Source: Mustelus asterias
Lineage: Eukaryota
DNA length: 64,000 nt
Direction: 5' to 3'
Assembly: GCF_964213995.1 (NCBI RefSeq)
Contig: NC_135813.1
Location: 60,264,001-60,328,000, forward strand
Below are positions 1 to 64,000 of this stretch, one piece after another. Each line of letters begins with the position of its first letter. Within the stretch, counting starts at the first letter, position 1. A program made the position numbers and the translations under genes. The notes beneath the pieces were generated by a model, which was given only the letters and a program-made list of their open reading frames with translations, made no database searches and was not told the origin of the DNA.

Positions 1-620
1 ATAATATTTTCCTTATGTCACTTTTGCTTCTTTTGCCAATTACTTGAAATCCATGCCTTCTCATTCTCGATCCTTTCACAAATGGGAACAGTTTCTCTCC
101 ATCTACTCTATCTGAACCACTCAATATTTTTAATACCCTTATCATATCTCTCCACTCAGCATCTTTTCTCCAAGGAAAGCATTCCCAACTTTTCCAATCT
201 ATCTTCCAAACTGAAATTTCTCATGCCTGGAAACATTATCATGGATCTTCCCACATTCTCTCCAGTGCCTTCACATCCTTCTTAAAATGTGGTGCCCAGA
301 GCAGACATAATGCTCGAGTTGAGGATAATCTATTGTCTTATACAAAGTTCAAAATAACTTTGTTGCTCGTGTACTTTATGCCCTTAATTAATAAAGCCTG
401 GGATATTGCATGCTTTATTAGCCACTCTCTCAACCTCTCCTGCCACCATCAATTTCTTATGCATATATACATCCAGTTCCCTCTGCTCCTGGACCCCCTT
501 TATAATTGTACTCTTTATATTGTCTCTCCAAGTTTTTCCAACCAAAATGAATCACTCCACATTTCTCTGCACTGAACTTCTCTGCCACTTGGCTGCCCAT
601 TCCACCAGGTTGTCTATGTT
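1..620 (-). mobile_element. Old CR1 relic
   Basis: KFSAEKCGVIHFG remnants in ORF 457..729(-). Confidence 0.75.
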
Positions 621-1190
621 CATTCACAACAGTGACCACACTTTGGAAGTACTTCATTAGCTGTAAAACGGATTGGGATATCCCAAGATTGTAAAAGGCA
701 CTATATAACTGCAAGTTCTTTTGCCACAATGATAACTAAAGCAGTTGAATGGAGCTTAGTGCTGTAGCTGGGTTAAAACAGTATTCCATACAACATGCCT
801 TCTGCAACAAGTTTAGATTGGAAGGCACAAATAATACACAAACTATCAAATTAAACCACCCACACCAAAACTAGACTGATCATTGAGAAGATACAGGCAC
901 AGAACCAGTTTCTAGTTTATGTCAGAACGATTCTGAACATCATGACCAGTGCTCTTCACACATCCTATTAAGCGAAGCAGCAATTAAATCTATTTTGTAC
1001 AAGAAAAACAGTGATCTATTCTAATACACAACTTTGAAATATTGCAGTACAATTCTTCACATAAACGTTGACTTATTTCAATTCACTTAGATAAAATCAC
1101 CACTTTAATTACAATGCTATCCATTTTACTCTGTACAGTAAATACTATGCAGTGGAGCGACATTGTAGACTAATATGGCACTGCCCTTAC

Positions 1191-1261
1191 CAGGAAATGT
1201 CCATGATTGACTTGTCAAATAATTCATGAATTACCACTAGTGGGCGCTTCAGGCAGGTCAG
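1191..1261 (-). CDS. HIRA: HIRA coding exon 10 (LTCLKRPLVVIHELFDKSIMDISW); the gene continues beyond the left edge of the window
   Basis: 71 nt; cacag/gtaagg ends; translated by hand. Exons 1-10 sum to 1007 nt of continuous reading frame. Confidence 0.96.
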
Positions 1262-2329
1262 CTGTGGAAATAGAAAGTAACCATTAAATCAAACACTGCA
1301 AAACCACAAGCTTATGGCTGACTGCCAGTAGATGCTCTTTTGAATTATTAGACCATTGAAAATGATGGGGTAGCACACCAAACCAAAACCAATCAAGATG
1401 CTGTCTAACCACAAATCCTTGCGCTTTTATGTGGTAAAAGCAACAAATTCCCATTGTGAGAAGCTTCATGAAAGATGCACCATCAGTTGGCGGATAATAA
1501 ACTTAAAAGGAAATTAAATTGGGTGCAAATAGGCAAAATTAATTAAAATCGGCAAAATTTGAGAGTGTCTGAAAGGTTTCAATAATTGAGCACTGAGGCA
1601 ACAAAGGTTAACTAGGAGGATCATACAAATGTGTGACAAGCCACTGACTGGAATTCTTTGAGGAGATAATTCATTAGATTATTGCTATTTAATGGATGGG
1701 ACTTACTTGGATTTTTCACAAAACATTTAATAAAACTTTTATGATCAACTAATGGCAAATTGGTTTGTTGGATTAGCTGACTTGCCAAAAGGGCTAATAA
1801 AATGGGACAGATTATTGCAGAGCAAAGGGACTGGTGGAAATTGACAAGAGTTGGCTATTAATCCCTTTACTTTCTTCAGGATTGTTATGAATGAACAAAC
1901 TTGTATTATAAGTAGCGTACAGCAGAACGGTACTGAAAATTAGATTTACAGCATGCAAAAATAAGCTAAAACTTGCTTCATGGAACTCCTGTGAAATAGC
2001 TTGGGACATTTTCTCAAATTAAAACTGTATATAAACGCAAGTTGGTATTGTAATGCGATTCCCATACATTGGAGGTTCTGTCCAAACAAACTTTAATTCA
2101 AGTTCAGTGATCAGTACAGTTTCTCTCTACAACACTTAAAAATGTTCTGTGCCACTTTTCTCAGGAACTAAGTTAAATCCACTAATATCCGCTCATCACA
2201 GCAGCTGCTTGTCCACTTGGTTTACTGTAAAAGGTTTCATAATTTAGAGGAATAGAAACTATCAGGAAGGGTTAAAAATAATTAACCTCAGACAACAACT
2301 TGCATTTACACAGGAACATTAATGTCAAG

Positions 2330-3110
2330 GCACTGTAGAGGACTGTAATCAGACACAAAACTGACAGAGACATACAAGCAGGCTGAGTGAAATCCTACTC
2401 AAAGAGGAAGGTTTTAAATAGGATCTTAAAGGAAAAGAAAGAAATGAAGTGAGGTGTAAGGACCAAATTCCAGAGTTTAGGATCTAGACGGCTGAAGGTA
2501 GTATGCCAATAGGTAGGGTGAAGGAAGTCAGGGAGGACTGAGTTGGAGAGTTGGTCAAATTTGGAAGTTCGTAGGGTTGGAGAAGGTTACAGAGACAGTG
2601 AAGATTGATGGCAGGAAAGATTGGAAAATGGAGTATTAGGAAATGTTAGGAATTAGGCATTAAATCAATATGAGTCAGTGAGCACAGAGGTGAGAAGGAC
2701 TTTGTGGGGATTAAGAAATCAGTAGCAATGTTTTGGATGGGTTGAAGATAATGGAGGGTGGAGAAAGACAACATTAGAAGTGGGGAGTTTGAAGGTGAGG
2801 GTTTTCAGCAGCAGACGGGCTGAGGGAAAGGTGGCTACAGGAAATGTTACAGTGTTTGAAAACAGGTATTTTTTGTGATAGGGAGAATGCAAACGTGGAA
2901 ACTCAGCTCAAGATCAAATAGGGCGCCAAACTTGCAAATACTCTGATTTAACTCGAAGGGTTGGAATCAAGAGTTAGGATACAGAATTTGCAATGGGGAT
3001 GCAGATTAAAGCTTAATTGGATAACATTTCAGCGATTGTAGGACCAAAAAGTGGACCAGCAGACTGAGAACACAGAACTGGTGAAAAAGGATGAGAGGTG
3101 ATGGAAAACA
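2330..3110 (-). mobile_element. Old L2-type LINE 3' relic (similar relics at about 17775-17915, 41225-41760, 42440-42740 and 50230-50480)
   Basis: Purine-rich degenerate text (aattccagagtttaggatctag, ggagaaggttacagagac) recurring in both orientations in the window. Confidence 0.5.
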
Positions 3111-3609
3111 GAAGTTTGATTGTATCAACAGGTAAACAGAGAAAAGTTGTTTCATTAGCTGATGGTATAGGCACGAGATGACACAGATTCAAGGTGGGGC
3201 AAGCAGGGGGACATCAGGAAGAACTTTTCTTACATAGCAAGTGGTAATGATCTGGAACTCACTGCCCAAGAGTATGGTGGAAGCTGGGACAATAAACAAT
3301 TTCATGAGGAAATTGGATGGGCACTTGAGGGAACTTGGATGGTATGGAGTTATAGAACAGGAATAGATAGAAATAGCTGAATTGCTCTACAGAGAGCTGG
3401 CATAGACTCAATGGCCTCCAGTGCTGTGTGCTATTATGACTCTATGATTCTAACAGATGACCACCCTCCAACTTCACCAGTTTCACAACTGGCTATGAAA
3501 TCAGTAGCTCAATGAGGAAAGGTACACACAATTTCAACGTAAAACAAATGCGCTTCCTTATTCTTGAAACGTTATTTAAGAAATAAGGCATCAGGGACTT
3601 AGAACTTAC

Positions 3610-3723
3610 CCAAACAGAGAGCGACCGATCCTTGCTCCCAACTGCACAACAACAATAAGGACAACTTGGCTTATTGGAGCTTCCATTCCGTGGCTTCTTC
3701 TTGAAGATTTTGGGATTAAATTT
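3610..3723 (-). CDS. HIRA: HIRA coding exon 9 (KFNPKIFKKKPRNGSSNKPSCPYCCCAVGSKDRSLSVW)
   Basis: 114 nt; ttcag/gtaagt ends. Confidence 0.97.
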
Positions 3724-4400
3724 CTGAAGATGGGAATAGAAGAGGAAAATTGTCATTGTCAGATCAACAACAGGCAACTGCACATTCAAAGTATTATGAA
3801 GCTGCTAATTCCTCACATCATCTTCGGAAGTCAGGCGTAAAGACTGCTGACTGGAAGAAAGCCCAGACACAACTCAGCAACCATTACACTTCACTATTGT
3901 GGTACCAATGTAAAAAGATTACCTTATATTTCAGAATCTATTCAGTGCTACCACTGCAAACAAATAGGAAGCCTTGGTCATACAAGAGAGTCTGTGCAAC
4001 TTAATGGTTTCCTATCAGTATGTATTATGTTTGACAGTACAACAAACCACAGCGGACTATATATGTTGATTGAAATTTTATTATAACTGCAACAACGAAA
4101 TTGTAACCTGGATGCTGAGAAGATGTTTCTTCTTGTGTGAGTGACTAAAACTAGGGACCCAGTTTAAATGTAAAGGGCCTCCCATATAAGATAGAGATGA
4201 AGAGAATTTTTTTCTCTTGAGGGTTGTTGTGGAATTCTCTTCCCCAGGGAGTACTGGCAGCAAGGTCATTCAATATTTTAGTGCTTTGGAGGTGGACGGA
4301 AAAGTAGAGTTGAGGCCACAATCAAATCAGCCATAATTTTAACAAATGATGGAGCAGGCTACAGGAGCCAAAGTACCGATTCCAAATTCCTATGTTCATA

Positions 4401-5866
4401 TAGAACAAAGAACAAAGAACAATACAGCTCAGGAACAGGCCCTTCGGTCCTCCAAGCCCGCGCCGCTCCCTGGTCCAAACTAGACCATTCTTTTGTATCC
4501 CTCCATTCCCACTCCGTTCATGTGGCTGTCTAGATAAGTCTTAAAAGTTCCCAGTGTGTCAGCCTCCACCACCTTGCTCGGCAGCGCATTCCAGGCCCCC
4601 ACCACCCTCTGTGTAAAATACGTCCTTCTGATATCTGTGTTAAACCTCCCCCCACCTCACCTTGAACCTATGACCTCTCGTGAACGTCACCACCGATCTG
4701 GGAAAAAGCTTCCCACCGTTCACCCTATCTATACCTTTCATAATTTTATACACCTCTATTAGGTCACCCCTCATCCTCCGTCTTTCCAGTGAGAACAACC
4801 CCAGTTTACCCAATCTCTCCTCATAACTAAGCCCTTCCATACCAGGCAACATCCTGGTAAACCTCCTCTGCACTCTCTCTAAAGCCTCCACGTCTTTCTG
4901 GTAGTGTGGTGACCAGAACTGGGCTCAGTATTCCAAACACGGCCGAACCAACGTTCTATACAACTGCAACATCAGACCCCAACTTTTATACTCTATGCCC
5001 CGTCCTATAAAGGCAAGCATGCCATATGCCTTATTCACTACCTTCTCCACCTGTGACGTCACCTTCAAGGATCTGTGGACTTGCACACCCAGGTCCCTCT
5101 GCATATCTACACCCTTTATGGTTCTGCCATTTATCGTATAGCTCCCCCCATGTTAGTTCTACCAAAATGCATCACTTCGCATTTATCTGGATTGAACTCC
5201 ATCTGCCATTTCTTTGCCCAAATTTCCAGCCTATTTATATCCTTCTGTAGCCTCTGACAATGTTCCTCACTATCTGCAAGTCCAGCCATTTTCGTGTCGT
5301 CTGCAAACTTACTGATCACCCCAGTTACACCTTCTTCCAGATCGTTTATATAAATCACAAACAGCAGAGGTCCCAATACAGAGCCCTGCGGAACACCACT
5401 AGTCACAGGCATCCAGCCGGAAAAAGACCCTTCCACTACCACCCTCTGTCTTCTGTGACCAAGCCAGTTCTCCACCCATCTAGCCACTTCCCCCTTTATC
5501 CCATGAGATCCAACCTTTTCCACCAACCTACCATGAGGGACTTTGTCAAACGCTTTACTAAAGTCCATATAGACGACATCCACGGCGCTTCCCTCGTCAA
5601 CCATTCTAGTCACTTCTTCAAAAAACTCCACCAGGTTAGTGAGGCATGACCTCCCTCTCACAAAACCATGCTGACTATCGTTAATGAGTTTATTCCTTTC
5701 TAAATGCGCATACATCCTATCTCTAAGAATCCTCTCCAACAACTTCCCGACCACGGACGTCAAGCTCACCGGCCTATAATTTCCCGGGTTATCCTTCCTA
5801 CCCTTCTTAAATAACAGGACCACATTAGTTATCCTCCAATCCTCTGGGACCTCACCTGTGTCCAGG
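4401..5866 (-). mobile_element. CR1 LINE, 5'-truncated, few disruptions
   Basis: RT ORF pieces 5131-5823 (NYRPVSLTS, DFSKAFDKV, PQGSVLGP, FADDTK) and 4640-4891; (TTTGTTCT)n tail. Confidence 0.94.
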
Positions 5867-7394
5867 TATATAATAAATAAAAATTGGATAGGCTGTATTT
5901 ATTCCCAGATGACCTTCTCCCTATTTGCGATTACAGGCAGTCTGCAGCTAACAAGAACTATTCCTTTCTCTTCATTGATTTTATTAAGTTACAGAAAACA
6001 AAGCCCCAGTTTATTGTTTAGTGCGTCACTGCAGATCCAGTTCCCAATAACTCTGCCTTTAGGACTGCGCGTCAAAGGTATTTAATTAGTTGTAAAATGC
6101 TTTGGGTGCTTTCTGTGGTTGTGAAAGATGCTACATAAGTCTAAGCTTTCCTTTTGCTTTGACACAAGACTGCTTTACCTTATCTTCCCATCACCAATCC
6201 CACACCCACAACAATCCCCAAATGCAAGTCACAATTCTGTACAATTCAGTTGTGTGGCGTTCAATAGCAAAGTCAATCCCCATTTCATTTTTTCTGACTG
6301 CAGATTGATCAGTTGGTGGTTTAAATTAAGTAATAACATAGTTATCTGATGTTTGCATGGCAATGGGGTATTTCTAATGACTGAATTGATATTAGGTATG
6401 CTGGTAAAATTGGTTACTAATATGCAACCACATCTTATTGCAAAATACACACACAAAGGAAGGCAATCTAATTAACAAGAAAAATAGTGTTCAGAGGGAC
6501 CTTCCTTCACAAAAGTGTTTAGTAAAACAGATTTCAATCATGCTGGTGGAGAAACTGATTCATTGCACCATTCTGGAAACAGGTTTTCTCGGGACTAACT
6601 GCAAACAATGAAACGGTTAAACAAGGTATAAATGGAATGATTAAAGAATCATTTTGAGGACAGATTGTTTGGCCAGTGGCTAAGTGGGAGAGTAAAATTA
6701 ATATCCCATTGTGTATCATACTGCAAATAGAAATGACAGACAAAGGAGAAGCTCAAATATAGAATTCGGCAGTCTCCACAAACACCGTGCTCTAACCTCC
6801 TGTCTAACTTCAGCATCATTTATAAACACCCCAAATCAAACATAGGCATCTTACTGCTGATGTCACTGCAGTTATATGCAGCTGGCATTCATGAAAGCAA
6901 AGTCAGAGCAGATGTTCCCTGGAATGAAATGGAAGCTGGGAACGATAGTGAAGGCTTTTTGAAACAAAAGATATCCGAACAATCCAAATCTGCTCTAAGT
7001 CTTTTTTGAAGGTCAAGGCGAATTTATTAAATTACCACGTGATCTGCTCGGCTAATCATAGAATGATATAAAAAAGGAGACCATTCAACCCATTGTGTCC
7101 CTGTCAACTCTGAAAGAATTATCCAATTATTCCAATTACCTTGCTCTTTTCCAAGAGTACTTCAATTGTCTATTCAATTTCCTTTTGAGCATTACACCGA
7201 TTGTGAAAATCTAGTTCATGGTTTATCTGTTTTGGAATATAACTTTCAGTATTAGGAATACTTTTTTTTGGTCGGAGGTTGAAGTGTTAAATGCAAGGTA
7301 AGTGGACATCTGGTTGAGAAACTGGTAAAATAGTATTTTAATAAATTAATAATTTAAATTATTAATAATTAATAAAATAATAATAAAACAAAAT

Positions 7395-7414
7395 ACAGAA
7401 ACTTTGTTAGCCCT

Positions 7415-7446
<32 letters not shown>

Positions 7447-7952
7447 ACACTACTAGAGGGATGTGGATGCTTTGGAGAGGGTACCAAAGAGGTTTACCAG
7501 AATGCTGCCTGGTCTGGAGGGTATTAGCTATGAGGGGAGGTTGGATAAACTCGGTTTGTTCTCACTGGAATGACGGAGCTTGAGGGGCGACCTGATAGAG
7601 GTTTACAAGATTATGAGTGGCATGGACAGAGTGGATAATCAGAAGCGCTTTCCTCAGGTAGAAAAGTCAAGTACTCGGGAACATAGATTTAAGGTGCGTG
7701 GGGGAAAGTTTAGGGGAGTTGTGCGAGGCATGTGTTTTACAAAGAGGGTAGTGAATGTCTGGAACACGCTGCCCGTGGAGTTGGTGGGGGCAGGTGCATT
7801 TGCGGAATTTAGGGGCATCTAGATGAATACATGAATAGGATGGGAATGGAAGGACATGGACTCCAAGTGCATATGGTTTTAGTTTAGGCAGGCATCATGA
7901 TCGGCACAGGCTTGGAGGGTTGAAGAGCCTGTTCCTGTACTGTCTTTGTTCT
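7395..7952 (+). mobile_element. CR1 LINE 3' fragment
   Basis: RGDLIEVYKIM...VVNVWNTLP; tail tctttgttct. Confidence 0.88.
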
Positions 7953-7999
7953 AAAACAGCTCTGATATACTGCACTTTAGGTAGCCTGTGTTTACCTTG

Positions 8000-8220
8000 T
8001 GTTTAATGTTCCCTCCACCCACATTGTCTGTACATTTAAGACCTGGCTGGCTGTAGGATTCGCATTCTAATCAGTATTCTGCAACTTGATTCTGTCTGTT
8101 TGCACTGTTTGAGAGCAGATTTCCACTCCATCTGACGAAGGAGCAGTGCTCCGAAAGCTTATGGTATTTGCTACCAAATAAACCTGTTGGACTTTAACCT
8201 GGTGTTGTGAGACTTCTTAC
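8000..8220 (+). mobile_element. Solo PLE pseudo-LTR with hammerhead motif
   Basis: Homologous to 62992-63190; TSD TGTTTA(C/T)CTTG at 7989-7999 and 8221-8231. Confidence 0.85.
8128..8164 (+). ncRNA. Minimal type-I hammerhead ribozyme-like motif
   Basis: CCAU-CUGACGA-A-GGAGC(AGU)GCUCC-GAAA-GCUU-AUGG: core, stem II and stem I are present, with a palindromic AGCU stem III. Confidence 0.75.
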
Positions 8221-8369
8221 TGTTTATCTTGCAAGTCAGAGTTGATCATGAAAAAATTTGAACAATGAATGATCCACCTCTCAGCTTCTAATGGAGCCAG
8301 GGGTCTGGAGGAGGGTCATAAAACTCTATTAGCAATATAATTTATTCATTTTACAGAATCAAAGAATTG

Positions 8370-9889
8370 TGCTGCAGGTATGATAATTAGTTTACATTTC
8401 TGTTGTCAGCATGTCACGTGATCATAGCTAGAGCAATTCAGGGTGGAGCCTCAGTCAGAAGGTTATTTTGTGTAATGTATCTGTGTGTGTTTGCCACAGG
8501 ATCAGGCAGTTCGGTTTGGATTTCATGAAGATTTGCTCTATCTTGCAGCTAATAGAGAAATTTTCATTGGTCCCCACAGGGCCTTGCAGCAAAGTTTACT
8601 TGGAAAGCTGTGGAAAGGCAGTCAAATATCTGCCAGCAAACCAAACCAGGAGCTGAGATCTGAGAAGGAAAAAAGTGGAGGGCCGCATAGCCAAGAGCTA
8701 TAGCCAACATGTAAAGAACCTCTACTCAGTCTTATCTAGAACCTTGAGGGAATTAAAGCAAATGCTCAAGGGTTGTGGCAAACCTTTGTGCGCGTCACTA
8801 AGAAGTAATGAACCTTCAAAATTGTTGTTATGGAATTATTTAAGAGGATTAAAAAGTAGAACAGAGTTCATAATGCAAATAAATAAAATCTGTTGTTGCA
8901 AATGTCCAGTTCATCATTCATATTAGTATTTTAGAGGTAATGTTTAGTTCTGGAAAGGTTACCGCAGTGAAGGCAAGATAAATAAAATGCGGGGCTTTAT
9001 TGATTGCCAGAACATCTAACAAAGACAGTTCAGAAGGTTACCCATGTTTGTTTAAGAGAGTCAGAATAGAAGACATAGAGCTATAAAACAGCAAGTGGGC
9101 TTACTTGTCTAGAGAAATCATAAAGGAGGGATAATTAGCTTAAAGGTTGACTGAGGATAGTCCTAATCAGGCTATGTGGTCAGTGAGATTGATGGAGCTT
9201 AGGAAGACTCTCTGGTTTCAGTTGATCCTGGCTGCTGGGTAAAGTTTTTAGTTGCAGTTTGGACCACGTGTGGTTTGCAACTCACATAGAAGTTAGCCAA
9301 GTTAAACAGCCCTGCACTGTAAGCAGCGTAAAACACTAATTTCATCATTGACCATGTTCCGAAGGCAGGTGAGGCTTATTTCAGTTTGAATCTTATGAGG
9401 AACTGAAGCTGGAAGACTGCCTCATTCGAATCTGTTAGGTAAGTCTACAGTAGGTCTCACACTGTCCTACTGCAAAAGAAAGTAACAGGCAGATTTGCGT
9501 GGAAATATTGGAGAAGTAAACAAATCAAGAGACTGAGCCCTTCAAAGTCAAAAGAGAATAAATTAATGTTTGAACTCTGAGGATAACTGAAGCTGAGGAA
9601 CATTCTCCAGAGACTGTGGCATACTTAGAGATGGTCTCTACAGTAGTAAATAACTTTAAGATTGATGTTTGTTGTGAGAATTTGTGGGAGAAGTAGGAAG
9701 TAAATCAGAGTGTGTCACATATATAGTTATAAACCATATTGTTAAGTTAATAGGCTTTGTTTTGTTTCAGTATTTTACATACAATAAAGTTTGTTTTTCA
9801 AAAAAGTGAAATCTTGTGCAGTTCTATTGGTTAAAACAAGGCATTGGATTTCTTTTTAAATGTTAAAGGTGCCTAACTGGACAGTAACA
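8370..9889 (+). mobile_element. Possible old solo LTR
   Basis: No ORF; AATAAA...GTGAAATCTTGT...GTAACA 3' layout shared with about 21385-21492; left boundary uncertain. Confidence 0.35.
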
Positions 9890-10164
9890 ATATAGTGTTA
9901 ACTCTGCTTACTTTGCTTCATTATTTTTTTGGTATACAATAACATTAATGAATGTGAAATTATTTGGTATGGCTGTGTTGGTTAATTGCTGGGTATTTAG
10001 ATTTATTCTTTGAACATTAACACAGGCCATGATAGGATTGTATACGACTCTTTCAGACAGAGCCATTCCAGATCAAAACTCACTGCGCAAGTAATGTGTT
10101 CTCTCATGTCAGCTCTTTCTTTTGCCAATTACTTTAATTCTGTATCCTCCAGTTACCTACCTTT

Positions 10165-11265
10165 CTGTGACTGGAAACATAAAGGTGACAAATGCACATG
10201 GGATACAGGGTAATTTGATGAGGTGGATTCAAAATTGGCTCACTTGTCGGGGACAAAGAGTGATGACAGAAGGTTACTTTAGTGACTGGAAGCCACTAAA
10301 TCATTCGTCATTTATATAAACAACATAGATGAGTATGTGGCGGGGTAGGATGAGTAAGTTTGCGGATGACACAAAGATTGGCCGGATGGTTAACAGTGAG
10401 GTTGAATGTCTCAGACTATAGGAAGATATAGACGGGATGGTCAAATGGGCAGATAAGTGGCAGATGGAATTTAACACTGGAAAGTGTGAGGTGCTACACT
10501 TCGGAAGGAATAATTTGATAAGGAAATATTCAATGAACACTATGTCACTCAAGAGATTCTGAGGAACAAAGGGACCTTGGCATGTTTGTCCATAGATCCG
10601 TGAAGGCAGAAGGGCATGTCAGTAGGTTGTTGAAAAAGGCACATGGGACACTTGCCTTTATCAATCGAGGCACAGGTTGCAAAAGCAAGAAGATCATGTT
10701 GGAGTAGTATAGAACTTTGGTGAGGCCACAGCTAGAGTATTGTGTGCAGTTCTGGTCGCCATATTATCGGAAGGATGTGATTGCACTGGACGGGGTGCAG
10801 AGGAGATTCACCAGGATGTTACCTGAGATGGAACATTTAATTTATGAAGAGAGGTTGGATAGACTTGGGTTGTTTCCATTGGAGCGGAGAAGACTGAGGG
10901 GCAATCTGATCGAGGTGTACAAGATTATGAGGGGCATGGACAGAGTGGATAAGGAGCAGGTGTTCCTCTTAGTTAAGGGTCAGTCACAAAGGGACACAAG
11001 TCCAAGGTGATAGGCAGAAGGTTTAGGAGGGATGTGAGGAAAAAGCTTTTTACCCAGAGGGTGGTGTCGGTCTGGAATGCGCTGCCTGGGAGGGTGATGG
11101 AAGCAGGTTGCATTACATCCTTTAAAAAGTATCTGGATGAGCACTGGGCCCATCATAACATTCAAGACTATGGGCCAAGTGCTGATAAATGGGATTAGGT
11201 AGGCAGGTTAGGTAGTTCTCACATGTTGGTGCAGGGCCTCTTTTGCACTGTATGAATCCGATTCT
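10165..11265 (+). mobile_element. CR1 LINE (HER1-like) 3' fragment
   Basis: KFADDTKIG and VRPQLEYCVQFWSPY...; 3' end resembles the V-SINE tail. Confidence 0.88.
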
Positions 11266-11269
11266 GAGT

Positions 11270-13200
11270 ATCCTTGTGGCAGATTTGTTCAACTGCACAG
11301 TTTGAGAGCGTGGGTGTGCATCCAGGGTACATGGAGCAGACTGGTCAAAATGTTACATGTCGTCTTTACGGAAGACCAAAGTAACGTCAAAGAATGTGAC
11401 AGTTCTACTTGCTTCAAGTTTGGTAATGATAACATGTTGAAATCACTACAAAGAATAGTAATTCTGTGTAAAATAGCAGGGATAAATCACTATCAGTGCT
11501 GATATGGTATCAAGTGAAATACTGTTAAGTAAGCCTTCAATGAAAATGGCACAAATAAAGTTGTGATGTGGAGATGCCAGCGTTGGACTGGGGTAAACAC
11601 AGTAAGAGTTTTAACAACACCAGGTTAAAGTCCAACAGGTTTATTTGGTAGCAAATAAAGTTGGACATGGAGCATAAGTGATTTGTTTTTGGTAAATATG
11701 TAGATTTGCAATTAACAGACTCGTGTCATTTCTTGTATACCTTTAAGACATACATCTCTCGACAGAATGTTATAGGAGCATTAATGACTGCTGGGGATAG
11801 GAATTTAAGAGGGGAACCAAATTATTACCAATCTACATTGACAATTTGCACATCCCTTTGGCTGTAGATTGAAGATTCTGTTAAAGGATGCAGAGGTACT
11901 GGATGAGGAATACACTTGTTGATACATTAGTGAAAAAAATGATATTTGGAATAAGTACAGGAGAATGTCATGCAACCAGTTGTAAGTCCTCCATTGGCAA
12001 GACTTCAATGAAACTGCAGCAGTGATGGACCTCAAAGTATGGGATAGGAAATAATATTTTTCCTCTACTGTAGACATAGTGGCTAGATTTATTCCATCAA
12101 TGGTAATTTTTAGTAAAGATAAAAAATTATCAAAATAATGGAAAGATGGATAAGAACTGGACTGAGAGCACCAGTCCATTTTTAAATGGATAGTGGGGAA
12201 GAATTTGTCAATGGTGAATTCAGGAGTATGGTGCAAAAATTTGAATATTGTAGCAATGCACACAGCAGCAGAAAGTCCTTTCAGCAACGGGATATGAGAG
12301 AAATCATGCCGTTAATGACACAATACTCAAGATTTTACAACTGAATTGTGAACTGACAATTGCTTTAGCGTGGGCATTACATATAAAAAAAAAGACGCTC
12401 CAGATGGCTGGGGGCTACAGCCTCATCACTTAGTTTATAACAGGGATCCGAAGTTGCCTTGAATGACATTGGACCATCCACTGGCTGTAGAGGGGACTAC
12501 CATTAGTTCAATTTTTGCAGAACATTCGAATGTCATGTAAGGAGGAAGGAGAGCATTTATGGAAGTGGACTTTTCAGGAGAAAAATCAGGAGTGCTTTGA
12601 GGTATCAAATCATGATGTCAGAAATGAAATTTAAGCCTGGGGACAGAGCATATTATAAAGGAGAGGCCCAGGAATAATCTTGCAACATGGGAACCAAGCT
12701 TTAGAGTACATTCCATATGCCTTACTGACACTGATTACCACATTGAAAGAACCTGAACAAAGGATGGAAACTGAAGATCTCATGAGTATAAATGGTCAGA
12801 AGGAGATTTCAAAAATAAATTAGGTTGACGGCAAGTCACCAGATGTCTAATTGTTTCAGCAAAAAAAAACTGCTTGTCCAAAGAAATTATTGAATATTCT
12901 TGAGGAGGGACGCTTTGCATTGGTAGTGGATTATGAGAACATGGAAATTTTCATTATTGTAATTTTTTTTTGTTTTCAAGATGGGCGAAGGGAATATGAA
13001 GTATGTTAAAGATCATATACATTATCTTATTACCATTTTGTACATTTCCTGATGAATAGTTTTTTGACTGCATATCAATTTAATTTAAAGAGGGGAATCT
13101 GTTGGTATCTAACAGGTTCAGTTGACGGGTATTTTTTGTATTATCATTGAAGAAATGAATGTTGTTAGCATACCTTCACACCCACACTCCCTTTTGGGGA
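11270..13200 (+). mobile_element. Ty1/Copia (GalEa-like) LTR retrotransposon relic with RT largely deleted
   Basis: Protease-like CFKFGNDNMLKS...LSKPSMKMAQIKLD; integrase MHTAAESPFSNGI (12256) and ALAWAL..., AVEGTTISSIFAEH; RNase H-like end at about 12825-12910; purine tract then TGTTGG at 13100; domain order PR-IN-RH. Confidence 0.7.
11564..11651 (-). mobile_element. 88-bp PLE 3'-tail retrocopy inserted in the Copia relic
   Basis: Matches the reverse complement of about 63140-63228; 12-bp TSD CAAATAAAGTTG at 11552-11563 and 11652-11663. Confidence 0.85.
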
Positions 13201-13891
13201 ATAGTGTGGGAAGGATTCCAGTACTGACTATTAGCCCGGTGAACCGCATTGAATTCTCCTTCCGTAGACAACAAGTCCTTCCGTTGGACTCGAACACGGA
13301 GCTTCTGGTCCAGCGGTAGGGACGCTACCACTGTGCCACAAATGTCTAATAGTTTACAGAAATATTCTGAACAGGAGTTGGGTATAGATTAGTTAATTAG
13401 CAGGTCTATATAAAGAGTCAGCCAACATTGAAGATGGGTGTTAGATCAGAAGTACTGTGGCTAGCAAAAACAATCTCCACCAAAGCATTCTCGTCTGTGT
13501 ATCTTCTTCACTACTAGACCTGGGAATTTCACTAATACACATTTACTATCCAAGCACAGGAACTTCACATCTTTCAATGCATTGTAATGGTGAATTAAAC
13601 GGCAAGATGCCAATGTCAGTAAGCAAACAGCAAAGCAATGCACATCATAAGTAAATTGTGGTTTTCGTTTAACCACTACTTTGCCCTTGCCTGAAGTTGC
13701 TGCGTAATTTGTGCAGAAACAACAGGATAACTGTCGCTAGCCTCTCCATAATTTTGACAGTAAATTCCGATCCAATATCCTTGTATTTCCAATTCTTTTC
13801 TCCTTCTACCCAAAGTACAATGCAAAACAAGCTTATAAATTACATTCTTCCAAATTATTTCCTGCAGGATTCAAAAGATCAGTACACTTAC

Positions 13892-14059
13892 CACTACAGT
13901 CACTGCCTTCCGGTGGCCGACAAAGTCCATGTTCGTTTTCCAGCCATCCCGCTCAATGATCTGTGCAGTGGGGCCTGAGTTGTTCATTGCATGAGCAGAT
14001 ACAAGGTAATGGCCATCCGGGGACCAGCTTAACCTCAGTACGTGCGTCGTGCCTGCACA
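13892..14059 (-). CDS. HIRA: HIRA coding exon 8 (CAGTTHVLRLSWSPDGHYLVSAHAMNNSGPTAQIIERDGWKTNMDFVGHRKAVTVV)
   Basis: 168 nt; tgcag/gtaagt ends; phase 0. Confidence 0.97.
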
Positions 14060-14180
14060 CTGCAGCAAAATGAAGCAATTATATGACCATAGCATTTTGT
14101 GGTTACACAAACCATGTCAATAAGATGTTTACAATTTGCATGGCAATAACTGAACAAACACAAATGTTGCTAACTCCACT

Positions 14181-14508
14181 GGGTGTCATGGTGGCACAGT
14201 ACTTAGCACTGCTGCCTCACAGCACCAGGGATCCAGGTTTAATTCCGGCCTTGTCTGTGTGGAGTTCGCACGTTCTCGCCGTGTCTGCGTTTCCTCCGGG
14301 TTCTCCGGTTTCCTCCCGCAGTCCAAAGATGTGCAGACTGGGTGGATTGGCCATGCTAAATTGCCCTTTAGTGTCCCATGATATATAGTTTAGGGGGATT
14401 AGCAGGGTAAATATGTGGTGTTATGTGGTAAGCCTGGACAAGTTTTGGTGCAGATTTGATGGGCAGAATGGCCTCCTTCTGCACTGTAAGGATTCTAATG
14501 ATTCTATG
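14181..14508 (+). mobile_element. V-SINE (HE1-type) with CR1-derived tail
   Basis: tRNA-like head with A/B boxes, V-domain GGTTTCCTCCC..AGTCCAAAGATGTGC, tail gcactgtaaggattct. Confidence 0.88.
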
Positions 14509-15287
14509 AATGACTTGCATACCAGATTATATTTCTGTAATGTTTTCAAGATGGCATCAATTGGTTTAACATTTGAGTAACATATTTCTAAAAATGAATT
14601 GACTGGGTGGGTAACCTCAGAGAAGTTTTTTCTCAGAATACATTCAAACGATTTCACCTGAAGAATGGGGGCAGTTTTCAGGTAGTCAATTCCACCAGGC
14701 TGTCTCAGCTCACCATCCACCCAATCCAAGGCACAAACAATGCCCATGGTTGGGTGTCAGTTCCAAACAACTGCACGCTTTTTGCATATTTTGAGCATCT
14801 CGCTGAACGGGGGTAGAATCTGGGAGTCAAGTATGCAGCAGAAGTTTGATTTGTGAGAGCCATCAGAAGAATTGATCCCTCCCTGACCCACAGGAATCAC
14901 TTTTAAAACCCAAAAACATATATATTAAGGACCACTGGTTCGACCACTCAATGCCGTGGAGAACCATAGACAGCAGGTTTTGGTGTAATACAGAAATAAG
15001 ATTTCAGCTGGGGGTACCGACCATTTATTTGTAAGGCCTAATCCAAATTAGACTTTCAGGACATTGATTTTTTAAAAAAAGAATGCATTCTTCAAATTGC
15101 CCCTACCTTCACCGTGAAGAAGACAGTCGACAAAAAAGGACAGAAGAGAAGCTGGCATTATGACTGCTGGAAGGCCTGCATTCTAGATTGCTACATGAGA
15201 AATCTTATGAACAGGCTTCCCACAAAGGGCAGCATGAAACTGCATCACCTCAGGGCAACAACTCAGACATTTACTGTAAACACATAC

Positions 15288-15448
15288 TTCGTCAAAAGGT
15301 TTAGTGATATTCGTCTCCAACTGCCAATCCATGGTCCTCCATACTTTTAAGCTCCGGTCGTCAGCTTGGGATGCAATGTACTTCCCAACAGGATCCCAGG
15401 TGAGGCCCTTCACCAGACCCGAGTGACCCCGTAATGTTGCAATGATCT
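15288..15448 (-). CDS. HIRA: HIRA coding exon 7 ([54 protein letters not shown])
   Basis: 161 nt; tgtag/gtatgt ends; GH...WR WD40 repeat. Confidence 0.97.
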
Positions 15449-15748
15449 CTACAAGGAAGAGAGTTGAAATGTATTCACGGTCTTTGAAGCTTACAACTTT
15501 TTCTAGTGAATGAGACCTTTTGTGACCAACAGCAAGTTATTTTTTACACAGCGTTCAAACCTTACGATTGCAATGGATTCAAAGGAAACAATTCCTGCAT
15601 GGGTTTGAGGCAGAGTATCTATGCTGAAGAATGTAAATGCTAAAATTTAACTTTCAACACTGATTCATGAGGAATTCCAATTCATACTGGATCCAGTCCT
15701 GTCCATATAGAACTTATTAATCAATTTAAAGCCAACTTCCAATCTCAC

Positions 15749-15844
15749 CTGGAAACTTCAGAGCATTCCAGATAACAACGGTGTTATCTATACTGCAGGA
15801 GGAGAGCCAAGCATCGTGGGGTGACCAGGCCAGGTCCATCACAT
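15749..15844 (-). CDS. HIRA: HIRA coding exon 6 (DVMDLAWSPHDAWLSSCSIDNTVVIWNALKFP)
   Basis: 96 nt; ttctag/gtgaga ends; translated by hand; WD40 repeat. Confidence 0.96.
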
Positions 15845-16074
15845 CTAGAACATAGACAAGAGTCCTCAGTAAGTGTACTGTAGTGCACTATACAATGTAA
15901 AGCCAAGAAAGGAAACCTCAGTGACACATGGGCCAGGCAATCACCATTTCCAAGGAAGAGTCTAACTATCTCCTCTTGACATTCAATGGCATTACCATCA
16001 CTGAATCCCCAACAATTAACATCCTGCGGTTACCATTGTCTAAAAACTTAACTAGACCAGCCAGTGGCTACAAA

Positions 16075-16490
16075 GAGGTTGTCTGATGGGGATAGGCTGA
16101 GCAGATTGGGGCTATATTAATTGGGAGGTGACCTTATTGAAATATTCGGATTCTGAGTGGACCTGACAATAGATACTGAGAAACTGCTTCCCTTTGTGGG
16201 GAAATCTAGAATAAGGGGGCACAGTGTCAAAATAAGGAGCCTTGTATTTAAGATTAGGAGGAGGAATTTCTTCTCTCAGCGGATTGTGCGTTTTGGAATT
16301 CTCTTCCCCAGAGCAATGGAGGCTGGACCATTGAATATATTCAATTTTTGACTTTCGAGCTACATGGGAGCTAATGGCTATGGAGCATTGGCAGGAAAGT
16401 GCAGTTAAGCACACAATCATGATCTAACTGAATGGCAGAGCAGGCTTGGTGAGCTGAATGGCCTATTCCTGCTCCTATTTCTTATGATCT
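16075..16490 (+). mobile_element. CR1 3' fragment inserted in an older LINE (15870-17020)
   Basis: FPFVGKSRIRGHS...RNFFSQR; tail cctatttcttatgatctt. Confidence 0.8.
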
Positions 16491-17116
16491 TACCTCATGA
16501 AAACCAAATCAGAAGGTGGGAACTCTGCAACAAGTAACACACCTAACTCCCCAAAGCCTGTCCACTATCTGCAAAGCACAAGTCAGGAGTGTGATGGAAT
16601 ACTTCTAATTGCCTGGATGAGTGCAGTTCCAACAACACAAAAGAACTTTGACACCATCCAGCACAAAGCAGTCCACTTGATTTTCACACCATCAACCACC
16701 TTAAGCATTCACTTCTTCCACCATCGGCACACTGCAGTTGCAGTGTGTAGCATCTGCAAGACGCCCTGCCAAGATTTGTTTCGTTGCATCTTCCAAACCT
16801 GGTATCTCTAACATCCAAAAGAATAAGTGCATCAGACACATGGTAACATCACTACCTGAGAGTTCCTCTCCAAATCACATTCCATCCTGATCACCATTCT
16901 TTCACCGTCCCTGGGTCAAAATCCTGGAACTCCCTTCCTAACAGCATTATGGGCGCACCTACATCACACGGAGTGCAATTGTTCAAGGCAGTGGCTCACC
17001 ACCATCTTCTCAAGGGCAGGAACGAATTAAAAAATATACAATATGTTGCTACTATTTTAAAACAATGCATAAGTTAGTAATTGTTTAGCTGAGGGATGCC
17101 AATGCTGGGAAACAAA

Positions 17117-17243
17117 GGGCTGAATTTTCCAGTCCCGCCCGCCACGGGAATTGTAACTGGCAGGGGGTGGACCATGCAAAGGTCCGTTAACCTCAGGCAG
17201 GATTTTCTGGTTTCCGGGCACGCGCGGCAAGAAAATTCCACCC
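17117..17243. mobile_element. 127-bp GC-rich MITE (Harbinger-like)
   Basis: Imperfect TIRs GGGCTGAATTTTC / GAAAATTCCACCC; 3-bp TSD AAA; paralogue at 25176-25301. Confidence 0.72.
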
Positions 17244-17324
17244 AAAGTCTTTTGTGCAAGGCCCACTCACTGCACTGCACGGTACTTGCTGCCTGGCTAC
17301 ACACCCACATAGCTTCTAGTCTTG

Positions 17325-17772
17325 ACATAGGAACATAGAAATTTGGAGAAGTAGGCAATTCAGCCTTCGAACCTGCTCTGCCATTCAATCAAATCATGGC
17401 TGATCTCTCCCTGGTCTCAAATCCACCTCCCCACCTGTTCCCCATATCCCTTTAACCCATTTTTTAAAAACAGAAACATATCTATCTCCTTCTTGAAACC
17501 AGTCAACGATTTAGGCTCCACCGCGCTGTAGGGCAGCGAGTTCCACAAATTCACCACCCTCTGCGAGTAGTTTCGCCTCATCTCAGTTTTAAATCTACTG
17601 CCTCTCAACCCATACCTGTGACCTCTTGTTCTAGACTGCCCCACAAGGGGAAACATTTGGTCTATGTTTACTCTATCAATCCCTTTAATTTTTTTTATAC
17701 TTGATCAGATCCCTCTCATCGTTCTGATATCCAGCGAGTATAAGCCAAAACTGTTCAATCTCTCGTCATACA
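17325..17772 (-). mobile_element. CR1 3' fragment
   Basis: FPLVGQSRTRGH...VVNLWNSLP. Confidence 0.85.
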
Positions 17773-18329
17773 TGCATTGACTATTCTAATGCACTGGCCA
17801 GTCTCCCACTTTCCATCCTCTCTAAACCTGAGGACATCCAAAACTCTGCTACTCCTGTCCTAACTTGAAGCCAATCACCCATCCCGTTGTTTGCTAACCT
17901 ACACCAGTTCCCAGGTATTAAGCTCAGGATGACTCTCAATGTCAGGCACTAGGGCAGGGCAATGCTCATCATGACAAATGGTTAGAAAGGAAGGGTTTCA
18001 GATATTTAGGCCAATGAGAGGAGCTCTGGAGCAGGGGAAACATGGCAGAATGGGCTTCAATGAAACAATATCAATATCTTCACACAGGAAATTTATACTG
18101 TATGGTAAGGTTGGGGCAAATCTAACAGGATATTCCATTATATTGATTTCCCATCAATATAGTGAGGAGGCAGAGCAATCAAAAATGGTGCAGTATGTGC
18201 GTGAAGTGTGAGAGGGAGAAGGAATGGTACGCTCATGGACAATATTGAGAAGAGAAATACTGAGAGATTGCAAGAGGGGTTAGCAAGAAGCAAAGAAGAT
18301 AAAAAAGATTTTTCAAGGGACTTCAGTAT

Positions 18330-18510
18330 GGATATACTTCCATTTGTCCTCAAAGCATCTCTGAAGAGGTCAAACATTTCCACCAACTCATGGGAAACCT
18401 GGCTTCTGACCAAGCAAAATGGAGAAGGCTCATTTGGGAAGGCACTGAACACATCAAGAGACTTAATCAGGAGTGTGTAGAGGCACAAATGCAGAAAAGT
18501 CATAAGGCCC
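18330..18510 (+). mobile_element. RTE-clade LINE 3' relic
   Basis: LKASLKRSNISTNSWE / LASDQAKWRRLIWEG, typical of an RTE ORF C-terminus. Confidence 0.6.
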
Positions 18511-18531
18511 TTTTGAGAGATCAAAGACAAT

Positions 18532-18728
18532 GGGTGGGATTTTTCTCCCCCTCCGTGGTGCGTTTCGCAGCGGGAGGTGGCACGCCCCTCGCTGGCGGCG
18601 GGATCTTATGATCCCATCAATGTCAATGGGTCTTCCCATTGAATGCATCCTTCCCCGCCAAGACACAGGGATGTGCCGTCGGCAGGACCATAAGATCCCG
18701 CCAGCGTGAATAACAGCAAGATTTTGGG
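18532..18728. mobile_element. GC-rich fold-back MITE
   Basis: GGGTGGGATTTT start; internal inverted repeats about 18590-18615 and 18685-18706; central hairpin TCAATGGG-TCTT-CCCATTGA. Confidence 0.65.
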
Positions 18729-19769
18729 AAATATAAAAGTATACAAAGTTCAGAATGAGTGGGTGCATAATTCACTGGCAAATGGTGACAATGTTAACAA
18801 AAGGACATGGATTATATATCAGCACAATAAAAGAACAATGTTGGAAGAATTTGTTTCATACAAAATCCAATCAGAATAATTTAGCCACAAGTGGCTAATT
18901 AGGTCTATACCTTAACATTTAAAATGGAATTAGACAAATATTTGAAAATACATTTTTAAAAACAGGAAAAGGACAAGGTATGGCATTAGATAACCCCCGT
19001 GTAAGAGCAAGCACATGATAAGTAATGGGCAAAGCATTTTCTTTTGATCAATGTAATTCCAATGATCCAATTTTTCTCATCCTTGTGCCTTAATCCCGAG
19101 TGTTAAAAATCAAACAGAATTTTTCTATTTCTTACACCAGCCAAATCTAAGTGGATTCAGAGTTCACCAGGAATCACAGACAATTCAAAGTCTTTTAGCT
19201 CCCAGTCACCATTTAGGTCATTTTCATGTGACAACTGCTTAGCTAATTGCCTCTGGATAAGTGTTTGGCCATGAAACAAGAGTGACAGATTACAGACCTT
19301 TACTGGCAAGGCAAGATGCCAATAAAGATCTGCAACAGCTGGCTTCAAAAATGTTCTCCAAGTTTAGCCATTAACCTGGTAATTTCCTTCTGTGAAGGAA
19401 CACTTGCCTTTGCTCAACACCTTCGCTGATAGCACAGTGAAACGCACAGTGAAATCAGATATAGCCGTGGACAAACTCTTACCTCTTTCCATTGTCAAAT
19501 TAATTTTATTCTTCATTCACCAAATTCCTCTCCTCTCTTCACTGACACACTGCTGAGATACAGCTGGACACCCTGGTACCTTTCCCAAGTGGCCACTATT
19601 TGAGCACCTAAACAATGAGTATTGATGGACCACTCAATCACATGAAGCAGCCACTTTCAACGCCAAACCTGGCCTCAGCTAACATCCATGCATGTTCACC
19701 TCCAGTGGAGGTCTCTGGATTGGGATCAGAAATGGAAACAGTGGATATCTATTTCAAGAATATATCGAG

Positions 19770-20270
19770 AAGGCATCGGGCATGCTTTCCTTTATCAGCC
19801 GTGGAAAATAATATATAAGATTTGTGAGGTTATGCTAGAACTGGATACAAAACTAGCTAGATAACAGCTTGAGTACTGCATACAGTTCTGGTCACTGCAT
19901 TACAGGAAGATGTGATTGCACCAAGAGAATGCAGGGGTGATTTATGACTATTTTGCCTGGACTGGAAAGTTTGAATTACAAGGAAAGATTGGATATGCTG
20001 AGGTTGCTTTTCTTGAAACAGAGGGAGATGAGGGGTGACTTAATTGAGGTGCTTAAAATATTGGGCCTAGATAGAATAAATAGGGTCAACCTATTTACGT
20101 TTGCAGAAGGGTCAAAAACCAGAGATCATAGATTTCACGTAATTGGAAGAGGATTAGAGGAGAGATGAGGAAACAAGTTTCCACCCAGATGGTCTTGGAA
20201 CTCACTGCTTGAAAGGGTGATAAATTCAGAAACTCTCACCACAAGTACTTGGATATCTACCTAAAAAGCC
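19770..20270 (+). mobile_element. Old CR1 fragment
   Basis: LPGLESLNYKERL...RGDLIEVLKI. Confidence 0.8.
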
Positions 20271-20532
20271 AGTGGGCCAAATCCCAAATGTGTGGCCCGT
20301 AACACCAACCAGATCAGCTTTGACACAGATCAGCTAATTTGGCACAGATTGATGGCCAATGCATAGATCTTTTCAGTTTACATAGTGCAGGTACTCACTA
20401 AATAAATTCACTGAAGATCAGGGTGTTCAGTCGCATTTCATTTCATTTCATTATCCAAAAGCTGTGTTAAAAAAAAAGTCTTTCATTGCCCACTTCGTGG
20501 GAACATGATAGAACATGACCTGCAACTCATAC

Positions 20533-20627
20533 CTCCTGTATGACTTCTGAGGATAGAAACGCACCTCCACTGTTCCACATTAGCTAGCTTGCTACTGGAA
20601 CCAAAGACATTGCTTGGTCCGATATAC
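20533..20627 (-). CDS. HIRA: HIRA coding exon 5 (YIGPSNVFGSSSKLANVEQWRCVSILRSHTG)
   Basis: 95 nt; taaag/gtatga ends; translated by hand (absent from the ORF track); phase consistent. Confidence 0.96.
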
Positions 20628-20759
20628 CTTTAAAAAGCAATCACACAGTTACCACATATCACATCATACTTAGATTCTCGACACCAACAATGAAGCTGCA
20701 AGGCACCAAACAAGCGTGGATATATCCATTCATTGTGCTGTCATGGACTGAACTTTACC

Positions 20760-21492
20760 ACACAGTCCTGTTTTAAAATGTCTCATTTAACTTGAGGAGA
20801 AATTGGGGATTCAGTAAGCACCTTAGCTAGGAGACATGCCCAGGTGGTCTGGTTGCCAAGGAGGTGAAACTCAAACAGAAACCATGTCCATGGTAATTCA
20901 CAGTAAATAAACAGCTACATTGTGAGACACAGGAGAGAGAGAAGGAGATACAGCAACTACGGCTGTGTTGAGAAATAAAGCAGCTACTGCTGTGGGGAAG
21001 CAGGATACTTGCAAAAAGTTCATTTTCTGTTCGATAGGAAGGGAACAGAGCAGATTAGACTTTAGGAGATTTAAAGAACAGGATGTAGCTGAGGTAAGCC
21101 TCACTGGTAGAAATTGGATCTGGAAGACTCACGCTGAGTGGAACAATTTTCTGAGGACAGTGGAAGTTATAACCTTGTGGCAGGGCAAAGTGAGTCTGCT
21201 GGACAGCCAGACATAACTTTACTCTCGTTCTTGTAATGCTGCATGTCGGCCAGAAGCATGATGCACATCAAGAAGGGTTATAAGAGGCATCTTGACTACA
21301 TTAGTTAATGCAAAAATACCATTTCTTTGGTTCGGTTGTCTGTTAAGTAATGTTTGATTTATGTTGATTTTAGATCATTTGTTACAGTAAAAGTCTTAAA
21401 AGCATGAAATCTTGTCCTTTAGTTATTTCTGTTCATTGTTTGGGAAAATCAACTCCTTTGAAATGTAATTGGTCGCTGCAGGATTCATAATA
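20760..21492 (+). mobile_element. Possible old solo LTR
   Basis: 3' motifs (TGAAATCTTGT ... CATAATA) similar to 9783-9889; boundaries uncertain. Confidence 0.3.
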
Positions 21493-21824
21493 ATGTGCTG
21501 CAGATTAACAGCTGCCCAGTATGTCCCACTATACTTAGCAACTTTGAACAGTTTACATGTTGCCAATATTCATTCAGAAAGTGGCTGTCGACAACCAACC
21601 AATGGGGATGCACCGGGTACACCCATTTATAATGTATTAAATCACAATGCAAATCCACTAGATCTCCCTCTACATACAGCATTAGAATGTAACATTGATC
21701 TATTGGTTACCTGTGTGGTTGTCTTTGCATCATTCCTGGATATAATTATATGTTTTAAACTCAACCAAGTAAATCAGTGACTGAGTACATAGGCTTGTGA
21801 AGCTTGCAGTCTTCAGATACTTAC

Positions 21825-21915
21825 GCAGCTCTCTTCCACAACATGATCAACTTGTCATCTCCACCTGATGCTAGGTATAATCCATTATTAGACCAGCGCA
21901 CGCAATTTACACAGG
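21825..21915 (-). CDS. HIRA: HIRA coding exon 4 (CVNCVRWSNNGLYLASGGDDKLIMLWKRA)
   Basis: 91 nt; tgcag/gtaagt ends; WD40 repeat. Confidence 0.97.
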
Positions 21916-22799
21916 CTGCAAGGAAACAGAGGCAAACATTAGCAATGTCACATTTATCTGCAAGAATGCAGAAGCAGCAAAATAGACTTTGAATTAAATA
22001 AAAAAACCAGGAGAGCTCAGCGGGTTTACCCAGCAAGTGGCTCAGCCAAGTAGACCAAGAGCTCCAAAGTTCAATTGCAAGTCTGTACTGAATTATATGT
22101 GGTAGAAGTTGAGCCTCTGCACACAAATTAGAAAAAGAGAATCGGACCAGGTCATTCATTTCCAATTGCTATATAGGGACATCAGCTGGAAGTGTGCTGT
22201 TGTAAGCAACATGTGAGAACAGAAGGCGTGGTTGGGGCTGCCTTCCTAGCAGTCAAATAGGTTTCAATGGCCGCATAAATAATGGTGAACGAGCAAAGTA
22301 TCAGAGGCTGGTCAGCACTCAAGAGGACTATACTCCAACACTGACTCAATTTTCTCAACAGAAAGTGATAGAAACGTGGTGCAGAAATTAGAATGTGAAA
22401 TAAAATCAAAATAAACCTTTCGTCTTAGTTCATCGGAATTAATTGATAAACCAGATATCACAAACAGGAGATAACGTAGCCTCCGTTTCTCCCAGTGGTT
22501 TTGGTAGATGAAAATAACTGGTTGTGGAAAAGAGCAGTCTGGGAGATAAGCCAGTTCAACATTTATTTTAAGGAGTGGAATTTCTAATACCGTTGCAGTG
22601 TGAAAAAGACACCAACTCTTAAAGAAGAAAAATGAAAATATAGACACAGAAAATGGGAGCAGGAGAAACTTCACTTATGAGGATAGATTGGAGAAGTTGG
22701 AACCGTTCCCCTTGAAAAGAAGGCAGCCAATAGGTGTTGATAGAGGTGTTCAAAATCATGTGGGCTGGACAAAGTAGGTAAGGAAAACAATTCCCACTC

Positions 22800-24960
22800 A
22801 TAAATTTCTCCTCATCTCATTCCTAAATGGCCTACCCTATATCTTGAGACTGCGACCACTTGTTCTAGACACCCATGCCAGAGGAAACAACATCCCTGCT
22901 TCCAGACTGTCCAGCCCTGTCAGAATTTGATTTGTTTCAATGAGATGCTCTCTTATTCTTCTAAACTCCAGTGAATATAGGACTGGTCAACCCAATTTCT
23001 CTTCTTACGACAATCCTGCCATCCCAAGAATCAATCTAGTGAACCTTTACTGCACTCTCGATGGCAAGTATATCCTTTCTTAGGTAGGAGACCAAAACTG
23101 CACACAATATTCCAGGTATGGTCTCACCATGGCCCTGTACAGCTGCAGTAAGACATCCTTCTCCCGTACTCAAGTCCTCTTGCAATGAAAGCCAGCATAC
23201 CATTTGTTTTCGTAACTGCTTGCTGCACTTGCATTCTTGCTTTCCATGATTGGTGTACAAGGACACCCGGGTCCCTTTGTACATCAACATTTTCCAATTT
23301 ATCACTCTTTAAGTGATACTCTGCCACACTGTTTTTCTTATTGAAGTGGATAACTTCACACTTATCCACAATACAGTGCATCTGCCATGTATTTGCCCAT
23401 GCATTCAACTTTTCCAGATCAAATTGAAATCTCCTTAGATCCTCCTCACCACTCACATTCCCACATAGTTTTGTGTTGTCAGCAAACTTTGGAAATATTG
23501 CATTTGGTTCCCATTGATGCATATTGTGAATAGCTGGCACCCAAGCACTTGCCCCTGCAGTGCCCCGCTAGGCACCACCTGCCACACTAAGAAAGACCCA
23601 TTTAATCCTACTCTTGGCCGGAATTCTCTGGTCTCGCACGCCCCGCTACCGCTGCCAGCGAGAACGGAGAATTTGGCGCCCCACTTTATTAAAGGTGTTA
23701 TGAAAGCCCTAATACATCAAATTCACTGGTTCTCAGTTACATCCTCAGAAACTCCAGTAGGTTTGTCAAACATGATTTCTCTTTCATTAATCTATGTTAA
23801 CAATGTCCAGTCCTGTTGATACTTTCAAAGTCTCCTGTAATTACATCCTTTACAATAGGCTCTAGCATTTTCCATACCACTGATGTTAGGCTAGCCAGTC
23901 TGTAACGCCCCATTTTCTCCCACCCTCTTTTTTTTAATATAATAGTGGAGTTACATTCACCAGCCTCCAATCTGCCCAGACTGTTCCAACATTTGCAGAA
24001 ATTTGGAATATGACAACCAACATTTTTATGGCCACCTCCTATATCTGCTAGGATATAGATTACAGACATAGATTATCAGGCTCATTAATTTCTTCAGCAC
24101 TATATTTTCACTAATAACTTCCATTAGCCCGTTCTCCTCACTAGACCTTTGTTTCCCTAGCATTTCTGGGAAGTTATTTGTGCCTTCAGCGAAGACAGAA
24201 CTACAGTAGTTGCTTAATTGCTCTGCCATTTCCTTATTCTCCATTATAAATTTTCCCATTTCGGACTGTAAGGAACCTACATTTATTCTCACTAATCTTT
24301 TTCTTTTTATATACTAATGGAAGCTTTTACACTCTGCCTTTATGTTACTTACAATTTTACTTTCATACTCTATTTTTTCTCTCAATCAATCTCTTGGTCC
24401 TCCTTTGCTGAATTCTAAACTGCTCCCAATCCTCGACCTTGCTACTTTTTCTATCAACTTTACATGATTCCTCTTTGGGTCTAACACTACCCTAAATTTC
24501 ATTTGTTAGCCATGGTGGGGCTGCTTTACTTGTTTTTATGTCACAAAGGAATATATAATTGTTGCAATGCATGCATTAGTTTCTTAAATATAGTCATTGA
24601 CTTTCCACTGTCATGTCTTTTCATGAAGTCCTCCAACCTATCATAGCCAACTCATCCCTCGTGCCTTTGCAGATTTAAGGTCCTAACTTCAGACTGGACT
24701 ACTTCACTTTCCATTCTAATGAAGAATTTTACCATGTTATGATCACCCTTCCTTAAAGTACCCCACAGAACAAGATTATTAATTAACCCCTTCTCATTAC
24801 ACAATACCAATTCTAGGATAGCCTGATCTCTAGTTGGTTCCTTGACATAGTGGTCTAAAAAACATCTCATACACACTCCAGAAACTCATCAGCCACAGTA
24901 TTATTGCTGATTTGGTTTACCTAGTTTATATGTTGCATCATTATATGCATCTCTTCTTTT
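22800..24960 (-). mobile_element. Long degenerate CR1 fragment
   Basis: Endonuclease, linker and RT pieces in ORFs 24652-24876, 24026-24292, 23797-24069 and 23124-23540. Confidence 0.88.
23615..23682. mobile_element. 68-bp GC-rich mini-MITE within CR1
   Basis: GGCCGGAATTCTC...GAGAATTTGGCGCCC termini; CpG-rich island inside AT-rich CR1. Confidence 0.55.
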
Positions 24961-25175
24961 CCTCTTTAATGCTGTCCTCTACTGTTTGGAGGCCTATGGA
25001 CAACTCTCACCAATGTTTTCCTCCCCTGTTGTTTTAGTTCCACCCAGACTGAATCTACTTGATTTTCTGTGCAAATGTGCCTAATTAGTAACTCTGACTG
25101 TATGGGTTGACTATTCGCTGTCCCTTAAAAAGGCACTGACGTTGAGGATTAACAGAAGAAACATTTAAACTCAAT

Positions 25176-25301
25176 GGCCAGAATTTTACCATCCCACCTG
25201 CCATGGGAATTGGAGCGGGCAAGGGGCAGGCCATGGAAAGGCCCGTTGACCTCAGGTGGGATTTACGGTTTTAGGAAGAGCAAGACTGTAGAATCCCACC
25301 C
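25176..25301. mobile_element. 126-bp MITE of the same family
   Basis: Colinear with 17117-17243; TSD AAT on both sides. Confidence 0.72.
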
Positions 25302-25483
25302 AATATTTCACAATGATAGACATTATACGTGAAAAAGCAAACTAGAACATTATTGTATCCTCCAAATGGAATAAGGATTCTGAGGCTTGTAAATAGCAAA
25401 TTATATGAAAGATCACTGAAACATTGGGCAAAGTTCCTGAGTGACACATAAAAGGTGGCTTCCGCATATATAATCACATGTAC

Positions 25484-25594
25484 CTAGGTGGTTATCCATT
25501 TGGCAAAGCATTTTGGGGATAGCCTCATTCTTCTCATCCTCCTCTCGAACAACTGGTGGCATGTTCCATATGACAACCTTCCCTGAATCCTCTC
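25484..25594 (-). CDS. HIRA: HIRA coding exon 3 (EDSGKVVIWNMPPVVREEDEKNEAIPKMLCQMDNHL)
   Basis: 111 nt; ctacag/gtac ends; lies within ORF-track entry 25413..25676(-). Confidence 0.97.
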   Translation of the reverse strand, partial: ERIQGRLSYGTCHQLFERRMRRMRLSPKCFAKWITT

Positions 25595-26174
25595 CTGTAG
25601 GGGAAAAGTAAATATTGAGCCATTTTAACTTGCTTTGAATGAAATTGATTGTTTTAGAAAGTGACTCTCCTAACAATTCATAGATTTCTTCTATTTAGGG
25701 ATACCTTGGACACAAGTAGGTGGAGGAAATCTCTGTACATCTCCAAAGCAGAAAGTTCACAATTAATTGAACTATTACAAATTGACAGAAGCAACACAGC
25801 AGAAATTAATCTCCCCAGGAAGGGTGAAAGTGCCACAATGAGAACTAACTGTGGATTACTATGGTACATTACTCATAGCATCAGAACAAGTGGGAACTTG
25901 AATAGGCCATTGCAAAGCAAAGGCTATTATTTCCACAGCAGGGTGGCACCCAGCTGCCACATGGTAATGGGAGGACCATTGAGTCCATAGCTTGAAATCC
26001 CTGATATAAAGGGCCAAGTAAACAAATCATTCTGCTGTCGAGAGCAACAGATTCATTTGTTGAATCTTTACAGCATAGTTTCTTATGGTCACAAGGCAAA
26101 CTATGAAAGGGGACAGCGGCTTTCTGGATCATGCCATCTCTAAATTAAAAAGTAGCCTACATCCTGCCTCTTAC

Positions 26175-26237
26175 CTTGTCCACCTGTTGCAAACTTGGTT
26201 CCATCAGGATGAATGTCCACAGAAAATATTGGCTTAC
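26175..26237 (-). CDS. HIRA: HIRA coding exon 2 (KPIFSVDIHPDGTKFATGGQ)
   Basis: 63 nt; ttccag acceptor, gtaaga donor; phase-compatible with exons 1 and 3; WD40 repeat sequence. Confidence 0.97.
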
Positions 26238-27789
26238 CTGGAAGAAAATAATTAAATGTATTGAACAGAAGCATTACGACTCAGACACAAACCTCACTGC
26301 TGCTTCACAATGAAGGGAAAGGCAACATCTGTCCTCAGTAGTTTACATCTTGTTCAACAGAGGTCCTGACAACTTCCACGTAACAGGTACAACCTTCCAA
26401 AAATACTTGCCCCGAAGAAGAGTTATTGATTCCCCAGCTCATTTTCAGTCTTACCATTTATGTTATCTTATTATTTCAGCATGCTTTTCTTCTTGGATTT
26501 AATGTAATTTTCAATAGCTCTGTTTTTCGAGTCTTCCAGCTTATTTCCTAAAACTTACTGAGATCTTAACATTGATTTCAAAATGATTTCCACCCAATCT
26601 TTTCACCAGTTCAGTGCATTCAATACATTGACTTTTGCTGAACTGTGTCCCAGCCAGTCTCAACACTAGTGACATTATGGTCTATAGTTCAGTCTCAAGG
26701 TCGCTTCTTATACCAAGTTAGGACATCTCTTTCCAGCTCTGGTCAATATCCAAGGTAGAGAACCAGTGTTGCAAAAGATCGGAGCTGAAGATAATTCACT
26801 AGATCCTGGCTGAATTTAGGGCAAATAAAATTTTCATTCATGATCACCTTGCATTTTTCTAATATATTATTGTTCTGTTCAAATGATTCCTGCATCAATT
26901 CAGCCCTCTTGCCTACATAGTAGATTTAACCAAAAGACTTCAACCACACCACACAAAGAAAAACTGAATGCAGGAGATCTAAAATAAAAACAGAAAAGGC
27001 TAGAAACCCACAGTAAGCTGATCAGATTACTGACAGGTGGACAGCTTACATCCAAACAAAAAAAGTGTCCTGGTCAAACAGCTAAATTCGTTTTCCTTTT
27101 TCATTTACTAGTGAGTGACAGCACTTTTTTTGTTCCTATGAAAACCTGTCACTTCAAATAAATTCAAGATAGTGGCCCAAGACTTCAGTGAACAGTGTAT
27201 TCAAACCTTACAATGCTCCACTACTAAGATTTCCGTAAAGTCTTATCTTGGGAATGTCAAACTTTCCAAACGGCATTGATCTAAAATGTGAAAACATTCT
27301 GCAGTACAATCCTACTGTTTCTTCTTCTAAACCTGGAACTGGAGAGAACAGTTTGAATGATTTAGCACAAGGGAGAAGTGTCGGTAGTTATAAGTCTGTT
27401 CCTCCCGACGGCATTAATGAGCGCACCGAGGTAACAAAAGGCCCATCTCAAAAGATGTTTTAAAATGGGGCACTGAGATATATCAACACAAGTGTCATTT
27501 TTGATATAGCTTTTTGGTATTAACACACTAAATAAATGATGCGGCCTGATCTTTATCTTTTTCAAACTTAGTGTCAAACTATATAACAGTCATTATTTGC
27601 AATATTAGTAACAAGTTAGAATTAATTAAAGTTTTAAGTTAAGGGTGCATCTTGCAAACAGGGCAAAGCATGATCAAGTTTAACATTCAATTTGCGAAGA
27701 AAGATCACACACTAAGTTTTAACTTAAGTACGGTTTTCTTGAAGAAATGAGGCGCATGGTAAACATATTAAACAGGACTGACTTGTTAA

Positions 27790-30170
27790 CAAGTAAATCT
27801 ACAGGAAAACCATGAGAAGCATTCAAAGAGTTCTTATTACAACATAATGAAAAGTTCTGTTTGTGCAGTCAAGTAACCTAGGTCAATATGTAAGGCAAGA
27901 TGCAGTATAAAGCTAAATGGAGTTACTAACACAAATGTCAAGGAAAGTGATAATGCAGAGGCCTTGGGGAATTGTGGAAAACCACAAAGGAGATGCAAAG
28001 AAGATATGAAGAGCTGTAAAAAGAAACCAAAAAACTGGCAAGTAATGTAAAAGGTAAAATATAACTATATTAATTGGAAGGGAGTGGCTAAGGAAGATGT
28101 GGGCACTTTAAAGGATATAGTCCAAGAAGGAGAACAATCAAGCCACATCATCCTCTAGTGTAGTCATGTCAAAAATCTATATTAAAAATTGCGTATTTGC
28201 CAACAAGCCTCAATGTTCAATTTGCTCCTGAGACATGCTTTTTATTATCTCTGTACTCTCATTAATACCTACACTAGTAACAGACCTGTAACTGCCAGTA
28301 TTTAACCCGAGTGTTAAACCATTCCAACTGTTCTCTTTAATTGCAACCCAGGTTTGGAAGAGGAAAGAATAAATTGTACAATAAGGTACTAGGTAACAGG
28401 GAACAAGGCAATACAGATTTATTACACAAGCACTTTGGATCTGTTTTCACAGTAGAGGAAAAGGGTGAAATAGCAATGAAAGAAAGAAACTTAAAAATAA
28501 ATTAAAAGAAGGAACTTATGTTCAATAGTAGCTTTTAAAAACGCCAATGAAGAAATATGATGGACATAGAATTGATTCATCTCCAAGGCCTTGTGGTTTC
28601 CACCCAAGTACTGAAAGGTGAAGAGATTGAAGAAGCTTCAAGCTCTCTTGACATGGGAATTGTGCTATTAAACTGGAAAATTGCTGATGTCACTCCATGT
28701 AAGAAGGTAGGAGAGAGAAACTGGTTAATTAAAAGGTTGTCAGTTTAACATTAGTTATGGCAAGCTACTTGAATCTGTACTTAGAGATATACTGATTCAT
28801 CAATTGGACAAACATGAGCTGATCAGGAAATGTTAGCATGATTTTATTAAGGGTAATCATGTCTGACCAATTCAGTTAAATTCTTTGAGGTGATCACTAA
28901 TAAAAGATAGTCAGAAGGGTGTCTATGGTTATTACCCGTATGCACATCTCAAGAGGCATTCTATTTGGTTCCACACAAAGGATCACTGGACAATTCAGTG
29001 TGCATAAAATAGGTCACCTTTTAACGTAGATTGAAAATTGATTGGGAGATAGAAAATGGGGATAAAGAGTATTTACTCAAATGTGACAAGTGATGGTCCC
29101 CAGGGATCTGTTCTGCAGCCTCTACTTGTCACCACAGGTGGCACAGTGGTTAGCACTGGTGCCTCACAGCACCAGGGACCCATGTTCGATTCCCAGTTTG
29201 GGTGACTGCCTGTACGGAGTAGGCATGTTCTCCCTGTGTCTGCATGGGTTTCCTCCGGGTGCTTTGGTTTCCTCCCACAGTCCAAAAGATGTGCCGGTTA
29301 GGTGCACTGGCCATGCTAAATTCTCCCTCAGTGTACCTAAACAGGCACAGGAGTGTGGCAACTAGGGGATTTTCACAGTAACCTCATTGCAGTGTTAATG
29401 TAAGTCTAATTATGACACTAATAAATAAACTTTAAAAGCATTTATGAATGGCTTGAATGAAGGAATAGCTGGTTACAGTGTTTTCCCAAGTTTGCAGATG
29501 ACACCAAATCAAGAGGGACAGTAAATAGAGTAGAGGGGATGAGGAAGTCCCAAAGGGACATAAATGGATTAAATGAATGGGCAAAACTGCAGGCGATGGT
29601 CTTCGATGCAATGGGTAAATGTGAGGTTTTACTCTTTGGATCTAAAGAAGATAAATAGAAGTAATTTGTAAATGATGAGAAACTAGCAACTTTAGAGCAG
29701 GAAAGAGAATGGGCGTCCAAATGCACAAATCATTTAAATCTAGTAGACATACAAAAAGCAGTTAGAAGAGCCACTGAAATGGTGCCCTTTATCTCAAGGG
29801 GCTGGATTACAAAGGAATGGAAGTAATATTTCAGTTTTACAGGGCCTTCAACAGACCCCATCTTTAGTACTATTTTCATACTTGCACTGCAGATCAGAAA
29901 GGGTTGAGCAGATTCACCAGGATAGTGCGCAGACTTAGAGGGATAAATTAGGGCAGAAAATATAGCTTGTATTCCCTCCTCTGTAGAAGACTCAGGGGTG
30001 ATCAGGTTGAAGTATTTGAAATAATAAAAGGAATCGATAGAAAAACCATTTCCACTGGCAGAAAAATCAATAGCAATGGGAAATGGTCTTAAAATTAGAG
30101 CTAGGCCATTTAGGTGGGAAAAAAAGGAAACTTTTCTTTCACAGAAAGGATAAGAAGTGTGGAATCCTCT
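27790..30170 (+). mobile_element. Old degenerate CR1, split by a V-SINE at 29137-29433
   Basis: WKIADVTP and KFADDTK (29488) remnants. Confidence 0.75.
29137..29433 (+). mobile_element. V-SINE with alternative tail
   Basis: Same head and V-domain; tail ...ggattttcacagtaac...aataaataaac. Confidence 0.88.
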
Positions 30171-30324
30171 GCTACTCCCAACTCACAAAGTCACTCTGCA
30201 ATAAACCATTCCAGCACACCCTTCATCCGCCTCATCTACATTCTCCCCAACAGCTATAAAATATTTAAATCACAATGCAAATCCACAGCTTCAGAATATT
30301 AAGGGTACATACAGATTCATTACA

Positions 30325-30870
30325 TACGAACATACAACTTTGGAGCCGAAGTAGGCCACTCAGCCCCTTGAGCCTGCTCCAGCATGCAATAAGATCATAA
30401 CTGATTGCATTGTAAACTCAACCACATTCCTGCCTACACCCAATAACCTTTCACCCCTTGTTAATCAAGAATTTATCTAGCTCTGCCTTAAACATATTCA
30501 AAGATTCTGCCTCCACTGTCTTTTGAGGAAGAGAGTTCCACGACTCTCTGGAGAGAAATAAATTCTCCTCATCTCCGTCTTAAATGAGCGACCCATTACT
30601 TTTAAACAGTAACTCCTAGTTTTGGATTCTCCGGCAAGAGGAAACATCCACTCCACATCCACCTTGTCAAGATCCCTCAGGATCTTAAAGGTTTCGATCA
30701 GGTCGCCTCTTACTCTTCTAAACTCTAGTGGATACAAACCTAACCCCTCCAACCTTTCCTGAAAAGCCAACCCACTCATTCCTGGTATTAGTCCAGTAAA
30801 CCTTCTCTGAGATACTTCTAATGTGTTAACATCTTTCCTTAAATAAGACCAGTGCTGTACACAATACTCC
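30325..30870 (-). mobile_element. CR1 3' fragment
   Basis: ORF 30498..30779(-): LEFRRVRGDLIETFKIL. Confidence 0.85.
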
Positions 30871-31031
30871 AGATGTTGGCGATGTTAGTGGGGACACTGC
30901 CTTCCAGTCCAGAAAATATGGTAGTTTCACCAAATCGTACAAATGGACCACCACAAGTGGATTCAAAGTTCCAACACGAGTTTGAAAACACACAGTAGCT
31001 AAGCAACTTGAAGGAGAAAAGACAAGTTATA

Positions 31032-31157
31032 ACAAAGAACAAGAACAAAGAACAATACAGCACAGGAACAGGCCCTTCGGCCCTCCAAGCCCGCGCCGCT
31101 CCCCGGTCCAGGATTGAATCCTGAATCCAGGATCCCCGCCCAATTTTCCAGCCTATT
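31032..31157 (-). mobile_element. Ultra-short chimeric CR1 copy
   Basis: 3' tail nearly identical to 4402-4477, then filler sequence, then 20 nt matching internal 5216-5235; ATAACA-like direct repeats flank it. Confidence 0.7.
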
Positions 31158-31369
31158 AATAACATGTTGGGAAAAGAGCCTTTTGCACTTGACCTATACC
31201 TACAGATCTACTGCATCATTCCAGCATTTTCTGTGTTTAGTTCCAGATCTTTGGCATTTAAGGTGACTTAACATGACACTACAAAGGAAGAGGTAATTCA
31301 GCCCACCATGCTTGTCCCAACTCTGTCCAGTTAGTCCCACTTACCCTGCTCTTTCCCCATTCTGCAAAC

Positions 31370-31650
31370 CTTGCACCTTCTTCCATCGGGAAAAGGATAC
31401 AAAAGTCTGAAAACACATACCAACTGACTCAAGAACAGTTTCTTCCCTGCTGTCATCAGACTTTTGAATGGTCCTATCACATATTAAGCTGATCTTTCCC
31501 ACCTGTACCTGCAACACTAGATTCTGCACCCTATCCTTTCCTTCTTCCCTATGTACTCTATGAACAGTACATTTTGTCTGTATAGCGTGCAAGAAATAAT
31601 ACTTTTCACTGTATCCCAACACATGTGACAATAATAAATCAAATTCAAAT
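31370..31650 (+). mobile_element. Rex1-like LINE 3' end
   Basis: 3' UTR shared with 45640-45895; aataataaatcaaa tail. Confidence 0.8.
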
Positions 31651-32612
31651 ATTTATCAAATTCCTTTACTGAATATACTTTCACCACCTACTCAGGCAGT
31701 GAACACCACGTTGCAGCAATTCACAATGTAAAAAATTATTTTCTCATATTGGCATTGGTTCTTTTACCAATCACCTTAAACCTGTGTCCTCCAGTTACCA
31801 ACCTCACTCATTCTACCAAAACTTCATACTGGAGTTATATTAAAGCCTCTTTCCTTCTTCCCATTGATGTTTGACACCTGCAGCACAACAGCAAGGTCCA
31901 AGAAAATATATACAACGGAATCAATTTCTGTAACCTCTGAGACTAACCATGCATCAATATAGAGCCAACAGACTGAGTAAAATAAATAGAGCGTGGGCGT
32001 AATTAAATTGTAAAGAACCAATCTCATCAAGGTCTTCAACATAAATCACAGACACAAGCTTGCTCATTAACCCTACTATCTTCTACCAGTCATCGAGTGT
32101 AATCCGACATGGATTTTTGTTTGCACTGTTAGGCTTTGATACAAAATGTCAGGGGACTTGCCAGGCTCTTTCAGGTGATAAGTCAAATAGAAACTCACCT
32201 TCCCTTTTTGCAGCATAGAATGATTACAGCACAGGAGAAGGCCATTTGGCCATCATGCCAGTGCTGACTCTCTCCAACTCACCTGGCTCCACTCCAATGC
32301 CTTTCTCCCTATAAACGTGCAAATTATTTTCCCTTCCGACAATTGTCGAATTCCCTTTTAAAGCCAAAATTAAATCTGCTTCCACCGCACTCTGGAGTTT
32401 ACAGTGCATTCCAGATTGTTGTCTTTAGTTCTTTTCCCATTCACTTTAGTCAGTCCTCTCTGACTCTTGACCTTTGGCAGTGGGAACAGTTTCTTCCCTA
32501 CTACTCTACCTAGGCCCCTCATGATTTTGGTCACCTCTATCAAACATCCTCTTAACTTTCTCTCATAACATACTTGAGTTACACTAACTGCTTAAATTTA
32601 ACTACTCGATAG

Positions 32613-32962
32613 TGGGCGACACAGTGGCACAGTGGTTAGCATTGCTGGTTCACAGTGCCAGGGACCCAAGTTCAATTCCAGCCTTGGGTGACTGTCTGTG
32701 TGGAGTTTGTACGTTCTCACCGTGTCTGCGTGGGTTTCCTCTGGGTGCTCTGGTTTACTCCCACAGTCTAAAAGATGTGCTGGTTAGGTGGATTGGCCAT
32801 GATAAATTGCCCCTTAGTGTCCCAAGTTGTGTAGGCAAGATGGATTGGGGGTTATGGGAATCGGGCGGGGGGGGATGGGTGTGTGGGCCTGGGTAAGATG
32901 CTGAGTCGGTGCAGACCCGATGGGCCAAATGGCCTACTTCTGCACTGTAGGGATTTTATGAT
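32613..32962 (+). mobile_element. V-SINE (HE1-type)
   Basis: Head, V-domain and gcactgtagggatt tail. Confidence 0.88.
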
Positions 32963-34114
32963 TTAAACTATTCCAACAATTGAGGGGCAAGAACTGCAGC
33001 GTATTACCAATAGATTTCTATTCATCAGCTCAACAACAACACAAATTCACTCATTGTTGGTGGTCTGAACTTGCCCAGCTGCTTCAGTCATCTGTAGCCC
33101 TTTCGACAATAAGTGACTATTGACTTTGTTTATCCAGAAATTCCTTGGTCTTCCTCTGTTTTTTAAAGTTCACTTCTGGTCTTTTTTCTTGGCACAGTTC
33201 TTTTTGCACAAAAACTTAAGTGAAACAGCACTTATCTTCCTTGTGCTGAAATTAAATTAATAGGTCAATAAAATGAACAGCTGCAAATTAAAATAGACTA
33301 AGTAAATTTACAAGCAGTATTCATGGCATTTAAAATTACATCAAAGCTACACAAACTACTTCATGTAACTCAAACGGTTTCAGATGCCTTTAGATCCACC
33401 ATTGCATAAGCAGCAAAAATATCAACGCAGCAATTGCAAGCACTTAGTAAATACTGGACTATTTTAGGAATATCCAGATAGAGTTGCATTCATACAACAC
33501 CTTTAACAGTGAAATTTCCCAAGACATTTCACAAGGGCATTGCAACAATTGACACGGAGCCAAAGATGACCAAATATTTGACCAATGATGTAGGTTTTCA
33601 GGAGCATATTTAAAGAAGAAAGAGGGCTTTGTGGAGGAAAGTAACACACACCCATCAAAGTGTCCTATTTGAAGGAAGTGCTTTCTAACATTTCTGTGGT
33701 ATTATGCTCCAAGTATTGAAGTCTCAATACCAATGGATTACCTGTCCGTGCTGGTCCAAAGATAGTGTCATTGCTAAGTATTATAAGTGCGGAGGTGTCT
33801 CTTTGCAGAATTAAGTGTCTTACTAACTGCCCAGAGTGATTCCACGGAGCAAATGAAGTCATGCAAGTCACACAACAAAAATCTACGTCACACCAGTAAC
33901 AGAAATTTTCAAAATTCATGGGTCACAGAATCACAGAATACTACAGCGCAGAAGGGGCCTTTCAGCTGATCGAGTCTACACCGAAGCATGAAAGGCCCTG
34001 ACCTGCCCACCTAATCCCACTTGCCAGCACTTGGTCATCTGCTGGATTTCTTCTAATCTCTCATCTCAATCCACTTCTTTCGTTTGTTGTATATATTCAC
34101 CAACTCAATTAAAG

Positions 34115-36875
34115 TACATTGTGAAAGGGAAATCGTGCTTGACAAATCTAGAGATTCTGAGGATGCAACTGGCAGGGTAAATTAATGGGACCCAGGTGAG
34201 TATAGTATATTTGAATTCTTGAAAGACATTCAATAAGATGTCACACAAAAAGTTCTTGTACAACATAAGGGTGTATGGGGTTGAAAGTAATATATTAGCA
34301 TGGATAGAGAATTGATTAAAGAACAGAAAGGGGAACAGGAATAAACAAGTAATTTTCAGTTTGTGAGCTGGAGCAAATGAGATGCCAAAAGAATCAGTGC
34401 TAGGACTCAGCTATTTATAAGCTACATTAATAACTCAGATGAAGGGACTAAATGTAATGTATAATATGTTGCAGTTGCAAGCAACATGTGCTGCTCAGGG
34501 CCAAGCGATCCCACGACCAACAGATCAGATCAAAGTTCTGCACTCCTGCCACATCTAGATGTGAATAGTGATGGACTATTAAACAATGAACCAGAGAAGG
34601 AGGCTCCACAAATATCCCCGTCCTCAATGATGGGAGGGCCTACCACATCACATGGATGATCCCACTCAGCCTCCTCCTGAATCCCCAACACCACAGATGC
34701 CAGTCTTCATCCAATTTGATCCACTCCAAGTGATATCAATAAATGGTTGAAGGTACTGGATACAGCAAAGGCAATGGGCCCTGACATCATTCCAGGAGCA
34801 GTACTGAAGACCTGTGCTCCAGAACTAGTCTCAGCCCTGGCCAGTAACACTGGCATCGAGCTGACAACATGGAAAGTGGCCTGTACGTCCTGTCCACAGA
34901 AAGTAGGACCAGTCCAGTCAATTATCTGTCCAATCTACTCTTGATCATCAGCAAAGTGATGAAAAACATGGTCAATAGTGCTGTCAAACAGCATTTACAT
35001 GGCAATAACTTGCTCACTGATGTTCGTTTTGGGTTCTGCCAAAGCTATTCAGCTCCAGACCTCAGTACAGAATTGATCCAAATATGGACAAAAGAGCTGG
35101 ATTCAAGAGATGAGGTGAGAATGACTGCCCTTGACACCAAGGCAAAATCTGACTAAGTATAGCATCAAGGGTCGCAGTAAAATTGAAGTCAATGAAAATC
35201 GGGGAAAACTGGTTGCAGTCACACCTTGCACAAAGAAAGGTGATTGTGGTTCTTGGACAATAATTATCCCAGCCCCAGAAAATCCCTGCAGGATTTCCTC
35301 AGGGTGGAGTCTTATGCACAACTAAGTTCAACTGCTTTAGCAATGACCTTCCATCCATCATAATGTCAGAAATGAGGATGTTCCTGATGATTGCACAGAG
35401 TTCAATACCATCCACAACTTCTCAAATACTGAAGCAGTCCATGCTCATATGCACAAGATCTGCACAACATTCAGGTTTGGGCTGATAACTGGCAAGTGAC
35501 CACTCTCCTGATTTCCCAAACCTATGCACAGTGCAAAGTTAGGAGTGTGATGGAATACAGTCCACTTGCTTGGATAAGTACAGCTCCAACAACGTTCAAG
35601 AAGCTCAACACTATTCAGCCCACAAACCAACCCACTTAATCAGCACCCTACCCACTACGTTAAACATTCTCTCCCATATTGGCAACAACGTGTATCATAT
35701 ATAAGCAACACTGCTACAACTAGCCAAGTTTCTTTCCCCAGCACTTCCAAATCTGCCACCTCTACTTGTAGAAGGACAAGGGCAGCAGGTGCATGGGAAC
35801 ACTATCATCTGCAAGTTCTCCTCCAAGCCACACACCATCCTGGCTTGGAACTACATTGCTGTTCCTTTACTACTGCTAAGTCAAAATCCTGGAACTCCCG
35901 TATTAACAGCACTCTGGGTGTACATACACCAGATGAACTGCAGCAATACAAGAACGTGGCTCACCATCATCTTCTCAAGACAAATTAGGGATGAGCAACA
36001 AACGCTGTTCTTTCCACAGGTGCTCAGATACCATGAATGAATAAAAATTGAAGAAAGTTAGATAAAGTAAACTGTGAGGAAGACACAAAGAGTAGAAAAG
36101 TAGTATAAGTTAAGTGAGTGAGCAAGGTGGCAGATGAGGTATAACGTTGAGAAACATGAGGTTATTCACTTTGATTCATTGAGTAGAAAAACAGATTTCT
36201 TTTTAAATGATGAGAATCTATTAAATGTTGTGTTCGGGGCATTTGGGTGCCATTGTACGAGAAATCGAGAAGGCTAACATGCAGCTACAGCAAACTATTA
36301 AAAAGGCCTTTGTTACAATACAATGGAATTCATGAGTAAGGACTGCAAATGTGCAAGGCTTTGGTGAGATCACTCCTCAAGTACTGTAGACAGTTTAGGC
36401 CTCTGTATCTAAGGAAGGATATACTTGCCTTAGAGAAGGTAACTCCAAAGTTCAACAGGTTGATTCCTGAGTTAAGAGGGTTGTCCTGTAAGGAGAGACT
36501 GAGTAGAGCTCTGGAATTTAGGAGGATGAGAGGTGATTTCATTGAAAGGTAAAAGATTCTGTGCAAGCTTTGCAGGATAGATGCTGAGAGGATGGGTGGA
36601 GAGTCTATAGAACAAGGGGGAATTCCAGGGAGAGAGGACAGTCAGTTCAGACGAAGATGAGGAGAGTTGAGAGCCTTTGGGATTCTCTACCCGAAATGCT
36701 GTAGTTGCTTAGGGGTGGAGTATAATCAAGATTTTTGGACACTGCAGAAATCAGGGGATATGGGGATTGAGCAGAAAACGGAGTTGAGGTTGAAGATCGG
36801 TTATGAACATTGAATGTGGAGCAGGCTCCAGGAACTGTGTGGCCTACTTTTTTTTTAATCTCAAGATTCCTATAG
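34115..36875 (+). mobile_element. CR1 relic (34115-34460 and 36050-36875) interrupted by a second CR1/L2-clade LINE (about 34480-36050)
   Basis: Inner element: LDTAKAMGPDIIP, NNLLTDVRFGFCQ and a catgaatgaataaa tail; the outer CR1 RT text resumes after it. Confidence 0.75.
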
Positions 36876-37149
36876 TCTTATAGTTAGTTGTCCCAAGTAC
36901 CTGTTCACTGTGGTGACTGGTTCAGTCAGCATGTCCCCACTCCGTACCTATTCTTCGACGTCTACCAATACATATATTGTGCATAATTACCTGACTCCAA
37001 TCCCTCTCAACCCACCCCGCTGTTGTCCATCTCGATCGCCAGGTAGAGACCTCTGTGACCCATCGCCACCTCCACCAACTCCTCCTGAGGAATCTGTCAC
37101 TCATTCAGGCTCTTGGGTCTCCGCGATCTCCAGCTCCCCTCCCACTCAT

Positions 37150-37515
37150 CCCGATCCCAACCCAGGCTGGAGTCTGCGCCACCATTCCCATTCAGCCTCT
37201 CTGACAGATGCAGTCACCTCGACCCTCCTGCAACTGCCCCGCAGCCCTTCCCGGCTTCCTGCCTCCACCAGTCCCGAGATCGCGCCCGGCCATCGCACAG
37301 CTCCCGCTCACCATTGTGATGGACCCAGGCAGGTTTGAGCAGCTTCATGCTGGGCCCTGAGACCTGGGACTCGAGCTGCACCTCACTGGCTCCTGGTGTC
37401 ACTGTCCCGGGGTGCCCCCGGCCTCTCACTCCGCTCCCGCCGGAAGGGAGCCACACGCTCAGCGCTCCCCGGAAAGCCAGGCGCCGCGGCCGCAGCGCTC
37501 CGAGGAAAAGTCAAG
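37150..37515 (-). promoter_or_regulatory. HIRA CpG-island-like promoter/5' leader
   Basis: High GC and CpG density around exon 1; ETS-type CCGGAA motifs at about 37440 and 37469. Confidence 0.7.
37312..37348 (-). CDS. HIRA: HIRA histone H3.3 chaperone, coding exon 1 (MKLLKPAWVHHNG)
   Basis: ATG at 37348 inside a GC/CpG-rich stretch; 37 nt followed by donor GTGAG; peptide matches the HIRA N-terminus MKLLKPxWVxHNG. Confidence 0.97.
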
Positions 37516-38118
37516 GTCAGGACAAACGTTCCTGTACAAAACAAAGCCCCCAAGATATGACCCATTGGGCAGCTGTGCTGAGACCAGGAGCTTTCACTTT
37601 GAAATACATCTGTAGTTATTAACTGGAACACATACTAATCTAATTTCTTAATGTGTTTTTATCGTGAAGGGTCTGTGTGATGACCTAAAGCATCAGCAAA
37701 CCTAACACTCGGCCTATTTGGCTGAGACTTGTGTGTTCAGCAACTGGCAAATCCTTCACCTCCCTGCTGGAGAGAATGTTGTCCCAGTTACTGCAGGGAA
37801 GTGAAATCCAGTTACTCCCTAAAGAGTGGAATGGAATTTCATTTATAAAAAAAGAACTCGCATGGTCCCAGCATGGGAAACTTCAGTTATGTGGATAGAT
37901 TGGAGAAGTTGGGGCTGTTCTCTTTCCAGACCTTAAGGTTAAGAGGAGATTTGATGGTTCAAAATCACAAAGGGTCTGGAGAAATAAACTGTTCCCATTG
38001 GCAGACAGATGGATAAGCAGAAGATTGAAAGTGACTGGCCAAAAAAAAACACAAAAATGCAGCGCATGGCTCAATGATCTGGAATGCCAGCTGAATGAAA
38101 CAGGCAGATTCAATTATA

Positions 38119-38251
38119 TAGATAAGGGCAAATTACTGCAAATGCTGGAATCTGAAAAAAAATAAAAGAACATGCTGGAAAATCTCAGCAGGTCTGACAG
38201 CATCTGTGAGAGAGAATAGAGCCAATGTTTCGAGTCTGGATGACCCTTCGC
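38119..38251 (-). mobile_element. Second-family PLE-type short element ending in a degenerate hammerhead
   Basis: Minus strand reads CUGGCGA-A-GGGUC(AUCCA)GACUC-GAAA-CAUU; TSD CAGATTCAAT(T/C)ATA at 38105-38118 and 38252-38265; inserted in a CR1 relic. Confidence 0.7.
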
Positions 38252-38534
38252 CAGATTCAATCATAGCTTATAAAAAGGATATTGTAGAAACACATTAAGA
38301 GAAAATATTGCAGGCAAAGTGCTGGGGTGTGAGACTAGCTAAATTGCTCTTGGACCATTGGACTTGACAGGTTGAATTGCATTCTTCTTCTTGTAACCAT
38401 TCAATGATTTTGTGATTCATAACCTCAGGGCATTTACAGCCAAATAATTGATTTTGGAAAGTTGTAATTGGTACAATATAGAAGACAAACCAATTTGTGT
38501 GCAGTAAGATCCCTCAAACAGCAATCAACAGATA

Positions 38535-38685
38535 ATGTTGGAAAATCGCAGCAGGTCTGGTAGCATCTGTAAGGAGGGAAAATAATTGACGTTTCAAGTC
38601 CAGATGACAAGGGTCATCTCTTTCCTCTCCTTACAGATGCTACCAGACCTGCTGAGATTTTCCAGCATTTTCTCTTTTGGTTCTG
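38535..38685. mobile_element. Fold-back (palindromic) short element of the same second family
   Basis: About 47-bp near-perfect inverted arms 38535-38581 and 38621-38668; the spacer holds hammerhead stem-II remnants in both orientations. Confidence 0.75.
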
Positions 38686-39944
38686 TTTTTGTGAGGTTGT
38701 TTGATAACTATTGGGCACCAGGGCACCCTTGCTTTTCTTCAAGTTATCCTTTTAGATGCTTTATGCTCACCTGAGAGGACAAACAGAGCCTTGATGTTAA
38801 AAGTAATTCACATCTCATCATTAAAAAATTTGTTCTCACCACTACACTCAAATGCCAGCCTAGATTTAGTGCTCAACTGACTTAAAGTTTGAAAGAACTG
38901 TTAAGGAAATTGTATTTTATATATTTTGGAGCAAGTACAGTTTGAAGTTTTCTAGATTCTTGTGTGGGGAAACTGATAAACTGGCTCAGGTCAGTTATTC
39001 AATATGACAAAGAATTCATATTATTAGTAGATTGTGTTAGTAAATGGGCTTAGGAATCAAATTATTGTTGCAATTGAGAGATATGGCAAGAGGAAGGGTG
39101 GCAATAAGAAAAAGGATGGACTTGTTGGTAATATTAACCATACCCCATTCCAACTATTTCTTGCATTCCTTAATTTGTATTGGTTATTCCAATGCTCACG
39201 CACAGACAATAATTTACTTCAAATCATCAAAAGAACAGATGTGCACACAATAATCCAGAACAAATAGTGCACCAGTCTCATTCTCCAGATTCAAGCACTG
39301 TATCTGTTTGCCAGTGTAACCGGTTGATTAAAAGGAAGACTTGTATTTATACATCACCGTACACAACCACCAAAGCACAGTACAGCCAATTAAATACTTC
39401 TGATATCAGTCACTGTTGTAAGAAACACGGCAGCACATTATTTGTCCTCTTGCATATTTTATATTCTGCATTTTGAAAATGTTCCTCCCATTGTCAAAGT
39501 CAGGACCATTTATTGAAGAAACAAGGCTTCTAAGACCAACTCTTATGATAATCCAATTGAAAACCCTTTTCAAATTGAAAAGACAACAATCGGTTTCCTC
39601 TTGCTACATGAATTATCAATTTTAATCCATCACAGTGTATTCAGTAACTCCATACCCTTGCTGTTAATTGCCAGTGATCAAAATCGTGTTGAAATTACAA
39701 AAATATCACAATTCATTCCATTGTGAAAGGCGCTATATAAATGCAAGTTCGCTTGGGACAACTCCACAACATTTCCTTTTCCTCAGTCCATGATTTATGC
39801 TTTTTCAGATGTTTTAAATAGCTCATTGTTTCACATTATAAATTAAGTTACTAATTCCCATTTTTGAAGACTTTGGATGTTTGTTGTACAGATTGGTCTT
39901 AAAAATAGGTGTGTTTGCTGTATGTTTATTTTATAAGAACAAAA

Positions 39945-40340
39945 TACGTTGCGCCGTTAGTAATCTTATTTTCTTAACTTAGGAAAAACCCGGAAACAAA
40001 CCACTGGTTGTGAGTGTCTTTGCTCAGGTTCTTGACTGTGTGAGCTGGGAACATTAATCGTGTACTTTGCACCCGAGTCGGACTGTATTTCTGTGACAAC
40101 GAGTTGCTGCTACTGGTGCGCCGCTGAAGGTGACTCGGGTAGTGTGGAGACCGGGATTGGGGAGCTATTGGTGAGAGGAGGGAGAGAGTGGAAAAGGTGT
40201 GGACAAGGAGGCGCCGACTCTGGACGGTGAACATGTCCTGGATAATCCGGCCAGCCCTGATGTGAGTTTAGGAGAGGAGAGGCCTCGAATTCAAGTTGAG
40301 GGGCTTGTGAGTGCGTTTCACCGGTCACAAGCGTCAATCC
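39945..40340 (+). promoter_or_regulatory. Probable MRPL40 promoter/first-exon region (second CpG cluster)
   Basis: Non-repetitive, CpG-enriched segment upstream of MRPL40 exon 2; CCGGAA at 39990-39995; several GT donor-like sites. Confidence 0.55.
40233..40261 (+). CDS. MRPL40: MRPL40 candidate coding exon 1 (MSWIIRPALI)
   Basis: The only ATG I found in the CpG cluster that reaches a phase-2 GTGAGT donor (40262), as exon 2 requires; gives a 192-aa protein. No homology support because targeting peptides are poorly conserved. Confidence 0.4.
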
Positions 40341-40437
40341 CATGTAGAGGCTAGAAGCCCCCACAGTAAATAAAAGAACTTGCATTTATATAGCATATTC
40401 CACAACTTCTGGTGTCCCATTGTTGTAATGTAGGAAA

Positions 40438-40727
40438 TAAGTTTATTTACTAGTCACAAGTAGGCTTACATTCACACTGCAATGAAGTTACTGTGAAAAT
40501 CCCCTAGTCGCCACACTCCGGCGCCTGTTCGGGTACACTGAGGGAGAATTTGGCATAGCCAATGCACCTAACCAGCATGTCTTTTGGACTGTGGGAGGAA
40601 ACCCACGCAGACATGGGGGAAAACGTGCAGACCCTGCACAGTGATCCAAGCCGGGAATCAAACCTGGGTCCCTGGTGCTTTGAGGCAGCAGTGCTAACCA
40701 TTGTGGCATGTGTGGCTCCCAATTGGT
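40438..40727 (-). mobile_element. V-SINE with alternative tail
   Basis: Reverse complement of the 29137-29433 type. Confidence 0.88.
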
Positions 40728-40773
40728 GCACAGTAGGTTCCACGAAGAGCAAACAGCCTCATCTGTTCTTAGC

Positions 40774-40920
40774 AAAAAACTGCAGATGCTGAAATCTGAA
40801 ACAAAAATAAAAAGAGCCGGAAAAAGACAGCAGATCTGACAGCATCTGTGAAGAGAGAAGGCTCTACTCTCTCTCCACAGATGCTGTCTGACCTGCTGAG
40901 ATTTTCCAGTATTTTCTGTC
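40774..40920. mobile_element. Fold-back short element of the second family
   Basis: Inverted arms cagcagatctgacagcatctgtg / cacagatgctgtctgacctgctg; TSD CTTAGC at 40768-40773 and 40921-40926. Confidence 0.72.
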
Positions 40921-41019
40921 CTTAGCGATGTTGGTTGAGGATAAATATTGTACAGCAGAAAGTCCCTGCTCTTGGAATACATACTTTTCCTGTATCGTTC
41001 TGAGAAAGTGGGCTGCATC

Positions 41020-41185
41020 TGAGCTGAATGTTTCACCTGAATGGCAGCATCTCCTGCCAGCAGTACAGTACATTCCTTCAGTACTGCACTACTACAGTGC
41101 CAGCCTGCATTGTGGTCTTGTGTCTCTTGAACTGAGTTTGAACTGCCAACTCAGAGGTGAGCGTCCTACCATTGAGCCAGTGGTG
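41020..41185 (-). mobile_element. Old SINE relic (DeuSINE/SacSINE1-like)
   Basis: cagtactgcact...gccagcct...ttgaac...ctcagaggtgag...ctacca..gagcc pattern with a tRNA-like head on the minus strand; recognised from memory only. Confidence 0.5.
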
Positions 41186-42103
41186 AGGTTTGGTAGGATT
41201 GTTGGAGTCAACTGAATGTATTGCCTTAAAGGTAGCTTCTAGGCATGTTTTGAAGGGAGTAAAGCAAGTTACAGGACAGGGAGTTTAAGGACAGAGTCTC
41301 ATCACTGATGGGAAGTTGAGTGGAAGTAACTTAGAGATTTCGGAGAGAGTCTGGAGTGGAAGCTGTGTAAAGGAGAACAAAAATGCTAAATTCAGTGAAT
41401 TGACAAATGACCTGTGGAGGATAGGAAGGTGATGAATTTATGTAGAGTGGAACATAAGAGGCTGGCTACGAACAAGTCAGAGTTCACTAGAGAATGAGCG
41501 AATATTTCAGCATCAGTGAGGTTGAGGCCAAGGCTGAGCTGGACAATGTTGCAGCGGAGAATAAGTCATTGTTGGTGAGGGATAAAACTCAGTTCCAGAC
41601 CAATCGGGAGACTGCATTGTTCAGCCAGAGAGCAAGAGATAGTTTTGTGGCAAGGGTACAGGCTTCTGACTGGGGTTGAATAACTTTTTCCACTGCTAAT
41701 TTGCAGAAACTTTCTACTTTATTCGGGCAAGCAGTCTAACAGCATATTAGTGCATGTGAAGTTCACACTGGCAAAAAATGGGCACAACCCAGTGTTCATC
41801 AGTATCTATGTGGTTGATCAAGAGTTGTGGAGGTACAATTGCTTAAAGCAGACTTGAGTATTGACAAAAAAGATGTGCTGTCAAAGCTTTTGAATTGCAT
41901 TTTTCGAGACGGAAAGCCTCAAAAGTAGACTTTTTATCCCTGATTTCTTAGAGGTTAGCTTTTGACTTCTTCCACTTTTGTTATGAGTGAGACCAGCTGC
42001 TAGGAGGAGGGATTAACTTTATTAAAGCAGCAACTGTTAAACTCCGGGACATATGTATGGGTCTCATAATTCATCTGGAACATTGTCTTTCCTTCTCTTC
42101 CAG

Positions 42104-42187
42104 TCCTTGTTCAGTGTGGAATGCTTCTGCTCGATATAGTCACTGGCGGACGACCCTGCTGGCACTCAGAGAATCCTTACCAATGAG
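42104..42187 (+). CDS. MRPL40: MRPL40 exon 2 (PCSVWNASARYSHWRTTLLALRESLPMR)
   Basis: 84 nt after a long pyrimidine tract and cag; gtatag donor; ends in ...LPMR, which joins AEPKKKKK of the next exon in frame. Confidence 0.9.
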
Positions 42188-43298
42188 GTATAGTATATGT
42201 TAGGACAGGCTGCAATTCTTCTTGCCTGGGTTCATATGGAACAAACCTCTACCCATTATATTAGTCTGGCATATTGTGGTTTAATAGAAGCTTATCAAAG
42301 CCTTGCTGAAAGGGCAAGACCCTTGTGAGGTTATTCTTCCTTATAGAATTAAATTGTCTGCTAACACTCATCATTAAGACTCATATATGTATAACGCCCA
42401 CTAGAGTGAGGTACTGGTAGATGGCATGGCTGTATATAAACACTTCAAGTTTTAAAAATCTTATCCTCTTGTTCAACTTCCTCCATAAGCTTGCCCTTCC
42501 ATATCTCGATATCGTCTTGCAGCCCTGTCTAAGAACTCTTGCATTCCTCAAAATCTGGTCTCTTGTGCATCCCCAGTTCCTTTGCCCATCATTGAAGCTG
42601 TGACTTCAGCCATCTGGGTCCTAAGATTTGGAATTCCCTCCAAAAGTCTCTTCACCTCCCCACCTTTCATTTCTTCTTTGGATCAATGTCAATTTTTGTC
42701 CGATTATTCTCTTGTGAAGCCATCTGGGATGTTTTTGTAATAGAAATGAAATAGAATAAAAACCTACGACAGCTGAAATTTTCAATGTGTTCATGAGGAA
42801 GAACTTCTGTATCAGTTTCTGTATGTTAAATTTGAAATCATTAAATTGCCTGAATCATCATTTGAATACATTAGTGTTTGAAAGGATAAATCATGCAAAA
42901 AAACATACTTGATTTGTACACCGATTAAAGAATGGCTGAATTAATTAATATTGCCTCATGATACTTTTGGGAAGTAATACAGCAGAAAAGGGAAAGCAAA
43001 ATACTGTGGATGCTGGAAATCTAAAAAGGAAATTGCAGTACTTAGTGGTGAATATCGCTTTCTTTTAAGTACCAATTTCTGATCTTGCCCTTCAGGAGCA
43101 AAATGCATTTCAAGGGATGGGTTAGAGAATATCACCCAGGCTGCTCTCAACCATTTTGAGGCAAATTCATTTACTGGCAAAGGTCAGGAAGCAGAAAGTA
43201 TGGGTGCTCTGAATTAATCCATCACATTTAGGGAACAGGAGATGTCAAAATAGCGAGTGTTTAAAAGAAAATGTGACATAAAAGTTCTTTCCTTTAAG

Positions 43299-43566
43299 AG
43301 GCAGCACGGTGGCACAGTGGTTAGCACTGCTGCCTCACAGTGCCAGGGGCCCAGGTTCAATTCCTGCCTCAGGTGACTGTCGGTGTGGAGTTTGCACGTT
43401 CGCCCCGTGTCTGTGTGGGTTTCTTCCGGGTACTCCGGTTTCCTCCCAGAGTCCAAAGATCTGCAGGTTAGGTTGATTGGCCATACTAAATTGCCCCTAG
43501 TGTCAGGGGGATTGGCGGGGTAAATATGTGGGATGGCCTCCTTCTGCACTGTAGGGAATCTATGAT
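43299..43566 (+). mobile_element. V-SINE (HE1-type), internal deletion in tail
   Basis: Head and V-domain as above. Confidence 0.88.
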
Positions 43567-43832
43567 GCCTCTGCCTGAAATTCTTGTATCAAATGGGTGT
43601 TGTGTTGCACTGAACGAGCCTGGGCCTGTGATTTCTACCTGATGTAATCCCAGCTTTCATTGCTTTTACTGGGGAAAAATCGAAGGAAAGTTAGAGGTAT
43701 TGCTGCCCCATCTCTGTACTTCCTGGGCTGGATTAAAATGGCCACAGCATCTCATTGCTAGGGAGGGATGCCTGGGAGACAAAAATGTAGCCAAAATTAT
43801 TTCCTCTCTATTTGTGTGAATTTGTTTTCCAG

Positions 43833-43988
43833 AGCTGAACCGAAGAAAAAGAAGAAAGTGGACCCCAAGAGAGAACAGGCAGCAAGAGAACGTCTGAGAA
43901 AAAGACTGAAAAAATTGGAACGTGTTCCTCCAGAGCTGATCCCAATCGAAGATTTCATCACTCCAACCAAGTTCCTCGATGAATCCAG
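43833..43988 (+). CDS. MRPL40: MRPL40 exon 3 (AEPKKKKKVDPKREQAARERLRKRLKKLERVPPELIPIEDFITPTKFLDESR)
   Basis: 156 nt; ttccag/gtccgt ends; diagnostic mL40 motifs KKKVDPK and ELIPIEDFITP. Confidence 0.96.
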
Positions 43989-45154
43989 GTCCGTGTGAAC
44001 TAAGACATAAATCCAAAAGATTCATTGTTCCCAAAGGGAAAAATGACCGTCCATCATTGTCTAGTTGGGGTGGGGAGTTAGGTTCCTTTGTGGTTGTGTT
44101 TTCTTTTGCTGTTTGTCATGTTTTTAAAATTATTGCAATGGCAATAAGAAATTCAATTTTCCCAGATTTAAACATCCCAAATTCAAGCCAATATTCGAGA
44201 CATATTATAGCCTCTCAAAGGCCACAGTTCCTTTTATTCACTCATGGGATGCGGATATCACTTTCCGGGGCAGCATATTACCCATTCGTTCTTGCCCTTC
44301 AGAATATGGTGGTGAGCCACCTTGTAGAACTGCTGAAGTCCTTTGTGGTGTTGTTACATCCACAGAGCTTAAACAAAGTTTAAGTATTACCAGTGTACAT
44401 TTAAACACTCGTTTAATCCAGCCATTTGGCTTCACAATGCTGCTTCTCAAGAGGCTCTTTCAGTAACTGGATATCTGATAAATGCAGAAACTCACCAATG
44501 TACTTATGAATATCCTGTGAAATCCATATTAGTAACTGAAGTTTATACTTGTCATAATTATGAATGAGAAGTCGAATTGTATGTGCAGAGGTCTTGTTGA
44601 TACAATTTGCACAGAAACGGACTAATCCAAAACTTAGTTAAATCCAGTTCCAATGCTGGGAGCAGGATGCCCAATTATTAAAGCCTGGGTTGTGATTTGT
44701 TTTTTAATATTGTTGGTAAGAGTTTATTTTCAGACCTAGACTTTCATTTTGTTTAATTGGAATATTTTTGTGTCATCGCGATTATATATCTTGCTCCAGC
44801 AAGAAAAAATCAGTGGATCTAACATCTGGGCTGGGGAGAGAGGCATAGGTATAAATGAACAAAAATAAATATGAAGTAAGAGGGGATGGCGGTATGAGAT
44901 TTAGATGAGAGGTAGAGGGAGTGAGTGCAAATGAAGACAGAACAGTGAATCCAGGATGACTTATTTGGCGCAAGAAATTTATCATTCAGCCATCCACCGG
45001 TCAATGCAAAGCAGGGCTTTTGTGTATCTGAAATCCTAGTTTTAGCTCAACTGATGGCCCTCTGAACTCGTAATTTAAAACACTCTGTTCAGCTATTGTC
45101 CTTTGCATGATCCATTAAAATTGAAACTCTGCTCCAAGATACGTAAAAGATACC

Positions 45155-45895
45155 ATGGCAGGAGATTATCATCGACTTCAGGAAGCGTAGTGGAGAACAT
45201 GCCCCTTTTCTATATCAACAGGGATGGAGAGAAATGGTCGAAAGCTTTAGGTTTTAAGGTATCCAGATTACCAACAATCTGTCCTGGTCCCCCCATGCCA
45301 ACACTATAGTTAAGAAAGTCCATCAACGCCTCTATTTTCTCAAAAGACTAAGGAAATTTGGCATGTCAGCTATGACTCTCACCAACTTTTGCAGATACAC
45401 CATAGAAAGCATTCTTTCTGGTTGTATCATAGCTTGGTATGGCTCCTGCTCTGCCCAAGACTGCAAGAAACTACAAAAAGTTGTGAATGTAGCCCAATCC
45501 ATCACGCAAACCAGCCTCCCATCCATTTACTCGGTCTACACTTCCCGCTGCCTCGGCAAAGCAGCCAGCATAATTAACGGCCCCACACACCCCAGACATA
45601 CTCTCTTCCACCTTCTTCCGTGGGGAAAAAGTACATGGCCTCAGAAAAAAATACGAAAGTCTCAGGTCACGTACCAACTGACTCAAGAACAGCTTCTTCC
45701 CCGCTGCCATCAGACTTTTGAATGGACCTACCTCGCATTAAGTTGATCTTTCTTTACACCCTAGCGATGACTGTAACACTACATTGTGCACTCTTGCGTT
45801 TCCTTCTCTAGGAACGGTGTGCTTTGTCTGTATAGCGCACAAGAAACAATACTTCTCACTGTACAGTAATACATGCGACCATAAATCAAATCACA
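45155..45895 (+). mobile_element. Rex1-like LINE 3' fragment
   Basis: FLKRLRKFGMSAMTLTNFCRYTIESILSGCI; 3' UTR ending aaatcaaatca; same family as 59761-60530. Confidence 0.85.
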
Positions 45896-47312
45896 ATTTC
45901 GAAAAATAGGAATTCTCTCTGGTGCCCCGGTCAATATTTATAACTCAATCTTTTAATTAGCTGAAAATGTAGTGACTCTTGTAACCAAACACAATGACCA
46001 TTTTGTACACAGCATGATTCCACAAGCAATAAATTAGATGAATGGCTTGCCAATTTATTCTTTGTTATATTTTTAAGGGAAGGCACAAGAACTTGCTGCT
46101 GTTCTCTATCTAATACAAATGGGATTCTTACTGCTGCCCTGACCAATTAATATCATTAATCTTCAATTAATTTCACAAACAGATTCCCATTATTGTCATG
46201 TTCCTGTTTGTGGAAGCTTGCTGTGCACAAATTGGCTGCTGCATTTCCTACATTGGAATAGTGACTACACTTCAAGTACTTAATTGGCTGTAAAATGCTT
46301 AGGGATGCCTGGGATCATGGAATTATGTAAATGTAAGGCTTTATTTATTTCCTGAGTTAAGACATTGAACTGAGACTATCTGTCCAAAACAGTCTCCAAA
46401 TCCCATTTTCTATTAGTTGAAGAAGAACGGTGAGTTTTGCTGACCTCTCTTAATCAACATTACCAATGACAGATTGGCAGGTCATTCATCTCATTATTGT
46501 TCATGGAATCTTGTACACAAAATGTTTGCTGTTTTTGGTTGCAGTCTTTCAAGTAATTAAATGTATGCAGCGCTGTGGAAGATTTGGGCCAATATTTCTC
46601 AGAAATATCTCCGTGTCCAGATGATCAGAGATTGGATCTAAGTTGGAAAGTTCATGTCAGGATCCTGAGGAAGTCCCAACATGCAGACATGCGCTGAAAC
46701 TGACCTGGAAGTGTAAACTTTCAATGGGCTGATTTGTGCTGCCCTCAACCCTCTGTGAAAGTCTCTGATACTGAGCTCAGTGCCAGATGAGTGAAACTTA
46801 GCTGCATACTTGCCCTGAAAATGTTACACTGGTTAATGCCAGGTCTGACTCCATTATTGGCCAGCTGAGCACCGTAACTGACCCTACCCCATCCAACCCC
46901 AAAACCACCCACACCAAATCACCTCCCCAATCCTACCACCCAGTCCTCGACTCTACTACCCTCACCCACTCACTAACCCACTCACCTACTGAAAGACTTG
47001 AGATTTAAAAAAATTTAACGTGAATATGGTAGCTACTGTTGTAAACAGGGGCAGGTGCTGGCTTTGTCCGTCATTTCTCGTATTTGGATGTCTGCGCTGA
47101 CCCATTGATGCTTTAGCTGGGATCAGGAAAAATGCAAAAAGGTCAGTTTTCAGGAATTCTCAGGCATGGACACTGACTGGAAGATCTGGATCAGTATTTA
47201 TAAATGTAGATGTTAACAGATTGTATTGGTCCAGGTCAGACTGCAACATGAACAACATGTTAAATAACGAAGCGCACAGCCTGCAGTAAAGTTTTGTACG
47301 TTTTGCCTACAG

Positions 47313-47622
47313 AGTCAGAGATCCTCCGAAGCTGCCAGTGGAAGAGAGCGAGAGGCGAGCACTTCTGATGAAGGAATGGTCACGTTACAAGCAAAAAGAA
47401 CATGAAAAGGAAGCTGAAATGATCCAGTCCGTGATTGAGGCACAGCAACAGGCCCTTCAGGAACTGCGACTGGAATCGGAAGAGTTGTACCAGGCTGCCA
47501 TTAAACGGGACCAAGAACTGTTTCCATTAGAGTTACAGGGATGTAGTTTTACTCCTCCCATAGTTAACTATGAAGCACCTGATGGGAAATACAGAGATAT
47601 CACAAAAGTGTATACACAGTGA
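47313..47622 (+). CDS. MRPL40: MRPL40 last exon (VRDPPKLPVEESERRALLMKEWSRYK...YEAPDGKYRDITKVYTQ*)
   Basis: ctacag acceptor; 310 nt to TGA; mL40 C-terminal motifs ERRALLxKxWS and PxGxYxDITKVYTQ. Confidence 0.97.
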
Positions 47623-47776
47623 CATGTCTGACATCCTTGCTGCTTTTGGGTTGTCTTTAAGTTAGTTAATTTTTCTAAAAAATGAATATTGACATGTAAA
47701 TATACCACACTGCTGCAGCATTACTGTGCATATCATGCTTATAATATACAAATTTCCAGAAATGATACTGGGTTTT

Positions 47777-47782
47777 ATTAAA
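47777..47782 (+). terminator. Candidate MRPL40 polyadenylation signal (ATTAAA)
   Basis: ATTAAA about 155 nt after the stop, followed by T-rich sequence. Confidence 0.45.
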
Positions 47783-48594
47783 TTAGCTTTGTTAATTTTT
47801 CCTTAATAGTTTTCACCTTTATTGCATTGTGGCAATATCCTTTCTTCTGACCAGGTGCCTTTATTCATATTACACTTTGGGTATAGTCTTAACACCAATA
47901 TGTTGTCAGGTGACTTCAGTAGTCATCACAAAAATGTGAATTCCTCCATAATTAAATTGATTATACAAGTAGCATAGGATTCACTGGCAGAAACGTGTTT
48001 TCCAGTGCCTGTATTGTGCTGTACTAGTCACTTTATGCAAATTTACTTTGCACACAATTTTTCTCCCTTTCCAGGGGTCACTGCAGTAGAATTTCAACTT
48101 TTCATCAGGATGTAAGCTTCCCTCGTTTGTAGCTGTTTCCTGTTGATGGCATAATAGTACCTAGTATTGCACCATTTATTGTGTTGCTATTCATTTGTGG
48201 GATGTGTCATCGTGGGCAATAAATGTTGGCCTTGCCATCGAACAGGTGGGGATGAAGCAGCCACCTCTGCAGTCTGTGGTGTAGCTACACCTAGAATGCT
48301 ATTAGGAATTTACTTAAGCAATATCTTGTATGAGCATGCAAAAATTCCACAAACTTGTGTTTCTCAATATTCTTCTTCTAAGGAAAAAGAATGTGGTTTC
48401 AAGTTCCTCTTCAACTTTGACATGTGGCATTTCTCTGACTCTCTGCTTGAGTAAGTGCCCTGAATTTCTACAGGGGCTCTCCCATTTTCTTGTGTATACT
48501 TGGATGGTAGATTTCTCAGAAGTGGCATAAATAACTTTCACAATTTCTCCTAAGCACGGCTGATCTGCAAAGTTGCAGCATGAAATTGGGAGGA

Positions 48595-49359
48595 CATAAG
48601 AACATAGAACATAAGAAATAGGAGCAGGAGTAGGCCATCTAGCCCCTCGAGCCTGCCCCGCCATTCAATAAGATCATGGCTGATCTGACGTGGATCAGTA
48701 CCACTTACCCGCCTGATCCCCATAACCCTTAATTCCCTTACCGATCAGGAATCCATCCATCCGCGCTTTAAACATATTCAGCGAGGTAGCCTCCACCACC
48801 TCAGTGGGCAGAGAATTCCAGAGATTCACCACCCTCTGGGAGAAGAAGTTCCTCCTCAACTCTGTCTTAAACCGACCCCCCTTTATTTTGAGGCTGTGTC
48901 CTCTAGTTTTAACTTCCTTACTAAGTGGAAAGAATCTCTCCGCCTCCACCCTATCCAGCCCCCGCATTATCTTATAAGTCTCCATAAGATCCCCCCTCAT
49001 CCTTCTAAACTCCAACGAGTACAAACCCAATCTCCTCAGCCTCTCCTCATAATCCAAACCCCTCATCTCCGGTATCAACCTGGTGAACCTTCTCTGCACT
49101 CCCTCCAATGCCAATACATCCTTCCTCATATAAGGGGACCAATACTGCACACAGTATTCCAGCTGCGGCCTCCCCAATGCCCTGTACAGGTGCATCAAGA
49201 CATCCCTGCTTTTATATTCCATCCCCCTCGCAATATAGGCCAACATCCCATTTGCCTTCTTGATCACCTGTTGTACCTGCGGACTGGGCTTTTGCGTCTC
49301 ATGCACAAGGACCCCCAGGTCCCTTTGCACGGTAGCATGTTTTAATTTGCACGGTAGCA
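48595..49359 (-). mobile_element. Young CR1 LINE, 5'-truncated, between the MRPL40 and C22orf39 3' ends
   Basis: Open ORF2 C-terminus 48695-49340; (TATGTTCT)n-type tail; duplicated 14-mer at the 5' junction. Confidence 0.93.
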
Positions 49360-49584
49360 GAAATTCAGGGTTGATGTATTTAACCTTCTCTGTCAAACTG
49401 GTTTAAGTGTAAATCTTTGCCTGTGCCTTTCTTTGCACCAGTTCCTCACCCAAACTAGTGTCTAATAATCTCAACTGTAATCTCCATTACAATTCAGTCT
49501 TGGCAAGCTCTCCAACAGGCAGCTGTTAAACAAAGTGTATCAACAATCACAGGTGTAAAATAAGCATTTGTAAAATGTTAACAG

Positions 49585-49594
49585 TTTATTTATT
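49585..49594 (-). terminator. C22orf39 polyadenylation signal (two overlapping AATAAA)
   Basis: + strand tttatttatt equals AATAAATAAA on the minus strand, about 270 nt past the stop. Confidence 0.65.
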
Positions 49595-49864
49595 GAACGC
49601 AGAACTTTACTGCAACAGGGTGTGTCATGGCGACAGTTACGTATCAACATTCTGATTACCAGATGCAAGACAGAAGGTGTACAGTTCCTCCCAAAGTGAA
49701 TCCATATTAACTGATAGTCCTCAGACTCTGAGAAAGCTGCTTCCATTTGGGTCCTTCTAAATCCAAATATTATTGGGTGCACAGCAGGGAGGTGCTTACA
49801 CGGGCCCAATTACACCATATCCCAACATCCAGCAGCTTGTGACACAGGGTATGATCAATTCTCA

Positions 49865-49990
49865 CTATTTCTCTTTTCCGTCACTTAAGGGCAGATGCCA
49901 TTCAGCTGGTGGATTATTCCTCATCTCCCAGATTGGATGGTGCCGCTGTTGTTCTTGTAACCTCCTCTTCTCACTCTCACATAAAGCTTT
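49865..49990 (-). CDS. C22orf39: C22orf39 last exon (KALCESEKRRLQEQQRHHPIWEMRNNPPAEWHLPLSDGKEK*)
   Basis: Translated by hand; tttacag acceptor; LCESE and W..R..PP..WHLPL motifs; TAG stop followed by TGA; total protein 105 aa. Confidence 0.94.
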   Translation of the reverse strand, partial: KALCESEKRRLQEQQRHHPIWEMRNNPPAEWHLPLSDGKEK

Positions 49991-50639
49991 CTGTAAATTT
50001 AAAACAATTTAGTTAGATCCACATTTGCAGCATCTTATGGCTAAAAGCCAAACCTGTGGAAAAAAGCATATATATTGCATGGAAGATAAGCTTCCAACCT
50101 AACTATTCATGCCATAATTTTAGTTCAGTCGGGCAGCATGGTTGGTGCAGGCTTGGAGGGCCGAAGGGCCTGTTCCTGTGCTGTAATTTTCTTTGTTATC
50201 ACGAGGGCCACCCCCATCTCAGCTCATTCATGCCTTGGCTACTTCTGGACTTAACTATTTTAATGTGCTCATCTTAACTCCCACATTGTACCCTCTGTAT
50301 ATTTGGTCATTCAAAAGTATGCTGCCCATATTTAACTCGTACTAAGTCCCATTCACCTATCACCCTTGTGCTCACAGACATACATTGGCTTCCAGTGAAA
50401 CAATGTCTTGATTTTAAAATTCTCAAATCCCTCAATGGCCTCACCCCTCCACATCTCTAATCTCCTCCAGCCCCATGACCTTGGAGACAGTTGTGCTCCT
50501 CTAATTCTGGCCTTTCTGCATTTGATTCTGCTCAAAGAATCAAGATGCCACCGAGCGTGGGGACTTCTTACAAGCTGTGCCCAGCATACTCTCTAATTCT
50601 ATCTTTTACTCTCATTCCATACTTTTAAAACTTTACTCT

Positions 50640-52040
50640 AACACTTTTATGACTGTAACACTACATTCTGTCCCTCCGTTCCTTCTCTATGAACAGTATG
50701 CTTTGTATTGGATTTAATTTATCGTCACATATTAACTTAGTGAAAAGTATTGTTTCCTGCACGCTATACACACAAAACATAGTGTTCATAGAGAAGGAAG
50801 TGAGAGTGCAGCTTATAGTGTTACAGTCATAGCTGGGGTGTAAAGAAAGATAAACTTAATGCAAGGTAAGTCCATAAGAAATGGGAGCAGGAGTAGGCCA
50901 TCTGGCCCTTCGCACCTGCCCCGCCATTCAACAAGATCATGGCTGATCTGAAGCGAATCAGTTCCACTTACCCGCCTGCTCCCCATAACCCCTAATTCCA
51001 TTATCGATCAGAAAACTATCTACCCGTGATTTAAACATATTCAACGAGGAAGCCGCCACCACTTCAATGGGCAGAGAATTCCAGAGATTCACTACCCTCT
51101 GAGAGAAGAAATTCCCCCTCAACTCTGTTCTGAACCGGCCCCCCCTTATTTTGAGGCTGTGCCCTCTAGTTCTGGTTTCCCTTCTAAGTGGAAAGAATCT
51201 CTCCACCTCTACCCTATCCAGCCCCTTCATTATCTTATATGTCTCTATAAGATCACCCCTCATCCTTCTAAACTCCAACGAGTACAGACCCAATCTGTTT
51301 AATCTCTCCTCATAAGCTACACCCCTCATCTCCGGTATCAACCTGGTAAACCTTCTCTGCACTCCCTCCAAGGCCAATATATCCTTTCGCAAATAAGGGG
51401 ACCAAAACTGCACACAGTACTCCAGTTGCGGCCTCACCAGTGCCTTGTACAGTTGCAGCAAGACCTCCCTGCTTTTATATTCTATCCCCCTCGCGATAAA
51501 GGCCAACATTCCATTCGCCTTCTTGATCACCTGCTGCACCTGCAGACTGAGTTTTTGCGATTCGTGCACAAGGACCCCCAGGTCCCTCTGCACAGTCGCA
51601 CGATGTAATTTTTCTCCATTTAAATAATATTCCAATTTACTATTATTTCTTCCAAAGTGGATAACCTTTCAAAAGTCATTCAAAAGTCTGACAGCAGCAG
51701 GGAAGAAGCTGTTCTTGAGTCGGTTGGTACGTGACCTCAGACTTTTGTATCTTTTTCCCGATGGAAGAAGGTGGAAGAGAGAAAGTCCTGGGTGCGTGGG
51801 GTCCTTAATTATACTGGCTGTTTGCCAAGGCGGGAAGTGTAGACAGAGTCAATGGATGGGAGGCTGGTTTGCGTGATGGATTGGGCTACATTCATGATCT
51901 TTTGTAGTTCCTTGCGGTCTTGGCAGAGCAGGAGCCATACCAAGCTGTGATACAACCAGAAAGAATGCTTTCTATGATGCGCAAGAAATAATAATTTTCA
52001 CTGTATACTAATACACATGGCAATAATAAATCAAATCAAA
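50640..52040. mobile_element. Nested cluster: plus-strand Rex1 3' UTR split by a minus-strand Rex1 fragment (about 50710-51978), itself split by a CR1
   Basis: The plus UTR stops at ...atgctttgtat (50708) and resumes at gcgcaagaaa (51979); the minus copy resumes at cattcaaaagtctgac (about 51677) after the CR1. Confidence 0.75.
50873..51667 (-). mobile_element. Young CR1 LINE, 5'-truncated
   Basis: Uninterrupted 225-aa ORF2 C-terminus (QRDLGVLV...RPQLEYCVQFWSP...FFSQRVVNLWNSLP). Confidence 0.93.
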
Positions 52041-52518
52041 AACCATTCCACCACTGCCGCAGAATTAAGTTCTAGAATTCCTCCCCTATCTTTTTGCGTC
52101 TCTACTTTGCTTTCCTTCTTTAAGACACTCCTTAAAACTGCCTCTTTCGGTCATCTGGCCTAATTTCTCCTCGTGGCTCAGTGCCATCATCTGTTTTATG
52201 CTTTTGGAAGGTGTTATGACATAAAGATACTATATATATATTTTTCAGAAACTATTTAAGGAGCGTAATGAAAAACTCGGACAAGACTGAGCTAGGATGC
52301 TGTTCCTTGTGTACCTTCCAAGATCTTGGTCAAGCATTTATGTGCATCTCAACATTGAGTAGCGGCTGGATATTCCTACATGGGAGTGAGAAAATAATGG
52401 CACAACCCAATTTCAGCCACTGACCCAAACCCATGCATATCCAGGAGGGGTTGACAATGAGATCTACGGTATATTGAAGAGTTGGACAGGAACTTTCCGC
52501 AAAGCTGTAACAAACAAA

Positions 52519-52823
52519 GGTGGCACAGTGGTTAACACTGCTGCCTCACAGCGCCAGGGACACGGGTTCAATTCCGGCTTTGGGTTACTGTCTGTGGAGT
52601 TTGCACATTCTCCCCGTGTCTACATGGGTTTCCTCCAGGTGCTCTGGATTCCTCTCAGTCCAAAGATGTGCGGGTTAGGTTAATTGGCCATGCTAAATTG
52701 ATCCTAGTGTCAGGATTAACAGGGTAAATATGTGGGGTTACGGGAATAGGACCTGGGTGGGATTGTGGTTGGTGCAGACTCGATGGACTGAATGGCCTTC
52801 TTCTGCACTCTAGGGATTTTATG
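52519..52823 (+). mobile_element. V-SINE (HE1-type)
   Basis: Head, V-domain and tail as above. Confidence 0.86.
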
Positions 52824-52989
52824 AAAATGTTCCCGTTGGTGGAAGGATTGAGAACAGTTTAAGGTAATTGGCAAAAGAAAGGAAGAATGTGCAATCATCT
52901 GGGGAGCAGCAATGGATAAGTTGATGCTTCACAGAGGCAGTGCAGACTTGATGAGCTGAATCGTCTCCTACTGTCTTCAAGTTCATAAG

Positions 52990-53690
52990 GCACTAGGTCT
53001 GATGAGTCCAAGGATACTGAGGGGAGAGAGTAGAAACTAGGAAGCACTGACCATAATTTTTCAGTCTTTATACTCAGGTGGTAACAAGTGACTGGAAAAT
53101 TGCAAACATTACACCCGTGTTCAAAAGAAAGGGTGTAAAGATAAATCCGGCAACTATAGGCCTGTCAGTTTAACTTTGGTGATGGGCAACATCCAGAAAC
53201 AATAATCCAGGACAAAATTTATTGTCAGTTGGACAAATGTGGGTTAATTAAGGAAAGCCAGCATAATTTCTTAAGGGAAAATCATGTTTAACTATCTTCC
53301 TGGAGTTCTTTGAAGAGCTAACTGAGAGGGCTGATAAGGTGTACATGAGCATCCAAAAGGCACTTGATACAGTGCAAAACTACAGACATGAGAGCAATGT
53401 TAAAAATCTTGAAATAAAAGGGTCAATAACAACATGGATACAAGATTGGCCAAGTGATAGGAAGCCGAGCAGTTATTAGGTTAATGGTTGTTTTTCAAAC
53501 TGGAGAAAAGACTTCCCCAGGGGTCATTGTTCATACTTTTGCTAATATATATTAAGGGCCTAGACCTTGATGTACTAGAGCACTATTTCAAAGTTTGCAG
53601 ATTATACGAAACTTGTAAGAACCGCTGCATCCTTGGGAATGATCAGAAGAGGCTTGGCAACAGATGCACATCGACTATGCAGGACCTTCT
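52990..53690 (+). mobile_element. Old CR1 RT fragment
   Basis: DNPGNYRPVSLT (about 53140) and PQG (53515) remnants. Confidence 0.75.
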
Positions 53691-53691
53691 G

Positions 53692-54000
53692 AGGCAGCAC
53701 GGTAGCACAGTGGTTAACACTGCTGCCTCAATGCCAGGGACCTGGGTTCGATTCCCGGCTTGGGTCAGTGTGTGTGTGGAGTTTGCTCATTCTCTGTGAC
53801 TGCATGGGTTTCCTCCAGGTGCTCCGGTTTCCTCCCACAATCCAAAGATGTGCAGGTTAGGTTGATTGGCCATGCTAATTTGACCCTAGTTTCGGGGAGA
53901 TTAGCAGGATAAATATGTGAAGTTACGGGGTAAGGATGGGGTCAGTGCAGGCTTGATGGGCTGAATGGCCTCCTTCTGCACTTTAGGGATTCTAGGATTT
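53692..54000 (+). mobile_element. V-SINE (HE1-type)
   Basis: Head, V-domain and tail as above. Confidence 0.86.
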
Positions 54001-54016
54001 TGAAGGACATATATTC

Positions 54017-55491
54017 CTAGTCATGTTTAATGTGGCCAGAAGTCACCATAATGAAGTCAACTTCATCAGAAAAGGTGATCAAGAGGTTAAGAGAAATCTT
54101 TAGTAGATTTGGATTTCCTGAGCAATTAGTGAGTGATAATAGACAAACTATTATTTGAACTAAAAATTTGAAAGTTTCTTGAAAGAGAATGGTACACAAA
54201 ATATTAAATGTGCACTGTACCATCCTGCTACAAATGGACTAGCAGAAAGTTTTGTGCAAACAATGAAGCATAAAGTCAGACGTTGACCAAATGTCTAAAT
54301 CAATTTCTACTCATATAAAGGAATACTGCTCATTCAGTGACAAAACTTTCTCCAGCATTACTGATGATGAACTGACAATCACATTCGGCATTCAACTAAT
54401 TGAAACCTCCAAAGATAAAATAAATGGTCCAAAAGAAACAAGGTCAGATTGAACGATGGGAAATAAAGCTATACATGCGTTTTCCACTAAGGACAAGAAG
54501 TTCTGGCTAGGAACTACTCTACAGGAGAGAAATGAGTTCCTGCCACGATCATTATACGTACTGGACCTGTCTGATATGCCGTCCAGACCCGGGATGACGT
54601 CATCTGGAAGAGACATGTGGACCAGATGTTGGTGGGGAGAATCGATTCATCAGAGATAGAACCTGCAAGGTTCTGAACTCAATCTTCCTGAAACCCTGAC
54701 ACCAACAGAACTGTTTGAGAAAAACAACACCTCAATTTCAGACCAAGCACAAAGTCAACCTCTAAGTACAACATCGACACCAGTCAAAATAACCACTGAC
54801 AATGTTCATACAAAGTCGGAAATACCAGAGGTTACAACTAGTGCCAAGAAGCAGATGCCTGAGGTTCGCTGGCAACCATTCAGAGAATGACAACCTCCAA
54901 ACCATCTGACTTAGTGATTATTATTGTTCACGTTACACTTGTTTAAATTTGCTGGGGATGTTCAATTTAAAAAGAAGGTGGAAATGTTATGTATTTATAT
55001 GGGGCGGCACGGTGACAGTGGTTAGCACTGCTGCCTCACAGCGCCAGGGACCGGGTTCAATTCCTGGCTTGGGTCACTGCCTGTGTGGAGTCTGCACATT
55101 CTCCCCGTGTCTGCGTGGGTTTCCTCTGGGTGCTCCAGTTTCCTCCCACATTCGAAAGATGTGAAGGTTAGGTTGATTGGCCATGCTAAATTGCCCTTAG
55201 TGTCAGGGAGATTCGGAGGGTAAATATATGGGGTTGTGGGGATAGGGCCTGGGTGGGATTGTTGTCAGTGCAGGTTTGATGGACCATATGGCCTCCTTCT
55301 GCACTGTAGATTCCAAATCGATTTTGGAGAAGCAACGCAGCATAATAAGATATGCAGGATGTCACCGATCACTAGCGTGGGTCAGAGTACAGAGTAAAGA
55401 AGCAACCTGTGTTGAACACACCTCATTAATAAAGCTCCTTTTAGTTTGTTCAGCCTCCATGCTTCCTAGCATCAATCCAGCGAACATAACA
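54017..55491 (+). mobile_element. Ty3/Gypsy relic: integrase, PPT and 3' LTR (54985-55491, split by a V-SINE)
   Basis: WPEVTIMKSTSSEKVIKRLREIFSRFGFPEQLVSDN and YHPATNGLAESFVQTMK; purine tract before TGTTATGT; LTR ends ACATAACA (inverted termini); AATAAA inside the LTR. Confidence 0.85.
55001..55320 (+). mobile_element. V-SINE (HE1-type) inserted in the Gypsy LTR
   Basis: Begins 16 nt inside the LTR. Confidence 0.88.
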
Positions 55492-56027
55492 GCTTGGTTT
55501 GGTGAATATTAACTCTTCAAACAGAATCTGGGTTTTAAAAAATTCATTCATGGGTTGTGGGCGTGAATAGGTGGGCCAGCATTGTTGTCCATCCCTAGAA
55601 CCGAGTGGATTGCTAGGCCATTTCAAGAGTCACATGTAAGATTTCCATCCCTAAAAGACATTATCAGTGAACCAGATGGGTTTTACAACAATGGTTTCAT
55701 GGTCATTCCAGATTCCAAAGTTCACCGACTGCCTTAGTGGGATTCGAACCCAGGCCCTCAGAGCATTACCCCGTGTCTCTGGATTATTAGTCCAGTGACA
55801 ACATCACTACACCAACACCTTCCAGGTGTGATTGCTGTGTGCAAATTAGCTGCCATGTTTCCTATATTACAACAGCGAGCAAACTCCAAAAGCATTTTGT
55901 AAGGCACTTTGGGATATCCTGAAAGATGCCAAATAAATGCAAGGTTCTTTTAACGTTATTTCTGTTCCTCTATATTAAATCAAATAATTCTTCGACAACA
56001 GCTTCCTTTGAGTAGCTGGGACTACAT

Positions 56028-57124
56028 GGATTGACGATTGGCTGACAGACAGAAGGCAGAGAGTTGGGATAAAAGGTTCTTTCTCAGAATGGCAACCGGT
56101 GACAAGTGATGTCCCGCAGGGTTCAGTGCTGGGGCCACAGCTGTTCTCTTTATATATTAACGATCTAGATGACGGGACTGGGAGCATTCTGGCCAAGTTT
56201 GCCGATGATACAAAGATAGGTGGAGGGGCAGGTAGTATTGAGGAGGTGGGGAGGCTGCAGAAAGATTTAGACAGTTTAGGAGAGTGGTCCAAGAAGTGGC
56301 TGATGAAATTCAACGTGGGCAAGTGCGAGGTCGTACACTTTGGAAAAAAGAATAGAGGCATGGACTATTTTCTAAACGGTGACAAAATTCATAATGCTAA
56401 AGTGCAAAGGGACTTGGGAGTCCTAGTCCAGGATTCTCTAAAGGTAAACTTGCAGGTTGAGTCCGTAATTAAGAAAGCAAATGTAATGTTGTCATTTATC
56501 TCAAGAGGCTTGGAATACAAAAGCAGGGATGTACTTCTGAGGCTTTATAAAGCACTGGTTAGGCCCCATTTGGAGTACTGTGAGCAATTTTGGGCCCCAC
56601 ACCTCAGGAAGGACATACTGGCACTGGAGCGGGTCCAGCGGAGATTCACACGGATGATCCCAGGAATGGTAGGCCTGACATACGATGAACGTCTGAGGAT
56701 CGTGGGATTATATTCATTGGAGTTTAGGAGGTTGAGGGGAGATCTGATAGAAACTTACAAGATAATGAACGGCTTAGATAGGATGGACGTAGGGAAGTTG
56801 TTTCCATTAACAGGGGAGACTAGGACGCGGGGGCACAGCCTTAGAATAAAAGGGAGTCACTTTAGAACAGAGATGAGGAGAAATTTCTTCAGCCAGAGAG
56901 TGGTGGGTCTGTGGAATTCATTGCCACAGAGGGCTGTGGAGGCCGAGACGTTGAGCGTCTTCAAGACAGAAATTGATAAATTCTTGATTTCTCGAGGAAT
57001 TAAGGGCTATGGGGAGAGAGCGGGTAAATGGAGTTGAAATCAACCATGATTGAATGGTGGAGTGGACTCAATGGGCCGAATGGCCTTACTTCCGCTCCTA
57101 TGTCTTATGGTCTTATGGTCTTAT
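56028..57124 (+). mobile_element. Young CR1 LINE, 5'-truncated, in C22orf39 intron 2
   Basis: 312-aa open RT C-terminus (PQGSVLGP, FADDTK); (GGTCTTAT)n tail; apparent TSD GGACTA(C/T)AT at 56019-56027 and 57125-57133. Confidence 0.95.
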
Positions 57125-57314
57125 GGACTATATTTTAGTAGCAAGTACAAGGAGAAGTTTCCGGTCCCAATAGTCCCAAGCACAGTCCCATTCCCACTTC
57201 TTAAAGAGCATTCAGTGCCCCCCCTACTGACATGTACATTTAAACATCGGGAGATACAGAATGTAGTGTGAGCTAACTGGCCTCCAATAAAAAAATCCTT
57301 TGTTCAAGTTTAAG

Positions 57315-57660
57315 CCCAGCCTATCACGCAAACCAGCCTCCCGTCGATTGGCCTTGCAAAAGCAACCGACATAATCAAGGACCTCATGCACCCTGGACAT
57401 ACTCTCTTCCATTGGGAAAAAAATACAGAAGTCTGAGGTCACATACCAACCAACTCAAGAACAGCTTCTTCCCTGCTCCAACAGACTTTTGAATGGACCT
57501 AAAATTGATCTTTCTCTACACCGTACCTATGACTGTAACACTACATTCTGCACCCTCTCCTTTCCTTCTCTATGTACGGTATGCTTTGTCTGTATAGTGC
57601 ACAAGAAACAATATTTTTCACTGTAGAATACATGTGACAATAATAAATCAAATCAAAATA
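57315..57660 (+). mobile_element. Rex1-like LINE 3' end
   Basis: Same 3' UTR and tail as the other Rex1-like copies. Confidence 0.8.
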
Positions 57661-57855
57661 AAAATGGTTATTTCAACTAGACTGCTGCAACTGCTTGTAC
57701 ACATTTATCGATCATAAGTCACTGCCTTCAGAAGGGGAAAACAATGTCAGAGAATAACTTCAAAACAAAATGCTTCCGGCAGTTATCAGGGTGATATTTG
57801 GCTAAATCCAGATGCATTTAATACTTAATAAGGCAGCTTGTTTCATTAATCCCAC

Positions 57856-58023
57856 CTTAGCCTCGTCAAACTTAAGTTTTTCCCATTCCATGCAATTGTG
57901 GTAATCTTTCTTCCACTGTTGACAGGAGGGCAACTCTCCATATGTGTAGTAGTGATGAAAGAGATTCCCCAAACTTCGGCAGTGCTTCCACTCACTGCGG
58001 TAATCATCGCATACCCGAGGAGG
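57856..58023 (-). CDS. C22orf39: C22orf39 exon 2 (PPRVCDDYRSEWKHCRSLGNLFHHYYTYGELPSCQQWKKDYHNCMEWEKLKFDEAK)
   Basis: 168 nt; tacag/gtggga ends; twin CX9C-like cysteines and the HHYYxxGE motif. Confidence 0.95.
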
Positions 58024-58603
58024 CTGTAATGACAAGACAGACAGTTGCCAGGTCAGAAACATCTTGACAGAACACAAAACTTGTAAAACACCCCATGTCG
58101 TGAGCCAAGAATGCTACCCCCAGGAGTAAACCACTATTTAAAAGGTGACTGGCCAAGAATTTAAACGGTACGAATGCACAGCTGAGCTGCAGTGTGCAAA
58201 TACTGTCTGAGTTCAGTCCTGTCTTCAGAACAGCCGAACTTCTGCAAATAACATCAGATATTTATTCCAACCGATCTTTGCAAGAATATTAGAAGTGGCT
58301 TCCCAATCACGCCGTCCTAACACAGGGAACATTTCATCAGAGCTAATAATTATTTAGTTCATCTGATTCTCGATTTTCGTCCTGTCCAGTTTCAGTAGTG
58401 GGCTAATAATTTCCTAAAATCTAAAGCAGGTCGATTTTCGATCACATCTTGCATTTGTCCCAGTAACTTGTCCTATGGGGTTCATTTGATCTATGCACAC
58501 TGAATGTTCACCAGTAAAACAAATACCAGAGCTCTACCCACTTCCCACGGTCTCTCCTGCTACCCAGTGCATTATCCTAGCCACAGAGCAGGCCCTCACT
58601 CAC

Positions 58604-58627
58604 CCTCCATATCTCCCCGTCCGCCAT
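58604..58627 (-). CDS. C22orf39: C22orf39 (UPF0545) coding exon 1 (MADGEIWR)
   Basis: aggATGG Kozak context; 24 nt then gtgagt donor; resembles the human MADGSGWQ start. Confidence 0.92.
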
Positions 58628-58669
58628 CCTTTCACCTTTCCGCAGTTTGATCACCGTCTTGTGAATGAC

Positions 58670-58890
58670 ATGGCTGCAGCCAATCACTGCGGAGCTTCTG
58701 TCACTTTTCCGCGCCCTCTTCTCCTCATTGATAATAAATTAGCCAATCAACGTTCAATGTTTATGAGTGACACGCCCTCCGAATGAAAATCTGACCAATC
58801 AGCGTTAAATACATTGTCACAATTTATTCTCAAGACGAAACAACCAATTAGCGCAAAGATGGGGCTTCTCCCATTGTGACGTCACTGCAT
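58670..58890 (-). promoter_or_regulatory. C22orf39 promoter with four CCAAT boxes and a palindromic CRE
   Basis: CCAAT at 58680, 58743, 58795 and 58844 (NF-Y-like R-CCAAT-C/T-A contexts); GTGACGTCAC at 58876-58885; CpG-rich and directly upstream of the ATG. Confidence 0.75.
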
Positions 58891-58930
58891 TCATTCAATA
58901 CAGTTGTTGAATGTATGTGTTTACTGAACT

Positions 58931-59060
58931 ACTATAGCTTTACTATAGACTGTTGTTGTGGTAGCTTTACTATAGACTGTTGTTGTGTAAGCTTTACTAT
59001 AGACTTGTTGTGGTAGCTTTACTTAGGACTGTTGTTGTGATATCTTTACCATAGTCTATT
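58931..59060. repeat. 27-bp minisatellite (TAGCTTTACTATAGACTGTTGTTGTGG), about 4.5 copies
   Basis: Unit visible directly; period 58935 to 58962. Confidence 0.9.
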
Positions 59061-59145
59061 GATGTGGAGATGCCAGCATTGAACTGGCGTGGGCAGAGTA
59101 AGAAGTCTCACAATACCAGGTTAAGTCCAACAGGTTTATTTGGAA

Positions 59146-59182
59146 TCACAAGCTTTCGGAGCGCTGCTCCTTCATCAGGTGA
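59146..59182 (-). ncRNA. Minimal hammerhead ribozyme-like motif
   Basis: UCAC-CUGAUGA-A-GGAGC(AGC)GCUCC-GAAA-GCUU-GUGA on the minus strand. Confidence 0.75.
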
Positions 59183-59283
59183 GTGGAGGTTAATTCACAA
59201 ACATGGCATATATAGGCAAAGACACAATTGCAAGATTGGAATGTGAAGAATGGTTGGAATGCGAATCTTTCACTCTTTTTTTT

Positions 59284-59617
59284 ATAGAAACCCTACAGTG
59301 CAGAAGGAGGCCATTCGGCCCATCGAGTCTGCACCGACCACAATCCCACCCAGGCCCTACCCCCACATATTTACCCGCTAATCCCTCTAACCTACGCATC
59401 CCAGGACTCTAAGGGGCAATTTTTTTTTAACCTGGCCAATCAACCTAACCCGCACATCTTTGGACTGTGGGAGGAAACCGGAGCACCCGGAGGAAACCCA
59501 CGCAGACACGAGGAGAATGTGCAAACTCCACACAGACAGTGACCCGAGCCGAGAATCGAACCCGGGACCCTGGAGCTGTGAAGCAGCAGTGCTAACCACT
59601 GTGCTACCGTGCCGCCC
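59284..59617 (-). mobile_element. Young V-SINE (HE1-type) at the centre of the PLE fold-back
   Basis: Full length with CpGs retained. Confidence 0.92.
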
Positions 59618-59695
59618 TCTTCATATTCTAATCTGTAATTGTCTTGCAATTGTATCTTTGCCGATATATGCCATGTTTGTGAACTAACCTCCAGT

Positions 59696-59731
59696 CACCT
59701 GATGAAGGAGCAGTGCTCTGAAAGCTCGTGA
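59696..59731 (+). ncRNA. Minimal hammerhead ribozyme-like motif
   Basis: UCAC/CUGAUGA-A-GGAGC(AGU)GCUCU-GAAA-GCUC-GUGA; stem II is closed by G-U. Confidence 0.65.
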
Positions 59732-61548
59732 TTCCAAATAAACCTGTTGGACTTTAACCTATGATTTGATTTGTTTTACTTTTGTCACATGTATTAGCAT
59801 ACAGTGAAAAGTATTGTTTCTTGCGTGCTATACAGACAAAGCATACTGTTCATAGAGAAAGAAACGAGAGAGTGCAGAATGTAGTGTTACAGTCATAGCT
59901 AGGGTAGAGAAAGATCAACTTAATGCAAGGTAGGTCCATTCAAAAGTCTGATGGCAGCAGGGAAGAAGCTGTTCTTGAGTGGGTTGGTATGTGACCTCAG
60001 ATTTTTGTATCTTTTTCCCGACAGAAGGGGGAAGAGAGAACGTCCAGGCTGCATGGGGTCCTTAATTATGCTGGCTACTTTGCCGAGGCAGCAGGAAGTG
60101 TAGACAGTGTCAATGGATGGGAGGTTGGTTTATGTGATGGATTGGGCCACATTCACGACCTTTTGTAGTTCCTTGCAGTCTTGGGCAGAGCAGGAACCAT
60201 ACCAAGCTGTGATACAACCAGAAATAATGCTTTCCATGGTGCATCTGTAAAAGTTGGTGAGAGTCATAGCTGACATGCCAAATTTCCTTAGTCTTCTGAG
60301 AAAGTTGAGGTGTTGGTGGGCTTTCTTAACTATAGTGTCGGCATGGGTGGGACCAGGACAGGTTGTTGGTAATCTGGACACCTAAAAACATGAAGCTCTC
60401 AACTCTTTTTACTTCTTCCCCATTGATGTAGACAGGGGCATGTTCTCCTCTGTGCTTCCTGAAGTCGATGACAATCTCCTTCATTTTGTTGACATTGAGG
60501 GAGAGATTATTTTCGCCATACCAGTTCACTAGATTCTCTATCTCATTCCTGTACTCTGTCCCGTCATTGTTTGAGATCTATCCCACTACGTCAGCAAACA
60601 TCAAAAGCTAACTGGAGGGGAATTTGACCACACAGTCATAGATATATAAGGAGTATAGTAGGGGGCTGAGAACACAGCCTTGTGGAGCACCGGTTATGAG
60701 GATGATTGTGGAGGAGGTGTTGTTGCCTATCCTTACTGATTGTGGTCTGTGAGATCAGTTTTGTGTGAATCATGGAGTTGAAGGCTGAGCTGTAGTCAGT
60801 AAATAGGAATCTGACATAGATGTCTTTGGTATCTAAGTGTTCCAGGGTTGAGTGCAGGGCCAGGGAGATGGATCTGCTGTAGACGATAGGCAAATTGTAG
60901 AGGATCCAGGTAGTCCGGGAGTCTGGAATTGATTTGTGCCATGACTAGCCTTTCGAAGCACTTTATAGTGATGGATGTTAGAGCCATCGGATGATAGTCA
61001 TTGAGTTACGCTGCTTTGTTTTTCTTAGGTGCCGGGATGATGGTCTTCTTAAAGCAGAGAGGGACCTCAGATTGTTGTAAAGAGAGGTTGAAGATGTCTG
61101 CGAATACCCTTGCCGGCTGATCTGCTCAAGATCTGAGTGCTCGTCTGGGTACCCTATCTGGGCCAGTCACTTTCCATGGGTTGACCTTCGAGAAAGCTGC
61201 TCTGACATCTGCAATGGTGACCCAGATACAAGTTCATCCAGGGCGGAGGGCATGCTCTCGCTGACCTCTTGCCCAAAAGGGGCATAGAATGCATAGAGCT
61301 CCTCAGGGAGGGGTGCGTTGGAGCTGATGATTTTACATGCCTTCATCTTGTAGCCTGTTATGTCTTGCAGACTTTGCCATAGTCAGCGGGGGTCTGTGTG
61401 ACTAGCCTGAGACTCCAGCTTGGTCCGGTACTGTCTTTTGGTATCCTTGATGGATCCCCTTAGATCGTATCTGGCTTTCTTGTATGGACACAGTAAGAAG
61501 TCTCACAACACCAGGTTAAAGTCCAACAGGTTTATTTGGTAGCAAAAG

Positions 61549-61585
61549 CCACTAACTTTCGGAGCGCTGCCCCTTCGTCAGGTAA
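61549..61585 (-). ncRNA. Minimal hammerhead ribozyme-like motif (pLTR of the Neptune element)
   Basis: UUAC-CUGACGA-A-GGGGC(AGC)GCUCC-GAAA-GUUA-GUGG on the minus strand. Confidence 0.7.
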
Positions 61586-63097
61586 GTGGGACATCTGTTC
61601 ACAAACAGGGCATATAAAGACACAAACTGAATTTACAAAATAATTGTTGGAATGCGAGTCTTTACAGGTAATCAAGTCTTAAAGGTACAGACAATGTGAG
61701 TGGAGAGAGCGTTAAGCACAGGTTAAAGAGATGTGTATTGTCTCCAGACGGGACAGTTAGTGAGATTTTGCAAGCTCAGGCAAGTCGTGGGGGTTACAGA
61801 TAGTGTGACATGAACCCAAGATCCCGGTTGAGGCCGCCCTCATGTGTGCGGAACTTGGCTATCAGTCTCTGCTGAGCAACTTTGCATTGTCGTGTGTCGT
61901 GAAGGCCGCCTTGGAGAATGCTTACCCGAAGATCAGAGGCCGAATGCTCGTGACCGCTGAAGTGTTCCCCAACAGGAAGAGAACACTCTTGCCTGGTGAT
62001 TGTCGTGCGGTGTTCATTCATCCGTTGTTGTAGCGTCTGCATGGTCTCCCCAATGTACCATGCTTCGGGACATCCTTTCCTGCAGCGTATCAGGTAGACA
62101 ACGTTGGCCGAGTTGCAAGAGTATGTACCTGGTGGATGGTGTTCTCACGTGAGATGATGGAATCTGTGTCGATGATCCGGCACGTCTTGCAGAGGTTGCT
62201 GTGGCAGGGTTGTGTGGTGTCGTGGTCACTGTTCTCCTGAAGGCTGGGTAGTTTGCTACGGACAATGGTCTGTTTGAGTTTGTGCGATTGCTTGAAGGCA
62301 AGAAGTGGGGGTGTGTGGATGGCTTTGGCGAGATGTTCGTCTTCATCAATGACATGTTGAAGGCTCCAGAGAAGATGCCGTAGCTTCTCTGCCCCGGGGA
62401 AGTTCTGGACGACGAAGGATATCCTGTCCACTATGTCCCGTGTTTGTCTTCTAAGGAGGTCGGTGCGGTTTTTTGCTCTGGCGCGTTGGAACTGTCGATC
62501 GATGAGTCGAGTGTCATATCCTGTTCTTATGAGGACATCTTTCAGCATCTGGAGGTGTCTGTTGCGATCCTCCTCATCTGAACAGATCCTGTGTATACGG
62601 AGGGCTTGTCCGTAGGGGATGGCTTCTTTAACGTGTTTAGGATGGAAGCTGGAGAAGTGGAGCATCGTGAGGTTATCCGTGGGCTTGCGCTACAGTGAAG
62701 TGCTGAGGTGACCATCCTTGATGGAGATGAGTGTGTCCAAGGATGCAACCGATTCCGGAAAGTAGTCCATGGTGAGTCTGATGGTGGGATGGAACTTGTT
62801 GATGTCATCATATAGTTGTTTCAGTGATTGTTCACCATGAGTCCAAAGGAAGAAAATGTCATCGATGTATCTAGTGTATAGCATCGGTTGAAGGTCCTGT
62901 GCGGTGAAGAGGTCTTGATCGAACCTGTGCATGAAGATGTTGGCATATTGAGGTGCGAATTTGGTCCCCATGGCTGTTCTGTGTGTCTGGATGTACCTTT
63001 AAGACTTGATTACCTGTAAAGACTCGCATTCCAACCATTATTTTGTAAATTCAGTTTGTGTCTTTATATACCCTGTTTGTGAACAGGAATCCCACTT

Positions 63098-63134
63098 TTA
63101 CCTGACGAAGGGGCAGCGCTCCGAAAGCTAGTGG
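63098..63134 (+). ncRNA. Minimal hammerhead ribozyme-like motif (inverted pLTR)
   Basis: UUAC-CUGACGA-A-GGGGC(AGC)GCUCC-GAAA-GCUA-GUGG. Confidence 0.72.
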
Positions 63135-63957
63135 ATTTTGCTACTAAATAAACCTGTTGGACTTTAATCTGGTGTTGTGAGACTTCTTACTGTGCTTACC
63201 CCAGTCCAACGCCGGCATCTCCACATCATTTCTTGTATAGGTCAGGGTCGCCCTGACTTGAACGCCTCAGACCTGGACTTCAGCAAGCAGTGGATATCCC
63301 TGTTCATCCATGGTTTCCAGTTGGGGAACACGCGGATTTGCTTCTTTGGCACACAGTCTTCTACACAATTACTAATGAAGTCAGTTACTGTAGTGGCGTA
63401 CTCGTTCAGGCTGGTCGCAGAGTTTTTAAATACTGACCAGTCCATTAGCTCCGAACAGTACCGTAGGAGATTATCCAATTCCTCAGACCAACATTGCACG
63501 ACTTTCTTTGATGGATTCTCCCGCTTCAGTTTTTGCTTGTAAGCTGGGAGCAGGAGTACAGCCTTGTGATTGATTTGCCAAAGTGTGGGCAGCAATGAGT
63601 GGTAGACGTGTTTGATATTTGTGTATCAGTGGTCTCCTGTTTGGTGGAACAGGAGATGTGTTGGTGGTAACTTGGTAGTGCGCTCTTGAACTTAGCCTGA
63701 TTGAAGTCCCCAGCCACGATGAACAAGGCCTCGGGATGTTTCGTCTCAAGGCTATTCGTAATTGTGTATATTTTGTCCTGCGCAATCTTCATGTCCGCAT
63801 GGGGTGGGATGTAAACTGTCAGGATAATGAAGGTGAACTCTCACGGAAGGTAGTAGGGGCAGCATTTTAGCGTCAGGTTTTCTAGGTCCAGGGAGCAGAA
63901 ACTTGCCAGTGTTGCTACATCTAGGCACCACAAGGTGTTGATTAAGCAGACCCCACC

Positions 63958-64000
63958 TAGCTTTACTGTTGCTGTGATAGCTTTATTATAGACTGTTACT
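63958..64000. repeat. Continuation of the same 27-bp minisatellite
   Basis: tagctttactgttgctgtgatagctttattatagactgtt matches the unit at 58931-59060. Confidence 0.8.

Follow-up and report, generated by a model that had tools for sequence, protein, structure and literature searches.

Our analysis points with good confidence to a hammerhead, carried by an abundant Penelope-like element (PLE) of Mustelus asterias, for which we predict cleavage, in dimeric form, of the RNA that carries it, the dispersed copies being likely relics. For PLE hammerheads, published studies describe low in vitro activity and a dependence on protein, with no RNA termini seen at the cut position (PMC4209133, PMC11167929). 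With >100,000 copies in seven dated subfamilies, the question of cutting in vivo can be addressed here by counting copy ends. If our reading is true, insertions that start at the cut site would testify to cleavage by PLE minimal hammerheads in vivo and would yield a countable ratio of cut to uncut template for each subfamily through time.

Hammerhead motifs in the window and their host element

The window, that is the whole 64-kb stretch of DNA that was analysed, contained five hammerhead motifs, at 8128-8164 (+), 59146-59182 (-), 59695-59731 (+), 61549-61585 (-) and 63098-63134 (+). All five were found where the initial annotation had put them, except that stem I of the third begins at 59695, one base before the 59696 given. 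Each comprised CUGANGA, one extra A, GAAA, G(C/U)U and H, with a stem II of 5 bp bearing a 3-nt loop and a stem I of 4-5 bp. An Rfam search of the window with E up to 5 returned no hammerhead among its 8 matches. The five motifs represent three insertions and three PLE subfamilies, in agreement with the earlier proposal of at least three.

The motif at 8128 (U17 subfamily, stem I CCAU/AUGG, predicted cut 8160/8161) lies in a solo 5'-truncated PLE end, a pseudo-LTR fragment at 7991-8223 on the plus strand that matches other copies with 96% identity along its length. The motif at 59146 belongs to an old C17 subfamily, with stem I UCAC/GUGA and a predicted cut at 59150/59149; its U17 is likely to reflect CpG decay, since C17 was found in 15/19 copies of the subfamily. 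The 59695 motif (same subfamily, predicted cut 59727/59728) sits in an arm 93% identical to the 59118-59235 arm, and the two are likely the inverted arms of one insertion. This putative insertion, 59060-59760, would consist of a minus arm with a long tail (~59060-59270) and a plus arm (~59636-59760), split by a ~335-bp unrelated repeat (59284-59619) that is younger than the PLE insertion. A search for a target duplication around it found none, so a single insertion is what we infer here.

The two remaining motifs, both of an A17 subfamily, are arms of one 5'-truncated insertion at 61489-63229, which is flanked by a 10-bp target duplication and is 91% identical to a full-length unit. It consists of 1.5 kb from the 3' end of the element, in minus orientation (61489-62993), whose 3' pseudo-LTR holds the 61549 motif (stem I UUAC/GUGG), and of an inverted pseudo-LTR with tail (62997-63229) holding the 63098 motif (predicted cut 63130/63131). 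The 63098 arm was 94.6% identical to the 61489-61689 arm. Between the two motifs, the 3' part of a PLE ORF (61794-62689, minus strand, in two frames, 62090-62689 and 61794-62144) encodes a Cys linker and GIY-YIG region. This fragment scored 21.4 bits against Pfam GIY-YIG, slightly below the 22.6 cut-off, and has relatives 88-93% identical elsewhere in the genome.

Much of the variation among the five copies appears to be CpG decay, and the loop AGU and GCUCU variants are best read in this way rather than as design. A sixth family copy, at 11564-11656 (minus strand), is a tail-only stub without a hammerhead and starts ~4 nt 3' of the cut. A decayed hammerhead-like motif at 38220-38254 (minus strand) belongs to a second, older repeat family, which also has the extra A and whose intact copies have the palindrome ACGU, not AGCU; in the window copy both A6 and this palindrome carry mutations.

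In full-length elements, an RT/GIY-YIG frame of 893 aa is flanked by two same-strand hammerheads with a spacing of ~3 kb; the first precedes the ORF start by ~100 nt and the second follows the ORF. The frame matched RT at E 5e-10, with RVT_1 above its cut-off, and the GIY-YIG motif is visible in the sequence; a PDB search found no relative. Same-strand repeat pairs 3.0-3.1 kb apart occurred in 5/18 loci, which had been picked for long frames. Furthermore, the elements showed direct pseudo-LTRs, an inverted 5'-truncated copy and a one-sided 30-40 bp tail, and copy 3' ends clustered at two sites ~36 nt apart. Collectively, element context and published consensus agree with the earlier assignment, and the motifs are almost certainly minimal type I hammerheads in PLE pseudo-LTRs. 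A CX4CX2C linker between RT and EN (C754-C762) fits CX2-5CxxC and suggests that the element is likely of the Neptune clade, although Nematis has this linker motif too. No tandem array was found over the window copies and an ORF fragment was attached to them, so they do not have the make-up of non-LTR retrozymes.

The motif was then counted beyond the window. An exact motif pattern had 58,907 matches in the genome versus 0 for a reversed control, and the adjacent repeat tail had 176,370. A general minimal-hammerhead descriptor gave 195 matches versus 0 after block-shuffling, in a sample of 1.04 Mb of unique DNA enriched for the PLE family. Of 289 copies, 50 were excluded for insufficient length or excessive sequence change, and 7 remained unclassified. 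The extra A, claimed for every copy, was confirmed in all five window motifs, in 230/232 classified copies and in 192/195 descriptor matches.

Conservation of the fold among source subfamilies

The core, the extra A and AGCU were identical in 7/7 subfamily majority sequences, in which N7 was C, U or A and H17 was A, U or C. AGCU had been described as the whole of stem III, and this was true of four of the five window copies, the 61549 motif having AGUU. Among 14 recurrent haplotypes, 94.4% of cells were paired compared to 25-53% in slid controls, the G10.1-C11.1 closing pair was present in 14/14, and two-sided changes affected 3/9 stem pairs, a measure reached by 22/500 shuffles. The third pair of stem II varied between A-U, G-U and G-C, and the fourth pair of stem I was unpaired in 7/14 haplotypes. 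These data suggest that the hammerhead fold was very probably selected in the source elements. The covariation of stem I reported earlier includes one genuine compensatory exchange, between C-G and U-A beside the cut. The five window copies come from three insertions and are not independent. Overall, the covariation amounts to about three independent two-sided changes, that is, few independent events.

Copy 5' ends at the predicted cut

When the 5' ends of copies were mapped in one 3.8-Mb region, a small count of 11 among 168 insertions began no more than 1 nt from the predicted cut, against a background of 2.2 per 3 nt (20 starts over 27 upstream positions; binomial p 1.3e-4). A stricter set gave 9/126 (p 4.6e-4). 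For inverted pairs, both arms stopped together in 6/6 cases at the cut versus 1/22 (Fisher p 2e-5). Another 7/126 insertions began 2-7 nt downstream, which blurs the peak somewhat, and most copies reached beyond the cut site. These ends likely record self-cutting of PLE RNA in the animal, and we regard cleavage in vivo as fairly probable on this genomic evidence. On a narrow balance, about one insertion in twenty may have been copied from hammerhead-cut RNA, with both arms running from the scissile bond, and another set from a start ~35 nt upstream. No earlier account of a pile-up of this kind came up in targeted searches, largely of open-access literature. In an untargeted block, we also looked for copies whose 3' end falls at the cut, and found 0 among 72 hammerhead 5' parts; four lacked a clean tail, yet all ran past the cut. 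A cap-templated G at the upstream pile-up was also considered and was unsupported, being present in 3/6 copies that start exactly at the A (p 0.32).

It is possible, though unlikely in our estimation, that a conserved fold, even one able to cut, is irrelevant to transposition. The hammerhead would then serve to bind protein, act as a structure near the promoter or be a passenger, and the pile-up would result from the resolution of the insertion junction or from RT stalling where the three stems meet. In an Anolis PLE, catalytic mutants left in vitro insertion unchanged, indicating that cleavage is unnecessary for that reaction, and no RNA-seq reads begin or end at the cut (PMC11167929). Similarly, Naiad PLEs thrive without canonical hammerheads, which possibly parasitize PLEs, according to the authors of PMC8557442. 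The many copies here that extend past the cut site, and the starts 2-7 nt downstream of it, which fall at the foot of stem I, would also be compatible with this explanation. It does not, however, account well for the retention of the catalytic residues and of the no-G rule at position 17 in 7/7 subfamilies. Moreover, stem II is more stable but had no comparable pile-up, as positions 8-14 held the starts of two longer arms and one solo copy, and the halting of both arms at the same base in 6/6 pairs is what would be expected if the template ends there.

We favour self-cutting of the element RNA, and propose a transcription start within the pseudo-LTR that probably precedes the cut by ~35 nt. 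A pair of hammerheads, at both ends of one unit or on two RNAs, may pair via AGCU to build stem III and would cut after H17, probably aided by the element's protein. Reverse transcription would prime internally, downstream of the hammerhead, on a template that is mostly uncut RNA; a minority of insertions (~5%) would derive from cut RNA and thus start at the cut site. Dimer or protein-assisted cleavage is known for related motifs (PMC4209133, PMC11167929), and we lean modestly towards the dimer geometry as modelled. For isolated 46-mers of the 8128 copy, the nearest-neighbour energy of the double hammerhead was -19.5 kcal/mol, compared to -22.8 for a pair of monomers and -34.4 for the duplex with swapped stem II; these values do not favour the dimer over the monomer, in an energy model that omits core contacts.

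Decay of the dispersed copies

The initial annotation had also proposed that the ribozyme was kept under selection, which agrees with the source elements, where the core is invariant, and fails for the dispersed copies. In one subfamily examined genome-wide, changes at four core sites numbered 481 compared to 252 at four tail control sites; core-breaking changes thus appear at least as frequent as control changes, and selection on dispersed copies is not supported. Its statement that the cleavage base is never G holds for the source subfamilies; it was weak, as five copies came from only three insertions, and overstated, as G17 copies were not depleted genome-wide (82 versus 53 at a control site). 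That the dispersed copies are functional ribozymes under host selection is highly improbable, and for the bulk of copies this reading is largely refuted. The core was intact in 41/54 long-enough copies of an untargeted 0.8-Mb block and lost in 13/54, but intact cores are expected at 0.4-7% divergence. Non-CpG core changes were fewer than flank changes (2.1% versus 3.6-4.0%), but in a biased local sample partly picked by the intact-core pattern. A14G was rarer than its control (8 versus 33), which fits pure neutral decay poorly unless sequence context accounts for the shortfall, whereas U16.1G was present in 182 copies. Close neighbours were mostly inverted (29 divergent versus 8 same-strand among 97 copies), which precludes dimerisation within one transcript for most of them. 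The dispersed copies in the window are likely dead relics.

We also considered whether U16.1G marks a sub-lineage that spread with a dead core, and rejected this. As we read the alignments, the change occurred on several sequence backgrounds and the partner arm had U in 14/17 inverted pairs; moreover, GC[T]A contexts elsewhere than in the core showed it 105 times, from which we take it to be a mutation hotspot. The same GC[T]A control led us to reject an RNA-ligation scar at the cut site.

Comparison with known hammerheads and elements

The motifs described here share with the metazoan PLE minimal hammerheads (Cervera and De la Pena 2014, PMC4209133) CUGANGA with an extra base, the G-C closing pair of stem II, GAAA, NUH, a short stem I and a palindromic 15.1-16.1 stretch without loop 3. 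Pseudo-LTR copies ~3 kb apart and mostly solitary or inverted copies genome-wide are also common to both. Stem II is 5-6 bp here compared to 7-8 in Schistosoma, and the searched part of the supplement yielded no shark entry. In that consensus, the base between 9 and 10.1 is a conserved feature and palindromic stem III is included, so the earlier label 'non-canonical' has to be dropped. Despite the near-universal extra A and the failure of Rfam hammerhead models to detect the motif, there is hardly any chance that the extra A defines a new non-canonical variant, because CUGANGAH is the published consensus and most often has A as its extra base among the examples given, a painted-turtle PLE example in the supplement has AGCU followed downstream by CCAAAUAAA as here (PMC4209133), and a viroid hammerhead with an extra A10 is described as only moderately lowered in rate (PMC3705267).

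The element itself resembles Neptune-clade EN+ PLEs, for which Craig et al. 2021 (PMC8557442) describe a single ORF with RT and then a C-terminal GIY-YIG, a CX2-5CxxC linker, partial tandems, an inverted 5'-truncated copy and a one-sided 30-40 bp tail. The Anolis element PAc (Frangieh et al. 2024, PMC11167929) likewise has its hammerhead near the ORF start, and its two internal RT start sites bracket the tail and match the two 3'-end peaks found here. PAc is of the Poseidon clade, unlike the likely Neptune element here, and its ORF starts inside the hammerhead, whereas our start codon lies ~100 nt downstream of the cut. Animal non-LTR retrozymes have type I hammerheads related to those of PLE pseudo-LTRs and are reported in the one chondrichthyan genome sampled (PMC7229834, bioRxiv 10.64898/2026.07.22.740005); they form short head-to-tail tandem arrays with a hammerhead in every unit and no ORF, whereas the copies in our window derive from an autonomous element, of which they are ends that have been truncated or inverted. 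The plus-strand hammerhead of CChMVd (De la Pena and Flores 2001, as cited in PMC3705267) shares a cleavage-compatible A between A9 and G10.1, but belongs to an unrelated viroid and has a full stem III and loop-loop contacts. With motif and extra A already known, what our findings add is a further host lineage with a far higher copy number, not a new ribozyme; the 58,907 matches to one exact pattern compare with ~4,000-9,000 reported for coelacanth and Xenopus (PMC4209133).

Hammerhead motifs and their carrier element

The five minimal hammerhead motifs that the initial annotation had placed in the window (8128+, 59146−, 59696+, 61549− and 63098+) were confirmed, each with CUGANGA followed by one extra A, GAAA, G(C/U)U and a non-G base, and each with a 5 bp stem II and a 4–5 bp stem I. 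An Rfam scan of the window did not detect them. A general hammerhead descriptor gave 195 matches in fetched DNA and none after shuffling, and the motif pattern had 58,907 exact matches genome-wide versus none for the reversed pattern, demonstrating that the window motifs are far above chance expectation. They represent three insertions of a Penelope-like element (PLE) rather than five independent ones, at 7991–8223, at 59060–59760 (likely two arms with a younger repeat between) and at 61489–63229 (two arms and a 10-bp target duplication).

Between both arms of the 59060–59760 insertion lies a copy (59284–59619) of an abundant SINE-like repeat of about 330 bp, with related window copies at 14180, 29133, 32611, 40440, 43296, 52519, 53690 and 55000 and up to 98% identity to copies outside. 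A 27-bp tandem repeat (5 copies, 58935–59067) directly adjoins the tail of the 59060 arm. Host exons at 15183–15536 (−), 21821–22168 (−) and 47290–47622 (+) contained WD40 pieces, weakly matching the CAF1B/HIR1 propeller, and a strong PF09812 match; we take these to be HIRA and MRPL40, which are adjacent genes in other vertebrates. The 8128 hammerhead copy and the WD40 gene are on opposite strands.

The tail, a repeat stretch downstream of the hammerhead common to all copies, had 176,370 exact matches in the 3.68 Gb Mustelus asterias genome. The 61489–62993 arm was 91% identical to a full-length unit and retained the 3′ portion of a reading frame, which includes a GIY-YIG motif. When the genome was searched with this frame fragment, several of the best 150 of 42,897 candidates, which were scored, had open frames of 912–913 codons, and at 5 of the 18 loci fetched for long frames the frame lay between two same-strand repeats 3.0–3.1 kb apart. 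Features described in PMC8557442 place the carrier among endonuclease-bearing PLEs, of either Neptune or Nematis type, and because vertebrate PLEs are classed as Neptune or Poseidon in a 2026 preprint (bioRxiv 10.64898/2026.07.22.740005), we infer that it belongs to Neptune. The family looks recently active. The same repeat was found in contigs of four other organisms, with N7 (core position 7) and H17 (the cleavage-site base) among the varying sites.

Conservation and decay of the hammerhead

The extra A, initially regarded as non-canonical, is already in the consensus given in PMC4209133, CUGANGAH ... GAAAN-palindrome-NUH, and the turtle example there has AGCU then CCAAAUAAA, as do the M. 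asterias copies. It is the norm for this hammerhead class; in a viroid hammerhead, an extra A10 moderately lowered the rate (PMC3705267). Chondrichthyan hammerheads may already be listed in the supplements of the 2026 preprint.

We classified 232 of 289 tail-anchored copies into seven subfamilies with mean divergence of 0.4% to 6.8% (50 were too short or changed and 7 unclassified). The majority sequences of all seven subfamilies had an identical core, extra A and AGCU, and differed at N7 (C/U/A), H17 (A/U/C), loop 2 and the flanks. Among 14 recurrent haplotypes, pairing held in 94.4% of cells, stem II was fully paired and two-sided changes occurred at 3 of 9 pairs: the pair adjoining the cut (C-G, U-A), the fourth stem I pair (C-G, U-G, U-A; unpaired in 7 of 14 haplotypes) and stem II pair 3 (A-U, G-U, G-C). 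These count as roughly three independent events, and because the sequences are related the shuffle counts cannot be read as probabilities. The youngest subfamilies, none of them in the window, had a 6-bp stem II and A at N7. The youngest of all (for example loci L081, L082, L084 and L085) had diverged by 0.4%, with many copies identical and 893-aa frames open; its stem II has a shifted G-U pair and its stem I only 3 contiguous pairs, possibly longer across a 2-nt bulge.

Decay was counted in a single subfamily, for which a 35-mer had 8,189 exact matches. Position 17 was G in 82 copies versus 53 at a matched tail site, both counts including possibly duplicate copies on unplaced contigs. Changes numbered 481 at four core sites versus 252 at four tail sites; 182 of the 481 were U16.1G, which behaves as a context hotspot, and excluding it the comparison was 299 versus 252. 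A14G went in the opposite direction (8 versus 33 at the control). The core was broken in 13 of the 54 copies of sufficient length in an untargeted 0.8-Mb block. The selection proposed in the initial annotation is supported for source elements only, where an invariant core and covarying stems persist across seven subfamilies, and not for dispersed copies. Several variants that it had read as design are explained by change at CpG positions, 5–26% of which were altered in older subfamilies.

T-to-G change in a GC[T]A context was unusually common in the repeat genome-wide (L161–L190), with 182 and 105 of 8,189 at two sites, exceeding A-to-G transitions at TAA or AAA (53 and 33). Independent contig sets also showed non-T letters at the GC[T]A site. 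The excess may reflect a context-dependent hotspot or assembly bias.

Copy ends and a proposed cycle

The one result of wider interest is a pile-up of copy starts at the predicted cut, directly after H17. We sampled 197 copies irrespective of their hammerhead, 97 of them from the untargeted block and 100 as exact tail matches on the plus strand, and grouped them into 168 insertions, a small sample from one chromosome end. Judged by their 5′-most start, 11 of the 168 began no more than 1 nt from the scissile bond, versus 20 across 27 upstream positions (binomial p 1.3e-4). In subfamilies with at least 13 nt from cut to tail, 9 of 126 started at the cut (p 4.6e-4) and a further 7 began 2–7 nt downstream. 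The longer arm of inverted pairs began at the cut in 8 cases versus 6 upstream, and where the shorter arm began at the cut, the partner arm shared that start in 6 of 6 pairs, versus 1 of 22 for other starts. No report of a genomic pile-up of copy starts at a PLE hammerhead cut was found in the literature searched. A second group of starts, noticed post hoc, comprised 14 of 168 insertions and lay 35–37 nt upstream of the cut. Some subfamilies have a TATA-like stretch about 30 nt before this site; a cap-G test on the group was not significant. The 3′ ends of the 197 copies formed two groups, 20–27 nt (76) and 56–63 nt (66) past the tail anchor, matching the two internal reverse-transcription start sites described for an Anolis PLE (PMC11167929).

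Alongside the observed anatomy, conservation, decay and end positions, we infer a likely cycle. Transcription would begin immediately ahead of stem I in the upstream pseudo-LTR; hammerheads at both unit ends or on two RNAs would pair via AGCU, the palindrome to which stem III is reduced; and cleavage would follow H17, probably with the aid of a protein that the element encodes, as demonstrated for the Anolis PLE (PMC11167929). Reverse transcription would then begin within the RNA downstream of a hammerhead, on a template usually uncut and sometimes cut. For short RNAs taken in isolation, computed energies gave the dimer no advantage, and no dimer can form within a single transcript between inverted arms, which is how copies are most often arranged. 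Cutting was dispensable for transposition of the Anolis element in vitro (PMC11167929), and PMC8557442 describes some PLE clades without hammerheads. Elsewhere in the host genome (G000:C1:15480213-15480563), three matches on the same strand, spaced 158 bp from one another, form a short head-to-tail pseudo-LTR array, possibly a retrozyme-like unit that can form dimers.

A second, older family

Fuzzy matching over about 1 Mb gave 17 copies of an older hammerhead-bearing repeat family, which occurs in the window at 38220–38254 (−) and at fetched loci L027, L083, L105, L113, L117, L141 and L144. Because its palindrome is ACGU, it fits selection for palindromicity rather than for one fixed sequence. 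The core was UUGACAA in 7 of the 17, a U3-A8 covariation of the kind reported for Schistosoma PLEs. Two inverted pieces of this family form a hairpin at 38527–38676, which gave sub-threshold, likely spurious Rfam microRNA matches.
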